NCBI GenBank assembly: GCA_026770705.1
Contig: JANJGN010000028.1
Span: 15,996,001-16,060,000 of the forward strand
DNA: 64,000 nucleotides
Origin: Isurus oxyrinchus
Lineage: Eukaryota
Reading direction: 5' to 3'
Shown: piece by piece, positions 1 to 64,000 of the stretch
Numbering within the stretch: position 1 is the stretch's first letter
Layout: each line of letters opens with the position of its first letter
Notes under the pieces: generated by a model
What the model was told of the DNA's origin: nothing
Seen by the model: only the letters and a program-made list of their open reading frames with translations
Database searches by the model: none
Program-made: the position numbers and the translations under genes

Positions 1-2554
1 AATGGTGCATTTCTCTACAAATGAGCTAATTATACAGAAGCAAAAGCTACACCGCAAGTAATTTGTAATATAATATATATTGACTTGGAATGCACGTACT
101 GTTCCAGAAACAAGAAAAGTCCAAACCTTTGAGTTCTTTGCAAGAATCATTAAGCCGCAGCTCTGATTTATTATGGGGATTAAACCTCCACAGAGCAGCT
201 TTAGGCTGCCTCTGCTGGTAACAGAAAGTCATAGCAATTGAATCATAGAGTGGCACAGCAGAGGAGGTCCATGGGCCCAATGAGTCTGCACCAGAGCAGC
301 AATCAGATTGGTTCCACTACCCCACTCTTTTCCCATACCCCTGCAATTATTTTTCTCTTTCAGGTATTTATCCATTTCCATTTCTGAAAGCCACCATTAA
401 AAGCTTCAATGAATCTACTGTCCAGTTGTAAGGGATAACTCCGCCATCATATAATCCAGCGGAGGAAGCATTGCTCACAAGGAAATACTGGTTTCAGAGA
501 GGGAAGCAACACTGCGAGTGTAGTTCTCAACTTGTAGAAGGGTAAAGTGGAGGGTGGAATCACCTCCGCACTCTTAGCTTTCCTCAGAACCGAACTGATT
601 CATTGTCAGCCGTCTGATAACCTCGATATGAATCGTTTCTACCACTCAGGCAGACGACGAGTGAGAAGGGTCTGTTGGCTGCCTGCCAACTCGTTTGTTC
701 TTGCACTAGGCTGCGTCAGAATGTATTCACTGCCTGATAAGTCAGCACGGCCCTGACAACCTTGACCTCATATTCTCATTGCCTTTCCACAATACTTGTT
801 ATCTCTTGACAGTTTGGTGTAGTATCTTTCTCCCTCACCTTAGGAATATAGTTATCCCCAGACGGGTGTTAAATCATAATGGCTTTTTTGTACAGAATTT
901 CCTTCTTGTTTAAACCATGACCGACCACTTTGACCATTATCCATCCTGCTGCTCATAGCATTGTGTTGATCTAAGTATAGGTAACTATATGAAACCAGTT
1001 AGTCCAAAGGAAGAAAAGTGTTACATTTTTACAAGAGACTTAATCAATAAACTTCAAATTCTGAGTGAGGTGGGAAGAGACATCAAAATTGAACCACGAT
1101 GTTGTTCCTGGTGTTGACCGTGTTCTCAAGTGCCTCTGGCATCCACCAACTGCAGAAGGTGTCAGGTGTACTGGTGGACACCCCAAGGTCCCTCTCCACA
1201 GCCACTCGGGTGCAGATATAGCCACAGAAGAAAGCCAGGCAGAATGGCTGAAAGATCACCCCCACTGCCTGGACCATGTGGATGGCCACTTTGACCAGGG
1301 GCAATCCAGCAATGGATAGGTTCTCCAACATTCTCACTCTCGTCGGCACATTATGGCCAAAGATTAAGAACGTGGAGATTGAAGTGCAACAAGAAATTCG
1401 GGAGCAGATCCATCAACTAATGGACGAGCGTCTGGAACCTCTCTGTGTGAAGCCAAGACAACCTGTTTTGACTTAGACAAATGACCTTGCACTGTGCCCC
1501 AGTACATGATTAGCTTTATTGATAAAAGTCTCACATTGATTGCGTACTCTGGACGGTCAATAATTGCACTTTAGCTCTTTCATCAAGTGTCTAAATGCGA
1601 CGAGGGAAAAAAAAACCTCTGCCCCTTTCAGGAATATTGCACTCGGAATGATGAAGGATGGTAACGATGAACATCTTCCAATAACGGGCTGGGAAATCTG
1701 CCAATTGTACCCTGATAACTTCCACCTGCATTTTACAGGCTGGATAAAGCATTGAAAATAACGAACGCTGCTCTTTGAATGTGACGTTTAATATGCACAG
1801 TGAAATGCATTGGTTTCAAAACTTCTTAAAGCGTAGCATTGCTGAAATTTCAGATTTCAAGTGCATAATAAATTAAAATTGAGACTTTTTCATAAATATG
1901 TTTCGCTTTAGCGACGTTTCAATTCTTCCTGTAAGTGCACAAATACTGAATATTATTTTCCCTTTAAGTTAAAGCAAGGACACAATGGGCTGAGTGGCCT
2001 CCTCCTGTGCTGTTAAATCCCTTCGCTTCAAAGAGGGGATAGGAGCAATTTCTTTAGGCAGAGAGCTGTTAAAACATGGTTTGAGTTTCTCCGTGTTGGA
2101 AAGACACTGTTGCAAATCTTGAAGGGGAAAATAGAGAAGCGTTTAGAACAGAGGGGGAGACCAAGGCAATGGGATTAGCTTTGGGTTGATGGGCAAGATA
2201 GCTCCAAAATGTGAAGGTTCAATACCGGGGAAAATAATCCACATTTAATCAATGTTTACCTGAGAAGGTAGCCCTTTCTACATTGCTGCATTGGATGATG
2301 CATGGCATAGCTTTATGCCTAGATAATCCTTTCTTGTGCACTGCACTTGATTCTCGACTTTTTATTAACCTCTAGCCACATCTCCTATCTAAACTGCCAA
2401 CGTCCTCATTCTCCTGCTTCTCCACTTTCCTACCCTACGGACTCTCTTACATACAATTCCGAGATGTCCTCCATTCGATGTTCTCCCATACTGGGCAGCA
2501 TATATATACCAGCGCCCCTGGTCTTCCGTGAGCAGATTAGTTTGGAATTCAGTA

Positions 2555-2800
2555 TTGTACCACTTCCGGTTTAGTGCACTGTCTTCACCGCTCACGACGC
2601 AGTCTGCTCTGCATTGGAGAGACCGGACATAGATTGGGTGCCCACTTTGTGAAGCATCCCTATTTAGTTTGAGCTTCCAGTCGCAGGTCATTTTAATTCG
2701 CTCTCATGTCCACTCTGACCTCTCGCTCCTCAGCCTCCTACACCATTCGGAAGAAGCTCTACGTAAGCTTGAGGAAGCCCATGATCTCTACTTGGCATCT
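2555..2800 (+). mobile_element. degenerate Neptune-type PLE GIY-YIG fragment
   Basis: cattggagagaccggacatagattgggtg...cattttaattc...aagcttgaggaa resembles 24428-24610. Confidence 0.6.
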
Positions 2801-2985
2801 TCGGGGTTTTGGATGGAGGGTGGGGTGCAATGTCCAGACTAGATGGTGTGCAAATCCCGGCTGCTATTAGCAAGTTGTAGATTAGTGACACATTGTTCCT
2901 TGGAGAGGCCTTTCAAGCAACACTCAGGATCGTGGCACTTGACAAACAGGCTGGGGAGACTGCGGTGTGTTGGTGTACTGAAAGA

Positions 2986-3610
2986 AAGAAAGACCTGCAT
3001 TTCTATAGTGTCTTTCACAACTGCAGGATGCCACAAAGTGCTTTCTAGCCAATGAAGTACTTTGGAAGTGTAGTTATCTGTTTAATGTGACAGTCCATTT
3101 GCCCGCAGCAAACTCCCACGACTAACAATGTAATGATGACAATATTACCTGTGCTACTGGAGTTGATTGAAGGGTAAGTGTTGGCCAGGACACCAGGGCA
3201 AATTGCCCTGTGCTTCGTAGTCCCATGGGATCTTTTATGTCCATCTGAGAGAGCAGACTATGGCGTTCTTCGGTATATTGCAAACTTATCAATCATACAA
3301 AAGGGACTGGTAAAATGATCATGTGGGTTCTTTATTTGAAGACGAGACCACATCTGTATAATAGTAACTAGGAAGTTATGTGGACATGCCTGACCTGTAG
3401 GACTGCTGCTCTCTTCTGTCTACAGAATCATGGGATTATACACCCTGTCTCATGATGGACAGCAGTTTAAGATGCATCCCTTATAAGATGCATGTACATC
3501 ACAACATTTTAACATCTCACCTGAAAGACAGCACCTCTAACTGTGCAGCACTCCCTCAGTATTGCACTGGAGTGTCAGCTTAGCTGTAATGTTCAAGCTC
3601 CTGGAGCCCG
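2986..3610 (-). repeat. DeuSINE (SacSINE1/AmnSINE1-like)
   Basis: Deu-domain ccatgggatcttttatgtccatctgagag, head region gcagcactccctcagtattgcactgg, and L2-like tail aaagacctgcatttctatagtg. Confidence 0.8.
3274..3506. mobile_element. short LTR-like insert splitting a DeuSINE
   Basis: A ~230-bp block ending cacaaca interrupts the SINE between cttcgg and tttaacatctcac. Confidence 0.4.
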
Positions 3611-4419
3611 ATGTCCAGCCAGTGGAGTTTCTGCATCTCTTTATTGTTTATCACTTATTTCTTGAACATGCCCGCACTTATCATGAGAGTCAGCAGCCAG
3701 GCCTCTTGCTGGATGAAACATGGTGGTTCATGAAAAATGTAAGGCATTGAAAGCTGCCTCTGTTAGGACATTGGAAGTTGAAATGAATTCATGATGGGCT
3801 GAGTGCTTTTGTCTGTATTAATAATTAAACTAGCTGTGTCTCTCTCTCTCGAGAATGAATGAAACAGGACATGGTTCAGATGCAAAAGGACAGAGGCTTA
3901 TCCAAGTAGGTGTGGGGGGGGGGGCAAAGATGCAAATATTTTGTCAGTGTTTGTTGGACCATAATCCTTGACTGTTCCCGAATTGTTCGTCTGTGTGGTC
4001 AGCATTGGTATTTGGTGCTGTATGTTTTCTTTTTATGTAAAAAAAAATCTAAAATTTACACCTGTACGTCACTGTGAATGCATTTTACAGCTCCTGCCAT
4101 CGAACATTCGGGTTATTATCAGGGCCAGAATGATCTCCTTGACAAGTTTCAGTCAGAGAGGCACGTTCCGGAATTCTTTGTCCCACCCCAAATCAGCCGT
4201 GTCTTCCTTTTCTGTTTGATCGCCTTTTCCCAGATCGCGTGTCTTTTGGGAGGAGTGGAGAGTGTTTACATTGTGATGCACAAGGTATTTCTATTGTTTA
4301 GGACAGGCTAGATGGACCAGAGTTGTTGTTGTTGTTGTCTGTCGAGTTCCTGTTGCTGAAGCAGCCAGTTTTTTTATTTCTAAACCAAATGTCGATCAGT
4401 AAAATAGCACATGTTAAAA

Positions 4420-4670
4420 GAAAGACTTTCATTTGTATAGCGCCTCTCACAACCTGGGAATGTCCAGAAGTGCTTTACAGCCAATGAAGTCCCTTATGAG
4501 GTGAGGTCACCATCGTAACGTAGAAAGTACAGCAGCCAATTTGCGCACAGCAAGCTCCCACAAACAGTAATGTGATGCTGACTGTTCCTGTGATGTTGAT
4601 TAAGGGATAAAAATTGACCAGGACACCCCGTTCTTCTTTGAAATAATTCTATGGGACCTTTCACAGACTA
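4420..4670 (-). repeat. DeuSINE 3' half
   Basis: gtgctttacagccaatgaagt...gcagccaatttgcgcacagcaagctcccacaaacag. Confidence 0.8.
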
Positions 4671-5050
4671 AAGACAGCACCTAAAGAAAGTGAGGAGGCA
4701 TTGCAGCCTGTTTGTGTCCTTGTTCCATTTCTCAGCAGTGGCCACTGATTAGCGATCAGAAATGGGAGCGACCCTGGCTGGTAGTACGGTCAGTTATAAC
4801 ACATCCACCACTGCCTTGTTAAGGTCAATAGGGGGAGACCAAAGTTTGAAATAGGGTTCAGTCCCACCAGACTGAGAATTTTCCACCAAAACTTCAAGCA
4901 GAAGAGGTTTGCTTTTTAACAATGTGAAAATGCAGCGCGCACGGTTTTTCCATGTGTTAATAAGCCCTCTCTTTTCGGCGGTTCTTGAGTATTATTGTTT
5001 GTTTCCTGGCGAGATCGAAGATCCTGTGCGTTTCACAACCCAACGACGTT

Positions 5051-5663
5051 GGCCTGAATTTTCCGCTTCCCTCCCTGCCCCCTGGCGGGTTCTAAGGCGG
5101 AGAGGGGTGAGCGTGAAATTGCGTGGACGGGATTCCCTCGGCTCCCGCCCGCACACACCTGCTCACTGGGATAGGCAAGGCTTCAGACAGGAAGGCCACT
5201 CTTGCCCCTGTTGAAGTCCCGTAAGTGGCCACTCGAGGGCCTTTTTCGGCCCAGCCTCAATTTTCAGTCTGGTGGGCAGATGACAGATCTGTGGGTTGGG
5301 GGGGGCGCGAAACCTGACAAGGGACAGAGTTCAATCTAGGGTGGGAAGGGAGCACGTGGGGGCACCTCCATCAGAAGCTCCCTTCTGACTGGGGGCACCC
5401 TCCCCCTAAGGCCCAATGACCTCCAGACCTCCCAACCCCCCATCCCCTGGGACCCCAATCGCACCCCCTCCCCTCCCCCACTCCCCCCGGCAACCAGGGC
5501 GCCTCTCCGCCCTGCCACTTGCCTCTCCTCCGGTTTCTGGCACTTAGTTCCGGGCAGCTCCCTGCAGTGCCTCTTCTGTCCACTTCTTCCCTGTGATGGC
5601 TAGAAATCCCGCCTCCTGCCAATGAGCATTTGTTAGATCCCAGCCATCCTGAAAATTCAGGCC
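5051..5663. mobile_element. non-autonomous TIR element (MITE-like, possibly Harbinger-type)
   Basis: Perfect 13-bp terminal inverted repeat ggcctgaattttc / gaaaattcaggcc, with a GC-rich non-coding interior. Confidence 0.75.
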
Positions 5664-5834
5664 ATTGTGAATAACCTGGAGTGTAACTCAGTAAGGATTT
5701 CACATTGGAGCGACAAAGCTCTCAATCCATGCAAAGAGTAACATCCTTTCATGAACCAGTATCCAAAGGGCTCCTTGGTATTTTAGTTGCGCATTGGCAT
5801 TAAGTGTTACAGATCCAAGGCAGATGGATGGATT

Positions 5835-6230
5835 TACAGAATCACAGAATTGCTACAACGCAGAAGGAGGCCATTCAGCCCATTGTGTCTGCTCCAGCTC
5901 TCCAAATGAGCAACTCACTTAGTGCCATTCTCTTTGTAACCTTGCACTTTCTTCCATTGTAGATAATGGTTTAATTCCCCTTTGAATGCTTCGATTGAGC
6001 CTGCCTTCACCAGTCTCAGGCAGTGCACTCAAGACCTTAACCGCTCCCCAAGTGAAAAAACCTTTTCTCGTGATGCATTTGCTTCTTTTACCTATTACTT
6101 TAAATCTGTGCCCTCTCGTTCTCAATCCAGCCACCAATGGGAACAGTTTCTCCCTGTCTGCTCTGCCCAGACCCCTCATGATTTTGAACACCTCTTTCAA
6201 ATCTCCTCTTAGCCGCCTTCTCTCCAGATC
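5835..6230 (-). mobile_element. CR1 LINE 3' end
   Basis: LERRRLRGDLKEVFKIMRG...TRGHRFKV, with the tail gggctgaatggcctccttctg. Confidence 0.88.
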
Positions 6231-7204
6231 AGCCATAGTCTAAATTGAATGATGGAACAGGCCAGAGGGGCTGAATGTTCCTACGTTCTTGAAGTTTACA
6301 GTAGAGGAGACAGGTTGACTGTGTTGTGTTAATGAAAACAATAGACTCTTTTATGGACATGCATCCAGTGGAAAATTTATGTTCTCCACTGCACCTTTTT
6401 AAATTATAAAGAACAATGACACCGGCGACCTAATTTCCCCCAGCTCGTGTGAGGTGCTGCTGTGCTCAATAGCTGTGTTGCTGGGTGGAGGATGGGAAAG
6501 CCAAGGTGGGCTTGAGAATTCTTGAACACGAAGAAGGTAAAATAACCTGGAGCTAATGGAAATGAAATTATTCTTTGCTGCACACGCCAACAGCGTAAGC
6601 AGAGAGGAATCCTTGCCTGATCATGTGGTCCGTGGTATTGTGGAAGGGTGCGTGCAGGGCCACAGAGCTACCACTGATGACCTCCCTGCCCTGCTGCTAT
6701 CTTGTTCGTCTAGGCAATAGCACAGCTGTCTCCCGCTGTTAGTTGTCTGTTGGGAACGGGGAGGAGCAGGGCCGGTGGGTGGATGGAAAGAACTTATTTG
6801 CCTGAATTGAAAAGAATAAAACCATCATTCACCTGCTTTATGCCACAACGGATGGATTGACTAAATTAATCATGAACATCTTAATTATTTATATCTTCTC
6901 TTTGAAGGAATTGCCAGCATTGGGATGTTGTGTGTAAACTACAGAAGGTTAATGGGCGGATGCCATTGCACACCCTTAAAATAACTTGCAGCACAGAAAC
7001 GTGCTCCGCAGCCCTGTACTCTTGTGCTGTTTATGGTCCATATAAGTGTTCTTCTACCTCACTTCATCTATCCTGAACTCTAATCCCTCCTCTCCTTTCT
7101 TCCTGAGGAACGACTTAACTATTAAATGTGTCTGTGCACCTGGGACTACATAACACATTGCAAAGCCTTTAGAACTCACAAGCTTTTTCATTTTTTTTTT
7201 TCAG

Positions 7205-7546
7205 GAGCCTTGAAGATCAAAGTTCCGGAAGTCCCCGTCATTGCCATATTTGGAAAAGACGTCACCCTGAACTGTTCCTTCACCACAGACGCTAACTTTT
7301 CCCTTGGCGACCTCAGTGTCATATGGCAGCTCACTGAGACTCGCAAGATGGTGCACACGTACTCACTCCAGCAGGACCAGCAGTCGGACATCTTTGTGAA
7401 CAGGACGGCGCTCTTCACTGAGGAACTGGAAAAGGGGAACGCCTCCTTACTCTTGAGGCATGTCAGGATCGAGGATGAGGGCAGCTTCACCTGCTTTGTG
7501 AGAATTGAAGACCACCAGAGCGCTCCCATCAAACTCCAACTGGCAG
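7205..7546 (+). CDS. CD276: CD276 (B7-H3) IgV-domain exon
   Basis: The polypyrimidine tract and AG (tttttttttttcag, ending 7204) and the GT donor (gcag|gtagga, 7547) are both phase 1. Translation is GALKIKVPEVPVIAIFGKDVTLNCSF...IWQLTETRKMVH...NRTALF...GNASLLL.HVRIEDEGSFTCFVRIEDHQSAPIKLQLA. This is colinear with human B7-H3 IgV as I recall it (GALEVQVPE...IWQLTDTKQLVH...NRTALF...GNASLRL.RVRVADEGSFTCFV). Confidence 0.95.
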
Positions 7547-7959
7547 GTAGGACCCCGTGAGATTGCGACATCAACAACCTGCTACTTTCACTGGCGCCCA
7601 GTCTGACAATGCCTCCATTTTAAAAATGCAGATCCCTCCATGGCCTCGCTCTCTCTATCTCTGTAATGGATTCCTAAGCCCACAATCTGGAACCCCCTCC
7701 CTAAGTCACCTCTCTTTCCCTCCTTTCAAAACAATCTTTAAGACCAAGAATTTGACTGCCTCTTCTGTTGGCTCCATCTCAAGTCTTCTTTGTCTTTTAA
7801 TACATTCCTGAATAGCTCCTTGGGACATTTTAGGACATTAATGGCTCTGTATAAATTTTGTTTCAGGCCTGTCCTATATTATGGGGCTGACACTTTGCCT
7901 TCTCATGTGTATGAGAAACAATACCAGTGACATGGCAAATGCCTCACCCCCACAAACAA

Positions 7960-8790
7960 AACTCCACTGGTACGCGGGACATGGGTGGAAAAAAAATGAC
8001 CAAACTAGGAATAAAATTCAAATTCGGGAGTGGGGGTTGTGTCAGTCACGGGTGTGCTGGAGGGGAGATGTTGGCCAGTTGGGGTTGTGGGAGTTTGGGG
8101 GGGGGCCAGGTTGGGTCAGGTTGGGCAGGGCCTGGGGGAGGTATTCGGGGGGGCTGGGGGCTGGAGGGAATCCCGTAGTTGGAAGGTGGTGTCGGGCACT
8201 CGGGCGGGGTGGGTGTCGTGAGCTATGGAAGGGTGGGGTGTGTCAGGCATTTGGGGAGGCCGGGGGTGTCGTGCACTCGCTGGGAGTGGGGAGGTGTTGG
8301 CCAGTCGATGTGTGTGGGGGTGGTGTCGGCCAGTTGGGTTGGGGTGGGGGGCATGTGGTTGGATTGAGTGGGGCCTGGGGGTGTAGTTGGGGTTGGAGAA
8401 AGTCCCATAAATGGGGGAGGGGTCTGTAGTTGAGGGTCCCTTTAGGGGGGATGCCCGTGAGGGGGTCAGTGTGTGTCTGTACAATAGTTACCCAGAAGCT
8501 AGAAGTTGTTTCAACTCTTCTAACCTTTTCTGGGTAACTATTGATGTAGCACAACAGGAACCATCCGAAATTTGCAATTTAAGTTGCATCTTCAGATGTT
8601 CCCCAGTGCAGGGCAGTTGTCCATTTGGAAGTTTGCTCTTCCTAAGCAATTGCCTTGCAATCCTTACCTGGGAACTTTGGCCTGGGGGGGTGAAGGGTAG
8701 GGACGGTGTAGCCCAAAGATGCGCTGCAAATGACAGCTCCAGGGCACCAGAAGTTACGACCCAAAGTGAAAATAGGGCCAAGCTGCTTGG
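7960..8790. repeat. G-rich dispersed element in the IgV-IgC intron; second copy at ~41000-41970
   Basis: A ~450-bp G-run low-complexity tract is followed by a block (acaatagttaccc...ctgggtaac...ggaagtttg...gcaattgc...taccTGGG) also found at 41722-41910. Confidence 0.7.
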
Positions 8791-8947
8791 ACATCAGGAG
8801 TCGGACTGTCAAGGATCTGCAGCTTCTATTTGACACATAGGATGCAGAGAGATTGGTGGAGTTGTAACCTTCTCACAGAGCAAAACATGTTGACGTGTTG
8901 AGAGTGTGTTCGCTAGCTGATATTTTTCACCATTTGTGTTGCTCCAG

Positions 8948-9244
8948 CGTCGTACTCCAAGCCCAGCCTGCACTTGGAACCCAACAAGAACTTGAAGCCC
9001 GGTGACGAGGTGGCCATCGCTTGTCACTCTTCAGGGGGTTATCCCCAGGCCAAGGTGCAGTGGCACGATGGGAAAGGGAGCAACATCACGGAGAACATCA
9101 CCACTTCGCAAGTGGCCAATGAGGAGGGCCTGTTTGACGTCCGCAGTGTGATCAGAGTGATACTGGAGCCCAACAGCACCTACAGTTGCATGGTGAGGAA
9201 CGAGCTACTGAACGAAGAGACCCAGGCTGTGGCAACCATTACAG
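8948..9244 (+). CDS. CD276: CD276 (B7-H3) IgC-domain exon
   Basis: Acceptor ttgtgttgctccag|cg and donor acag|gtcagt are both phase 1 and in frame with the IgV exon. Translation is ASYSKPSLHLEPNKNLKPGDEVAIACHSSGGYPQAKVQWHDGKG..ITENITTSQVANEEGLFDVRSVIRVILEPNSTYSCMVRN.LL.....AVATITG. It matches human B7-H3 IgC as recalled ([20 protein letters not shown]...GYPEAEVFWQDGQG...NVTTSQMANEQGLFDV...NGTYSCLVRN). Confidence 0.95.
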
Positions 9245-9729
9245 GTCAGTCGCACATCACTAGGCTGCCAGCTTGGCAATTTGAGGCCTGTGCTACTTCG
9301 AAATATAATAGAATGTTGTAACAGCATAACTTTCACAGCATCCATTCCAATTACTGAGCGCTGCCTCCGAGGAGTTCTGAAGTGTTTGAAACATCTGTTC
9401 ATTCATTCTGCTCTGCAAGCGAACCAGGCGAAAACCACTTGACATCACAATAGGATATTGGGAAAACATGTTTAGAAATCTTGATGGGCAATTTTTCTTT
9501 TCTGTATGGGGGCGAGGAGTGGGGGATATTTTGCCCTTTCCAATTCTGGAGCAATTTAAGCTTATTATAAACCTGGAACATGATGGAAATATACCATAAG
9601 TTTGGCAGTTTCTGCACGAGAGAGACTGGTTAATGTCTGAAATAAGACCCTGCCTCAGAACATTTTATCTGTTCACTTTAAATCTGTTTTAATTTACAGG
9701 TAGTTACATTTTTTTTTACTTTGGAGGGT

Positions 9730-10085
9730 TATGAGATGGATCTGCTGTAAAGGAGTTGAATTGAATTACTGTAGCTAGAATAACTAAGGAGAAACTGTTT
9801 CCAGTGGCAGGAGGGCTGGTAACCATAGGAGACAGACTGAAGATAATTGGCAGAAGAATCTGAGGAATGATTAATTTTTTTTATAATGTAGTGAGTTGAT
9901 AGGAGCTGGAATGCTCTGCCTTGAAGATTGGTGGAAGCAGGTTCAGTGTAACTGAAAAGGAAACTAAATGACAATGTCCCTGGGGAAGCAGGGGAGTTGG
10001 ACTGAATGGATAGCTCTACCGAAGCACCAGCACAGGAAGGATGGGGTGAATGGCCTCCTTCTGTGCTGTATCGTTCTATGTTAAG
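9730..10085 (+). mobile_element. CR1 LINE 3' end, degenerate
   Basis: agaaactgtttccagtggcagg...tggaatgctctgcc...gaatggcctccttctgtgctgta. Confidence 0.75.
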
Positions 10086-11792
10086 ATGGCAGGGATGGAT
10101 ATGTTTACAATTCATCATCAAACCCTCAAACTGCAGGTCTTGCTTATTCAGTCACACTTGAGTCAATGGCTGATTAACTAGAGATTTTTCAATTTCTTTT
10201 GGGTACAGTTAAGGCTACCTTAATTTAACAATTGGAAGCTGTTAACCAATAATTTGGAACAAAGGGAATTGTACAAACAGTTCAATGTTTGCTGAACAGT
10301 TGTGATTTTCCTTAATTAATTGGATTCTGAAAATAGCTTTTATTGGACAAAGTTAAATGCTATTTCACTATGTCTTTGCAAATGAGGTTAAAAATGCAGA
10401 CTTAATATAAAGCCATCTTGAAAATGCAATTAAATAGCAGGTTGCTTTGCGATGTATTTGTACTGGCCTTGTCAGATTAATGTTAAATTGAAGGATTGAC
10501 AGATTTAACCTTCAGGCTCATTTGTCAATCATTGATCTTGTCCTTAATTTAGCAAGACAAGATTCTATATGTGCCCATTATTGGTTAAGTGCGTGACCTC
10601 CCTAACATTAAATGTCATTGACTTGCCAAATGTTAAATAAGAGAAGTTGACAGTGATATATTAGAATTTTCATCCTGGTAAACTCGAATTTCAATGAGGA
10701 GATTTAAATACATTACTGAACCTGTCCCAGAAGTCACCTTTCAGGAGAAGGTACACTTCAGTTTCTGCCTTTATATTGTTAATGTACATGGTGATTAACT
10801 GCTAACAAAGGCTAGATAAGTCTTTTATCCGTTCCGTCAACCTGGGCATTGCTTGCAAGCCCAGCATTTGTTGCCCATCTCTAATTATCCTTGAACCGAG
10901 TAGCTTGTTAGGCTTTTTCAGAGGGCAGTTAAGGGGCCATTCATATTGCTGTGGGTTTGGAGTCACTTATAGACCATCCCTAAAGGGCATTAGTGGACCA
11001 GCCGGGCTTTTACGACAATTGTTGAAGGTTTTCTGATGCCATTACTGACTAGCTTTCAATTCCAGTTTTTTTATTTATCAAATAAAGTGAATTTATCAAT
11101 TAACGGGTTTCAAATTTCACCAGCTGCCATGAGGGATTCAACATAACATCCCCAGGGCATTAGCCTGGGCTTCTGCCTGGATTACTAACCCACTGGCATC
11201 ACCACTACAACACCATCTCCTCACATGAGTAATGTAAGTTAAAGGAACAATGAATTTTGAGGAGCATTTGAACATGTGCCAAACACTCTCGAGTTGGCTC
11301 CCTTACTCAGCAGAATGAAGTTACAGATAATTCCAACTCTTTGGAACTCCTTGAGACACTGACAGGAGGGAATGAAGGCCCACTCAACAGTCACCAAGCG
11401 GAGAAGGGCATCGGGTAAGGTTTCTAGACGCGGAGGCCACATTGTAATATATTAATTCAAGGAGAGAAATGGAAAGAGTGTCCATGGTGTTGCTGAGATC
11501 ACAGAAAGGGTCTTTGAAATCATAGATGATCCAGATGCTACCCAGCTTCAATACCATTGTTCCAGACATGTCTATAAACCTGATCACAGAACTTTTCTTG
11601 CTTCCTAACTTGTTTCGGCAGAAGATTGTGGAGCTAAGCTCTGGGAGCTGGTGACATCTCCACTTCTCATTGCACAGCATTACAGATGAATGCATTGTAC
11701 TTCCCAACCTAACATAAAGATCCACTTGCAAGGATGATAATTCTTCCCAGTCAAGAGTTTATGTTGACATACAGTGGTGGAGTTTAGAATAC

Positions 11793-13392
11793 TGTTACAA
11801 CCTCTGTAGAGATGGTTTAAAGAAAATTTCAAACTACTAGCTGTTAATTGAAAGGATGGCACGTCAAGATTTTACATTTTAAAAGAAGTGTTAACGTATT
11901 AATGACTGAAGACAAAACACTATTAATTAAACACTATTAACTAAACACTATTAACTTTTCATAGACAACTTATACTTTAAACTACTGAACCGAGACTGGC
12001 ACTTTCTATTTTTAATGACAACCAAAAACCCTGATTTTGTTACACTACTTTTGTTAGCCTCTTAAGTAGATGTTCAATGTTTGGAACCTATCCAAAGTGT
12101 ATAGCAGCTCCCAAAGGTTTACTATTTTTCCTTTCCCAATAAAATTTTCCATTGTGAGAATTTCATTTCCCTAGGAAATTTCATTTCCTCTGGCTTCAGC
12201 TAGGCAAATCCTCCAGCCTGGCTTTAACTTCTCACAAATTTGGTCTTCGAAGTGAGTGCGAGTTCTCGCCTGCTTTCTGCATGGTGAACAATAGAGTCAG
12301 CATTTTCTCTGCTTAATGTGCAGGCTAACATCTATCTTTTGTTCTCTGATTCCCAGTCAGACTGTAGAACTCCCAGCAGACTGCACAAGACCAAAAACAG
12401 CAACTGCTTGTGTGTGTGATAGGTCTGGGTTTATAGGGAAGCCTGTAACCCAATCTTAAAATGGCTTCCTCTACCCTCCATTCCATGGCAACGGGAATTA
12501 CACTTGACTTGTATCCAACTAAAAATGTTCATCGGCTATCTTTGTTTACAAAGCATTTTATTTTAGAAACAAAGAGACAGTTTCCAGCAAAGCTCTTTGT
12601 ACTGGAGTATTAATAACAACTTTCAGGAGAATTGGAGACTTCCCATTGTGGACTTAGAAATTTGCAATTTGTGCATGTGCATTTTGCAGAGGTAGATGCC
12701 CATATAAATCAGCAGCTGCCTCCATTCATATCTGATTTTGGTAATCCAGGTGTGTGAAACATGATGTGTGCAGGTTAGACCTGGTAGGAGCAGGTCTGAA
12801 CTTTGTGGAGTCCTTTGGAAAGGTGAGGTAACCTGTTAGAGAGGTAGGGTACTCCTTTAGATATGGTCCCGGGATGCCTTTCAGGGAGGTTTTAACAATC
12901 CCAAAGGGCAGCTGACCTCCCTGAAAGGCATCCCGGGACCATATCTAAAGGAGTACCCTACCTCTCTAACAGGTTACCTCACCTTTCCAAAGGACTCCAC
13001 AAAGTTCAGACCTGCTCCTACCAGGTCTAACCTGCACACATCATGTTTCACACACCTGGATTACCAAAATCAGATATGAATGGAGGCAGCAGCTGATTTA
13101 TATGGGCATCTACCTCTGCAAAATGCACATGCACAAATTGCAAACCAAGCCCATTCATGTTCTCACAAACATGTTGGGTGGAGGGGGGGGTCTTCTGAAT
13201 TTCGGTCTCTTCTGCCATTTTTGTATCACTTGGTCTTTGTGAAAGCCGTGGCCAATGTGACTCCAGCTTAGGCCACATGACTCCTTTCGTTTAGCCTATC
13301 TTTAAAGATACAGTCCTAAACTATAACACTCTTACGAACCAAAAGATATAGCCCTGAAACTTAATAATCATTTCAATTTCAAATTTGTAACA
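11793..13392 (-). mobile_element. probable solo LTR (Gypsy/ERV-like) carrying an internal inverted duplication
   Basis: Termini TGTTACAA...TTGTAACA form an 8-bp inverted repeat. Flanks atac / agac give a 4-bp TSD with 1 mismatch. No coding capacity. A 14-bp unit, aaacactattaa(t/c)t, is repeated three times near 11915-11956. Strand is inferred. Confidence 0.62.
12661..13144. repeat. perfect 230-bp inverted repeat with 24-bp spacer
   Basis: 12661-12890 is the reverse complement of 12915-13144 with no mismatch seen. Spacer is tttaacaatcccaaagggcagctg. Confidence 0.95.
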
Positions 13393-14299
13393 AGACAAAT
13401 ACTAAATAAAGCTAAAATGAAAACAGATAATCCTGGAAGTACTCTGCAGGTCAGGTAGCCTCTGAAATAAACTCTTGATAATGAGACATTCCTGGTAGTC
13501 TAAGATACAATAAATTTCTTTTTCAGGTATACTGACAAATCAATTATTTTGAACTGCAAAATATCCAATTTTTGTGACCCAGAATATCACTTTTTCTTTT
13601 GCCATGGAATTGTATGTTTGCAGTCTAATAAATCTAAGTGACTGCCCTGAGGGTGACCAGAGAAAGTTATAGCTGCATGACCCATTTTTGCACACTTTAA
13701 GTCACCTTAGAGATAAAGGAGAAAAGTTCAAGTGTGATTGCTGAAACACGCAACGTGTGATACTATTACCCTACATCTATCCAGTAAGATTGTCAGCCAG
13801 AACGGTGGGCGCTTCAGCAGAGATTGAAATCGGAGCATTGTGAAAGCTGGTAATAATTATAATGTGTTGTCACACTCTGACTGACTGAGGTTTTCCCTGA
13901 AGACTGCTATCTTGCTGTTGTGCAAATGTTCAAAAATCTATTTTTATAGCACTGTAGGAGTTTGTCGCTAGTTGCCATGTGTTAGTGATATTGTAAACTC
14001 AGTGGGAAGAATCCCTCTGGCTGTCATGATTTTGACTAGAAGTGCTCATCATAAAGGAGACTTTCTTATATATACTATCCTAATGATACCACTAACCTGG
14101 AGCAACCAAAGGAATCTTCCTCCCATATAAACAGATGGAACAAAAATTGTTGCCATTTACAAGAGCTGATTTTCCTGAGTCAGTCCTGCTGATTTTGTAT
14201 CTTGGGATCCACAAACTTCTGGCAGTATTTATTCCAACTAAGTTTATAAGGAAGGCAGCAACCATTCAAAACGCTAGTTCCAAAAACAAATTGTTGGTT

Positions 14300-14580
14300 T
14301 GTGTTCCTTAAGCCAATCCTATATAAAACGCAACTCAGCCTCAACGCTGATATTGTGTCCAGTTCTGGGTACCATACTTTTGGAAGGGTGTGAAGGTACT
14401 TACCACAAGTGTTGCCAGGATGAGGGATTACAGTTACGTGGAGAAATTGGAGAAGCTGGGATTTCTCTCCTAAAGAGAAGGAAATTTGATCGAGGTGTTT
14501 CAAAATCACGGTGGGTTTTGATGGAGTAATTAAGGAGAAACTATTTCTAAGAGAGGCCAAAGGGCACAGATTTAAGATTG
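14300..14580 (+). mobile_element. CR1 LINE fragment
   Basis: tattgtgtccagttctggg...ttgccaggatgaggga...gaggtgtttcaaaatc...gggcacagatttaag. Confidence 0.75.
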
Positions 14581-15769
14581 AACCATTGAAGCTTTACAAT
14601 TTGTAAATGTCCTAAAGCCAATAACAATTTCCTCACACTATCAGTCAGCAGCTCCTTTTAGTTAGTTCTTAGTTTCTAGTTATTTCATCAGCATTCATTG
14701 TTGTAATAAAAATATTTACAGTAAAAGGTTTTTTAAACAATATATGTAGATTATTCCATGTCAAGATAAGTCCTAAGAACAGAGGAAAACTTGGCAGATT
14801 TTGAAGTCCAGTTATTGTTCCACAGACTATACAGAATTATCTCACAACTCCCTCCTCACCAATTTAGTTCATGGTTTAAATCCCATGTGACTGCCAAATA
14901 GAATCATAGAAAAAGGCCATTCGTTCAATCAAGTTTATGCCAGCCCTTTTGAAGAGCAATCTCTGCCCCTCCCCCCGTATTTCTGCAATTGGAAAGCAGA
15001 TTTCCTTTGCTGAAGGGCATTAGTGAACCTGATGGGTTTTTATGACAACCAATGGTACATGTCAGGGTCACCATTACTGGGATTAGTGTTTATATTCAAT
15101 TTTTTAAACTGAATTTAGATTCTACCAGCTGCCAAAGTGGGATTTGAACCCACCCCCACCTGAGCATTAGCCTGGCCCTCAGGATTACTAGTCTAGTGAC
15201 ATTACCATTATGCCACCGATATAAATGCAAACTGTTATGATATCTCCTTGTATTTAAACAATTTGGTGTCATCAATTTTGTCAACTACTCTCCTTATTGG
15301 CCACATGAGATAGGGTCCCCTCACCACCCACAGGCCCCTTACCCTAGTATCTGAAATTTCAAATCTCAGGCTCAGACATCTTAATCCCATTAGTACTTCT
15401 GTTTCTTATTAATTTTGTAGTTTTGTTCATTTGAATTTTGTGGGCCTGGAGGTCCTGAGCAAGGCTGTTCTTAGCTTTGTTGTCATTGTAGGTGCTCAAT
15501 AACACCAACTTGCATTTTTATAGTGCCATTAACATCGCAAAAGGTGCAAGGTGCTTCGTGGAATTATATCAAACACAGTTTGATGTTGAGTCGCTTCAGG
15601 AGCTATCAGGATGGGTGGCCAAAAGCTTGTTCAAAGAGGTAGGCTTTAAGAAGCATCTTAAATGAGAGAGGTAAGGAGATTCAAGAAGGGAATTCCATTG
15701 CTTAGGACTTCAGCAGCTACACTGGCAAGGCTAACCTCTACAGCTCACCTCTAACCTATTCCCACCGCA

Positions 15770-16480
15770 CTGTTAGGTAAGGAGTTCTAGGATTTTGATC
15801 CAGCGCCAATGAAGGAATGGTGATATATGTTCGAGTCTGGATAGTGTGTGAGTTGGAGGGGAAATTGGAGATGATGGTGCTCCCATGCACCTGTTGCCCT
15901 CGATCTTCCAGATGGGGCTGGTTGAAGGCTTGGGGGTTGTTGCTTGTTAACGGGATCCATGCCCGTTGGTGAAGTCAAAACTAAGACACAGAGGCTTTCC
16001 TTGCTGAGGGAGTTTAATGACTTTGTTCAGTGTCGACACTCCTCACGTCCGCACAGATCTCCCAGCTATCACCTATTTATATGTGCTCAAATGCCCATCA
16101 CCTGTTTTCCTTAACAATGTAATTGACATTGACAAATCTTAACAATATAATTGATGAGGCATTGACATTGTCGAAGAAAATTTTGGCATGTTGCAGCAAA
16201 TGCACTGCAGCCACAGTGCTTCAGTATGGAAGCAGTGTATAGTTCAACAAAGTAGATGGGCTGCCAATTAAGCTGACTGCTTTGTCCTAGTGGTGTTGGG
16301 CTTTCTGAGCCTTGTTAGAATTACATCCATCCGGAAAAATGGAGAGTATTCCATTGCACTCCAGCCTTGCGCTTTGTTGGTGGTGGAGAGCCTTTGGGTA
16401 GTTGGGAGATGAGTCACTTGCTGCAGATTAAGCAGACTCTGACCTGCCCTTGTAGCTACGACAATAATGTGGCTGGCCCA
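15770..16480 (-). mobile_element. same LINE family fragment with a ~180-bp insert (~15965-16145)
   Basis: gttctaggattttgatccagcg...aaggaatggtgatatat...ggagagtattccat, similar to 42920-43400. Confidence 0.7.
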
Positions 16481-17322
16481 TTTACAGCATTTGTGTTGAG
16501 ATGCTCAGAGCCTCTGAATCACAAAGTCCTAATTTTCCTATTTCTCTTCCATGTTTTTGTGCCAATGTTTCCAATTTTACAGCAGAGCATAAGTGCGTGA
16601 GGAGGCGGTTAAGAGAATTATCAGACAACCCACCACTAAGCTTCACGCACAGGCTGTTCATAACTCCTACATTTGTGAAATGTTGGCATGGGATCTTACA
16701 CACTGCACCTCTTTTCCCTTTGTCACCTATTGTTGAAAAGAGTGGAATGGAACAACGACTGTCCCTGGGCTAGTATCCAGAGGCTCAGGCTAATGCTTTG
16801 GGGACATGGGTTCAAATCCCACCATGGCAGCTGGTGGAATTTGAATTCAATTAGTGAAGTCTGGAATTGAAAGCTAGTCTCAGTAATGGTTACCACAAAA
16901 CTATCATTGATTGTCATTAAAAACCCATCTGATTCACTAATGTCCTTTCAGGAAGAAAATCTGCCATCCTTTCCTGTTCTGGCCTACATGTGACTCCAGA
17001 CCCACAGCAATGTAATTGATTCTTAACTTCCCTCTGTAATGGTCTTGGAAGCAACTCAGTTCAAGGGCAATTAGGGATGGGCAACAAATGCTGGCCTTGT
17101 CAGTGATGCCCACATCCCATGAAAGAACAGCACAAAAAAATCCTACCATATGATATCGAACCAAGGTTTGCAGAGTGCTGAAATTTGGGATGGCTGAGAA
17201 AAGTCATACGACCCCTGGTCCAGTTTTTATGTTGGCTGCTCAGTGATCTTTCCCTAAAGTCCTGGTTATAAAAGGAAGAAGAAAATAAAACTGTTCACTT
17301 TTAAGATACCATGAGTGTTACC

Positions 17323-18100
17323 ATAAGATCATAAGACCATAAGAAGTAGGAGCAGAAGTAGGCCATTCGGCCCATTGAATCTGCTCCGCAATTCAGTGAG
17401 ACCATGTCTGATCTGATAATCCTCAACTCCACTTTCCTGCCTTTTCCCCATAACCCTTGATTCCCTTACTGATTAAAAGTCTGTCTATCTCAGCCTTGAA
17501 TATACTTAAAGACCCAGCCTCTACAGCCCTCTGTGGTAAAGAATTCCACAGATTCACTACTCTCTGAGAGAAGAAATTCCTCCTCATCTCTGTCTTAAAT
17601 GGGTGACCTCTTACTCTGAGGTTATGCCCTCTGGTCCTAGTCACCATCCCACAAGAGGAAACAACCTCTCAGTATCTACCCTGTCAAGCCTCCTTTGAAC
17701 AAGGGCAATTAGGGAGGTCTAGCCAGCAATGCCCACATCCCATTAATGAATTAAAAAAAAGAATCTTATATGTTTCGATAAGGTCGCCTCTCATTCTTCT
17801 AAACTCCAATGAGTACAGACACAACCTACTCAACCTCTCCTCATAAGAAAATATCCCCATACCCAGGATCAGCCTAGTGAACCTTCTCTGGACTGCCTCC
17901 AATGCCAGTATATCTTTCCTTAGATAAGGGGACCAAAACTGTTCACGGTATTCTATATGTGATCTAACTAGTACCTTGTATAGTTTTAGCAAGATTTCCC
18001 TATTTTTATACTCCATTCCCTTTAAAATAAAGATCAACATCCCATTTGCCTTCCCTGTTACCTTCTGAGCTTGTATGCTAGCTTCTTGTGATTCATGCAC
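17323..18100 (-). mobile_element. CR1 (HER1-like) LINE 3' end
   Basis: ORFs ...LYKVLVRSHIEY.EQFWSPYLRKDILALEAVQRRFTRLI...RRMRGDLIETYK and TRGHNLRV...RRNFFSQRVVNLWNSLP. Ends in a (cttatgat/ggt)n microsatellite tail. Confidence 0.92.
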
Positions 18101-18371
18101 GACCCACAGTTCATTCAGCTAAATATACTTCAGGATGTAGTAAGATTGCTAAGGCCTTCATTAAAAATAACTGACCAAGGGATCCTACATGGGTGTATAA
18201 GTTATTATTCAATAAAAGTTGAACCCATATCTGCTAAATATATTGTCTGCCTCTCTCCCATTTGTTCCATCATTCTTTCTGATATTCGATCATGTTTGTA
18301 ATTTTGTTCCACTAAATTCTTTGATGAGACCCCAGGTTAAAAAATGCAGTCACCTATTAGAATATAATGTC

Positions 18372-18797
18372 AGCTGTGGCTCAGTTGAAAGCACACTCAT
18401 CTCTGGATCAAAAGGTCCCATTCCTGAGGCTTTGAGAGCATGAATATCCAGGCTGATGCTCCAGTGCAGTGCCCTAGGAGTACTGCATTGTTGGAGGGCT
18501 CCATCTTCCAGAAAAGATGTTAAACTGCGGCCTTGTCTGGGCGAATGTGAAAGATTCCATGGCACTACTTCAAAGTGAAACAGCTGAGTCCTCCCAGGTG
18601 CCCTGCCAATATATATTCCTCAACCAAAATCACAAAATGAGTGAAATATCTAGTTATCGGCTTGTGGGACTGTGATAAAAACTGGCTGCCTCATTTTCCT
18701 ACTGAACAACAGTGACTCTACGTCACGTAGTATTACCTGTAAAACATTGGGACATCCTGAAGTCGTGCAAGGTGATGTATAAATGCAAGTTCTTCCT
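18372..18797 (+). repeat. near full-length DeuSINE
   Basis: tRNA-like head gctgtggctcagttg..., Deu domain aaagattccatggcactact, and tail gtataaatgcaagttctt. Confidence 0.82.
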
Positions 18798-19669
18798 TTG
18801 ACTTAACAGTGACTTGACAGCTTTTTAGCAGGTGCTTTGAGACTGTCCCTCATGAGCATATGTTGTGAGCTATTAACATTCAATGAAGTATGGCAGTATT
18901 AGCAGCAACCCTGGACATAACACTGCTGATCTGGCCTGACAGTGATATGCCTGGCTTTCTTTTCTCACTTCCTGCTCTGGTGGTCTGGCAAATGAAAGGC
19001 TACAGCATCCATTTTGTCAGTGATACAGCCTTTGAGTTTATTAAAGCCGAAGCACGCTTTCGAAAGAGAAATTTTAAAAAAAAAGGAGAATGAGTTCACA
19101 AAACAGTGGTTGATGGGAAAAAATTTAAAGTAAGGCCTTTTCTTGGGCAGACTAGTGAGCAAGTATTCTCTGGTTTAAGGGCTTCTCTACCATTCTCTTA
19201 GTTTGGTTTGGTTGTTGCTGGTTGCCTCTCTGGTACCTTGTCCAGTTCAACATGTTTGACCCTAGAGCCAGGGCTTGGGAACTGAAAATGACAAGAAGAG
19301 CCATTTTTAAAAGTTTAGTCCAAAATGCAACATGTTAAGAGCCGCGACACCATCATTCAAGTGTCAATCATAATGAAAAACCAGACAGAGGCAGATTATG
19401 GATGCCTGCTTGTTTTCCTGTTTCAACTAGGAGTCTGTTTGTTTCCAGTTTTTGTGTTTTTGGATGAGAAACACATTTCAACAACTATTTTCTAAAAATT
19501 GGTAACAAGGTAAGAATGGGTTCAGCTGGGACTTGCTGCTGACAGGTCTTTGAAACCTTTGAGGTGAGTTGCTCATCACAACCGAACCTGATCTGAACAT
19601 TCAGGCTAATTCTAGTGCGCCTATTCCTGTCTGCATCAACACATACTGGAGGTTAACCCTACAACCATT

Positions 19670-21585
19670 GTGTGAACATATGTTCCTTCTAGCATGTGTA
19701 AATGAGCCACACTGAGAGCCCAGCTGATGATATTAAATTGGCTGTCAATGTAATCCTTAGCACAGTCAGGATTGTTAAACAAGTGCTGTCCAATCACAGA
19801 ACACATCTAATGTTGGACACTATGTTTTAAGTTTTGCAAGCATGGGCTGGTTGGGTACAGTCATTACCTTTCCCTGTTGTGATCAGCTAAAGGGACATGG
19901 TGTTCGATGCGATCTGCTAGTCTTTGGGACATGTGGCCTATATACCTGGCATTACACTGGCACTGAAATTCATATGCCACATTACTCATTTCTGTGATAG
20001 GCAGAACATCTTTTTGGCTTGACGGCAGCATCCTATAGGCAGAGAACATCACTTGTTACTGCATAGCAGCAGTGTGAAATGGCTAGCTTTGCCTATTTCT
20101 CAAATTTTTGAGACACCATACCTTTCCAGGGTAATCTGAGGTAGGCTGGGCGCTTTTCAGGACCGGAGATGGTGGCCTTAGGCCCGTTTGCGCGATATAC
20201 AGCGAGCAATGATCTGAGCAGGGTAGCCATTATCCCGCAGGATGGCTTTGATGTGTCTCACTTCAGCATCAAATGATGAGCAAATGGCTCAGGCCCTATT
20301 TATGAGAATGCCGGTAAGGCCAATCTTATAACATGTGGAACTGTCAAGAATCCCAACGTGTATATTGACCGGTGAAGGTAGACTTGTAGTAGGGAATCCA
20401 CTGGCAGGTCTCTCAACTAGCACTTCGAGGATAGGGAGCTCACTTGACTGCCCCATTTCAAAGGTGAATCTGAGGTTGGAACCCTTTGAGATGTTGCTCA
20501 ACACTTCACCAATGTACTGCTCAGGGGAGCCATAGATATTTTCACCGCATCACTATATCATGGCAACCCTAGATGCACCACCATTGCCTGAATCTGTATT
20601 GATTGAGTTTATGATGTCAGCAGCTCATGGGGTCAGAATCTCACCCTTGTCAGGCAGGATCGGCTGGGAAGCCGCAATCGGGACTGGAAGGCGATTTCAC
20701 GCTGGGCAATTAAGGCCCGCCCAGCGTGAAAGGCGAGTGACGGTGCTCAATGCTGCCTGTGTGAGCAGTGAGATGGGGGGTGGGGGCGGAGTGCGAGCGC
20801 ACACTTGACAATCTCCCTAAGTCGCAGAGCTGCCTCAGCAAGATGAAGAGTTATATTAAAAAAAAATTAAAGACGTTAAAAATATAATAAAACATGACCC
20901 CTCATGTGACTCTGTGGACGAGGTTTCCTAAAAAGTGCAAAGGCCACCAGGCCTTTTTGCCTGCCCGCCAACTATAATGTCGGACGGGCAGCGAAAAATT
21001 CCATTTAATTGATGATTTAATGGCCTTAACAGGCCTTTTAATTGTCGGTGGGCGCACTGCCGAACGAAATATCGCGCGACTGTGTGTTAATGTTGGGGCA
21101 CCTGCCTGACATCAGCGCAATTCCTTTTACGCTCGAGTGGGTCAGGCGCCCACCCACCCAGCTAACAATTTTTCCCATGCAGTTGGATCCAGTTTTAACA
21201 ACACCATGTACGCACAATATAGTTGGTGTTGCCATGGTTTTCTCTCAAGGCCCATTTCTCTCAAACACCTCTGTTGATTTCTTACGAGAAATGCGGTTTC
21301 AATGGAATGACCCCTGGCGTCATACCTGTCGCTCATTTCCAATAAGTAGATCATACGTTTGCTATATTTGAATTCACAGCTGCATGTAAGAATTTCCTCA
21401 TACACCTTAATGGGCTCCATCTTGTGTTCAAATTGGCCTTTGAAATGGAGCAGACAAATGAGCTCCCTTTCCTCACTGTGCTAGTTGTGATATCTGCCTT
21501 AGGGTGCTCTACTACTGCCTACAGCAAACTTACCTTCACTGGTCAACATATGTGTTGCGATTCCTACAGTTCCACACACATATTG
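19670..21585. mobile_element. older degenerate Penelope-like element (Poseidon-type), also inverted
   Basis: The minus arm (~19670-20474) encodes LRFTFEM..SELP.LEVLVE...YKIGL....NRA and KDVLPIT.MSNVAYEFQCQCNARYIGHMSQRLADRIEHHVP (GIY-YIG). The plus arm (~20480-21585) encodes frameshifted RT pieces (LDAPPLPESVLIEFM; SFNNTMYAQ..GVAM; LNGLH....AFEMEQTNELPFL). A TIR element interrupts it at ~20629-21176. Confidence 0.82.
20629..21176. mobile_element. TIR-type non-autonomous element inserted in the Poseidon RT; related copy at ~35760-36180
   Basis: Shares aaacatgmccc..cgtgtgac..tgt, gcccgccaac, ttggacgg and aacgaaatatcgcg with 35785-36170. Host RT sequence resumes after it. Confidence 0.7.
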
Positions 21586-21830
21586 AAATAAGAAAACACA
21601 TAAGAAAATGTGTATGCTTCTAAAAGCAACAACAGACCAAAATGCAGACATGCCTTGTTCCACAGTCCATGGCAGGGTATTTGAACAGTCCCTGTGCACT
21701 AGAGACATAGTGCAAATTCTATTTGCCCTGTACAAAACGGAATAATGGCATTAATTTTCAATTACAAAAACAAAAACAGAATTAGCTGGAAAAACTCAGC
21801 AGGTCTGGCAGCATCGGCGGAGAAGAAAAG

Positions 21831-21869
21831 AGTTGACGTTTCGAGTCCTCATGACCCTTCGACAGAACT
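21831..21869 (-). ncRNA. hammerhead-like motif, inverted copy in the left PLE arm
   Basis: Exact reverse complement of 25065-25103. Confidence 0.68.
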
Positions 21870-23064
21870 TGAGTTTGAGTCCAAGAAAGAGTTGAAATAT
21901 AAGCTGGTTTAAGGTGTGTGTGTGTGGGGGCCGGAGAGAGAGAGAGAGAGAGAGAGAGGTGGAGGGAGGGGTGTGGTTGTAGGGACAAACAAGCAGTGAT
22001 AGAAGCAGATCATCAAAAGATGTCAACAACAATAATACAAAAGAACACATAGGTGTTAAAGTTAAAGTTGGTGATATTATCTAAACAAATGTGCTAATTA
22101 AGAATGGATGGTAGGGCACTCAAGGTATAGCTCTAGTGGGGGTGTTTTTTTTTAAATAATGGAAATAGGTGGGAAAAGGAAAATCTTTATAAGTTATTGG
22201 AAAAAAAGGAAGGGGGAAACAGAATGGGGGTGGGAATGGGGGAGGGAGCTCACGACCTAAAGTTGTTGAATTCAGTATTCAGTCCGGAAGGCTGTAAAGT
22301 GCCTAGTCGGAAGATGAGGTGTTGTTCCTCCAGTTTGCGTTGGGCTTCACTGGAACAATGCAGCAAGCCAAGGACAGACATGTGGGCAAGAGAGCAGGGT
22401 GGAGAGTTAAATGGCAAGCGACAGGGAGGTTTGGGTCATTCTTGCGGACAGACCACAGGTGTTCTGCAAAGCGGTCGCCCAGTTTACGTTTGGTCTCTCC
22501 AATGTAGAGGAGACCACATTGGGAGCAACGAATGCAGTAGACTAAGTTGGGGGAAATGCAAGTGAAATGCTGCTTCACTTGAAAGGAATGTTTGGGTCCT
22601 TGGACGGTTTGGAGAGAGGAAGTGAAGGGGCAGGTGTTGCATCTTTTGCGTGGGCATGGGGTGGTGCCTAGGAGGGGGTTGAGGAGTAGGGGGTGATGGA
22701 GGAGTGGACCAGGGTGTCCCGGAGGGAGCGATCCCTACGGAATGCCGATAGGGGGGGTGAAGGGAAGATGTGTTTGGTGGTGGCATCATGCTGGAGTTGG
22801 TGGAAATGGCGGAGGATGATCCTTTGAATGCGGAGGCTGGTGGGGTGATAAGTGAGGACAAGGGGGACCCTATCATGTTTCTGGGAGGGAGGAGAAGGCG
22901 TGAGGGTGGATGCGCAGGAGATGGGCCAGACACGGTTGAGGGCCCTGTCAACGACCGTGAGTGGAAAACCTCGGTTAAGGAAGAAGGAGGACATGTCAGA
23001 GGAACTGTTTTTGAATGTAGCATCATCGGAACAGATGCGACGGAGGCGAAGGAACTGAGAGAAT

Positions 23065-24683
23065 CAGCTTCCAACCTGATAGTCGCCCAACCTCGGACGG
23101 CCCGCTTCTATCTCCTACCCAAAATCCACAAACAGAACTGCCCCAGTAGACTGATCGTCTCAGCTTGCTCCTGCCCCACAGAACTCATTTCTCGTTATCT
23201 TGACTCCCTTCTCTCTCCCCTTGTCCAGTCCCTTCCCACCTACATCCGTGATTCCTCTGACACCTTATGTCACATCAACAATTTCCAGTTCCCTGGCCCC
23301 AACCGCTTCCTCTTCACCATGGACGTCCAATCCCTCTACACCTTCATCCCCCACCAGGATGGTCTGAGGGCCCTTAGCTTCTTCCTCGAACAGAGGCCCG
23401 AACAATCCCCATCCACTACTACTCTCCTCCGTCTGGCTGAACTTGTTCTCACGCTGAACAATTTCTCCTTCAACTCCTCTCACTTACTCCAAATAAAAGG
23501 TGTGGCTATGGGTACCCGCATGGGCCCCAGCTATGCCTGTCTCTTTATGGGGTATGTGGAACATTCCTTGTTCCAGTCCTACTCCGGCCCCCTTCCACAA
23601 CTCTTTCTCCAGTACATCGATGATTACTTCGGTGCCGCTTCATGCTCTCGTCGGGACTTGGAAAAATTTATTAATTTTGCTTCCAATCTCTACCCCTCCA
23701 TCATTTTCACGTGGTCCATCTCTGACACTTCCCTTCCCTTCCTTGACCTCTCTGTCTCAGTCTCTGGTGATAGACTGTCCACCAATATCCATTACAAACC
23801 CACCGACTCCCACAGCTATCTCGACTACAGCTCCTCACACCCCGCTTCCTGTAAGGACTCCATCCCATTCTCCCAGTTCCTTCGCCTCCGTCGCATCTGT
23901 TCCGATGATGCTACCTTCAAAAACAGTTCCTCTGACATGTCCTCCTTCTTCCTTAACCGAGGTTTTCCACCCACAGTCGTTGACAGGGCCCTCAGCCGTG
24001 TCTGGCCCATCTCCTGCGCATCCGCCCTCATGCCTTCTCCTCCCTTACAGAAACATGATAGGGTCCCCCTTGTCCTCACTTATCACCCCACCAGCCTCCG
24101 CATTCAAAGGATCATCCTCCGCCATTTCCGCCAACTCCAGCATGATGCCACCACCAAACACATCTTCCCTTCACCCCCCCTATCGGCATTCCGTAGGGAT
24201 CGCTCCCTCCGGGACACCCTGGTCCACTCCTCCATCACCCCCTACTCCTCAACCCCCTCCTATGGCACCACCCCATGCCCACACAAAAGATGCAACACCT
24301 GCCCCTTCACTTCCTCTCTCCTCACCGTCCAAGGACCCAAACACTCCTTTCAAGTGAAGCAGCATTTCACTTGCATTTCCCCCAACTTAGTCTACTGCAT
24401 TCGTTGCTCCCAATGTGGTCTCCTTTACATTGGAGAGACCAAACGTAAACTGGGCGACCGCTTTGCAGAACACCTGCGGTCTGTCCGCAAGAATGACCCA
24501 AACCTCCCTGTCGCTTGCCATTTTAACTCTCCACCCTGCTCTCTTGCCCACATGTCTGTCCTTGGCTTGCTGCATTGTTCCAGTGAAGCCCAACGCAAAT
24601 TGGAGGAACAACACCTCCTCTTCCGACTAGGCACCTTACAGCCTTCCGGACTGAATACTGAATTCAACAACTTTAGGTCGTGA
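23065..24683 (+). CDS. PLE reverse transcriptase + GIY-YIG endonuclease (5'-truncated, open frame, ~539 codons)
   Basis: RT motifs: RFYLLPKIHK, YIRDS, FTMDVQSLYT, QIKGVAMGTRMGPSYACLFMG, QYIDD, LPFLD, SIPFSQFLRLRRICS. These are followed by a Cys/His linker (CPHKRCNTC...HFTC) and a GIY-YIG domain (NLVYCIRCSQCGLLYIGETKRKLGDRFAEH...GLN). The first ~98 aa of the listed 637-aa ORF come from the antisense arm and are not real. Confidence 0.92.
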
Positions 24684-25064
24684 GCTCCCTCCCCCATCCC
24701 CACCCCCTTTCTGTTTCCCCCTTCCTTTTTTTTCCAATAAATTATAAAGATTTTCCTTTTCCCACCTATTTCCATTATTTAAAAAAAAACACCCCCACTA
24801 GAGCTATACCTTGAGTGCCCTACCATCCATTCTTAATTAGCACATTCGTTTAGATAATATCACCAACTTTAACTTTAACACCTATGTGTTCTTTTGTACT
24901 ATTGTTGTTGACATCTTTTGATGATCTGCTTCTATCACTGCTTGTTTGTCCCTACAACCACAACCCCCCCTCCACCTGTCTCTCTCTCTCTCTCTCTCTC
25001 TCCGCCCCCCACACACACACCTTAAACCAGCTTATATTTCAACTCTTTCTTGGACTCGAACTCA

Positions 25065-25103
25065 AGTTCTGTCGAAGGGTCATGAGGACTCGAAACGTCA
25101 ACT
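25065..25103 (+). ncRNA. minimal type-I hammerhead-ribozyme-like motif in the PLE terminal repeat
   Basis: Layout: agtt (stem I) - CTGTCGA (variant of CUGANGA) - a - gggtc/atgag/gactc (stem II hairpin) - GAAA - CG - TC (cleavage triplet) - aact (stem I). Stem III is the loopless palindrome ACGT. PLE terminal repeats are known to carry such minimal hammerheads. Confidence 0.7.
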
Positions 25104-26816
25104 CTTTTCTTCTCCGCCGATGCTGCCAGACCTGCTGAGTTTTTCCAGGTAATTCTGTTTTTGTTTTTGTTTTGGATTTCCAGCATGCGCAGTTTTTTTG
25201 TTTTTATTTTTTAATTTTCAATACAGTTAATGGTACAACTCTTCAAGGTCTCTGCTTTCTGCCAGTTTGGCCTCTTGAGGATTACTTCACCATTGGCAGC
25301 TGTGCTTTCAGCTTCCTAGACTTGAAATTCCCTCCCTAAACCTCTCAACTTCTCCCTCCTTCTTTAAGATACCCACTAAAACCTACCTCTGAGCAAGCTT
25401 TAGTCACCTGTCCTGATATCTCTATGTGGCTCAGTGTCAAGTTCTGTTGATGCTCCAGTGAAGCATCTTGGGATGTTTTACCATGTTAAAGTCAACCGTG
25501 TAAATGTAATTGTTACATGGTTGTGCTCGTGCAAGGCCTCACTTCACTCATGTGTGGGAAAAGGTGGATTTCCTACTGCCACAGAGAGGGAAAGTGGCTG
25601 GTTCCACTTACCACAAAGCCAATTGTCCTGGAAGCATGGGTAGGAGCCATGAGGGAAAAAATCAGCAAATTTTAATACACACATAGTTTTAATAAATTCA
25701 TTAATGACCTTGTGGTTATTGTTAGGATTTTCACATCATCATTTACTCTTAGTGGCTTAAATGAGCATTGAAATCATCTTTTTGAGCTGTGAATTGAAGT
25801 GGTGCTGATTGTCTCATCTGCACCAAGACTGAATTAAGGAAATGATAATGAAGGACTTACTTGAGGATGTAATAAGGTGCTTATTCAAATGTGACCTTCC
25901 TTCCCCCTGCTTTATCTTGACATCGGAATTATAGAATTATACAGCACAGATGGAGGTTGTGTGGCCCATCGTGTTCATTCTGGCTCTTTGTTAGGGATCT
26001 AATTGATCCCATTCTCCTGCTATTTCCCCATGACCTCAAAATTTGTTCCCTCCAACTATTTGTCCAATGCTCTTTTGAATGTCACTATTGAGTCAGCTTC
26101 CAAAATGGCCTCCTTAATGTCTGCTCAACAATGTCTCCTAACAAGTGTAATTGCCTGTCTGACTCGTGGGGGACAGTGGCCTCCCTAGGCCCTGAACCCT
26201 CATGATCAAAGAGGCCGACACCAGGAACATGCCCTTTGCGCATTGGGGGCACACCCACGCCCACTCCCCTGAGAAGATAGCACCCACTTTCCTTCCCACC
26301 CTTTTAAAAGCTTTTTATTAACTGTCCGCAGCTGCCTGCGCATGCCTACCATACTGTGACATGAGCAATGCAATATTGGGGTAAATTGGCTCGTAAACAG
26401 GTTCAATTGATCCTTAATTATTTAATTACATATGGCGGGTGGGCTGCCGCTTTCGCTGCTTGCCCACCGCCTCCTCCTGCCCTGTGATATGGGGATAGAC
26501 TTGGGGTGGGTGAGAAGGTGGTGGGCCATCCACCTCTCATATTTTGCATTCCCTCCTCCCCCCAGCAAAAAAAAACATCCAGCAGGGTTGGGGGTGGGGG
26601 GGGGGGCATAAAGTCTAGCCCAAAGGCTCCAAACTCCCTAGTGCTTTTGTCGCTATCAGTTGACGCTCAGCTCCAGTTATGGAGGTCAGAGGGTCTGCTG
26701 AGGTGGTTTTAAATCATGAACAGTAAAGCCTTGCAGACCTCTCCACCCCTCCACCTCTCACTCCCCCTTTAAAACTCTCCTTAAAACCTACCTCTTTGAC
26801 CCTTTTGGTGACCTGT

Positions 26817-27901
26817 TGTGATGACCTTTGACCCAGAAGCAGTACAGTGAGGAAAATGTTTAATGACTTTACAATGTCTGTGGGGTCTGGAATTGGTTTT
26901 AAGAATTTTGAGAAGGCCTTTTAAGAGTTTGCATCAATTGTAAAGGGATTAATTGTAATTTTGTGTTTAATAAGAAATACTGTCCACTGTGACCTGGTGA
27001 CCCCTGATCTGGAAGCAGTACCAACATGTATGAAGTTAAGACAGAGGCCGTGTGGCAAAGGCTCAAACATGAAGGAAAACTACAAGTAGGAGAGGTGGAG
27101 AGTGTGAAGACAATCAGCACACAGATGCAGACACATAAAAGACAGACAAAGCTACAGCTTTAAAGGACAAAGGAGAGCTTAAGCAGAAAGAAGAATAAAA
27201 CAGGCACATTTACAAAGAGCTGCATATGCATAATACAGTTAAATGGGATGGAAACCTGAAGACAGTGTTAAATCAGGGATTGTGAAATAATTTTACTGCT
27301 GCTATGTGGTTTTGCCAGAGCTGACCAGACTGTTTAATGGGGTTTATTAAAGAGTTTGGATAAAGGAGTCTCTGGGGAATCTCCGCCATCAAGACTGTCA
27401 TGAACATAGCTAAGGTATGCCATTTGGGTGAGAGCTGTCTTCAAAGACCTCGGATAGAATACAGCTGCTGGTGAACCTGACTCAAGGGACAAATCCATTG
27501 AATAGGAAAGTGAGGGATCCTATCTACCAGAGGCTGAGTTAAAGAACTTTGGAACTGAACATTGTGCCATTTTGTGCAGGGAGTGATGAGGGTTCTTGTG
27601 GCTGTGTCACACACACAGTGATCAAAAACTGGATTGGATGCTAATTATTTGAAATGAAAACTTTCAAATCACTAGAGAATAAATTGGTTGTGTATCTTTA
27701 TTATATTAACGATATTTAAAGTAAAATTAACCTTTTTATTTAAAGTATCATTTGCCTGCTTAATTTATATTGGTTCTGATTTGTTTTAAAGTAAGAGAGT
27801 AAGTACAAAAAAGTGGTATTTTGTTGGTAATTTCTTAATTTGGGTGTCATTCACTAAATTTGGTTAATTTGGTTTACAGTTCCCCTACGGGAATAGTTAC
27901 A
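26817..27901 (+). mobile_element. solo LTR inserted in an L2 3' tail
   Basis: TG...CA termini and a perfect 4-bp TSD ctgt (26813-26816, 27902-27905). The interrupted L2 tail (cttaaaacctacctctttgac...ggtgac|ctgt|ctttatgtg...ggtgtcaaa) resumes after it. Confidence 0.75.
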
Positions 27902-28404
27902 CTGTCTTTATGTGCTTTGGTGTCAAATATTATTTGATAATGTTCCTGTGAGGCACCATGGGATGCTTTGTCACGTTTAAAGGTGCCATAGTAGCTGTTA
28001 AAGTCACCCACGAAGGTACTTGGTGTCAGTTATGAGGAAACATTGGAGAAACATGAACTTCTTAGACTTGGCAAGTAACTATCTTCAAGATGATCTTTAC
28101 AGAGATATATAACACAGTTAGGGGAATGGACAGTGTAAATCCATCACTTTAAATTGTGAGAATACGGCAATGGAATATGGTTTCAAACCACTAAATCAGG
28201 AGGTCATTCTTCACATACACACTGATCAAAAACTGGCTTGCGCTCCAATTACCCAAAGTGAGAACTTTCAAATCATAGAATCAGTTGTATAGATCATCAG
28301 GTGAGCTGTGGCTCCATCTATATAAATGAGTTACAATGGAACAAATGGCTCTCCTTGTCTGTCAGCACCTTGTGACGTTAATACTTTGCCATATCATAAT
28401 AGTG

Positions 28405-28690
28405 GTCTTGTACCGCAAATGTCCTTGCCTCTGAGACAGAAGCTCTGGGTTCAAGTCCCACTCCAGGACTTGATGACCAAGGAAGATGCACTCATAACAT
28501 GGACAAACAGGTTGAGTATCAACATGTAGATCCTTCCAACACATGCCAATGGCAGGAAGTAAGAGCGGGAGAGATTCCTGGTCAGCCATGTGATAGAAAG
28601 AACATTGGAGCCTCTATCATCACTATCCATAGCTCTAGGATACAACATGCCTACAGAAGTGCATGTTGCCACAGCAACTTGGAGTCCTTG
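28405..28690 (+). repeat. third tRNA-derived SINE family; second copy at ~49795-50075 (-)
   Basis: B box gggttcaagtccc and a shared body gggagagattcctggtcagccatgtgat...gtgcatgttgccayagcaact in both copies. Confidence 0.75.
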
Positions 28691-29239
28691 CTGGGGGCCA
28701 GTTGGTTCAGTTGGCTGGATGGCTGGTGTAGATCAGATTGCTCCCAACAGCCCAGGGTTTAGTTCCTGCTCTGGCTGGGCTGGCGCCTTGCCCTACCTGT
28801 GGTGGAGGTCATGATATTGTGGGTCAGACCTGCCTTTGGGCAGGGAACTCGGGAAGAAGAAGAAATGATATTACTCAGCATCATTTCCAAGCTATATGTA
28901 ATATTAACTTCTCCTCCTGTAAACCTACCCAACTTAATCAAGCCCAGTAAGACTGTAATATGGTGCAGGTAATGCATTTAATATAAATTAGTGTGCTTAA
29001 AGATCCATAAAGCTTGCACATAAAAGGAAGCAATTATGTATCTGTGCTGGTGCCCACTGTACAACTGAAGTTATCTCCTCTAATCCCATTTCTCTGCCCT
29101 TTCCTCCTAGACTTTTTTATTCTTTTTAAGTTATGCAGTGTCTCATTCTTCCATCCATCTTGACATGAGGCAAGCTGGAAAGCTAAACGAACCATCTGTG
29201 CTTAAAAGCACAATGGATACGTGTCATCAAGCTTATGTG

Positions 29240-29322
29240 GGCATTTATATAAATTATATAATTATAATTAATGTATATAAATTATATAATCATATAAATT
29301 ATATATAATTTATATAAATGCC
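29240..29322. repeat. AT-rich palindromic micro-repeat
   Basis: A 21-bp perfect inverted repeat, ggcatttatataaattatata / tatataatttatataaatgcc, surrounds a tatataaat-type repeat. Confidence 0.85.
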
Positions 29323-30809
29323 GCTTTTCCGATATTCTGGGTTTTTTTTTGCTTTTCTCCTCCCAGCAACTCCTTGGAAGTCATTTTGCTTTCACAGTAG
29401 CAGCTCCCAAGGCTTGGCAGTGGATAGCTTGGGGGCTGGGTGAATCTGTGCATTTATCTGTAGGATTTTGTGCAGGCTCTTCGTCAATCAGAGCCCATTG
29501 GCATCCTGGTCTATCATCCAATGATGAATGGGCTAGCTTATTCCAGGTCAAATAATGTAACTGATTGCCACGATTAAATGCAAACATTGGTGCAGCGGAA
29601 TTATTTAGATCCTGTTATCAAATGTAGTGCTTATTTACGGCTATCTTTATTTCCTTACAAGAAGGTTGTAATCACAGCAAACATCTCCATATCACCCCAG
29701 AAACAGGTACCTTTATCAATGCATTCATTTGCCCTTGCGGGCTGTGCTCCTGACTGCACACACAATTCATTAATCTTTGTAACGTCTCCATCGTGAATTT
29801 TATACAGGTTCTAGATATCGGATGTGCTGCTAATTTTGGAGAAGGCAATTTGAGTGATAAATTGGCTTATTCCAGCGCAGTGACAGTTAATGACTCTTCA
29901 CCTGAAAAAGCATTGCAGAGATTGTGGTTCCTTGATTTTAGTCCTTTATGAGAATTATGCATGCAGTGTACACTGTTCTGCTTGGTGCACTAGCAGTTAG
30001 CGTTCTGATCCTGATTTTTGGCTGCAGATTTGAGAGCATTGGCCATCACTGTAATCTTGAAAATACAAGATCCTGAGGAGATACTTATGTGAGTTTGGGG
30101 CAAAGATATTTCTTTCCTCTTATCAAGAGTCTGAATAAAATGAGTTTGATGTCCCTTCTTATTTAGGCTTGGGCTCATGCCAGTGTCTTGTTTCTGTTAT
30201 CCTACAGCACAAAGAACAAGGAAGTCATTCAGTGTGCAGATGCAATGGGCTCCTTCTATGCTGGATAGAATGTGGGGAAAGGCTCCTCCTTTTTCTTGAA
30301 ATGGAGGAATACTTCCTTTGCTCTCTCAGGGTTATTGGGATTGTAAGGAATGCTGGGAAACCTCCTCTTAGTCTATTTCTATGGAAGGAAGTGTTGCCCT
30401 TTCTTTAAGATGTCATATTTAAAATCAAAGTCCTGGAACTCCCTCCCTAACAGCACTGTGGGTGTGCCTACACCACATGGGCTGCAGCGGTTCAAGAAGG
30501 CGGCTCACCACCACCACCACCACCATCTCAAGGGCATTCAGAGATGGGCATGAGACGCTCAAGCCCCAAGAACAAATTAAAATCGTCCAAAAAGGAAGAA
30601 CGTGCAGGGCTATGAGGAGATGGCGGGGGAATGGCACTAGGCAAATTGATCATTCAGAGAGCTGGCGCAGACACAATGGGCTGAATGGCCTTCTCCTGTT
30701 CTGTAACAACCCTGTGATTCTGTGAGAATAATTGAACATGGTGATTAAAGGCACTCTCCATTGACCCCCCCCACCTCCGCACAGCAGCTGCTGCCGAACT
30801 CATGCTGGA

Positions 30810-31125
30810 GAGGAACTATTTTTCTCTTGGTGGAGGCAAGGCAGAATAAGGTAGCATAGCTTTAAATTTAGAGCCAGGTCATTCAGGGGTCATGTTCAGA
30901 AGCACTTCCTCGGGGTGGTGGAAATCTGGAACTCTCTCCCCAAAATGCTGGGAGGTGAATTGAAAACTTTGAAAACTGGGATTGAGAGATTTTTGTTGGG
31001 CAGGGATATTTAAGGATTACCAAACCAAGGTGGGTGGGTGGAGTTAAGATGCAGATCAGTCATGATCGAATTAAGTGGCAGCACAAGCTCAAGGGGCCAA
31101 ATGGCCTATCCCTGTTCCCATGCTC
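30810..31125 (+). mobile_element. CR1 LINE 3' end
   Basis: gtggtggaaatctggaactctctcccc...gcagatcagtcatgatcgaattaagtggc...ggggccaaatggcct. Confidence 0.75.
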
Positions 31126-31759
31126 CTTCCCAGTTAAATTTGACGGAGGCTGTGACTTCGTGTTAATCTGCCAGTTGAATGCCAGCTTACGCACAAAGCA
31201 ACTCGAACAGTAGGAGCTATATTAAGAGTTGTGCACTAGTTTAAAGTAAAACCCTGGCAAAAGTAAGGGAGAAGGGACTTGCATCATGATGTTCAGGCAA
31301 CGTACGTTCATTGCCATTTGCTTAATATGGAGATAAGTCACAGTCTCAGCTGATGTGAAAAATTAAAGAATTCAGAACTGTTTTACATACTGAATTTTAG
31401 CTAAGGTATCCGAAGGGTTAACTGTTGAAATTCCTTCCAGAGAGAGAGAGGCTGGAGGGAAAAAATTGCCCTAATTAGATTGTGTGATGGCATCGTAAGC
31501 ACACGCTTCTTGAATTCATTTGTGACACTGCTTTTTATTTAGGCCATTTGTGGGGGGGTTTGACAAACCACCGGTTTTGGAGACTTGCTGGTCTCCAAAA
31601 CAAGGTACTGAGAAATCCTCTTGGGTAGATTTTCCACTTGCTCTGTATAGATTGTGGTCCTTTGCCTCACAAATCCATCCCTACACACTTAGGTGCAGAG
31701 GACTGAGGCAGAACTTGGGAAGAACTTAAACTTAGGAACTCCAAATAGTAGTACCATTG

Positions 31760-32095
31760 GAGGTGGTGGCATAGTGGTATTGTCACTGGACTAGTATTCC
31801 AGAGACCCAGGGTAATGCTCTGGGGTCCTGGATTTGAATCTCACAGAATTCAATAAAAATCTGGAATTAAAAGCCTAATGATGACCATGAAGCCATTATA
31901 GATTGTCATAAAAACCCATCTGGTTCAAAAATGTCCTCTAGGGAAAGAAATCTGCTGTCCTTACCCGGCCTGGTCTACATGTGACTCCAGACCCATAGTA
32001 ATGTGGTTGACTAAGTACCCTCAGAATAAGGGTAGTTAGGGATGGGCAATAAGTACTGCGCTAGTCAGCGATGCCCACATCCCATTAAAAATAAA
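31760..32095 (+). repeat. tRNA-derived SINE sharing the gggatgggcaataa LINE tail
   Basis: A box ggtggcatagtgg and a B-box-like ggatttgaatctc. Further copies lie at ~10843-11222 (-), 14990-15215 (-), 16765-17140 (+), 34855-35200 (-) and 53075-53330 (-). Confidence 0.82.
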
Positions 32096-33681
32096 TCAGG
32101 TACAACCTCATAGAAAAGTTTCCCCTTACATGTCCAGTCAGGACCACCCTACTCAATAGGGAGTTGGCATGCAGGTCATTTTAAACTGAATGGGGAGCAT
32201 CCTGGCTCCCAAATGACTGGCTCACTCTTCCAGATCCTTTTGGGTGAATCATCAACTGTGCCTTGATGATTCTGGACTGCCGGGGTATCGGATTATCATG
32301 ACTGCCACAGACGATTGACCCACAATCATTTACCCACAAGGCTTGTTATCTTTGATGAACCTCAACTCTGAAGAAAATCCATCTATCTTCCCATGTCACC
32401 CTCGCTCCTCCGGAGGATTGTCAGCAACAGTTAGATGATGGATATGAATAGATTTCTGCAACCAGGATAATTCTACCCTTAAATTCTGACGTTCATCCAT
32501 GTTTATTTTTCCTTCATTCTTCCTTTTCTGACAGTCTTCTCCCATTCCTTATTAGGAAATTATTCCACAGGCATTGTGCATCCTTTAGTACTATGCCAAC
32601 AGGTCAGTCACCACTTCTGAGCACAGGCCATGAGATATGATGGATTACTTAGCCATTTCGAGTCTTACAGAAGGGCCCAATACTGTTATGTATCCCAACT
32701 TGCACTAATGGCATTGTGCTTGCTGATTTATGTTGGTTTCTGGTCTAAAACTGCCCCAATTTTAAAATTCTTATCTCTCATGCCACCTTCCTATCTTTGT
32801 AATCTCCTCCGATATCTGTGTTCCTCCAATTCTGGCCTCTTGCACAGCTCTGTTATTAATCTCCCCCCTGTTGATACCTAAGCCCCAAGCTCTGGAACAT
32901 TCTCCTTAAACCTCTTTGCATCTTCCACCCCTCTCTTCCCCTTCTTGAAATCCACCACTTCCGCCTGTGCTAATATCACCTTATGTGGCTGGTTGTCAAA
33001 TTATCTTTGATAGCACTCCTGTGAAGTGCCTTGGGACGTTTTACTACATTAAGAACAATATAAACACAAATTATTGTGTTGCCTTCCTTGAATGTACCTA
33101 AAGATAGGGATGGCAGCCCTGGCTGATACTCCCTTCCTTAGTACAAGGGTGCTATACTTAATTGCCGCACCATATTATTGCCTCAACTGAGATGAGCTAA
33201 TCTAGCGTAGAACTGGTTTAAACCTGATGCTTTCCTGCGCTGTATGGCTCAACTATTAACAGGTTTAACCAGCTGAACCATAAAGTGACCAATCTAATAA
33301 ATCCTCACGGAAATAAAGTGCTTCAGAGACATATGAATTTTTTTTTTGTTTTTTCTTTGCTGTCTCCAACCCCCTTTCTTGTAGTCCCCTTAGTGCCAGT
33401 GTTAGATTTGTTTCATGTCTCAGCCATTATCGTGGCGTCTCAGAGGAGAATAACGCTAGGTTAGGGCATCTTTGTGCTGTGGACTGCGCCTACTTAGAAT
33501 GGTAGGACGAGTCTGCCCCGGCCCCCAGACTTTTCTCTCCTTGGACCCTAATGAATTTTAAGGAGATAACTTACTCTCTATCTCTAAACCACTGGTTATG
33601 GGATTTTCAAGGTGGCAGCCAAGGACCTCTGAAACTACCTGACATTGTATTCACTTTTATTGCATTGCCTTAAATTTAAAT

Positions 33682-34028
33682 ATTGTTGAAAAATGACATG
33701 CTGTCAAAGCTTTTTGCCTTGCACTCATCAGAACAGGTGCAAGAACACCAAATTTTAAAGGAAGCAACAATTTACATTGCATGAGGAAAGGGTGCTAATT
33801 GGTTGGTAAGTCAACCCTGATTGGTCAGAATTGCCATGGAGAATGCACAAGGAAACAATTGCTTCCATGCTTTTGTTTAATTCAAAAAAAGAAAATTTCC
33901 TGAACATGTTCCTTCTGCCTGCAGATTACAGGTCCCTGTGTATGAATGTATGTAGCTTCCAGCAAAGATAAGTGAGCCTGGCTGATAATCTTAAATTGGT
34001 TGCTTTCCAGCAATGCTCAAGCCCTGAA
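33682..34028. mobile_element. Poseidon-type PLE terminal fragment (antisense arm + short sense tail)
   Basis: Contains the antisense hammerhead-like gtcaaagctttttgccttgcactcatcagaac and shares sequence with 19680-19745. TSD cttaaatttaaat / cttaaagttaaat at 33669-33681 / 34029-34041. Confidence 0.72.
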
Positions 34029-34854
34029 CTTAAAGTTAAATGAAAGAGATCAAAACTGGACAATTTTGAAAGACGTTAATTATTAATTTCAGACTTAAGA
34101 GTTACATTCATGGAGGATATAGCCCTGTTTAAAGAAAGACAATTTTAAGACAAATTAGTGAGGGTTATGTATAGCAGATAGCTCTCGGTTTGATTGAGTT
34201 GCAACAATTTTTATGTATGAAATATATATAATTCAAAGTCATGAAAAGTGTTTTTAAATCATGGGGTTTCAAATGAGTGGGGAACAAATACATTTAGAAC
34301 TCTGATTTTTGGTAACAATGGATTTGCTGACTGGGTGACCTGAAGTAAGGTGGAATGTGTGGAGCATAAATACCAGCAACCTTTTGGGCTGAATGCTTTG
34401 TTTCTGTGCTGTTAATATGAAGTAGAAATACAGCATCTGAATCTTCCTCTGCGCTTTCTAATATCTATCACAGCCTTCTGAATTCTGCCGCGTGTCTTGT
34501 TCAGTCCATCATCTCTTGACTGTAGTCATTTCTATTCTAGCTCCCAACTCTCTGATCTCTCCCCTTCAACTTTCGGTTCCCTTTCCAAGGTGTTGCTTAC
34601 TCTGCCCAAGCTCTCTGATGCTCCTCCCAGCTCCGATCTCACGCCAGCTGTGCTTCATGTTGCCTTGACTCTGTGAACCTTGTCCCAGTAGTTACCTTCG
34701 TTCAGTCCTGCTCATTGTCACTGGCTCTGTTCTGATTGTCCCTCTTCCTGCCCTGAGACTTTTACTAATTTATTAAGTATTCTAGCACTCTGCTTAAAGA
34801 GAGGTTATTTTGAATATAGGCCTATGTTAGTTTAGTCTTAATCGGACTTATCTT

Positions 34855-35200
34855 TTTCTTTATTCATTCATGGGATGTGGGCATCGCTGGCCAGGCCAGC
34901 ATTTATTGCCCATCCCTAATTGACCATGTTCAGAGGACATTTAAGAGTCAACCACATCGCTGTGGGCTTGGAGTCACATGTAGGCCAGACCAGGTAAGGA
35001 CAGCAGATTTCCTTCCTTAAAGGGTTTTTGTGACAATCAACAATGGTTTCGTGGTCATCATCAGACTTTTAATTCCAGATTTTTTATTGAATTCAAATTC
35101 CACCACCTGCCGTGATAGGATTGGAACCCAGGTCCCCAGAGCATTACCCTGGGCCTCTGGATTACTGGTCCACTGACAACACCACTATGCCACCACTTCC
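34855..35200 (-). repeat. tRNA-derived SINE (same family as 31760-32095), well preserved
   Basis: Reverse complement: ggtggcatagtggttgtcagtggaccagtaatccagag...gggttccaatcc...tagggatgggcaataaatgctggcc. Confidence 0.85.
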
Positions 35201-36259
35201 CCCATTTGTTTTGGTTTGCTTCTGTTCTCTCTCAAAGTTGTGGGTTCAAGCCCCACTATTGATTTGGGCAGACAAACGAGGTTAATTATTGAGAGTGGTA
35301 CAGAGGGAAAGCCGTGATGTTCATGCAGTGCTTCATCTGCACGTCCAGGTGGATGCGTAAGATGGGACAACTCCCTCACCACGGTGGTGGAGGGGGAGAC
35401 GCTGCCGGAAAATGTGGCGAGCTGGTCAAAAGTCCATTGACTTTGGTGGGACAGGAAGAACCACCCCCCAACCCCCGGCAGGAGGGGCTGTAAAATTCTG
35501 CCCAACTTTTGTCTGAAGCGATACCTTCAAAGACTGATGGACTGACCATTCTATTACCCTTTGCGGGGACCAGATGCAAGCAAATTGGTGTCTGCCTTTG
35601 TCTGTATAACATCGACTGCGCCTCAATATCAATACATTAGTTATAAAATGCTTTTAGAGAATATAATGTGTGATCAGTCGAAACTCTTTGGCCTAGTATT
35701 TAATTTTAAGAAATTTCAAGTGTAACTGCACAAGATTCAAAGACTGCTTACCAAAGGAAATATTAAAAACATTAAAAATGTAATGAAACATGCCCCCGCG
35801 TGTGACGGTGTCACGTGAGATGGGGACATGTTTTCATTTTTTTCAGAACAAGTTTCTATTCAATTTGTGAAAGCTTTAGGAAACCTCGCCCCCGCTCGTG
35901 GATGAGGGTTTCCTTAAAAAAAAATGCTAAGGCCGCTTGGCCTTTTTTGTCTGCCCGCCAACCGTTAGGTTGGACGGACAGCGTAGAATTCAAGTTAATG
36001 AGGTTGCTAATGGCCTCCATAGGCCTCTTAATTATCGGGGAGTGCGCAGCTGACCCTGGCATGCGCCCGCCAAACGAAATATCGCGAGACTGCGCGGGAT
36101 GCATCCTTGGCGTCATTGCGCGGCATTTTACCTTCCGGCGTGTCGGACTTGCCCCCACACGCCGACTGTAAAACCCTTGGCCTGTGTTTTTCCTCAATTG
36201 CCTCTGTGAGAGATTCCCCTGGATATCGATGCAGGTAAGATGGTGTAGACAGACTAAAA

Positions 36260-36525
36260 AAAAAACAGATGAGGAGAAACTTCTTTAGCCCAGAGAGAGG
36301 TGAATCTATGGAATTCATTGCCACAGAAGGCTGTGGAGGCCAGTTAATTGAGTGTATTTAAGAGCGAGATCGATAGGTTCTTGATTGGTAAGGGGATCAA
36401 AGGTCACGGGGAGAAGGCGGGAGAATGGGGTTGAGAAACTTATCAGCCATGATTGAATGGCGGAGCAGACGCGATGGGCCGAATGGCCTGATTTCTGCTC
36501 CTATGTCTTATGGTCTTATGGTCTA
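36260..36525 (+). mobile_element. CR1 LINE 3' end
   Basis: gatgaggagaaacttctttagccc...gatgggccgaatggcct...cttatggtcttatggtct tail. Confidence 0.85.
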
Positions 36526-37060
36526 AACTAGCTGAGACTGAAATGGACACACAACCTTTACGCTACCATGGGCGTATGATATCCAAATATTAAGTACAGG
36601 ATTGCATTGTAACAAGGAGCCTGTGAGGAATGGCTAATTTAATGACTATTAAGACCATGTTTGAGAATGGGCTCAGCAGGTCCAGCACAAGGAGTGAAAG
36701 AGTCTTTGAATCTTGTGCAGTTACAACTGAAATTTCTTAAAATTAAACACGAGGATTTAACTTTGCCCCTTCTGAGGCTTGAGCACAAAATATGGGCCGA
36801 CAACCCTGTGCTACACTGTTGGAGATGCCATCTTTCAGGTGGGAGGTTAAACTGAGGCCTGCCTACTTTCTTGAGTAGATATAAAGGATCCCGTGACACT
36901 GTCTTGCAGAAGAGCAGGGGAACTCCCCCTGGTGTTCTGACTGAATTTTATCCCTCCATCAACATTCACTTAAAAAAAATGACTAGCACCTGAACTAAAT
37001 CAGCCACATGTATATAATGTGGTCACAAAAGCAAGCCAGAGGCTGGGGATTCTACAGCAA

Positions 37061-37410
37061 ATACAAACATACAAAATAGGAGCAGAAGTAGGCCATTTGG
37101 CCCCTCGAGCCTGGCTCCGGCATTCAATAAGATCGTGGCTGATCTATTTGTGTTTCGAATTCCACATTCCCGTCCATCCCTGATAACCTTTGATTTCTAA
37201 CAAGAATCTATCTACCTCTGCCTTAAAAATATTCAATGACTCCGTCTCCGCCAGTTTCTGAGGTACAGATCCAAAGTTGCAGAGCCATCCAAGAGAAGAA
37301 AATCCTCCTCTTCTCTGTCCTAAAGGGCCGACCCCTAATAAAACAATTGCCCCCTAGTTCTGGACTTACCCACAAGAGGAAACATCCTTTCCACGTCCAC
37401 CTTGTCAATA
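37061..37410 (-). mobile_element. CR1 LINE 3' end nested in another LINE
   Basis: aggagcagaagtaggccatttggccc...ctctgccttaaaaatattcaatgac... Confidence 0.8.
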
Positions 37411-37465
37411 CTTCCCGATACGTCCACCTCCTGACTCCACTGAACACCATCTACAGGGCACAAGT

Positions 37466-38698
37466 CTCTCTTTTTCTATGCAGACCCTCAGGATCGAGGA
37501 TGACCTGCTTCCACTCTGGTTGGATGGGTTGTGAGATGGCTGATAAGTTCAGAGTGCGATCTGAAGACTCTGCCACAAGCAGGGGCAGGTGGTGATTGGA
37601 GAAAGAGTACAGGAGTTGTCTGGAAGTTTGTGCACTCCCTCCGTTACCTCGACTTGGTCCCTGCATGTTCGCGATTAAGACTCTCGATGTGATCGATGCC
37701 TCGCCGAATAATTCCTCTCCATTATGGCAGGTCAGAGCCCAGGGACTCCCATGAGTTGGTGGGAGGTTTGATCTCTTCAGGGATGCTTTGAAGATGTTTA
37801 AAGCGTTTCCGCTGTTCTTCTGTCACGAGCCAGTTCATTGAGCAGTTACTTTGGGAGTCTAGTGTCAGGTATATGAACAACATGTCCCGCCCAGCGGGGC
37901 CGGTGTTAGCGCCTCAATGCTGGGTAAGTTGGCTTGGGAAAGGACACTGCTGTTGGACTCCCTTGCCACCAGATTTGGAGGATCTTGAGAAGGCAATGCT
38001 GGTTGTTCTTCTCCCATGCTTTGAGGTCTCTGCTGTAGGTTGTCCAAATCTTTGAAGTATATAGGAGCACAGGGTTCACTGCTGCCTAGTAAACCATGAT
38101 CTATTAGTCCTGGAAGCTTGTGATCCTGGTCCTCAAATACTCCTTTCCTCAGTCAGCTGAAGGCTGAGCTGGTCACGTTGGAAGTGATGGTGAATTTGTC
38201 ACCCTATGTCTGCCTTCGTCAAGAGGAGGCTCCCGATCTGGAAATTGGCCCACGTTTTCCAAGATATTGCTACTTATTGAATCAATGGGAGAAGGTGTTT
38301 TGCTGTGGGAGCTGGTTGGAAGAAGATCTTAGTTTCTGGGTGTTTAGTAAAAAAAACTTCCTCATTTGCTTTGGAGAAGGAGTTTGCAGTGACCTTGAGC
38401 TCAGTTTCTGAGCGAACACACACACCAGTGTACCTGCATACTGCAGTTCAATATCTGAGGTTGGAGTGACTTTGGTTTTGGATTGAAGGCAGCATAGGTT
38501 GAATTGTTTCTCCTCTGTTTTAAAGTTATTTCCATGCCTGTGGGTAGTTTGCTGGATGTGAGGTAGGTATTGCAGTGAGGAAGATGAAGAAGAGAGTTGG
38601 TGTAATGATACAGCCTTGTTTGTTTCCAGTCTTCACGGAGGTAGAGTCTGCGGTGGTTCAGTTGGTGAGGATCACAGCTTGCATGTCATTGTGGAGTA
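37466..38698 (-). mobile_element. RTE-clade LINE 3' fragment
   Basis: The minus strand gives decayed RTE RT motifs (KQGCIITPTLF, ELQYA, GSLL, CLLKIL, RWAGHVV). TSD ggcacaagt at 37457-37465 and 38699-38707. Confidence 0.8.
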
Positions 38699-39674
38699 GG
38701 CACAAGTTAAATATGATGGAATACTCTCCATTTGCCTGGATGAGTTTGGCTCCAAAAATGCTCAAGAGCCTCAACACCATTCAGGACAAAGCAGCTCACT
38801 TCATTGGCACTTCTTCCACCAGATTAAGCACTCACTCCCTCCACCACCAATACACAGTAGCAGCAGTGTGTACCATCAGCAAGATGCACTGCAGGAACTC
38901 ACCAAGGCTCATTTGACAGCACCTTCCAAACCCGCGACCCCTACCATCTAGAAGGACAAGGGCAGCCGATAGGTGGTAACGCCACCACTTGGAAGTTCTC
39001 CCCCAAGTCACTCACCATTCTGACTTGGAAATATATCGCCGTTCCTTCAGTGTCACTGGGTCAAAATCCTGGAATTCCCTAACAGCACTGTGGGTGCACC
39101 TACGCCACGGACTGCAACGGTTCAAGAAAACAGCTCACCACCACCTTCTGAAGGGCAATTAGGGATGGGCAATAAATGCTGGCCCGGCCAGCGAAGCCCA
39201 CATCCCGTGAATGGAAAAGAAGATCACATTGCATTGAGTTTATCTATATTGCAACAGTGACTACACTTCGAAAGAACTTAACATTGGCCACACAGTGCTT
39301 TGGGACACCCTGAGGTTGTGGACAATGTTCTATAAATAGCATGTTCTCTACTTTTTTTTCAGACTTTCTTTTGGCAAATGATAATGCAACTCCGAAGGAA
39401 CAATTTTACTAAGAGGGCTGACTGACAAATTGATAAATGAATCTAAACCACAGTTGGAGGCAAACGTTATTGTGTAACTGCAGTATATAGCACAAAACCA
39501 TACTGCAGCCTTTTATTTCAGATCAATGGTGACTCAAGTTCAGAAAATATTTGACCTCTCAACTTTGTCCTCCAAACCACTCCTGTGCACTTAAGCCAGG
39601 ATGCATCTGTTTTAATGCCGGGGCATGTAGCATTAGCACCACGCACGTGACGATTTCTGACAAGAGAAGAGAGT

Positions 39675-40630
39675 CTTACCATTTCCCTTTCACACTGGAT
39701 GGCATTACCATGGCTGAATCCCCCACCATCAACACCCTGGGAGGGGTCACCAGTGACCAGAAACTTAACTGGACCAGCCACATCTAATACTGTAGCTACA
39801 AAAGCAGGCCATAGTTGGCTATTCTGAAGCAAGGGATTGTAAGGACGTGAGGAATAGGAGCAGGAGTAGGCCATACCTGCTCCACCGTTCGATAAGACTG
39901 TGGCTGATCTGATACCAACCTCGACACCGCTTTCCTGCTTGTTCTCCATAATCCTTGACTCCCCTGTAGTTCAAAAGTCTCCCTCACTCAGCCTTGAATG
40001 TATTCACTCGCTCAGCCCCCGCAGCTCCCTGGGGTAGAGAATTCCAAATCTTCACAGCCTTCTCAGAGATGAAATTTCTCCTCATCTCCATCTTAAGAGA
40101 CACCTCCTGACTCCCCAAAGCTTGTCCACCATCTACAGTGTACAAGTCAGGAGTGTGATAGAATACTCCCCAACAATACTCAAGAAGCTCGACCACATCT
40201 AGGTCAAAGCAGCCAGCTTGATTGACACTCCATTCATCATGTTATACATTCACCACTGATGCACAGTGGCAGCAGTGTGTACCATAGACAAGGTGCAACT
40301 CACCAAGGCTCCTTCGGCAGCACCTTCCAAACCCATGACCTCTACCACCTAGAAGAACAAAGGCAGCAGATGCAGGGGAACACCACCACCTGCAAGTTCC
40401 CCTCCAAGCCACTGATGATCCTGACTTGGAAATATATCACCGTTCCTTCACTGTCACTGGGTCAAAATCCTGGAACTACCCTCCCAACCTAGCAGCACTG
40501 TCGGTGTACCCACACCACATGGACTGCTGCGGTTAAAGAAGGTGGCTTACCACAACCTTCTGGCGGGTAATTAGGGATGGGCAATAAATGCTGGCCTAGC
40601 CAGCGATGCTCACGTCCTGTCAATGAATAT
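39675..40630 (+). mobile_element. same LINE family, 3' part, split by a CR1
   Basis: ggcattaccatggctgaatcccccaccatcaac...ttagggatgggcaataaatgctggcc. Confidence 0.8.
39845..40098 (-). mobile_element. CR1 LINE 3' end nested in another LINE
   Basis: EMRRNFISEKAVKIWNSLPQ on the minus strand. Confidence 0.8.
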
Positions 40631-42399
40631 TGTTGCACTTCGCATGTCCTTTAAGTATCAAAGTACTGTCTCTCAGTCAGATGGTTGTGGGTTCAAACAT
40701 TATGAACATAATCTTCATTTCAGAACTGAGGGACTGCTGCATTGTCTGTAGAGCCTTCTTTCAGATGTTAAACTGAAACCTTGTCTATCTGCTCTGTTGA
40801 GAGAAAAATAACATCGGATCCATGTTTGGGCCTTAAATTCCGCAGGTTGGGAATGAGAGGCCGGGATTTTCTGGCCCCATTGTGGCGGGACTGCCGTGGG
40901 AGATTCGATGGCCCAGCCGGATGAGCCCAGCGGTGGACAGGGCCGGAAAATCCTGCCCAGAGTCGGATTGCCACTCCACTCCTGGTTTCTTACCTGGAAC
41001 TCCAGCCGCTCCTTTCTCACCCGGCCTCCTGACTCAGGCCGGGCGAGAACTGTGTCGTGCAGTGCGCTCCTGAGGCCTTCAGTCGAGGGCTGGAAGGTAA
41101 GGAATCCACGTCCCCTTGTTTTTACGGCACTAGCTGCTGTAAAGTTCGATGGCAGGGAGAAGGTAAGTTTGTAAGGTGAGTGAGTAGGATTGGTGGTGGG
41201 GAAGGGTCAGTTGGTCGGGGGTGGAGGTCAGGCAGTCATTTGTGGGACAGGCTGGTTGGTCATTGGGAAGTTGAGTGGTTGGATGGTGTTGGTTGGGTGG
41301 GAGGGGAGTTGGGTGGTGGGGTTGTTGGTCAGTCAGTGGGGGAGGGGGGGCTTTGCTGGCAGGGTGGGTGGGTCAGTTGGGGGAGGTGCGGGAAGACTGT
41401 TGGCCAGTGGGGGGGGGTTGGGTCTCGGGTGGTCATCCACGAGGTCGGGTGGTGGGGGTAGTGAGTTTGTCGGAGGTAGTTGGTCAGGGGGGCATCAGTT
41501 GGGAGGTTGTCCATTGGCCAGTGGGGAGGGCTTGAGTGAAGGCGGGGGTTGTGTTGGGCATGGGGTTTGGGTGGTTAGTGGTGAGGAGGAATCGGGTGGT
41601 TGGGGGGTTAGTCAGTGGGGCAGGTCAGGTGGTCAAGGAAGGTCCGGTGGGGAGTCGGGCAGGGAGAGGGGAGGGGTTGGTGGGATGGGGTGAGTCCCTT
41701 GGGGAGTCGGGGGGTGTTATTACAATAGTTACCCGGGAGTTAGAAATGGTTTTAATTATTTTAACTTTCCCTGGGTAACAATTTCTGTAAGGCAGTTGGA
41801 ATCAATCTGAAATTTGTGATCGTACTTTCGGATGGATCCAATTGCAGGACAATCACCCAATGGAAGTTTGAGATTCCTGGGCAATTGCTGGGCAATCCCT
41901 ACCTGGGGGGGAGGGGGTTCCCCTGGCGTACCTTTGGGGTACCCCCCCAGTTAGGATGCCCAGAAGCTCAATAACATTTATAGCCTCAGAGCATCCCAAA
42001 ACATCCCCCAGTTCTTGAATTACTTACTGACGTGTAGTGACTGTCGTTACATAGCTGGTTCTAAAAGATCCCAGCCACGATTTGATGATAAAAAGGTGTG
42101 GGGGTGGGGGGGGGGGGGTGAGTTCCCTCTTTCTGGGTTAACATTCTTTTCTCAAACTTCTCCGCCACCCAAGTAGCTGGCCATTCCGTCATCTGATAGT
42201 TTGGGATCTTGCTGTGCATGATTTGCCACTGCGCTTCACCTGCGTAATTACAGCGGCTGCACTTTCTGAAGGGCCTTCGTGGGGACCTGAAGATGTGATA
42301 AGATGTGACATATTATGTGTGAGGTCCACCATCGCCTTCTCAAGGGCAACTAAGGATTGGCGATGAATGCTGGCTTCACCAGCAACGCTCATATTCCAA

Positions 42400-42501
42400 G
42401 GCCGGGATTTTCCGGGGGATGCAGCAGACCGGCCAAATGTCCATTGACTTTCGGCAGGACCGGGAGATCCCGGTGGCAGGCGGGGTTGGAAAATGCCGGC
42501 C
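42400..42501. mobile_element. ~100-bp MITE
   Basis: TIR ggccgggattttcc / ggaaaatgccggcc, with internal gtccattgacttt. Relatives lie at 40859-40958, ~54447-54570 and ~35370-35503. Confidence 0.78.
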
Positions 42502-42864
42502 TGAGAATGAATTTCAAAATAAAAATCATTACCCCACCTACTCCCATCGGTATATGTGGTTTACCCTCGCATTTAATCCGAAGCCGGTTCACTCCATTGA
42601 TTTGGGATCATTTGTTCGTATGGAGGGAAATTACTTTTGAATAGGGTGCAACTCAATATTGTTTTGCAAGCCACATTTAGAGGCTAATTAAGATACTTAA
42701 AGACCTGCCCGTACAATCTTAAGGCTGGTGGACAGGCCAGGAGCCCCAGCGGGCTTCTGATAATACATGAAACCTCTTCCACCAGTGGGATGAAGTTTCA
42801 TGTCTGTTCTTAAAAAGTCTAATAAAGTTTATGTCATTTTTATTAACATGTCCCATCTCGTGTG

Positions 42865-43490
42865 GTGAGCTGCCTACTTAAACTGCTGCAGTCCATGTGA
42901 TGTAGGTACACCCACAGTGCTGTTAGGGAGGGAGTTCCAGGATTTTGATCCAGTGACAGTGAAGGAACGGTAATATATTTCCAAGTGGCTTGGAGGGGAA
43001 CTTCCAAGTGGTGGTGTTCCCATGTATCTGTTGCCCTTGTCCTTCTAGATAGTAGTGGCTATGGGTTTGGAAGGTGCTGCCTAAGGGGCTTTGGTGGGTT
43101 CCTGTTGTGCATCTAGTAGATGGTACACACTGCGGCCGCCGTGCATTGGTGTTGGAGGGAGTGAGTAATTATGGATGGGGTGCCAATCAAGTGGGCTGCT
43201 TTGTCCTGGTTGCTGTCAAGCTTCTTGAGTGTTGTCGGAGCTGCACTCATCCAGGCAAGTGGGGAGTGTTCCATCACACTCCTGACTTGTACCTTGTAGA
43301 TGGTGGACAGGCTTTGGGGACACAGGATGTGATTTATGCGCCACAGGATTCTTAGCCTCTGACCTGCTCTTGTAACCACAGTATTTATATGGCTAGTCCC
43401 ATTCAGTTTCTGGTCAATAGTAACCCCCACGATGTTGATAATGGGAGATTCAATGATGGTAATGCCATGGAATGTCAAGGGTGATAGTTA
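42865..43490 (-). mobile_element. same LINE family, 3' part
   Basis: ORF 43113-43478: ...INIVGVTIDQKLN...IYKVQVRSVMEHSPLAWMSAAPTTLKKLDSNQDKAAHLIG. Confidence 0.85.
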
Positions 43491-43874
43491 GAATTGGAAG
43501 ATCCTGTAGGAGCCACTCTGGATAGTTCATTCAACAGATGTGCTGCTGCTGTCCTGGGATCCATCATCCACTTTGATACTTGTTCCGTACATTGGCATCC
43601 CTGAATCCCTTCAAATTTACTGAGCATGTTTATTGTTACAGAAAAACTGCACTAAATAATTTTATAGGGCTGCTATTTTCATGGAGCAGTTTAGCTTTGC
43701 TGATTTTATGGATAATAAAAATCCTGCAATTTTGATTCTCCAATGTATAGGTGGCTATTTGTGCTATGTTACTGAATGCAAAATCGTATATTTTTTTTTA
43801 AAACATGCACAATATTTCATTCAATTTTACAGAGGAGAGCACTGAAGCAAAGCCCATAAAGGCAAAACAAGAAA

Positions 43875-44260
43875 AAAAGATTTGTGTTTATATAACTCTG
43901 GTTTTTATGACCTCAGGGGATCCCAATGTGCTTTAAAGTCAATGAAGCATTTTTGAAGTTTAGTCACTGCCGTAATGTAGGAAATGCAGCCCTCAATTTA
44001 CACACAGCAAGCTCCCACAAACATCTAATGTGATAACGACCAGTTCAGCAGTTCTTGTGATGTTGATTGAGGGATAAATATTGGCCAGGACACCAGAGAA
44101 AACTCTCCCGCTCTTCTTCGATTTGGTGCCATGGGATCTTTTATGCTCCGCTGTCACCCCTGATAAACCGAGATCCTACCAGCCCTAAGTTGAATTCAAA
44201 AGGTGGCACTTCCAATTGTGTAGCACTCCTTCAGTACTGCCCAGAGTTGCAGCCCAGCTT
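43875..44260 (-). repeat. DeuSINE
   Basis: Same motifs as 2986-3610. It abuts an oppositely oriented partial copy (44262-44785) that hosts the PLE mini-element. Confidence 0.78.
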
Positions 44261-44446
44261 TTGTCCTGGTCAGTATTTATCCCTTAACAACATTACAAAA
44301 AACAGATTATATGGCCACTGTCTCATCGGTGATTGTGAGACGTTGCTATGTCCAAATTAGCCACCACTTTTCATTTTCTACATTACAACAGCCATTGCAC
44401 TTCAGAAGCACTTTGGCTGCAAAGCTCTTTTTCTTTGGGATACCCT

Positions 44447-44736
44447 GCTGAAAAGAAAGACATGTTGAAGCTTTTCATCATGCACTCATCAGGACAAATG
44501 CAAGAATGCCAAATTTCAAACAATCACAACAATTTCTACCGCAGTTTGAAATCTGGCATTCGTGCATTTGTCCTGATGGGTGCAAGATGAAAAGTTCATC
44601 AGGACAAATGCAAGAAAACCAAATTTCAAACCATCACAACAATATATACCACAAATGAAATTTCTTGCATTTGTCCTGATGAGTGCAAAACTAAAAGTTT
44701 TGACAACATGTCTCTCTTTTCAGCAATATTTAAGTT
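44447..44736. mobile_element. double fold-back PLE mini-element with four hammerhead-like modules
   Basis: Termini are inverted (gctgaaaagaaagacatgttg / caacatgtctctcttttcagc). Modules of type ttgtcCTGATGAgtgcaagayGAAAagctTCgacaa occur in -,+,-,+ order, the third truncated. A degenerate TSD, tttgggataccct / tttaggatatctt, lies inside a DeuSINE tail. Confidence 0.78.
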
Positions 44737-46695
44737 TTTAGGATATCTTGAGCTCATGAAAGGTGCTATAGAAATGAAAAACTTTTCTCTTGGTCTTGTC
44801 TGAAGTTTTCTAGCTTGATCAGATGGTTATCTACTGTCAGTTCTGATCTTTTATATTTAGCAAGTTCTCTGCATTCTGGAATTGAAGGAGGGGATTATGT
44901 GGTCCCAATATCAAGTAGGGGAAAAATGTATTCCTTCCTAATGATAGGTCGCTCGTATTGAGGCTTCAGTACGCCTGTATTACTTTGCCTGGCGCAGCAC
45001 AATGGATTGTTTAATTCAACATGCAATTATATCTACAATGCTGTTAAGCTTCTAATTTAAATCTTTGTTTAGCTGCGCAGTATAAATACACTTTGATTCC
45101 TGGGATGAATTTGTAAATTTACTTCTGACTCCCAACGGTTCGAAATGATTTGCTATCAAATTAATCTTTCCCTTCCATCTCGAAATTCGGAAAGATACCA
45201 CCACTCAGAGTTGCTACTCCGTGGCGTGGCATTTAAACCACGCAGGGAAAATTCGGGAACATTGCACACTTGTAGGAAAATTGGTGTGCCACATAGCTGG
45301 GGGGAGCAATGTGCCTATCACCCAGTCCTCAGGGCCGACCAGAGATTCAGACTACGTACACAATGAGCTAAATCCATTATCTCCCCAGACATCTGGATTC
45401 AAACCAGATGTTTAGCTTTGTGTTAGATTAAGTGTTTCTTATGAGCCGAGAGCTATCTGAGCACCTCGGTCTGGATGAAATCCATAAGCTGGGCTTTGCC
45501 GTTAAATCTTGTTTGACTCTATTCAGCCTGCTAGTAAACTAGGAAGTCCCCCTTTGCTGTGCAGATATACCTCATCTGTATTTCAAACTCAACGTTCAAT
45601 GAAAAAAGTTAAGCATTGGGAATAACTTTATCTTCTCATGCATGTGGAGGGTGACATCAAAAGGGTGCAAACGTGGGCGGACAGTTTTAGTGCTTTTGCA
45701 AACGTATTGCCCTGTTTGGGGAAAGAAGCACGTTAAACACCGGCGTATTCAGCTTCCTTTCTTCAATTCCCAATGTGGATTATGTCAAAAAGCCTGATTG
45801 GTGTAGCGAGGTGGGCTGTTCCGCACTGGGAAATGGTACGAAATGCTTCGAGAGAGGGGTTTGCACCTTTACAAAGTTGTTGGGAGGAAAAAAAGTAATT
45901 TTTAAATTCTCAGATATAAAAAGGACGCAATTGCCATGTTATTGGCAAAAAACCGAAATAATAATTTAATTGAAATGGTTCTTAAAATTAAATTTGCATA
46001 ATTTAGGTCTATTTACAGATTGCTTCCATCTCCCTATAGCAGGCACCAAGGCTTGTCTCCCTCTCCTGTTTCGAGCCAGAACTTGTGCTTTGAATGTTTG
46101 CATTCGCTGCACCAAGTTGTTGCCTGTTCCAATCCAGTTTGCGCCAGCGGCACGAACTTGGCTGCGGGTTCCTACCGAATCTGAGGTCATGCATCACCTT
46201 CAATAGCAGATGACCCTAGCCTAACTGAGACTGTATTGGCCACACTAAATGACTATCTGTTCTGACTACGCATTCCTTCAAGAGCTGCCAGCTCATTATA
46301 CCGAGCAGAGTCGAGGCGGATGTGATCAGGCTGATGGACGCAAACTCAAGAGTGCAGACCTGCCAACTACAACTTTAGTGACATCAAGTTTCTGACAAAA
46401 CTGACGATTAGAAGAGAGAATTGTTCTTTATTCACCCCCCGCCCCACCGAACATACAACAACTGCAACACTAGCTTGCATTTATATAGCACCCTTCATGC
46501 GTCTTAAAGCACTTCACAGGCGTGCTATCAAACAAAATTTCACACCCAGCCACATAAGGAGATAGGCAGATGACCAAAAGCTTGGTCAAAGAGGAGGTTT
46601 TAAGAAGAGTCTTATAGGAGGTAGAAGAGTAGAGAGGTGAAGAGGTTTAGGGTCCAGGCAGCTGAAGGCATTTCCACCAATGATGGAACAATTAA

Positions 46696-46790
46696 AACAG
46701 AAAATGCTGGAAAAACTCAGCAGGTCTGGCAACATCTGTGGAGAGAGAAACAGAGTTAACATTTCGAGTCCGTAAGACTCTTCAGAGCTG
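46696..46790 (-). mobile_element. Neptune-type PLE terminal fragment
   Basis: Reverse complement reads ctCTGAAGAgtcttacggactcGAAAtgttaactctg...gccagacctgctgagtttttccagc. TSD gatggaacaattaa / gatggaagaattaa at 46682-46695 / 46791-46804. Confidence 0.78.
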
Positions 46791-47074
46791 GATGGAAGAA
46801 TTAATATTGGTGATGTGTCAAAGGCTAGAATTGGAGAAGGGCAGACATCTTGGATGTAAATGATGGGTATTTCACACATAGTAGCTTACAAATTATTTTT
46901 GTTATCTTTGGTTAAGTGCTGAAGTAGAGACTTAAAGACTTGCATTTATATAGTGCCTTTTGCAGCCTCCCAAAGCACTTTACAGACATTGGAGTACTGT
47001 TGACGTCTAGTCACTGTAATGTAGGAAATGCAGCAGCTAATTTGCACACAGCAAGCTCCCACAAACAATGTGTT

Positions 47075-47585
47075 CACAGTATCACAGTATAGAAGGAGGC
47101 CATTCGGCCCATCAAGTCTGCACTGGCTCTCTGAAAGAGCATTCCAACAATCCCACTCCCCCATCTTATCTCTGTAACCTTGCACATTCTCTCTTTTCAG
47201 GTAGCAATCCAATTCTATTTTGAATACCTCAATTGAACCTGCCTTCACCACCCCTCTCAGGAAATTTGTCACAGACTCCAACCACCCTCTGGGAGAGAAA
47301 AAATTTCCTCACACCACATTTACTCTTTTCGCCAATATTTTGAATCTGTGCCCTCTAGTTCCTGATGTTCTCTTGAGTGGGAAGGATTTCTCACTATTTA
47401 CCCTGTCCATATGCCTCAGGATCTTGAAAACCGCCATCAAGTCTCCTCTCAGTCTTTTTATCCAAGGAAAACAGCCCAACCTCTCCAATCTATCCTCATG
47501 GCTACAGTACTTCATCCCAGGAATCATTCTTATGACTCTCCTCTGTACCCTCTCCAAAGCCTTCACACCCTTTCTCAGGTATGGA
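47075..47585 (-). mobile_element. CR1 LINE 3' end nested in a DeuSINE
   Basis: ALERVQRRVIRMIPGM...RLRGDLMAVFKIL...TRGHRFKIL. Confidence 0.88.
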
Positions 47586-50515
47586 TAACCAGCATGGTAA
47601 CAGACAATCTGTTTTCTTTAGTGCTATTGGTTGAAGATTAAGTACTGGCCGGGACACTGGGGAGACCTCCCCTGCTCTTCTTCAAATAGCGTCATGGGTC
47701 GTTTATTGGCCACTTTACAGGGCAGAGAGAGCCTTTGTTTAACATCTCATCCATCGCCATTCTTTGCAACTGTTCGATTTTCTGAAAAAGCCGGCAAAGG
47801 CAAGACTCATTCTTTTAAGATTAGACATGTCTGGGCTTTGTAATTATTTTCCTTTTTCAGAGAAATTAGATTAAGGTTGTTATCTCAGGTGTTGCTTCTT
47901 CTTGTCTTATCTAATTTACACTGCATCAATTTCACTAACTGGAGAACGCGCTTGATGCTAATCGCAGTGTAGCTCCATGGAATGACTCACTTCTTGACAC
48001 ATGAATTGTTGCATATTTTAAACCCAAATCTGTGCCAGAGTTTATGTGCAGCAATTATCCTCTTACTTACTCTTCCAGGCAAAGTGAAACTTGTTAACTT
48101 GGCCCTGTTGGTGGTACTCGCCTTTTTTTTTTTGAAGTCTGAAGGTTGGTGGCGAACCCCACTCCCAGACTTGTTAATCTAAATTGACACCGATGCAGGG
48201 TGAAGGGAGTGCTGCAATGCACACCATGATTTCCCTGAGGGAATAAACTCCGTGTCTGCTCAGGGGTGTTCAAAGGATCCCAGGGAATTATTTGAGGAAT
48301 GGCAGGGAAGTTATCTTGGGTAACATTCCCCCTACATCCAAGAACATCAGCCAAAACCTTATTACCTGATTTGCTGATTGTGGAACCTTGCTGTGTTCAG
48401 AATGGTTGCCGCACCTATACCTACATACCAATAGTGACTGCATTTCAACAGGAGCCCCGTGGCTACAGAGTGCTTTGGTGTGTGATAGGTACACAATAAA
48501 TGGAAGATCTTTCTTTATTGCAATCGAATTCCTTTTTTAAAATATTCATTCACAGTTTGTGGGTGTCGCTGACAAGGCCAGCATGTGAGCCCATGCTAAC
48601 TGCTCTTGAGAAGGTTGTGGTAGTGAGCTGCCTTCTGCAATCAATGTGATGAAGGAACTCCCATTGCATACAGTTACACACCTTAGATGACTGATTACTT
48701 GCCACTGGTGTTGCTACTTATTACCCACTCAAATTCTCTAAATGGATACAGTACCAAACAGTTTTATTTTCTCACCTCATGGACTGCATGTCTTTGGCTT
48801 TGCCCCTAATAAGGCTGAGAAACCAAATCGACATCTGTTACCAGACACCAAGAGTGGCATTTAATGTTGGTGACAGGAGTCTCACCCTCTGGCTGGAGAA
48901 CTGGCGAGAGCCCTAAGTCACCCCCACTGGCCTACACCCTCAGGAATTATGTGCAAATCAGGTACTTCTGGCTAGCACGGGCCTTCCCAAGGATTTAGGA
49001 CCCAGGAGGTAGCAATCCCACCCCCTGGCATCTGCCAGCCAGTCAGAGGTTGGCCGTTCTTCATTGCCCATCCATGCTACCAGGAGAAGTGGCAGCGGCC
49101 AATAGTGCAATCACCAGAGGCCTATAATCACCAAAGGAACTAGGCTACAGGTGAGTGAGGACAGGATGGGGATCAAAGGGAGGGGGGGTTACCGGCTGGA
49201 GGCGGGGATGGTTTGGAAGAAAGGGCGGGGGGGGGGCCAGTGTTGCTCACTGCACAACCCATCCACCCCCACCTGCCGCCGACCCCTTGTCCCTCATTCA
49301 GGCACTGAGTACCTTTGAATGAGGGACCCCTGAGGCGTTTGCTACTCAGGCTCCTGGTGAGGTGTCTCCACACCCGCCAATAGCAGTGGGATGAGGGCCT
49401 TATGTGGGCATTATTGCCCACTTAAGTCTTCAATTAGCATTCGGCAGGAAGGTTGTCCATGAGTCCTCTCGCCCAGACTTAACTGGGGAAGAGGCAGGAA
49501 AGTGGTGGGATCCCTGCCCGCCACCTTCTAGCCCGATTTAAGTACCCACTCCCACCCCGAGCCCTCTCCCCCTCTGAGCCCTTCCCCCCAACCATCATCA
49601 AATTCACCACTGGAGGGTGCACTAAATGCTGCACTGATATTCACACTGAATTAAGTTTGAAATACTTTTCATTCCTTTTGGAATGCAATACTAATAGTTT
49701 CTCTTTTCCTCATCTCAGAAGTATTTCCCAGGATCACTTGTCCTATATTTCTTAACGCCATCAGCCTGTGTAGGCGATGGTAGCTGCAACTCACCCGGGG
49801 AGCCTGAGTTGCTATGGCAACATGCACCTTTACATCGATGTAGTAGCTATGGACAGGGATGGCAGGGGTTTCAATGTTCTTATCATCACATGGCTGACCA
49901 GGAATCTCTCCCTCTCTCTTATCACCTACCATTGGCGTGTGCTGGATGGATTTCCAAGTGGAAACACAACCTGTTTGGCCACACCTTCCTTGGCCATTGG
50001 GTCCTGGAGTGGGACTTGAACCCAGAGCTTCTAGCTCAGAGGTAGGGTCACCACCCACTGTGCCACAGGACCCCCTCAATCTGTGTGGACGTCTACATAA
50101 TTATTCAGAATGGCCACTTTCAGATGACAGTGGGAGGTTTCCGGGTCGGTAGGATGGAGATGTTTTGCGTACTCACAACACGTTTTCAGTTTAATGCCGA
50201 GAATTGTAGAACATTGTGCCGTGTTGGAATTCAGCAAGTTGTTAATGATTTGCTTTGTTTAAATGCAAATGAATGAATGCGTGCGCACTCACTGAAATGG
50301 ATCCTATGGATCATTCTCTATTTATGTCCTCGGTCCTTTACTCAAGAGATTTCCACATAAAATGTCTGCAGCTCTCGATGGAAGAAGAAAGTATCCAGCT
50401 GACTTTGTTGTCGTTTTCCAAACAAATTCTTTTTTTTCCTGCTCCTCACTTGAGTATCCCACTAAAATGCTGTATACATCATCCCTCAGAATTACACATT
50501 ACGTAGAGTTACTTA

Positions 50516-51191
50516 GGCTGTAATTTAACGCCACCCTCTGAGGCGAGGTTCATGCTGGGGGGCATTTAATTGGGCAGGAGGGTGGCAGGTGGGGACACCT
50601 CCATTTTCCTACCTCTGCCCCTGATTAAGCCCAGGGTGGGAAGGCTCATGGGTGACCTTCCTGTCCTGCCGCCAGTTGAGGCCCTTAAATGGGCAATTAA
50701 TTGCTGCTTGAGGGCCTCGCCTTGCCACCACTGGGATTCACCCAGTGGTGGACTTGGAACTTGCCGGGGGGCGTAAGCCCAAAAGGTAAACCGTGTCGGG
50801 GTTGCTTGTGGGGCTCCAGGGGGGATTTCTTGTTTATCGGCACTCGGTGCCTGATTGAGGGACCTGGTTGACAGATTGCCCCGTGATGGCACCTCCTCCC
50901 CACCTTGCCTTGTTGCTGATACCCCTCCCCCCCCCTCTCTCTTAAAGCCCTCCCACCTCTCACTTGTGGCTTGGATCCCTCGGTGACCCTGGTCCTCGGG
51001 TCAGTGCGTCACTGGCAACTGCTGAGCAATGAAGAGCCGCCGACCCCTCATCTCCTTGTTCCCGGGGAAGGCCAAGTTGCTGCCCAGTTAAGGGCCTGAT
51101 TGATGGCGGCCTCCCTGAAAAGAGGCGACGAGGAGCATTTGCCTTCTCTCCAGGCAGGTGAGACCACTGTCGCCTGCATAAAACTCCGCCC
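50516..51191. mobile_element. GC-rich TIR-type element (same broad family as 5051-5663 and ~48860-49620)
   Basis: Ends ggctgtaatttaa... / ...taaaactccgccc. Internal gttgaggcccttaaatgggcaattaa is shared with 5210-5240 and 26370-26610. Confidence 0.6.
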
Positions 51192-51419
51192 ATAGAACCT
51201 ACAGCACATAAACAAGCTGTTATAAATATATGATAGTCACCAATCAAATCCATTAGAAAATACAAAATGTGATTTACCCAAAGTGTGGTTAGAATGTGGA
51301 ATTTGCTACCAAATGGCGTATTTGAGGCAAATAACATTGATGCTGTTATGGGGAAGTCAGATAATTACATGAGGGAGAAAGGAATTGGAGCATATGCTGG
51401 TAGAGTTAGATACTAGTCT

Positions 51420-52310
51420 GACTTTCAATGATGACTAAAGCTTAGAATGGGATGTCTAGTTTGTTATCAATCACTGACCTTCTGAGGAGTGAGGTGCTTC
51501 TTGCAGCAGATCTTATTGGCGGGTTGATGTGGTGTGTTTCATGGTCTGGGTGTCATGGCCGTGATCACACTTTGGGTCATCCTTCAACTTCCACTGATGG
51601 AGCGGTTGTCTGCATTGTCCATGTCCTGTGTGGATTTGGTTGAGTTGCGGCCTAGTGTCCTTGGGGGAAGGTCGTAGTCCATCTGGATGGGGGTTGGATA
51701 CTTTGCTGCTGTTTCCCAGAATGGGTTAGGTGAAGAAGGGTAGGAGGAGGCCTGTGTGGAGCAGTGACTGCATTCTCGGACCAGTTGGTCTGACTGGGCC
51801 TGTCTCGATGCTGTGGACAGTTGGGTCACTAGACTGTACGAGTGGGGGATTGATACAGCAGATGAAATGCAGTCAAAACAGCAGATTGGCAAGAAGGGAT
51901 TGGAACTGGGATCTCATGAGACCTCAGGGATGGCAGCCACAGGCAAAATATGGACAAGCGGTGGTGGCCTGATCAGTGAGGATGAGAGTTCCAGCACTGC
52001 GTGACACATCCACAACGCCCATGACACAACAACTGACAATATCACAGTGATGTAGTTGTTCCCTGTTGACTTCAATAGAAATTGGAAAGCGTCCAGAATG
52101 GCACTTGAGGTAGATGTTCCTCTGAGATTGGGTCTTGCCGCTATCATCCAGCAAGAAGGCAGTGAAATTATTGATGATCAACAGTGGCTGTGCGTTAAAA
52201 GGCAATTGCTCTACTCCTTGCTTCAATCAATAGGAGCTGAGTTATGTGAGACAGATTGCTGGCACTGTGTGATAAGGGGTGTATCAGGCAGCACAAGTAA
52301 TTACTGAAGC
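51420..52310 (-). mobile_element. possible degenerate LINE 5'/endonuclease-region fragment
   Basis: Coding-like composition on the minus strand (ttcatctgctgtatcaatccccc). There is no intact frame and the family is unclear. Confidence 0.35.
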
Positions 52311-54088
52311 TGTCAGGATAGACTTATTATCATTTATTAAAATCAAATTGATGAACAATCTTCATTTGTTGAAGTGCGAAATAGGATAGCACACCGATAA
52401 AGATAACTAAATGCCAGTGGTAGGCAGCATGGTGTAATTGGTTTTACCAGCCAGGAAAGTTGCTGTTGAATTTGTGGGCCATCTATCTACATTGTGGCAT
52501 GCACTTCAGCACAGATCTCAACTCCCTCCACCTGCCTGTAAATTTCAGTCCTTTATCCGCACTTCGTTTGAGATTGGTGAATTTTAAAATGTTGCCTAAA
52601 CCTGTAATGGCTCATCCTAAATGTTTGGCTTTCAAATTAGAGCATTCAGAGGAAGGAGTTTAAATTGTTTTGTCCATGACAGGGATTAAAACCTAATTGT
52701 ACTTTGCTCTGTGCCTATGTGCTGCTGACTCATTACAGGAGACAATAGCAGACAAAAAGAAAAGAGAGACTTGCATTTATATAGTCCTTTCCACAACCAT
52801 CGGACTTCTCAAAGTGCTTTACAGCCAATTCTTTAACTTTGAGGTGTAAATTATTGTAATGTAATGTATTTGCTGTAAATTCCCTCAAGCAATAACATAA
52901 TGAGCACTAGATAATCTGGATTTTTTTGCCCAAATCTCTAGATTGAGATTTCTGACTAAGGAGGCACTGTCATGGAGCCATAGCTGCTTTTGGGGGTGTA
53001 GTTGTTCAGAAATCCAGTACAAATCATATCATTTTCTAGAATTTTTTCCCCCAGTTCATTGAATGCGGGCATTCCTGGCCCATTCCTCAGAGGGCAGTTA
53101 AGAGTCAACGACGTTGTTGTGAGTCTGGAGTCATGTATAGGACAGCAGACTGCATTCCATAAAGGACAGTGGTGAAAGAGGTGGGTTTTTACAACAATTG
53201 ACATCATCAGACTTTTAATTCCAGATTTTTATTGAATTCAAATTTCACCAAATGCCGTGGCGGGATTCGAACCACGGGTCCCCAGAGCATTACCCTGGGT
53301 CTCTGGAAAACTAGTCCAGTGACAATACCCTTGTGTGCAGTCCAGAACAGAAAATAAAAGTAAAGGTAATTTGATATATATTTAGTTGAAGGTTTAACTA
53401 CATACCAGAAAAATATAAGTGCTCATTACAATTTGACTCGCTTAATTTATATTTATGGAAATTATAAGACGTAATAAACTAATCTGTAGCTTATACATGA
53501 TTCTTAAAAAATAACAATATTGGGTTGGTTGAGCATTCAGGACATGGGGCAAGTAAACTGAAATGTTCATGATTCTGGCCATGTGTCCCATTTTCTTGGT
53601 TGAGTTTGGTTTGAAGTCTAATTGGTGAGAATTATATTCATCAGTTCTTGTTAAATCTCTTAATAAAAATATCCACTTCATGCTAGATATCTTGTCAGTG
53701 CATCATGAGCTTGCTGCAGTTTATGAAATGCTCTCGTTCTGTAGCTGAAATGAAGATTCAGCCCCAGGCTTTTAGGAGGGGCTCACTCAATCAGCAGAAA
53801 CTTCATGCAACCAATTTGGAGTTGTTGAACATGGCGGTAGCCAATTAAGGCACTTGGCACAATAATTAAGTTTTAGAACCAATTCAAAGGGCAGAGTTCA
53901 AACTGAGACTGCTGAATAAAACAGCCTGAGCCGATTCCTTTAGTTTCATGCTTTTACGCAGTGAGATTACTTTCACAGTTCTGAACAAAGTGCCAAAGAT
54001 GAACTGGGATGATGCAGTGAGTTACTGACTGTCTGATAACCTCTAGAACCTGGCTGTTCAATCCATCCCAGGGTGTTGGATTAAGCAT

Positions 54089-54256
54089 AGAAAGTGCTGG
54101 AAAAACCGCGCAGCTCTTCCGAAGAAGAGTCACGTTTGACTCGAAATGGTAACTCTGTTTCTCGTTCCACAGATGCTGCCAGACCTGCTGAGTTTTTCCA
54201 GCACTTTCTGTTTTGTTTTGGATCTCGAGCATCCACAGTACTGTGCTTATACTTTA
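54089..54256 (+). mobile_element. Neptune-type PLE terminal fold-back fragment
   Basis: A short antisense arm (agaaagtgctggaaaaa) is followed by the sense terminus ccgaagaagagtcacgtttgactcgaaa...gagtttttccagcactttctg and the tail. Degenerate TSD gtgttggattaagcat / gcgttggataaaacat. Confidence 0.75.
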
Positions 54257-54394
54257 GCGTTGGATAAAACATGTTCTTTTGCTGATGGTTATAGGATCCT
54301 ACATGAAATTGATTTTAGCAAACCCTTAAATCAGATCCTGGGGTATAACAAGATTTGTCTGGAATGTGTCGGCTGTGGTTTGGTGCATTGCACT

Positions 54395-54920
54395 CTAGCC
54401 TCTGCGTCAAAAGGTTGTGGTTCAATCTCCACTTCAGAGAGTTGGAACGGGATTTTCAGGCCCCTTCCACTGCCGGGAGCTTCCAGTCCCCTGAAAGTCA
54501 ATGGACTTTTGGCTGGGCCGCCGATTCCCCCACAGCAGGCCCCTTCATGACAAGGCTGGAAATTCCCAGCCTTGTGCACATAATCTCGGTTGATGCTCCA
54601 GTGCAGTGTTGAGGGAGCACTGCCATGAGGTGCCAGCTATCTGTTAGATGAAACTGAGGCCCTCTCAAATAGATGTCAAAGATCCTGCGGCACTGTTTGA
54701 AGAAGAGCAGGGGGGTTCTCCCTGGTGTTATCATCACCTAAAACGGATTGTCTAGTCATTATCACATTGCTGTTTGTGGAACCTTGCTGTGCACAAGCTG
54801 GGTGCTGGGTTTTCTACATTACAACAGTGACTACACTCAAAAGGAATTACCTCATTGGCTGTAAAGAACTTTGGGACATCCTGAGGTTGTGAAAGACGCT
54901 ATATAAATTAAAGTCTTCCT
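54395..54920 (+). repeat. DeuSINE interrupted by a MITE
   Basis: aaagatcctgcggcactgtttgaagaagagcagggg...ttgctgtttgtggaaccttgctgtgc...gaaagacgctatataaat. Confidence 0.82.
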
Positions 54921-56852
54921 TTATTTTTCCTATAGTTGGCACTAGGTTGTCAGCCTTGCCTGGACAAGCCGAGAACGCAAGAACATGAGAAACAGTTGAT
55001 CTGAAAAACCAAAGTGCCATATTGGTATGGGTGAAGGGACTTCCTCCTAAGCTTTGGGTGAACAGACGTTGCTGGGTCAGAGGAGACCTTTGCACTTGAC
55101 CTGGATAAGTACTTGAACAAATTTCTTGATGGCACTGGTTACATGGAAAAAATAACATCTCAGCATTGACACCTTCACCTCGACCAGCAGTAAATTCACA
55201 GATAGCAAAAGCAGGAAAAGGTCCACCCCACCCTTTCCATTTACTCTGGTCTCGTGCCCAACTGCATACAGGGTCAGGACACCCTACCAGCTGTTTACAT
55301 CTGTCAAGCCTGGATTGGGTCCTATTGAAACTGTTCCAAAATAAACATTAAGGCTGACTATCATTGGAAAGCTCTGAAAAGTTTCTGTCTTGCAAGTTTG
55401 ATGATTGCAAGGTGGTGGACTCCCTTTTGAAGAGTCAGCAGTTTTTTGTTTCCTTAAGAATAGCGGATGCTATCTGTGTGGATAATTGCAATGGCTACAC
55501 ATACAACTATCAGCCTGTTGTCCCTTTAAATAAACAAGTAGAGCTTTTGATATGTCACAATGGATAACGTCTCTACTCCCCTTTAGTCTAAATGTATTAA
55601 GGGATGTGTGATGGGGAAGACTTCAGAAATTCAGTGACTTTTTATCATCCTTCAGGTTATCTTTGGCAATGCTCCCATGAGTTGGGATGATGCATTGCTT
55701 CATGATGAAAGGAATGTTGTGGCAACTGTGCAGGCCTACTGATCCCTCTTATCAGCTTCCTGGCTCTTGACTTGCATACTCTTCACCTCTCTTGATTCCG
55801 TTCCACTTTTGAGGTATTATATTACTTTGAGCTGTTCGCTAAATTGTGGCAGCTGAATGCGAAGGCCAAAGTGTGACAGGACCTGAGTGTGCCACTCCTG
55901 TGATGTGTGTGCTTTATACAACAATTTGTAAAGTAGATCTCCCGAGGTGTTGCTCTTGGTGGGTCAAAGATCATGCAGCTCTATGACGAGAACATCTCAA
56001 CAAATAAGATGAAATAAGTACAGGAAGGGCATACCATTGAGGGTGTGCCGCACTGTCAGAGGTGCTGTCTGTTGGATGCAAAGGATGCCCACTTGGGTGG
56101 ATACCAAAGGCCCTATGGCATCATTCAAAGAAGAACAAGGGAGTTCTCCCCGGCGGCCTGGTCAAAATTGAACCTAAAACAGATGATCTGATCATTATTA
56201 CCTTGCTGTTTGTGGACCTTGTGTGCAAGTTGGGTGCTATGTTTTCGACATTACAAGAGTGACCATACTTCAAAGTAAGTAAGTACTTTATTGGCTGGCC
56301 ATATACTTTAAAGACATTATAGAGGGAGAAAGAAACAGGAGATCTCTGCATATTGTCAGTCTGGTTTTTGTGAGACTTACTGGTAAGTCTGAGCCCCAAA
56401 GCAACCTTGAACAATGTAGCCTTTCTGTTAGCATTTTAGCCAAAGGCTAACTTGGAGTATAAAATTTCATGTCACCAACTACTGGGGTAGAATTTTATGG
56501 CCCCCATCGCGGTAGGGGGCAGGCCCATAAAATGCAGCAAGCGATTCAAAAGCCCGTCAACTTCAGCAAGACCGGTGGGGCATTAAATGTAGATCTTAAC
56601 AAATGCATATCTCAACCATGTGGACTTTTCGGTTCATCCCAGACTGCATGTAGATATGTAGTGGATCAAAAATTGAAAACTTTCCTTAGAAAAGAAAAAA
56701 CTCAATATAATTCTCTGACCTTAAAAGGCACCTTGATGAGATTGCCTTTTCTGAGGGAAATTCCTTGTTGCTCTCGCTATGTTTAAGGTTACCTAGCATC
56801 CTACCTCCTTGCTGATGTCAGATTCATGATGTCAGTGAATGTTAATTGTATA

Positions 56853-56987
56853 ACAAAAACAGAATTAACTGGAAAAACTCAGCAGGTCTGGCAACATCGG
56901 CGGAGAAGAAAAGAGTTGACGTTTCGAGTCCTCGTGACCCTTCAGCAGGATTTCCAGAATCTGCAGTTTTTTGTTTTTATCTCAATA
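56853..56987. mobile_element. Neptune-type PLE terminal fragment (antisense arm + sense tail)
   Basis: Near-identical to 21770-21865, followed by the tail gatttccagaatctgcagttttttgtttttat. Perfect TSD ttaattgtata at 56842-56852 and 56988-56998. Confidence 0.85.
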
Positions 56988-58275
56988 TTAATTGTATACT
57001 GTTTAATTGTGTGCAGGTGGTGAGTATTAATTTGGGTTGCACTTGAACATATATAAAGACATATTTATTAAAAATGTGTGCGGTTGAGTTAGGAGGTGTA
57101 AGCTTGTAATGGTTAACTTGGTAAATAAATGTGGGACTGAGTAAAGATTGGCTCCAGTACTATCCTTCACCAACTGGCTTTTTATAAAGTAGTATTGAAC
57201 TGGCCATTAATAGATGTGTAAGTTATCTAAACATACTGTGCATATATATATAAAAACTGTGTTTTGTGTACAAGTTCATATTAGAACTACAGTGTGTTGA
57301 AGCCTCACTGTAATGTGTACTGTGGACAAATGTGTGCTATGTTGTAAAGCATGAGTTGCATCATTGAAAGGACCACACTGAGCTAATGGACAAAATGATC
57401 AGAAAACACAGTTTCCTCTGCAGAGGATGTATAGGTGGATGACGAAAGATTTAATTGACTGGGAATGACATGAGAACGAAATTCTCCTAGTCGTTCAGAT
57501 CCATTTTAGATCCAACAATGCTGTCTATGCTGAAGCTAATTGAAGAGGTGAGCAGCATGTCAATAAGGTGATCTCTTTGTTGAATTCCCAGTACATACTG
57601 GCTTGGTTCTATTCACCACCAAGGCAGGCTTGGGATGTCAAAAGTGTTCTACTTGGAGAATGAAGCATTAGAAATCATTACCACTTGGTCTGAATAATAC
57701 TGCTAATTTAAGAATGATAGTAAGGCTGTATTTTCTTTAAAAATCAAAACCTATTCATCACAGAGAGCGAGTGCAAATTGCTTTATAATGCACCCAGGAC
57801 ATCCTTTTACCTTTTGAAACAATGACAGGGCAAGCTTGTCCACAGGGCACACGTAGCCAGGGTGAGGAGAGACAGGTGATACTGCTTTAGCAGTGTATTT
57901 GAGCACAATTGCATTTGAGAATGCCCGAGAAGTAATAGCATGCCTGGATTCCAATTACATAGTCATTAATCTAGAGAGCAAGCGCCGTCTTTCACTTCTC
58001 GATCCTTCCTCCCTTCACTGTTTCTTGCTTTGAGTTTCCGAAACACTCTGTTTTAGAAGTTCACCTGCCTCAATCATATCGTCATCTGTATCAATCTTTT
58101 CCCCTCACCTGATAGAAACCCTTTTTATTTGCTATAGCCTTCTAAAGTAGCATAACGTAAATTCTCTTATGTACACTGATGACATCAGCTCTACCGCACT
58201 AACATCGCTCTGACCTCTCCACTCCCCCTGTGTTGTCAGGCATCTTGAAGGAGCAGAAATTTCCGACAGTTAAAT

Positions 58276-58804
58276 TTTTTTTTTTGAAAAATATACTTTA
58301 TTCATAAAATATCTGGGAAAACATTACAGAACATTTCAAAATCACCATCACAAAAGTACAATCAGATTCAACTTTTACACATGGATCCCGAGGTGCATCA
58401 ATACAATCAATGAATATTACAGTCATTTCAATACGGTCAGTGCAGACAATCAGACAATGGTATTGGACTCAATACAAAACCAGAATTACCTGGAAAAACT
58501 CAGCAGGTCTGGCAGCATCGGCGGAGAAGAAAAGAGTTGACGTTTCGAGTCCTCATGACCCTTCGACAGAACTGTCGAAGGGTCATGAGGACTCGAAACG
58601 TCAACTCTTTTCTTCTCCGCCGATGCTGCCAGACCTGCTGAGTTTTTCCAGGTAATTCTGTTTTTATTTTGGATTTCCAGCATCCGCAGTTTTTTTGTTT
58701 TTATCCAAAGGTACTGGACTTATCAACATACATCATGTTGCACTCTGAGGTGCTTCAGTACAATTATAACACAATTAGTATTTAATGCATTTAATTCAAT
58801 TCAT
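58276..58804 (-). mobile_element. polyadenylated retroposon 3' end (L1/Tx1-like), containing the PLE hairpin
   Basis: The minus strand ends gAATAAAgtatatttttc followed by poly(A). TSD ttaaat at 58270-58275 / 58805-58810, splitting an L2 RT fragment. Confidence 0.65.
58474..58705. mobile_element. Neptune-type PLE hairpin mini-element (perfect 89-bp palindrome + tail)
   Basis: 58481-58569 is the exact reverse complement of 58572-58660, followed by the ~45-nt tail. TSD caatggtattggact / caaaggtactggact at 58455-58469 / 58706-58720. Confidence 0.88.
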
Positions 58805-61800
58805 TTAAATGTCGGGAAGACCAAAGCCATTAGCTTTGGCCCTCGCTACAAACGCTATTCCTCACCCACCGTTTCCATTCCTGTCCCTCACCCCTGTCTC
58901 AGGCTGAATCACATTATTCAAAATCTCGCTGCCCTATTTGGCCTCAAGCTGAGTTTCTGCTCCAATATCCTGTCCAGCACTAAGCCGTAATATAGCTGGT
59001 CTTTGCTTCAGCCCATGTGCAGCTGAGACTCTCATCCATGCTTTGGGAACCTGCTTGACTTGACTATTCCAACGTTCCCTGGGTTGGTCTTCCACCTTTC
59101 CACCTCAAATTCATCCAAAATTCTGCTGCCCATATCTTAACTCGCCCCAGGCCCTGCTCACTTGTCACCCTTGTACTTGCTGACCTACAATGGTTCTCGG
59201 TTCATTAACATCACAAATTTAAAATTCTCACCCTTTGTGTTCAGATCACTCCATGGCCACCGTCACCCATTTGAGACGGAGATGGGAAGGAATTCCTGCT
59301 CTGAGTGTCATGAATCTTTGGAATTTTCTATGTCAGAGGGCTGTGGAGACTGGGCCAATGAATTTATTCAAAGTGGATGTAGATTCTTGAACAAGCAGGC
59401 CGTTGAACGTTAGGGGAACAGGTGAGAAAGTGGAATTGAGACCCAAGCCATGATCTTATTGACTGACCGAGCAGACCTGAGGGACTGTATGGCCTACTCC
59501 TGCTCCAGGTTCTTATGCCCTGGACTGTGGTTCAATGTGTGCGATGTAAAGTGGGAGCTGCATAATTAAATGGGCCACACCGAGCTAATGGATGAAAGGA
59601 TCAAAAGAACGCAATTTCCTCTGCAGAGGATGTATAGGTGGATGATGAAAGATTTAATTGACTGGGAATGACACAAGAACAAATTTCTCCTAGTCTTTCA
59701 GATCCATTTTTGATGCAACAGTGCTGACTAGGTTGATTCTTTAGTCTGTGTTCTCATCCAATAGGACTGCACAGTAAACTGAATCTAGTATGTTCAAAAA
59801 GATGGCTCAATCCTCTCATATGTTCCACTTCCTGGGGCTTAAACACTGGAATTCCCTCCCTACACCTCTCTGCCTCTCTGGTTTCCCTCATAAAGAAACT
59901 CCTTAAAACCTACCTCTTTGACCGAGCTTTTGTTCGCCTGACCTATTGCCACCCCCTGTGAATTGGTGCCATATTTCGTGTTCTGATGCTCCTACAATGT
60001 GCCTTGGGGGTGTTTTATTACATTAAGGATGCTATATAAATCTAAGCAGTTGTTGTTGTTTCTCACTGATGCTGAGGGCATTAACATGGCCCCTCCAATT
60101 CAATACCACCCCCCCCGCCCCCAGCCTCTCAAACCCAGTCTGCAACCCATTGGGGCCTGCCAGCCAGGCCCTGCCCATATGCTGGACTTACCTTCAGTTC
60201 GGCCTCCCTTTGGTGACTGGCTGTAGTCCGAGCAGTGACCACCTTTTGAACCTGGTGCCGCTTGGACTACAGAGCTGCTCTAAAACCTTACAGAGCTCAC
60301 GGTGACTCTCTTTGAGATCCAGATGTGACAATATAAAGTTGGGACCCCAAATTTGCAGCATCGGTTTGCTGCTATTTTTCTACACCGAAAAGATCCGAGA
60401 GTGGGGAAGAGCTTACTAGCAGAGGCTACTGAATCCTGCATCTGAGTAAACCTGGACTATGATCAGGCTATTGGTAAATGGAACTCACTTGTGAAACCAA
60501 AGCTTGGATTACACAATTGTCCCTTTCTCTCAGTAAATTGTTGCTGGCCGCTTGAACATATGACTGATTGCAAGATCTTGTTACCCATTCCCTTTTGGAG
60601 ACGCTGTTGAGTGCTAACAACGGGCCTGACCGTGATGTGGCACTGATGCCAGGCGCTGTTGTTGCCTGTGCTCAGGCTGCTGGTTTCTAATGGCTGTGTG
60701 GGATTTGAATGTCTCAACTCAGTGATTACACCTGATTGCAAATGTATGCCTTTTCCTCTTGTTGTTGCAAAGGGTGTGCTCTTGGTGTCACAAGCAAACA
60801 ACAGAAAATGGTCTCTATTGACGTTTGTGACAAAAGTTAAATATATTTACTGGATAGGTCTCTGCCTGGTCCTAAAGACTTGGAGTCTTCATACAAGCAT
60901 AAAGCTCAGTTGCTGCTCTGTTTGTATTGCTGCTTGAACAGAATAACCCAGAATTGACTAGAGAGGGGTATCTCACGGTGTGCCCGCTTGGTTAGCCTTC
61001 CCCCACCTTTTAGCTTAGTTTTCTTTTGCTCTGCAACTTGCTGGAAGTGTGATCTGGTAACGGTGCAGCACAGACAAGGGGGCCTTCTGAGATTTTAGTG
61101 AACAATTGGACAGATGGACCGTCTCCTGAATCAAGACTGAAGGATCGAGAAAGGAAGTGAGAAATGACAGAGGTGACGATTGAGCAAACTAGAGTCAAAC
61201 CAGGCACAGAAAGTAATAGAAAGATTGCATTATCAAAGGGGAAAAAAGAGAGACAGAAAGGAATAATAAGCAGAAATATTTAAAAGATCTATCAGAACAG
61301 TTTTTTGACATGGAGACAGCGCAGCTTAAATTGTTCCCTTTCTGGGCCAGGGAGTTTGATTGGCATTCCAGAAACATAAGTCCCCTAATTAAAAGAGTAC
61401 TTGCACTGTAACTAGTGAGGTGAGTTTAGTGGGTGATTAATGCCCAAATAGATGAATGGTGAAGTGGCACAAACCATCAAGCCACCAGTGGCAGTTTGTA
61501 ATTCATGGGGTATCTCTCCTTCGCCACAAGTTAATGACTGACTTACACTGGCCAGCGCCATTAGCCATTGGCCTAACTCATGCTGCCAATGTGTCGCTGC
61601 TAGGGAAGGGTGTCAGCTAAGCAGTCGTCTCTTGCTATTGAGTGTCTCTTGTCAATTTGGTGGTTAAATTGTAGAGGAGTGCTGAGCGTTGTTAATTTTG
61701 GTGGCGTAAACTAGGTGAGGATTTTGACTGAACAACTGTAAAAGAAAGGTGATATATCTCCAAGTGGGGACTGGATGTGACATGGAGGAGGAGAACTTGG

Positions 61801-62469
61801 AGGGGGTGATATTCCCCTGTACCAGGATGGTGAGGGGGTCCCTTGTGCCCATCAGAGGCCCCCTCCAAATCAATAACCCCCCCCCAGAGCCTCTTAAACC
61901 CAGGCTCCGACTCGCTGAGGCCTATCAGCTAGGCCCCGCTGATATCCTGGACTTACCTTTAGTTCGGCCTCCCTTTGGAGACCAGCTGTAGTCCCAGCTG
62001 TGACCACCTTTTGAACCTAGTGCTGCTCGGACTACAGAGCTGCCAGCCAATCGGATTGGCCTGCAGTGATTTGAGGCGGGCCTTCCTCCCCAGGTAGGGG
62101 CAGAAGTCTCACCCCAAACCAATTAACAACTTTTCCGTGGGTGAGCTCCTGACTGACTTTTTAGGTGGGGTGGGGGGGGCTGTGGGGGCGGGAACAGGGT
62201 GTCTCTTAAAATCCAGTAGTGGATGTGAAAAAGCTTTCCCTATAACCTTACAGTGCTCACGGTGACTCTTTGAGATCCATATGTGACAATATAAAGTTGG
62301 GACCTAAATGCACGACATCAGTTTGCAGCTAAAAGTGGGTTATCTTTATCCCACTTAAACTTACTTTTGTATCTCAAGAGAGTGGCACTGACCTGGAATC
62401 TCCTGAAACAGTAAGTTTGCTGGAAATATGATAAAATCTCTGTTATTGCACTTTCCTACACTGACTTAT

Positions 62470-62870
62470 GTTTAGCTTCTCATCCTTGTTTTCAAATCTC
62501 TCAAGGGCTTTGCCCCCACCTCTCTATCTCTGTAATCCCCTCCTGCAAACTTATGCTACCCTACAACCTCCAATATCTGCACTATCCAATTTGGGCTTCC
62601 TGCTGATTTTTTATCACTCCAACATCGATGTCCATGCCATCCGCTGCCTGGGCTGTAAGCTCTGGAATCCCCTCACTGTATCTCCCCCTCCTTTCTACCC
62701 ATCTCCTTTAAGACGCACGCCTTAAAACCTACCTATCTGGCCAAGCCTTTGGTCACGTGACCTAATATCTCTTTGTTTGGATCCGTGCCAAATTTTGTTT
62801 GCTAACAACTCCTGTGAAGCATCTTTGGGTCATTTTAGGATGTTAAAGGCACTATATAAATGTAGGTCGA
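62470..62870 (+). repeat. L2-type 3' tail; other copies at ~7600-7860, 25270-25510, 32720-33080, 59840-60060 (+) and 15500-15720, 46470-46860 (-)
   Basis: cttaaaacctacct.t..g.ccaagc.tttggtcac.tg.cctaatatctc...ctcctgtgaagc...ttggg...gttaaaggcactatataaatg. Confidence 0.78.
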
Positions 62871-63129
62871 TCTTATCATTATAAATTGGATTTCTAGCAT
62901 GCTTTCAGTGCATTTACTGTGGTAGAGTAATAAGGCTGAGGGAATTCAGGGCTGTTGTCCAATTCTTACTCCCAATGCTTGCTGGTTTTTAAATAATATT
63001 TCCTTTGTCTAGACACACAGCCAATATTCTGTAAATGATTAGAAGTTGCTCATTACTTAGATTATCTCCCTATGTTTAATTTTTAACGTAAATGTCCAAG
63101 TAGCTGCCTTCAGAACCTCAACAATTCCA

Positions 63130-64000
63130 ACGTTCCTGTGTTGAGGTGTTGGTTTTAATTTTCCAAAAATTCACTAGATTCGGGGAAGGTTCCATTCAAT
63201 TGGAAAATAGCTGATGTAATTCCCTTATTCAAAAAGGGAGGGAGACAGGAAGCAGGGAACTACAGGCCAGCTAGCTTAACATCTGTCATAGGGAAAATGT
63301 TAGAAACTATTGTTTCAAAATGTTAAGGCAGGACAGTTAGAAAAATGCAAGGTGACCAGGCAGATTCAACTTTGTTTTGTGAGAGGGGAATCATGTTTAA
63401 CCATTTCATTGGAGTTCTTTGAAGAAGTAACATGCTGTGGGTAAAGGGGAACCAGTGGATGTGCTGTACTTTGATTTTCAGAAGTCATTTGATAAGATGC
63501 CACATCAAAGGTTGTTGCAGAAAATAAAAGCTCATGGTGTAGGGGTAAGATATTGACATGGATAGAAAATTGGTTAGCTAACAGGAACCGAGAGTAGGCA
63601 TAAATGGGTCATTTTCTGGTTGGCAGGATGTGATGAGTGGTGTGTCACAGGGATCAATGCTGGAGCCTCAACTCTTTATAATTTATATGAATGATTTGGA
63701 TGAAGGGACTGATGGTATGGTTGCTATCTTTGCTGATGACACAAAGGTAGGCAGGAAAGTTATGAAGAGGACATAAGGAGGCTACAATAGCATATAGATA
63801 GGTTAGATGAGTGGGCAAAAATCTGACAAATGAAGTTTAATGTAGGAAAATGTGAGGTTGCGCATTTTGGCAGGATGAATAAAAAAGAGGCATATTATCT
63901 AAATGATGAGAGATTGCAGAGTTCTGAGGTGCAGAGGGATCTGGGTGTCCTGGTGTATGAATTGCAAAAGGTTAGTATGCAGGTGCAACAAGTAATTAGC
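63130..64000 (+). mobile_element. CR1 LINE ORF2 RT fragment, frameshifted, runs off window
   Basis: SLDSGKVP.NWKIADVIPLFKKGGRQEAGNYRPASLTSVIGKMLE ... LEFFEEVT ... VDVLYFDFQKSFDK.PHQRLL.KIKAHG ... SGVSQGS.LEPQLF..YMNDLDEG ... FADDTKVG. Confidence 0.92.

What the first reader, a model, noticed from the sequence alone, without database searches (positions are those of the whole stretch)
21831..58705. Family of minimal hammerhead-bearing fold-back retro-inserts, each with an 11-16-bp TSD
Seen: besides the large element, six 95-350-bp inserts (33682, 44447, 46696, 54089, 56853, 58474) consist almost only of the PLE terminal module. Five follow one grammar: TSD, antisense terminus starting just inside the 3' end, sense terminus with its extra tail, TSD. 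46696 has only the antisense arm. The grammar holds in two unrelated PLE clades. TSDs are AT-rich and several contain TTAA. Inference: fold-back integration is the normal outcome here, and it scatters hairpin and ribozyme cassettes at about one per 9 kb. These are either extreme truncation products or a non-autonomous, retrozyme-like family. This is my best candidate for an under-described system in the window.
Basis: partly seen in the sequence, partly recalled or inferred. Interest (0 to 1): 0.85.

Follow-up and report, generated by a model that had tools for sequence, protein, structure and literature searches.

The report
Penelope retrotransposon fold-back end fragments
The short hairpin-shaped inserts are real, but they are the usual by-products of how Penelope-like retrotransposons insert (an inverted end copy, a short tail on one side only, a duplicated AT-rich target), seen here at very high copy number in a probable shark genome and carrying a hammerhead-like motif whose catalytic core is not canonical.

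Summary
Partly confirmed. One 3.4-kb Penelope-like element (PLE; RT plus GIY-YIG ORF) sits at 21763-25210 as a head-to-head fold-back with a perfect 12-bp TSD. Four short inserts (46696, 54089, 56853, 58474) are homologous to its last 100-140 nt. Three of these four are fold-backs, with the roughly 32-45-nt tail on one arm only. TSDs of 12-15 bp, AT-rich and mostly containing TTAA, are supported for the large element and five of six short inserts. The 44447 TSD is not supported. The second family (33682, 44447) has no coding partner here and its boundaries are ambiguous.

No Rfam hammerhead is found at any threshold. The module has min-HHR architecture, but every family-B copy has a non-canonical core.

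This grammar is already described for PLEs (PMC3846280, PMC8557442, PMC11167929, PMC4209133).

Two details are new. Arm 5' ends cluster at 25064-25069, both in the window and in contigs of two organisms. Each junction differs. So these are not random truncations. Nor are they an amplifying hairpin family. They are best read as pLTR-length run-off cDNAs.

First readers of this scan noted the same elements on other pieces of this genome.

The parts
21751..21762 (.). Left TSD of the large PLE (TTAATTTTCAAT)
   Evidence: 12/12 match with 25211-25222; 0 of 1,500 random pairs as good.
21764..23064 (-). Antisense, tail-less arm of the large PLE. It is the reverse complement of 23867-25170.
   Evidence: 97.3% over 1,305 aligned columns; 29 mismatches, 19 of them transitions. 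It shares the rare T at ref 24528 with the sense arm.
23065..25210 (+). Sense arm of the large PLE. It holds a 5'-truncated ORF (RT plus GIY-YIG, 23067-24683), the 3' UTR, the terminal module and the tail.
   Evidence: RVT_1 and GIY-YIG hits, YIDD and GIY-YIG motifs, Atlas PLE-type clusters, and 60-67% identity to elasmobranch proteins.
25032..25039 (+). TATA-like box (TTATATTT), about 30 bp upstream of the recurrent 5' end
   Evidence: Read from the sequence. Its function is inferred.
25069..25099 (+). Min-hammerhead-like motif. It reads CUGUCGA, an extra A, a 5-bp helix II, GAAA, then CG and UC. The core is non-canonical (A6 changed to U).
   Evidence: own descriptor. No Rfam hit. No alternative letter listed at 25069-25096 table 3.
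25125..25148 (+). 24-nt block that is invariant in all seven family-B arms, old and young. It is a candidate RT recognition element.
   Evidence: 7 matches with 0 mismatches, 0 expected by chance.
25171..25207 (+). Tail: the extra 3' segment present on only one arm of each fold-back
25211..25222 (.). Right TSD of the large PLE
46696..46790 (-). Single tail-less arm of an older subfamily. Its 14-bp TSD lies at 46682-46695 and 46791-46804.
54089..54258 (+). Fold-back: a 29-nt antisense arm (54089-54117), then a sense arm with core CCGAAGA and a tail. Its 14-bp TSD (12/14) lies at 54075-54088 and 54259-54272.
56853..56983 (-). Antisense arm 56853-56949 (core CUGCUGA), then a sense piece that is the tail only (56950-56983). 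Its 15-bp TSD (14/15) lies at 56838-56852 and 56984-56998.
58470..58705 (+). Near-perfect palindrome: arms 58470-58569 and 58572-58671 (97% complementary, 2 nt between them), plus a tail to 58705. Its 15-bp TSD (13/15) lies at 58455-58469 and 58706-58720.
33682..34028 (-). Family-A insert. It has an antisense terminal module with CUGAUGA (33682 to about 33800) and a possible short sense piece at the right end. A 13-bp direct repeat (12/13) flanks it.
   Evidence: The boundaries are ambiguous.
44446..44736 (+). Family-A double fold-back: four alternating modules in the order antisense, sense, antisense, sense. The TSD is not supported.
   Evidence: (pair I22).

Best explanation
The inserts are dead-on-arrival products of target-primed reverse transcription by endonuclease-bearing Penelope-like elements.

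What is shown:
- A young PLE with an RT and GIY-YIG ORF is present in the window.
- Its last 100-140 nt recur as short inserts bounded by 12-15-bp AT-rich TSDs.
- Most of these inserts are head-to-head pairs.
- One arm starts at an internal zone (ref 25156-25175). The other starts about 32-45 nt further 3' (near ref 25207), so exactly one arm carries the tail.
- Arm 5' ends pile up at ref 25064-25069.

What is inferred:
1. The PLE enzyme cuts both target strands with a 12-15-bp stagger.
2. Each free 3' end primes cDNA on the PLE RNA, one at each of the two adjacent internal start sites. The two arms of the large element share a rare variant, so they probably copied the same RNA or RNAs from the same source copy.
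3. The two cDNAs are joined head to head by a template jump.
4. The recurrent 5' end is a real RNA 5' end, most simply the pLTR transcription start. A TATA-like box lies about 30 bp upstream.
5. On that reading a short insert is a run-off copy of one pLTR-length leader, made when RT starts at the start site nearest the 5' end of the RNA.

The hammerhead-like motif travels as a passenger. Its core is non-canonical in the dominant young subfamily, so classical self-cleavage is probably not needed for spread.
For: PLE identity:
- Pfam RVT_1 (E=6.5e-5) plus GIY-YIG (E=6e-4) lie in one ORF.
- Atlas nearest clusters carry HTH_animal, RVT_1 and GIY-YIG at score 0.97.
- YIDD and GIY-YIG motifs are visible in the translation.
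- There are 840 homologues. The closest named ones are elasmobranch proteins at 60-67% identity.

Architecture:
- 46696 shows that the internal site primes directly from the target, because its TSD abuts the arm end.

Shared source:
- Both arms of the large element carry T at ref 24528, where about 92-100% of family depth has A.
- Both arms also agree at eight common polymorphic sites.

Discrete 5' end:
- Five of nine arm ends in the window lie at 25064-25069.
- In contigs of organisms A and B, depth rises about 3-5 fold across 25066.
- Place 25065 is the best-supported loose end: 111, 113 and 27 contigs. The preceding letters are heterogeneous and AT-rich, with agreement 0.37-0.58.

No amplified junction:
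- Joints involving 25065 have partners at 25100, 25102, 25112 and 25120 and fillers CC, CCCCC and AACTG.
- Every joint listed in table 5 rests on one or two contigs at depth 15-120.

Literature:
- PMC3846280 describes the inverted pLTR, 37 bp shorter, with a 31-bp tail on one side, a TSD and solo pLTRs.
- PMC8557442 describes the inverted 5'-truncated copy and a tail often at one end only.
- PMC11167929 shows that both strands are cleaved and extended, that there are two adjacent internal start sites, and that the HHR is dispensable in vitro.
- PMC4209133 describes dual min-HHRs 100-700 bp apart on opposite strands.
Against: - The start-site reading rests on the clustered ends and one TATA-like box.
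- Contig depth is summed k-mer depth, not copy number. Palindromic junctions may assemble badly in 31-mer contigs, so an amplified perfect-palindrome junction could be missed.
- Read laying skipped 25147-25260 as repeat, so the tail asymmetry was not tested genome-wide. It rests on four family-B fold-backs; P is about 0.06 if the sites were chosen independently with equal odds.
- A self-priming (snap-back) origin, favoured in PMC3846280, is not excluded for the near-perfect palindrome at 58470-58705.
- An earlier unverified note (s1-868562) reads another hairpin insert as an edited hairpin RNA copied back into DNA. If right, whole hairpins can sometimes be templates.
Confidence: 0.75

Rival explanations
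1. A non-autonomous, self-amplifying mini-family (retrozyme-like or SINE-like). The 100-140-nt module, or the hairpin itself, is transcribed and copied again by PLE RT acting in trans.
For: - The unit has a discrete 5' end, and the terminal module is about 3-5 fold in excess of the 3' UTR.
- A 24-nt block is invariant across old and young copies.
- pLTRs suffice in cis for mobilisation in trans (PMC3846280).
- Animal retrozymes are proposed to derive from pLTRs (bioRxiv 10.64898/2026.07.22.740005).
Against: - All five family-B loci differ in architecture.
- The joints listed each rest on one or two contigs at low depth, with variable partners and fillers.
- The units start downstream of the TATA-like box, so they carry no evident promoter.
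- Antisense arms always begin in the internal start zone directly next to the TSD. That fits fresh priming, not copying of a hairpin RNA.
- There are no tandem direct repeats.
- The hammerhead core is non-canonical.
Confidence: 0.12
2. Self-priming (snap-back). One cDNA folds back on itself and is copied, giving the second arm. Only one target strand primes on RNA.
For: - The 58474 palindrome has only 2 nt between its arms.
- Arms share a rare variant.
- Palindromes at inverted junctions were read this way in PMC3846280.
Against: - The copied arm would have to stop 32-45 nt short of its template end every time. That stopping point is exactly the zone where the single-arm insert 46696 begins by direct priming.
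- 56853 pairs a full arm with a tail-only piece, which snap-back does not produce.
- Both strands are extended in vitro (PMC11167929).
Confidence: 0.1
3. The hairpins are not retro-inserts. They are MITE-like DNA transposons with terminal inverted repeats, palindromes formed at the DNA level, or assembly artefacts.
For: - Each hairpin looks like an inverted repeat flanked by a direct repeat, often containing TTAA.
- An unrelated, perfect 230-bp palindrome elsewhere in the window (12661-13144) shows that palindromes of another origin exist.
Against: - The arms are homologous to the 3' end of a coding PLE.
- TSD length varies from 12 to 15 bp.
- The tail sits on one side only.
- A single-arm insert with a TSD exists.
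- The same module is held by runs from 11 studies and two organisms.
Confidence: 0.03

Closest known systems
Canonical EN+ Penelope-like element insertion structure: inverted pLTR, direct pLTR with a 30-40-bp tail, and a TSD (Arkhipova et al. 2013, PMC3846280; Craig et al. 2021, PMC8557442)
   Same: An inverted 5'-truncated copy lies at the 5' side. The tail is on one end only, and the tail-less arm is about 32-45 nt shorter. The TSD is short and variable in AT-rich DNA. [quoted passage not shown] 5' truncation is heavy.
   Different: Most copies here contain nothing but the two pLTR-length arms, with no ORF between them, and the 5' boundary is sharp. Copy number is very high (40,000-70,000 contigs laid; the tool warns this is no copy number).
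[quoted passage not shown] 2024, PMC11167929)
   Same: There are two adjacent internal start zones whose spacing equals the tail. Both target strands are used. The target is AT-rich, and ATT is present in all six TSDs. The order along the element is hammerhead motif, then binding region, then start sites. Hammerhead catalysis is not required.
   Different: The start zones here end T-rich, G-interrupted runs, not an AC-rich stem-loop. In the four fold-backs seen, the two sites are used one each, whereas the in vitro work found no difference between strands.
Min-HHRs of metazoan PLEs (Cervera and de la Pena 2014, PMC4209133)
   Same: An unpaired nucleotide lies between positions 9 and 10.1. G10.1 pairs with C11.1. 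Helix II is 5-6 bp. Positions 15.2/16.2 are palindromic (ACGU), so helix III can form only in a dimer. Helix I is short. Motifs occur as pairs on opposite strands 100-700 bp apart.
   Different: The cores are CUGUCGA, CUGCUGA or CCGAAGA instead of CUGANGA. Family A keeps CUGAUGA and an AGCU loop 3, but helix II is poor in the decayed copies.
Non-LTR retrozymes of animals (Cervera and de la Pena 2020; Li et al. 2026 preprint)
   Same: They are short non-coding units related to PLE pLTRs that carry type-I hammerhead motifs.
   Different: Retrozymes are head-to-tail tandem arrays with active ribozymes that yield circular RNA. These are inverted pairs or single units, each with its own TSD, and the core is non-canonical.
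L1 twin-priming inversions
   Same: The second target strand also primes cDNA, giving an inverted 5' part inside one TSD.
   Different: In L1 the two parts are neighbouring, non-overlapping stretches of one RNA. Here both arms copy the same 3' terminal stretch.

Membership tests
EN+ Penelope-like element (insertion products) | A single ORF with a PLE-type RT followed by a C-terminal GIY-YIG endonuclease | tested here: met
   The Pfam hits are each below the curated cut-off, but they are co-linear and are backed by the Atlas clusters and 840 homologues. The ORF is 5'-truncated (538 codons against about 890-930 in full-length relatives).
EN+ Penelope-like element (insertion products) | An inverted 5'-truncated copy or pLTR adjacent to the 5' side, inside one TSD | tested here: met
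   (1.3-kb arm at 97.3%). (12/12 TSD). for the short inserts.
EN+ Penelope-like element (insertion products) | An optional 30-40-bp tail at one end of the insert | tested here: met
   the tail is about 32-45 nt and sits on exactly one arm in four of four family-B fold-backs.
EN+ Penelope-like element (insertion products) | A hammerhead ribozyme motif in the pLTR | tested here: inconclusive
   The min-HHR architecture is present (alignment A1). Every family-B core has one non-canonical position. Rfam gives no hit. Activity was not tested.
EN+ Penelope-like element (insertion products) | Direct pLTRs flanking a full-length ORF (partial tandem) | not testable with these tools
Non-LTR retrozyme | Head-to-tail tandem repeats of the hammerhead-bearing unit | tested here: not met
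   TRF finds none at 44350-44800. Family-B inserts are inverted or single. Family A at 44447 shows only one 82%-identical duplication of about 110 nt.
Non-LTR retrozyme | A canonical, active type-I hammerhead and circular RNA products | tested here: not met
   The core is non-canonical in family B and Rfam gives no hit. Circular RNA could not be tested: only contigs were available for the RNA runs.
L1-type twin priming | The inverted and direct parts are adjacent, non-overlapping segments of the template | tested here: not met
   The arms overlap fully.
MITE / DNA transposon | Symmetric terminal inverted repeats and a TSD of fixed length | tested here: not met
   TSD length is 12-15 bp, the tail sits on one side only, and the arms are homologous to the PLE 3' end.

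The most novel reading that the evidence does not exclude
The short inserts are a natural record of the unsolved PLE integration step. A dimeric RT-endonuclease would load on one capped RNA with its two active sites at the two adjacent start zones. It would prime from both target strands, hence exactly one tail. It would run off at the pLTR transcription start (ref about 25065, sometimes with untemplated C filler) and join the two cDNAs head to head. Most events would use the start sites nearest the 5' end of the mRNA, which makes pLTR-only hairpins the main product. A young subfamily with a fixed CUGUCGA core would then show in vivo that canonical hammerhead catalysis is dispensable for PLE spread.
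Probability: 0.3. Interest if true: 0.5.

Novelty: new member of a known kind. Interest (0 to 1): 0.3.

Why it matters
How PLEs integrate is still unsettled, and the only biochemistry comes from one lizard element. This genome appears to hold a very large number of young copies whose junctions, tails and TSDs are still legible. A full census could therefore answer three questions. Are the two start sites used in a coordinated way? Do cDNAs end at a real RNA 5' end? Is the hammerhead needed? For annotation, these 100-230-bp hairpins should be masked as PLE pLTR fragments. They give spurious microRNA-precursor matches in Rfam and could be miscalled as MITEs or miRNA genes.

Tried and rejected
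- Rfam at gathering score on the whole window, and at E<=10 on 44380-44780 and 58400-58760, gave no hammerhead. It gave only chance hairpin matches to miRNA families.
- My own hammerhead descriptor with a canonical core gave 0 hits in 64 kb.
- The module RNA 25064-25170 folds no better than shuffled sequence (z = +2.4), so it has no stable monomer structure.
- I tested whether the tail is a tandem duplicate of the preceding segment. The match is not significant (125 of 2,000 shuffles).
- I looked for a TSD at 44447 with wider boundaries. Nothing beat 9/11.
- Inverted pairs at 31759-32088/34867-35200 and at 40101-40554/42861-43331 were checked as possible further PLE fold-backs. They have no PLE coding similarity, and the first pair looks tRNA-SINE-like.
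- The PDB sequence search gave no hit.
- Raw DNA reads of organism D (run X21) laid nothing on the stretch, so they gave no test.
- Read laying skipped 25147-25260 as repeat, so the tail could not be surveyed.
No full-length relative could be fetched to locate the 5' pLTR.
- A literature search for shark PLE fold-backs found nothing specific.

Full report
**What is there**

The window is eukaryotic, at about 39-53% G+C. The closest named relatives of its PLE protein are from whale shark, a stingray, bamboo shark and zebra shark at 60-67% identity. I did not verify the species.

BLAST of the inserts against the window separates two families. Family B comprises 46696, 54089, 56853, 58474 and both ends of the large element. 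Family A comprises 33682 and 44447.

**The large element**

- A self-comparison shows that 21764-23064 is the reverse complement of 23867-25170, at 97.3% over 1,305 aligned columns. The element is therefore a head-to-head fold-back with a 1.3-kb antisense arm and a 2.1-kb sense arm (23065 to about 25207).
- The listed ORF 22770-24683 is chimeric. Only 23067-24683 is sense. That part reads through 538 codons with YIDD and GIY-YIG motifs.
- Its identity is supported by Pfam RVT_1 plus GIY-YIG, by Atlas clusters carrying HTH_animal, RVT_1 and GIY-YIG at 0.97, and by 840 homologues.
- A perfect 12-bp TSD flanks it.
- The arms differ at 29 sites, of which 19 are transitions and 8 are in CpG context. 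That pattern fits decay after insertion.
- Both arms carry T at ref 24528, where about 92-100% of family depth has A. They also agree at eight common polymorphic sites. The two arms therefore came from one source.

**The short family-B inserts** (coordinates are given relative to the large sense arm)

| Insert | Structure | TSD |
|---|---|---|
| 46696-46790 | one tail-less arm | 13/14 |
| 54089-54258 | 29-nt antisense arm, then sense arm with tail | 12/14 |
| 56853-56983 | 97-nt antisense arm, then a sense piece that is the tail only | 14/15 |
| 58470-58705 | two 100-nt arms 97% complementary with 2 nt between them, then a tail | 13/15 |

- Tail-less arms begin at ref 25156-25175, directly against the TSD. 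Tailed arms end near ref 25207. The tail is therefore about 32-45 nt, and it sits on exactly one arm in all four fold-backs.
- The TSDs are 77% A+T (my count from the sequences). All six contain ATT and five of six contain TTAA. With six sites this fits the reported preference but does not test it.

**A discrete 5' end**

Nine arm 5' ends can be read in the window. They lie at 23065, 23867, about 25128 and 25177, and five lie at 25064-25069.

I laid contigs of two organisms, plus one possible RNA run, on 24400-25260.

- Tens of thousands of contigs matched.
- Summed depth rose about 3-5 fold across 25066.
- Place 25065 was the best-supported loose end, with 111, 113 and 27 contigs. The letters before it were heterogeneous and AT-rich (agreement 0.37-0.58).
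- Joints with 25065 on one side had partners at 25100, 25102, 25112 and 25120 and fillers CC, CCCCC and AACTG.
- Every joint listed in table 5 rested on one or two contigs at depth 15-120.

At the same time the sharp boundary rules out random truncation. A TATA-like box at 25032-25039 lies about 30 bp upstream. I therefore read about 25065 as the pLTR transcription start, and the units as run-off cDNAs of one pLTR-length leader. This step is inferred, not shown.

Caveats: contig depth is not copy number, palindromes assemble poorly, and 25147-25260 was skipped as repeat.

**The hammerhead**

- Rfam finds no hammerhead at gathering score or at E<=10. It returns only chance hairpin matches to miRNA models.
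- A descriptor following the min-HHR of PMC4209133 finds no canonical core in the window. With one core change allowed it finds all family-B modules.
- In those modules an extra A follows the core. Helix II is 5-6 bp, closed by G10.1-C11.1. Then come GAAA, CG and UC, so helix III (ACGU) can form only between two copies.
- The cores are CUGUCGA in four young arms, CUGCUGA in 56853 and CCGAAGA in 54089. 46696 has a 3-nt deletion.
- Stems are kept while loops differ between subfamilies.
- No alternative letter is listed at 25069-25096 among the contigs. The variant core is therefore the family state, as several first-reader notes on other pieces also say.
- This agrees with the in vitro finding that hammerhead mutants still insert (PMC11167929).
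- A 24-nt block (25125-25148) between the motif and the start zone is identical in all seven arms, including the two arms that are only about 82% like the rest. It is a plausible RT recognition element.

**Family A**

- The arms carry CUGAUGA, GAAA in two of four copies, a palindromic AGCU loop 3 and a 5-bp helix I. One compensatory change (U:A to C:G) separates the two loci. Helix II is poor.
- 44447 is a four-segment alternation (antisense, sense, antisense, sense). Its arms are 80-92% alike and it has no significant TSD.
- 33682 has a significant but low-complexity 13-bp direct repeat and no clear inverted repeat. A possible short sense piece at its right end rests on an 11/12 match.
- There is no coding partner in the window, so the claim of 'two unrelated PLE clades' is untested. 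A decayed GIY-YIG fragment of another PLE lies at 2556-2791.

**Mechanism**

The single-arm insert shows that the internal zone primes directly from the target. The simplest account of the fold-backs is that both target strands prime on the RNA, one at each zone, and that the two cDNAs are then joined. This matches the in vitro behaviour of the Anolis element (PMC11167929).

Snap-back self-priming (PMC3846280) is not excluded for the 58474 palindrome. It does not explain the regular stop at the internal zone, and it does not explain the tail-only piece of 56853.

**Comparison with what is known**

Every element of the grammar is already published for PLEs (PMC3846280, PMC8557442, PMC4209133, PMC11167929). 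The inserts fail the tests for retrozymes, L1 twin priming and MITEs.

What may be worth a census is the sharp 5' boundary, the strict one-tail rule and the fixed variant core in a very abundant young family. First readers noted the same elements on other pieces of this genome (s1-865442, s1-870054, s1-871485, s1-865521). One follow-up, which I did not test, reads a hypermutated hairpin insert as an edited hairpin RNA copied back into DNA (s1-868562). If correct, it would raise the odds of the amplifying-hairpin rival.

Noticed in passing
window 12661-13144: A perfect palindrome: 230-nt arms that are 100% complementary with a 24-nt spacer. It has no similarity to the PLE modules. It may be a very recent inverted duplication or an assembly or long-read hairpin artefact.
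   Followed up: partly
window 2556-2791 (+): A decayed GIY-YIG-region fragment of a second PLE lineage, at 44-75% amino-acid identity to the young element over three short pieces.
   Followed up: no
window 25125-25148 and six other arms: The 24-nt block GCCAGACCTGCTGAGTTTTTCCAG is identical in all seven family-B arms, although the old arms are only about 82% like the young ones. It is a candidate RT-binding element.
   Followed up: partly
   Followed up: partly
window 31759-32088 and 34867-35200: Two tRNA-SINE-like repeats in inverted orientation bracket the 33682 insert. They are not PLE-related.
   Followed up: partly
window 40101-40554 and 42861-43331: About 450 bp of 80-91% inverted repeats lie 2.3-3 kb apart. 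The ORFs between them have no Pfam hit. Their nature is unknown.
   Followed up: partly
window 25099/25100 (tables 5 and 5c): Three of the strand or go-back joints listed have one side at 25100-25102. That is just after the predicted hammerhead cleavage site (C25099). Some joints carry C-only fillers. This is a weak hint of cleaved or capped RNA ends, with too few cases to judge.
   Followed up: no
run X17: An RNA run labelled coral metagenome holds about half of the sampled words of the PLE terminus. This suggests contamination, a shared PLE lineage or a mislabelled sample.
   Followed up: no
window 44465-44601 and 58530-58611: The fold-backs score E = 1e-7 to 1e-9 against several Rfam miRNA-precursor models, all far below their gathering scores. 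They are a source of false miRNA calls.
   Followed up: yes

Follow-up and report, generated by a model that had tools for sequence, protein, structure and literature searches.

Metazoan Penelope-like elements (PLEs) carry minimal hammerhead ribozymes (min-HHRs) in their pseudo-LTRs (pLTRs), described by Cervera and De la Pena (2014, PMC4209133) with a 4-bp stem I, an extra nucleotide between A9 and stem II, a G10.1-C11.1 pair and a loopless palindromic stem III (GAAAC-GUH), and occurring as dispersed single copies and as tandem pairs about 3.3 kb apart. According to the same source, these minimal motifs are slow even when A6 is present. In the Poseidon-clade PLE of Anolis (Frangieh et al. 2024, PMC11167929), a hammerhead with a canonical core lies beside the ORF start; it cleaves in vitro only with protein, its catalytic mutants do not impair insertion in vitro, reverse transcription starts in a downstream tail and, in the available part of that paper, no reads end at the cut site. 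The published sections on this element and on endonuclease-bearing (EN+) PLEs (Craig et al. 2021, PMC8557442) treat the in vivo job of PLE hammerheads as an open question. A natural change of core position 6 is documented in phage Bcep176, whose A6C hammerhead is slow but active, being slow in Mg2+ and better in Mn2+ (PMC3088659, PMC7151607). Finally, a 2026 retrozyme preprint, in the part available, sampled one chondrichthyan with canonical and minimal descriptors.

Here we examine a hammerhead-like motif in a 64,000-nucleotide stretch of Isurus oxyrinchus DNA (hereafter the window). The motif shares the pLTR position, stem I length, extra nucleotide, G10.1-C11.1 pair, stem III and copy arrangement of the min-HHRs, but has U or C at position 6, whereas all 44 of the 44 visible rows of the supplementary alignment of PMC4209133 have A6. 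Position-6 variants would have been missed in that study because its search descriptor imposed the core. As in Bcep176, the change at position 6 is natural and the rest of the core is intact; the phage example is a single sequence with C6, whereas U6 is found here in tens of thousands of animal retroelement copies accompanied by a derived C6 subfamily. Like the Anolis hammerhead, the motif lies beside an ORF start with a downstream tail and gives no sign of ends at the cut site; unlike it, the motif belongs to a Neptune-type element, has an altered core and is known from sequence alone. The literature examined yielded no natural A6U hammerhead, no study of this PLE family and no measured A6U rate, although an earlier record is possible. 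We consider the motif a real, lineage-fixed core variant of a known motif, the surprise being limited because the element, the minimal architecture and slow position-6 variants were all already known.

Anatomy of the motif

An earlier note, made from the letters of the window, had described a hammerhead with a non-canonical core at this position and expected cleavage after C25099. Our analysis confirms that positions 25065 to 25103 form a predicted type I hammerhead of the minimal kind, carried by a Neptune-type PLE and bearing U6 in its core, and on this predicted anatomy the cut is correctly placed (C17 is position 25099). Its parts are as follows.

25065..25103, + strand: the whole motif, a minimal type I hammerhead with U6 (CUGUCGA) and a predicted cut 3′ of C25099
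25065..25068, + strand: stem I 5′ strand, AGTT; also the pile-up site of copy 5′ boundaries and putative transcription start
25069..25075, + strand: core, CTGTCGA, read from the sequence
25072, + strand: core position 6, U in place of A (T25072); only 135 A6 copies exist in the same flanks
25076, + strand: extra A between core and stem II
25077..25091, + strand: stem II (5 bp, GGGTC/GACTC at 25077-81/25087-91) and loop II (ATGAG), with cross-family covariation
25092..25099, + strand: GAAA (25092-95), CG (25096-97), U16.1 (25098) and C17 (25099), read from the sequence
25095..25098, + strand: ACGT palindrome; stem III would form only between two copies, following the dimer model of PMC4209133
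25100..25103, + strand: stem I 3′ strand, AACT

Ten of the 11 conserved core bases are present and position 6 is U, so the motif departs from the CUGANGA...GAAA...UH consensus. The traits of min-HHRs are otherwise found: an extra nucleotide after A9 (A25076), the G10.1-C11.1 pair (G25077-C25091), a loopless ACGU palindromic stem III in 16 of 16 family representatives, and a pLTR location, with motifs 3.3 kb apart that bracket intact ORFs (loci L056 and L058). The loopless stem III, which had been presented as unusual, is ordinary and a defining feature of min-HHRs in PMC4209133.

An Rfam scan of the window returned no hammerhead family at E≤1 and also missed the window's decayed A6 copies, and the folding energy of the 39-mer was no better than that of shuffled sequences (z=0.06) and is not counted as support. 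Because neither gave anything, identification as a hammerhead rests on the core words, stem II covariation and the PLE context. Among 16 hand-picked family representatives, the first pair of stem II changed on both sides (G-C in 11, A-U in 4), the second takes three types (G-C, A-U and G-U), and 98.8% of cells are paired; these rows are related and the search pattern for the old family imposed pairing, though that family first surfaced in a structure-blind search. Stem I is nearly invariant across the 16 rows (AGUU/AACU), with no compensatory change; the covariation check proposed for both stems supports stem II. The A6 subfamily with the core CUGAAGA has a C-A mismatch in stem I, beside the core pair (seen also in the window at 46786-46789), and the hammerhead may therefore have been weakened in an A6 branch as well. 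When monomers are folded in silico, a predicted pair between U6 and A15.1 would stabilize an inactive rod by about 1-1.5 kcal/mol in U6U7 forms, which is weak evidence, and the hammerhead-compatible fold is not the most stable prediction for any of the 16 subfamily consensuses.

The host element

The motif lies downstream of a truncated PLE reading frame and is surrounded by the following features.

23065..24683, + strand: 3′ part of the PLE ORF, 5′-truncated (RT, CX4CXXC linker, GIY-YIG with CCHH), 94.5% protein identity to the intact L056 copy
25033..25039, + strand: putative promoter element, a TATA-like box some 30 nt ahead of stem I, with the sequence TATATTT here and TATAAAT in an older A6 subfamily
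25120..25152, + strand: a 10-codon upstream reading frame that overlaps a GT donor-like site (25149)
25153..25205, + strand: PLE tail region, in which copy 3′ ends fall; reverse transcription would start here by analogy with PMC11167929

Two of the four tandem loci examined have an open frame (926 and 925 codons) between U6 motifs spaced 3.3 kb apart; of the remaining two, one has a broken frame and the other lacks a long PLE frame. The 915-codon ORF of the L056 copy matches Pfam RVT_1 (E=7e-8, above the cutoff) and GIY-YIG (E=9e-4, below the cutoff), and its protein has a CX4CXXC motif before the endonuclease, a CXXC inside it and two His residues downstream (CCHH). These features point to an autonomous EN+ PLE of Neptune/Nematis layout, the type being assigned from domain layout. 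As in the EN+ PLEs Neptune and Nematis in the available part of PMC8557442, a single ORF combines RT with a C-terminal GIY-YIG, a linker of the CX2-5CXXC type and CCHH, and copies form partial tandems and inverted 5′-truncated arms with an optional tail; we see no difference in layout.

Subfamilies also differ around the motif. In the region corresponding to 25104-25152, older subfamilies have a pyrimidine tract and CAG just before the ATG, resembling a splice acceptor; younger ones lost this acceptor-like AG and carry the GT donor-like site and a stop after 10 codons. No splice joint from the GT site at 25149 is listed in 23 runs of assembled contigs, whose RNA status is mostly guessed, and this absence carries no weight. 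In the youngest subfamily, the spacer upstream of stem I now resembles the stem II 3′ strand plus GAA (25042-25079), and a predicted hairpin, which arose alongside C7, would hide stem I and the core in read-through RNA; the upstream-hairpin construct folds no better than shuffles (z=0.24).

Other copies in the window and a second hammerhead family

Further copies of the element are present in the window.

21764..23064, - strand: inverted arm of the 25065 insertion, with a second U6 motif at 21831-21869 and 97.3% identity to 23867-25170
46694..46789, - strand: older A6 copy with a 3-nt deletion
54115..54239, + strand: older decayed A6 copy (CCGAAGA)
56852..56948, - strand: C6 copy (56945), stem I 5′ strand missing
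58471..58704, no single strand: short head-to-head insertion with two U6 motifs joined at the stem I start (motif arms 58535-58606)

The other copies named in the earlier note, with U6 at 21831 (- strand) and in both arms at 58535-58606 and C6 at 56945 (- strand), were all found. Its description of intact stems and GAAA-CG-UC holds at 25065 but not in the + arm at 58572 or the 56948 copy, which lack the stem I 5′ strand because both are inversion junctions. Of the relatives said to keep A6, the one at about 54119 is, as claimed, an older decayed copy with CCGAAGA, and that at about 46785 does have A6 but also bears its deletion. The one at 44676 is no older relative; the motif there comes from a decayed member of another hammerhead family, for which the element's protein matched at none of 10 loci. 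This second family has a 2-bp stem II, an AGCT palindrome, 127 exact copies and, among the matches listed, A6 in 96 of 100.

A 12-bp AT-rich direct repeat, at 21754-21765 and about 25211-25222, flanks the inverted insertion and is likely a target-site duplication. Positions 44572-44710 hold two decayed, partly inverted copies of the second family, with A6 kept. Elsewhere (G000:C21:83216018-84757858), seven copies of the second family, all on one strand and sharing one N7 change, are spaced about 200-300 kb apart, which suggests a large tandem segmental repeat. At another locus (L397, G000:C1:34322937-34325969), a truncated PLE copy directly abuts an interstitial TTAGGG array.

Genome counts and spread of position-6 variants

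The 36-mer at 25069-25104 (U6C7) has 58,078 exact copies in the genome, against none for the reversed control pattern, far more than chance would give; A6 in the same young flanks accounts for the 135 copies given above. U6U7 occurs in 14,117 exact copies with the young loop and 4,510 with older loops, C6 in 1,599, and the older A6 forms in 2,310 and 1,415. Exact matching undercounts older families, and these ratios therefore overstate the U6 share. Decay of one copy as the source of U6 is ruled out by the copy counts and by the flanking of intact ORFs. Likewise, U6U7 is a real group and not a product of CpG decay of U6C7, because its 14,117 copies far exceed the 1,866 of a CpG-decay control.

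Clustering of 251 copies with an intact promoter region gave 22 groups, the number being preset; three groups of 1-2 copies were set aside and the 19 groups with 4 or more members comprise 7 with A6, 11 with U6 and 1 with C6. When the ORFs of 11 groups are placed in a tree with an A6 group as root, U6 subfamilies form a ladder ending in U6C7. The boundary between A6 and U6 is weakly supported, one A6 subfamily grouping with a U6 one at 42% support, and A6U may have arisen once or more than once. Among the matches listed, C6 is present in 91 of 100 of the 130 copies with the diagnostic upstream sequence of the C6 subfamily, and some of its copies are paired 3.2-3.5 kb apart. By these counts, the C6 group is a true spreading subfamily, derived after U6. 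Read from the groups and the tree, A6U appeared early and persisted through 11 sampled U6 subfamilies and one that spread with C6; it is older than the youngest subfamily, to which the earlier note had confined it. U6 forms were found in contigs of four of four organism labels, which may not be distinct species.

Boundaries of copies

We sampled 271 copies without selection on the core. While 142 read through upstream, 48 start at -36 to -31 from the cut site (AGUU), only 4 at -2 to +3, and 77 elsewhere. In a strict subset (n=169), 28 starts fall at stem I versus 2 at the cut site, and copies of the U6/C6 type (31 versus 1, n=140) and of the A6 type (14 versus 1, n=73) behave alike. Loose ends at the stem I start were found in four of four contig sets. 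Since the 5′ boundaries of copies concentrate where stem I begins and not at the cut site, the RNA that is copied was likely uncut. A TATA-like box stands about 30 nt upstream of stem I in all groups of clustered copies, and we infer a transcription start on the first stem I base, that distance downstream of the box.

Genome-wide, junctions number 1,312 at -34 (U6C7 only) versus 231 at the cut site, and the latter shows no excess over neighbouring sites (115 at -3 and 184 at +3). Of thirty cut-site junctions inspected, 18 join inverted arms and 6 are deletions on the same strand; the other 6 were assigned to non-element flanks, although two or more of them look element-derived on inspection. 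For the A6-enriched downstream type, the counts are 13 and 3 versus 1,917, numbers that are too small to interpret and affected by the same artefacts. On their 3′ side, copies end in the tail, downstream of the hammerhead, as in PMC11167929, which leaves the priming role once proposed for the hammerhead unsupported.

Constraint on the motif after A6U

After A6U, the motif changed in loop II (three changes counted), at N7 (U to C), at H17 (U to C) and in one stem II pair (A-U to G-U), whereas C3, U4, G5, G8, A9, G12, A13, A14, A15.1, U16.1, stem I and the CG palindrome stayed unchanged. Five of these six changes land on the 7 of 38 other motif sites that hammerheads leave free (binomial p=0.001, or p=0.005 with one loop change discounted, 4 of 5). 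Comparison of the earliest U6 subfamilies with the youngest, taken as an ORF clock, shows differences at 10 of 90 and 14 of 105 four-fold sites. On this clock, 1.1-1.3 changes were expected in the 10 core bases and none was seen (P about 0.3), and 3.4-4.0 were expected in the 31 constrained sites and one was seen (P 0.09-0.15). Conservation of the motif is significant within the motif and not against the ORF clock. Moreover, the 29 nt after the ATG are about equally conserved, with one change in the same interval, so that the whole leader may be constrained for other reasons. Within the constrained part two CpG dinucleotides survive, while among four-fold CpG sites of the ORF 2 of 5 and 2 of 6 were altered, both small numbers.

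Samples anchored downstream of the motif, and thus blind to the core, gave no further subfamily-shared core variant. An apparent core change in a 6-copy U6 cluster (G12 to A, 15.2 to T) was set aside as CpG decay, CG, TG and CA coexisting with that loop. The spacer between the TATA-like box and stem I (25040-25064 in the window; 20-23 nt) changed far faster than four-fold sites of the ORF, which hints at turnover under host pressure.

Discussion

The earlier note had offered two readings, a tolerated variant core or a fold kept as a signal. Both are live, and the evidence favours a blend in which the fold and the catalytic bases are kept. We give an even chance to a slowed, protein-assisted ribozyme that is still under selection and whose cut is dispensable for copying, A6U having been fixed early in a lineage that kept expanding. 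On this reading, the RNA would have the first stem I base as its 5′ end, some 30 nt past the TATA-like box, and reverse transcription would begin in the downstream tail and proceed through the hammerhead on an uncut template. Short and head-to-head copies would result when it runs off the 5′ end of the RNA, and tandem units when it continues through the ORF. Stem III would form only between two copies, via the ACGU palindrome, and U6 would lower the cleavage rate and could also pair with A15.1 in the predicted inactive monomer rod. Slow cutting that remains at C17, which might plausibly strip off a capped leader or retire RNA late in the cycle, would keep G8, G12, C3 and H17 intact. That the cut is dispensable for copying finds a parallel in the anole element, because the tail start of reverse transcription, the catalytic mutants that still insert and the lack of read ends at the cut site all match what PMC11167929 reports. 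Against a slowed ribozyme weigh the non-significant ORF clock, the equally conserved 29 nt after the ATG, the lack of compensatory change in stem I, the absence of a cut-site footprint among copy boundaries, the predicted folds and the low activity of CUGA-region mutants in the deep mutational scan of PMC9901934.

Several observations would also fit a motif that no longer cuts and survives as a signal at the 5′ end of the RNA, recognized by shape or by sequence, for protein binding or RNP assembly, or as a promoter overlap at +1 to +39: the copied RNA appears uncut, the motif begins at the putative start site behind the TATA-like box, an internal promoter lies downstream of the start in Drosophila Penelope (PMC2377424), and position 6 went from A to U to C with no bulk return to A. 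We nevertheless find this rather unlikely, given that the changed sites are those that a working hammerhead leaves free (N7, loop II, and H17 within H) while G8 and G12 stayed, and that a pure promoter role does not predict the A-U to G-U change in stem II. It is more doubtful still that the motif is a dead relic, A6U having killed the ribozyme in one source element whose lineage spread for other reasons, the remainder being too young to decay. The divergence between the first and latest U6 subfamilies is only about 0.11-0.13 substitutions per four-fold site, so that zero core changes are unremarkable (P about 0.3), and hammerheads may simply parasitize PLEs, as PMC8557442 suggests in its available part; however, the clustering of changes within the motif, with five of the six confined to 7 of its 38 other sites (p 0.001-0.005), argues against a relic, as do, in small numbers, the two surviving CpG.

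At the other extreme, the dimer and protein context could let U6 be fully tolerated, so that cutting would match that of the ancestral ribozyme. In favour of this, no other core base was lost, a U-to-C change at H17 followed A6U, and in a different hammerhead an A6C mutant had rates of 0.07-0.33 per minute in 1-10 mM Mg2+ (PMC7151607). We regard such full tolerance as very improbable, since published position-6 changes lower activity (PMC3088659, PMC9901934) and minimal PLE hammerheads start out slow, as noted above; in the deep mutational scan of PMC9901934, mutants of the CUGA region are low in activity and only the C3-G8 swap restored it. Beyond the preferred reading of a slowed ribozyme, the lineage may have traded ribozyme speed for template survival, the loss of A6 (to U, then C) leaving more RNA intact for reverse transcription and selection still acting on the fold at the capped 5′ end, a speculative and on balance unlikely extension.

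Descriptor searches that require CUGANGA miss the most abundant hammerhead-type motifs of PLEs in such genomes. Because natural A6, U6 and C6 forms sit in nearly identical backgrounds, each in a subfamily that spread, the role of cutting in mobility is directly testable. If the trade of speed for template survival were true, a natural series from active to attenuated ribozymes would coincide with the largest expansions of the family.
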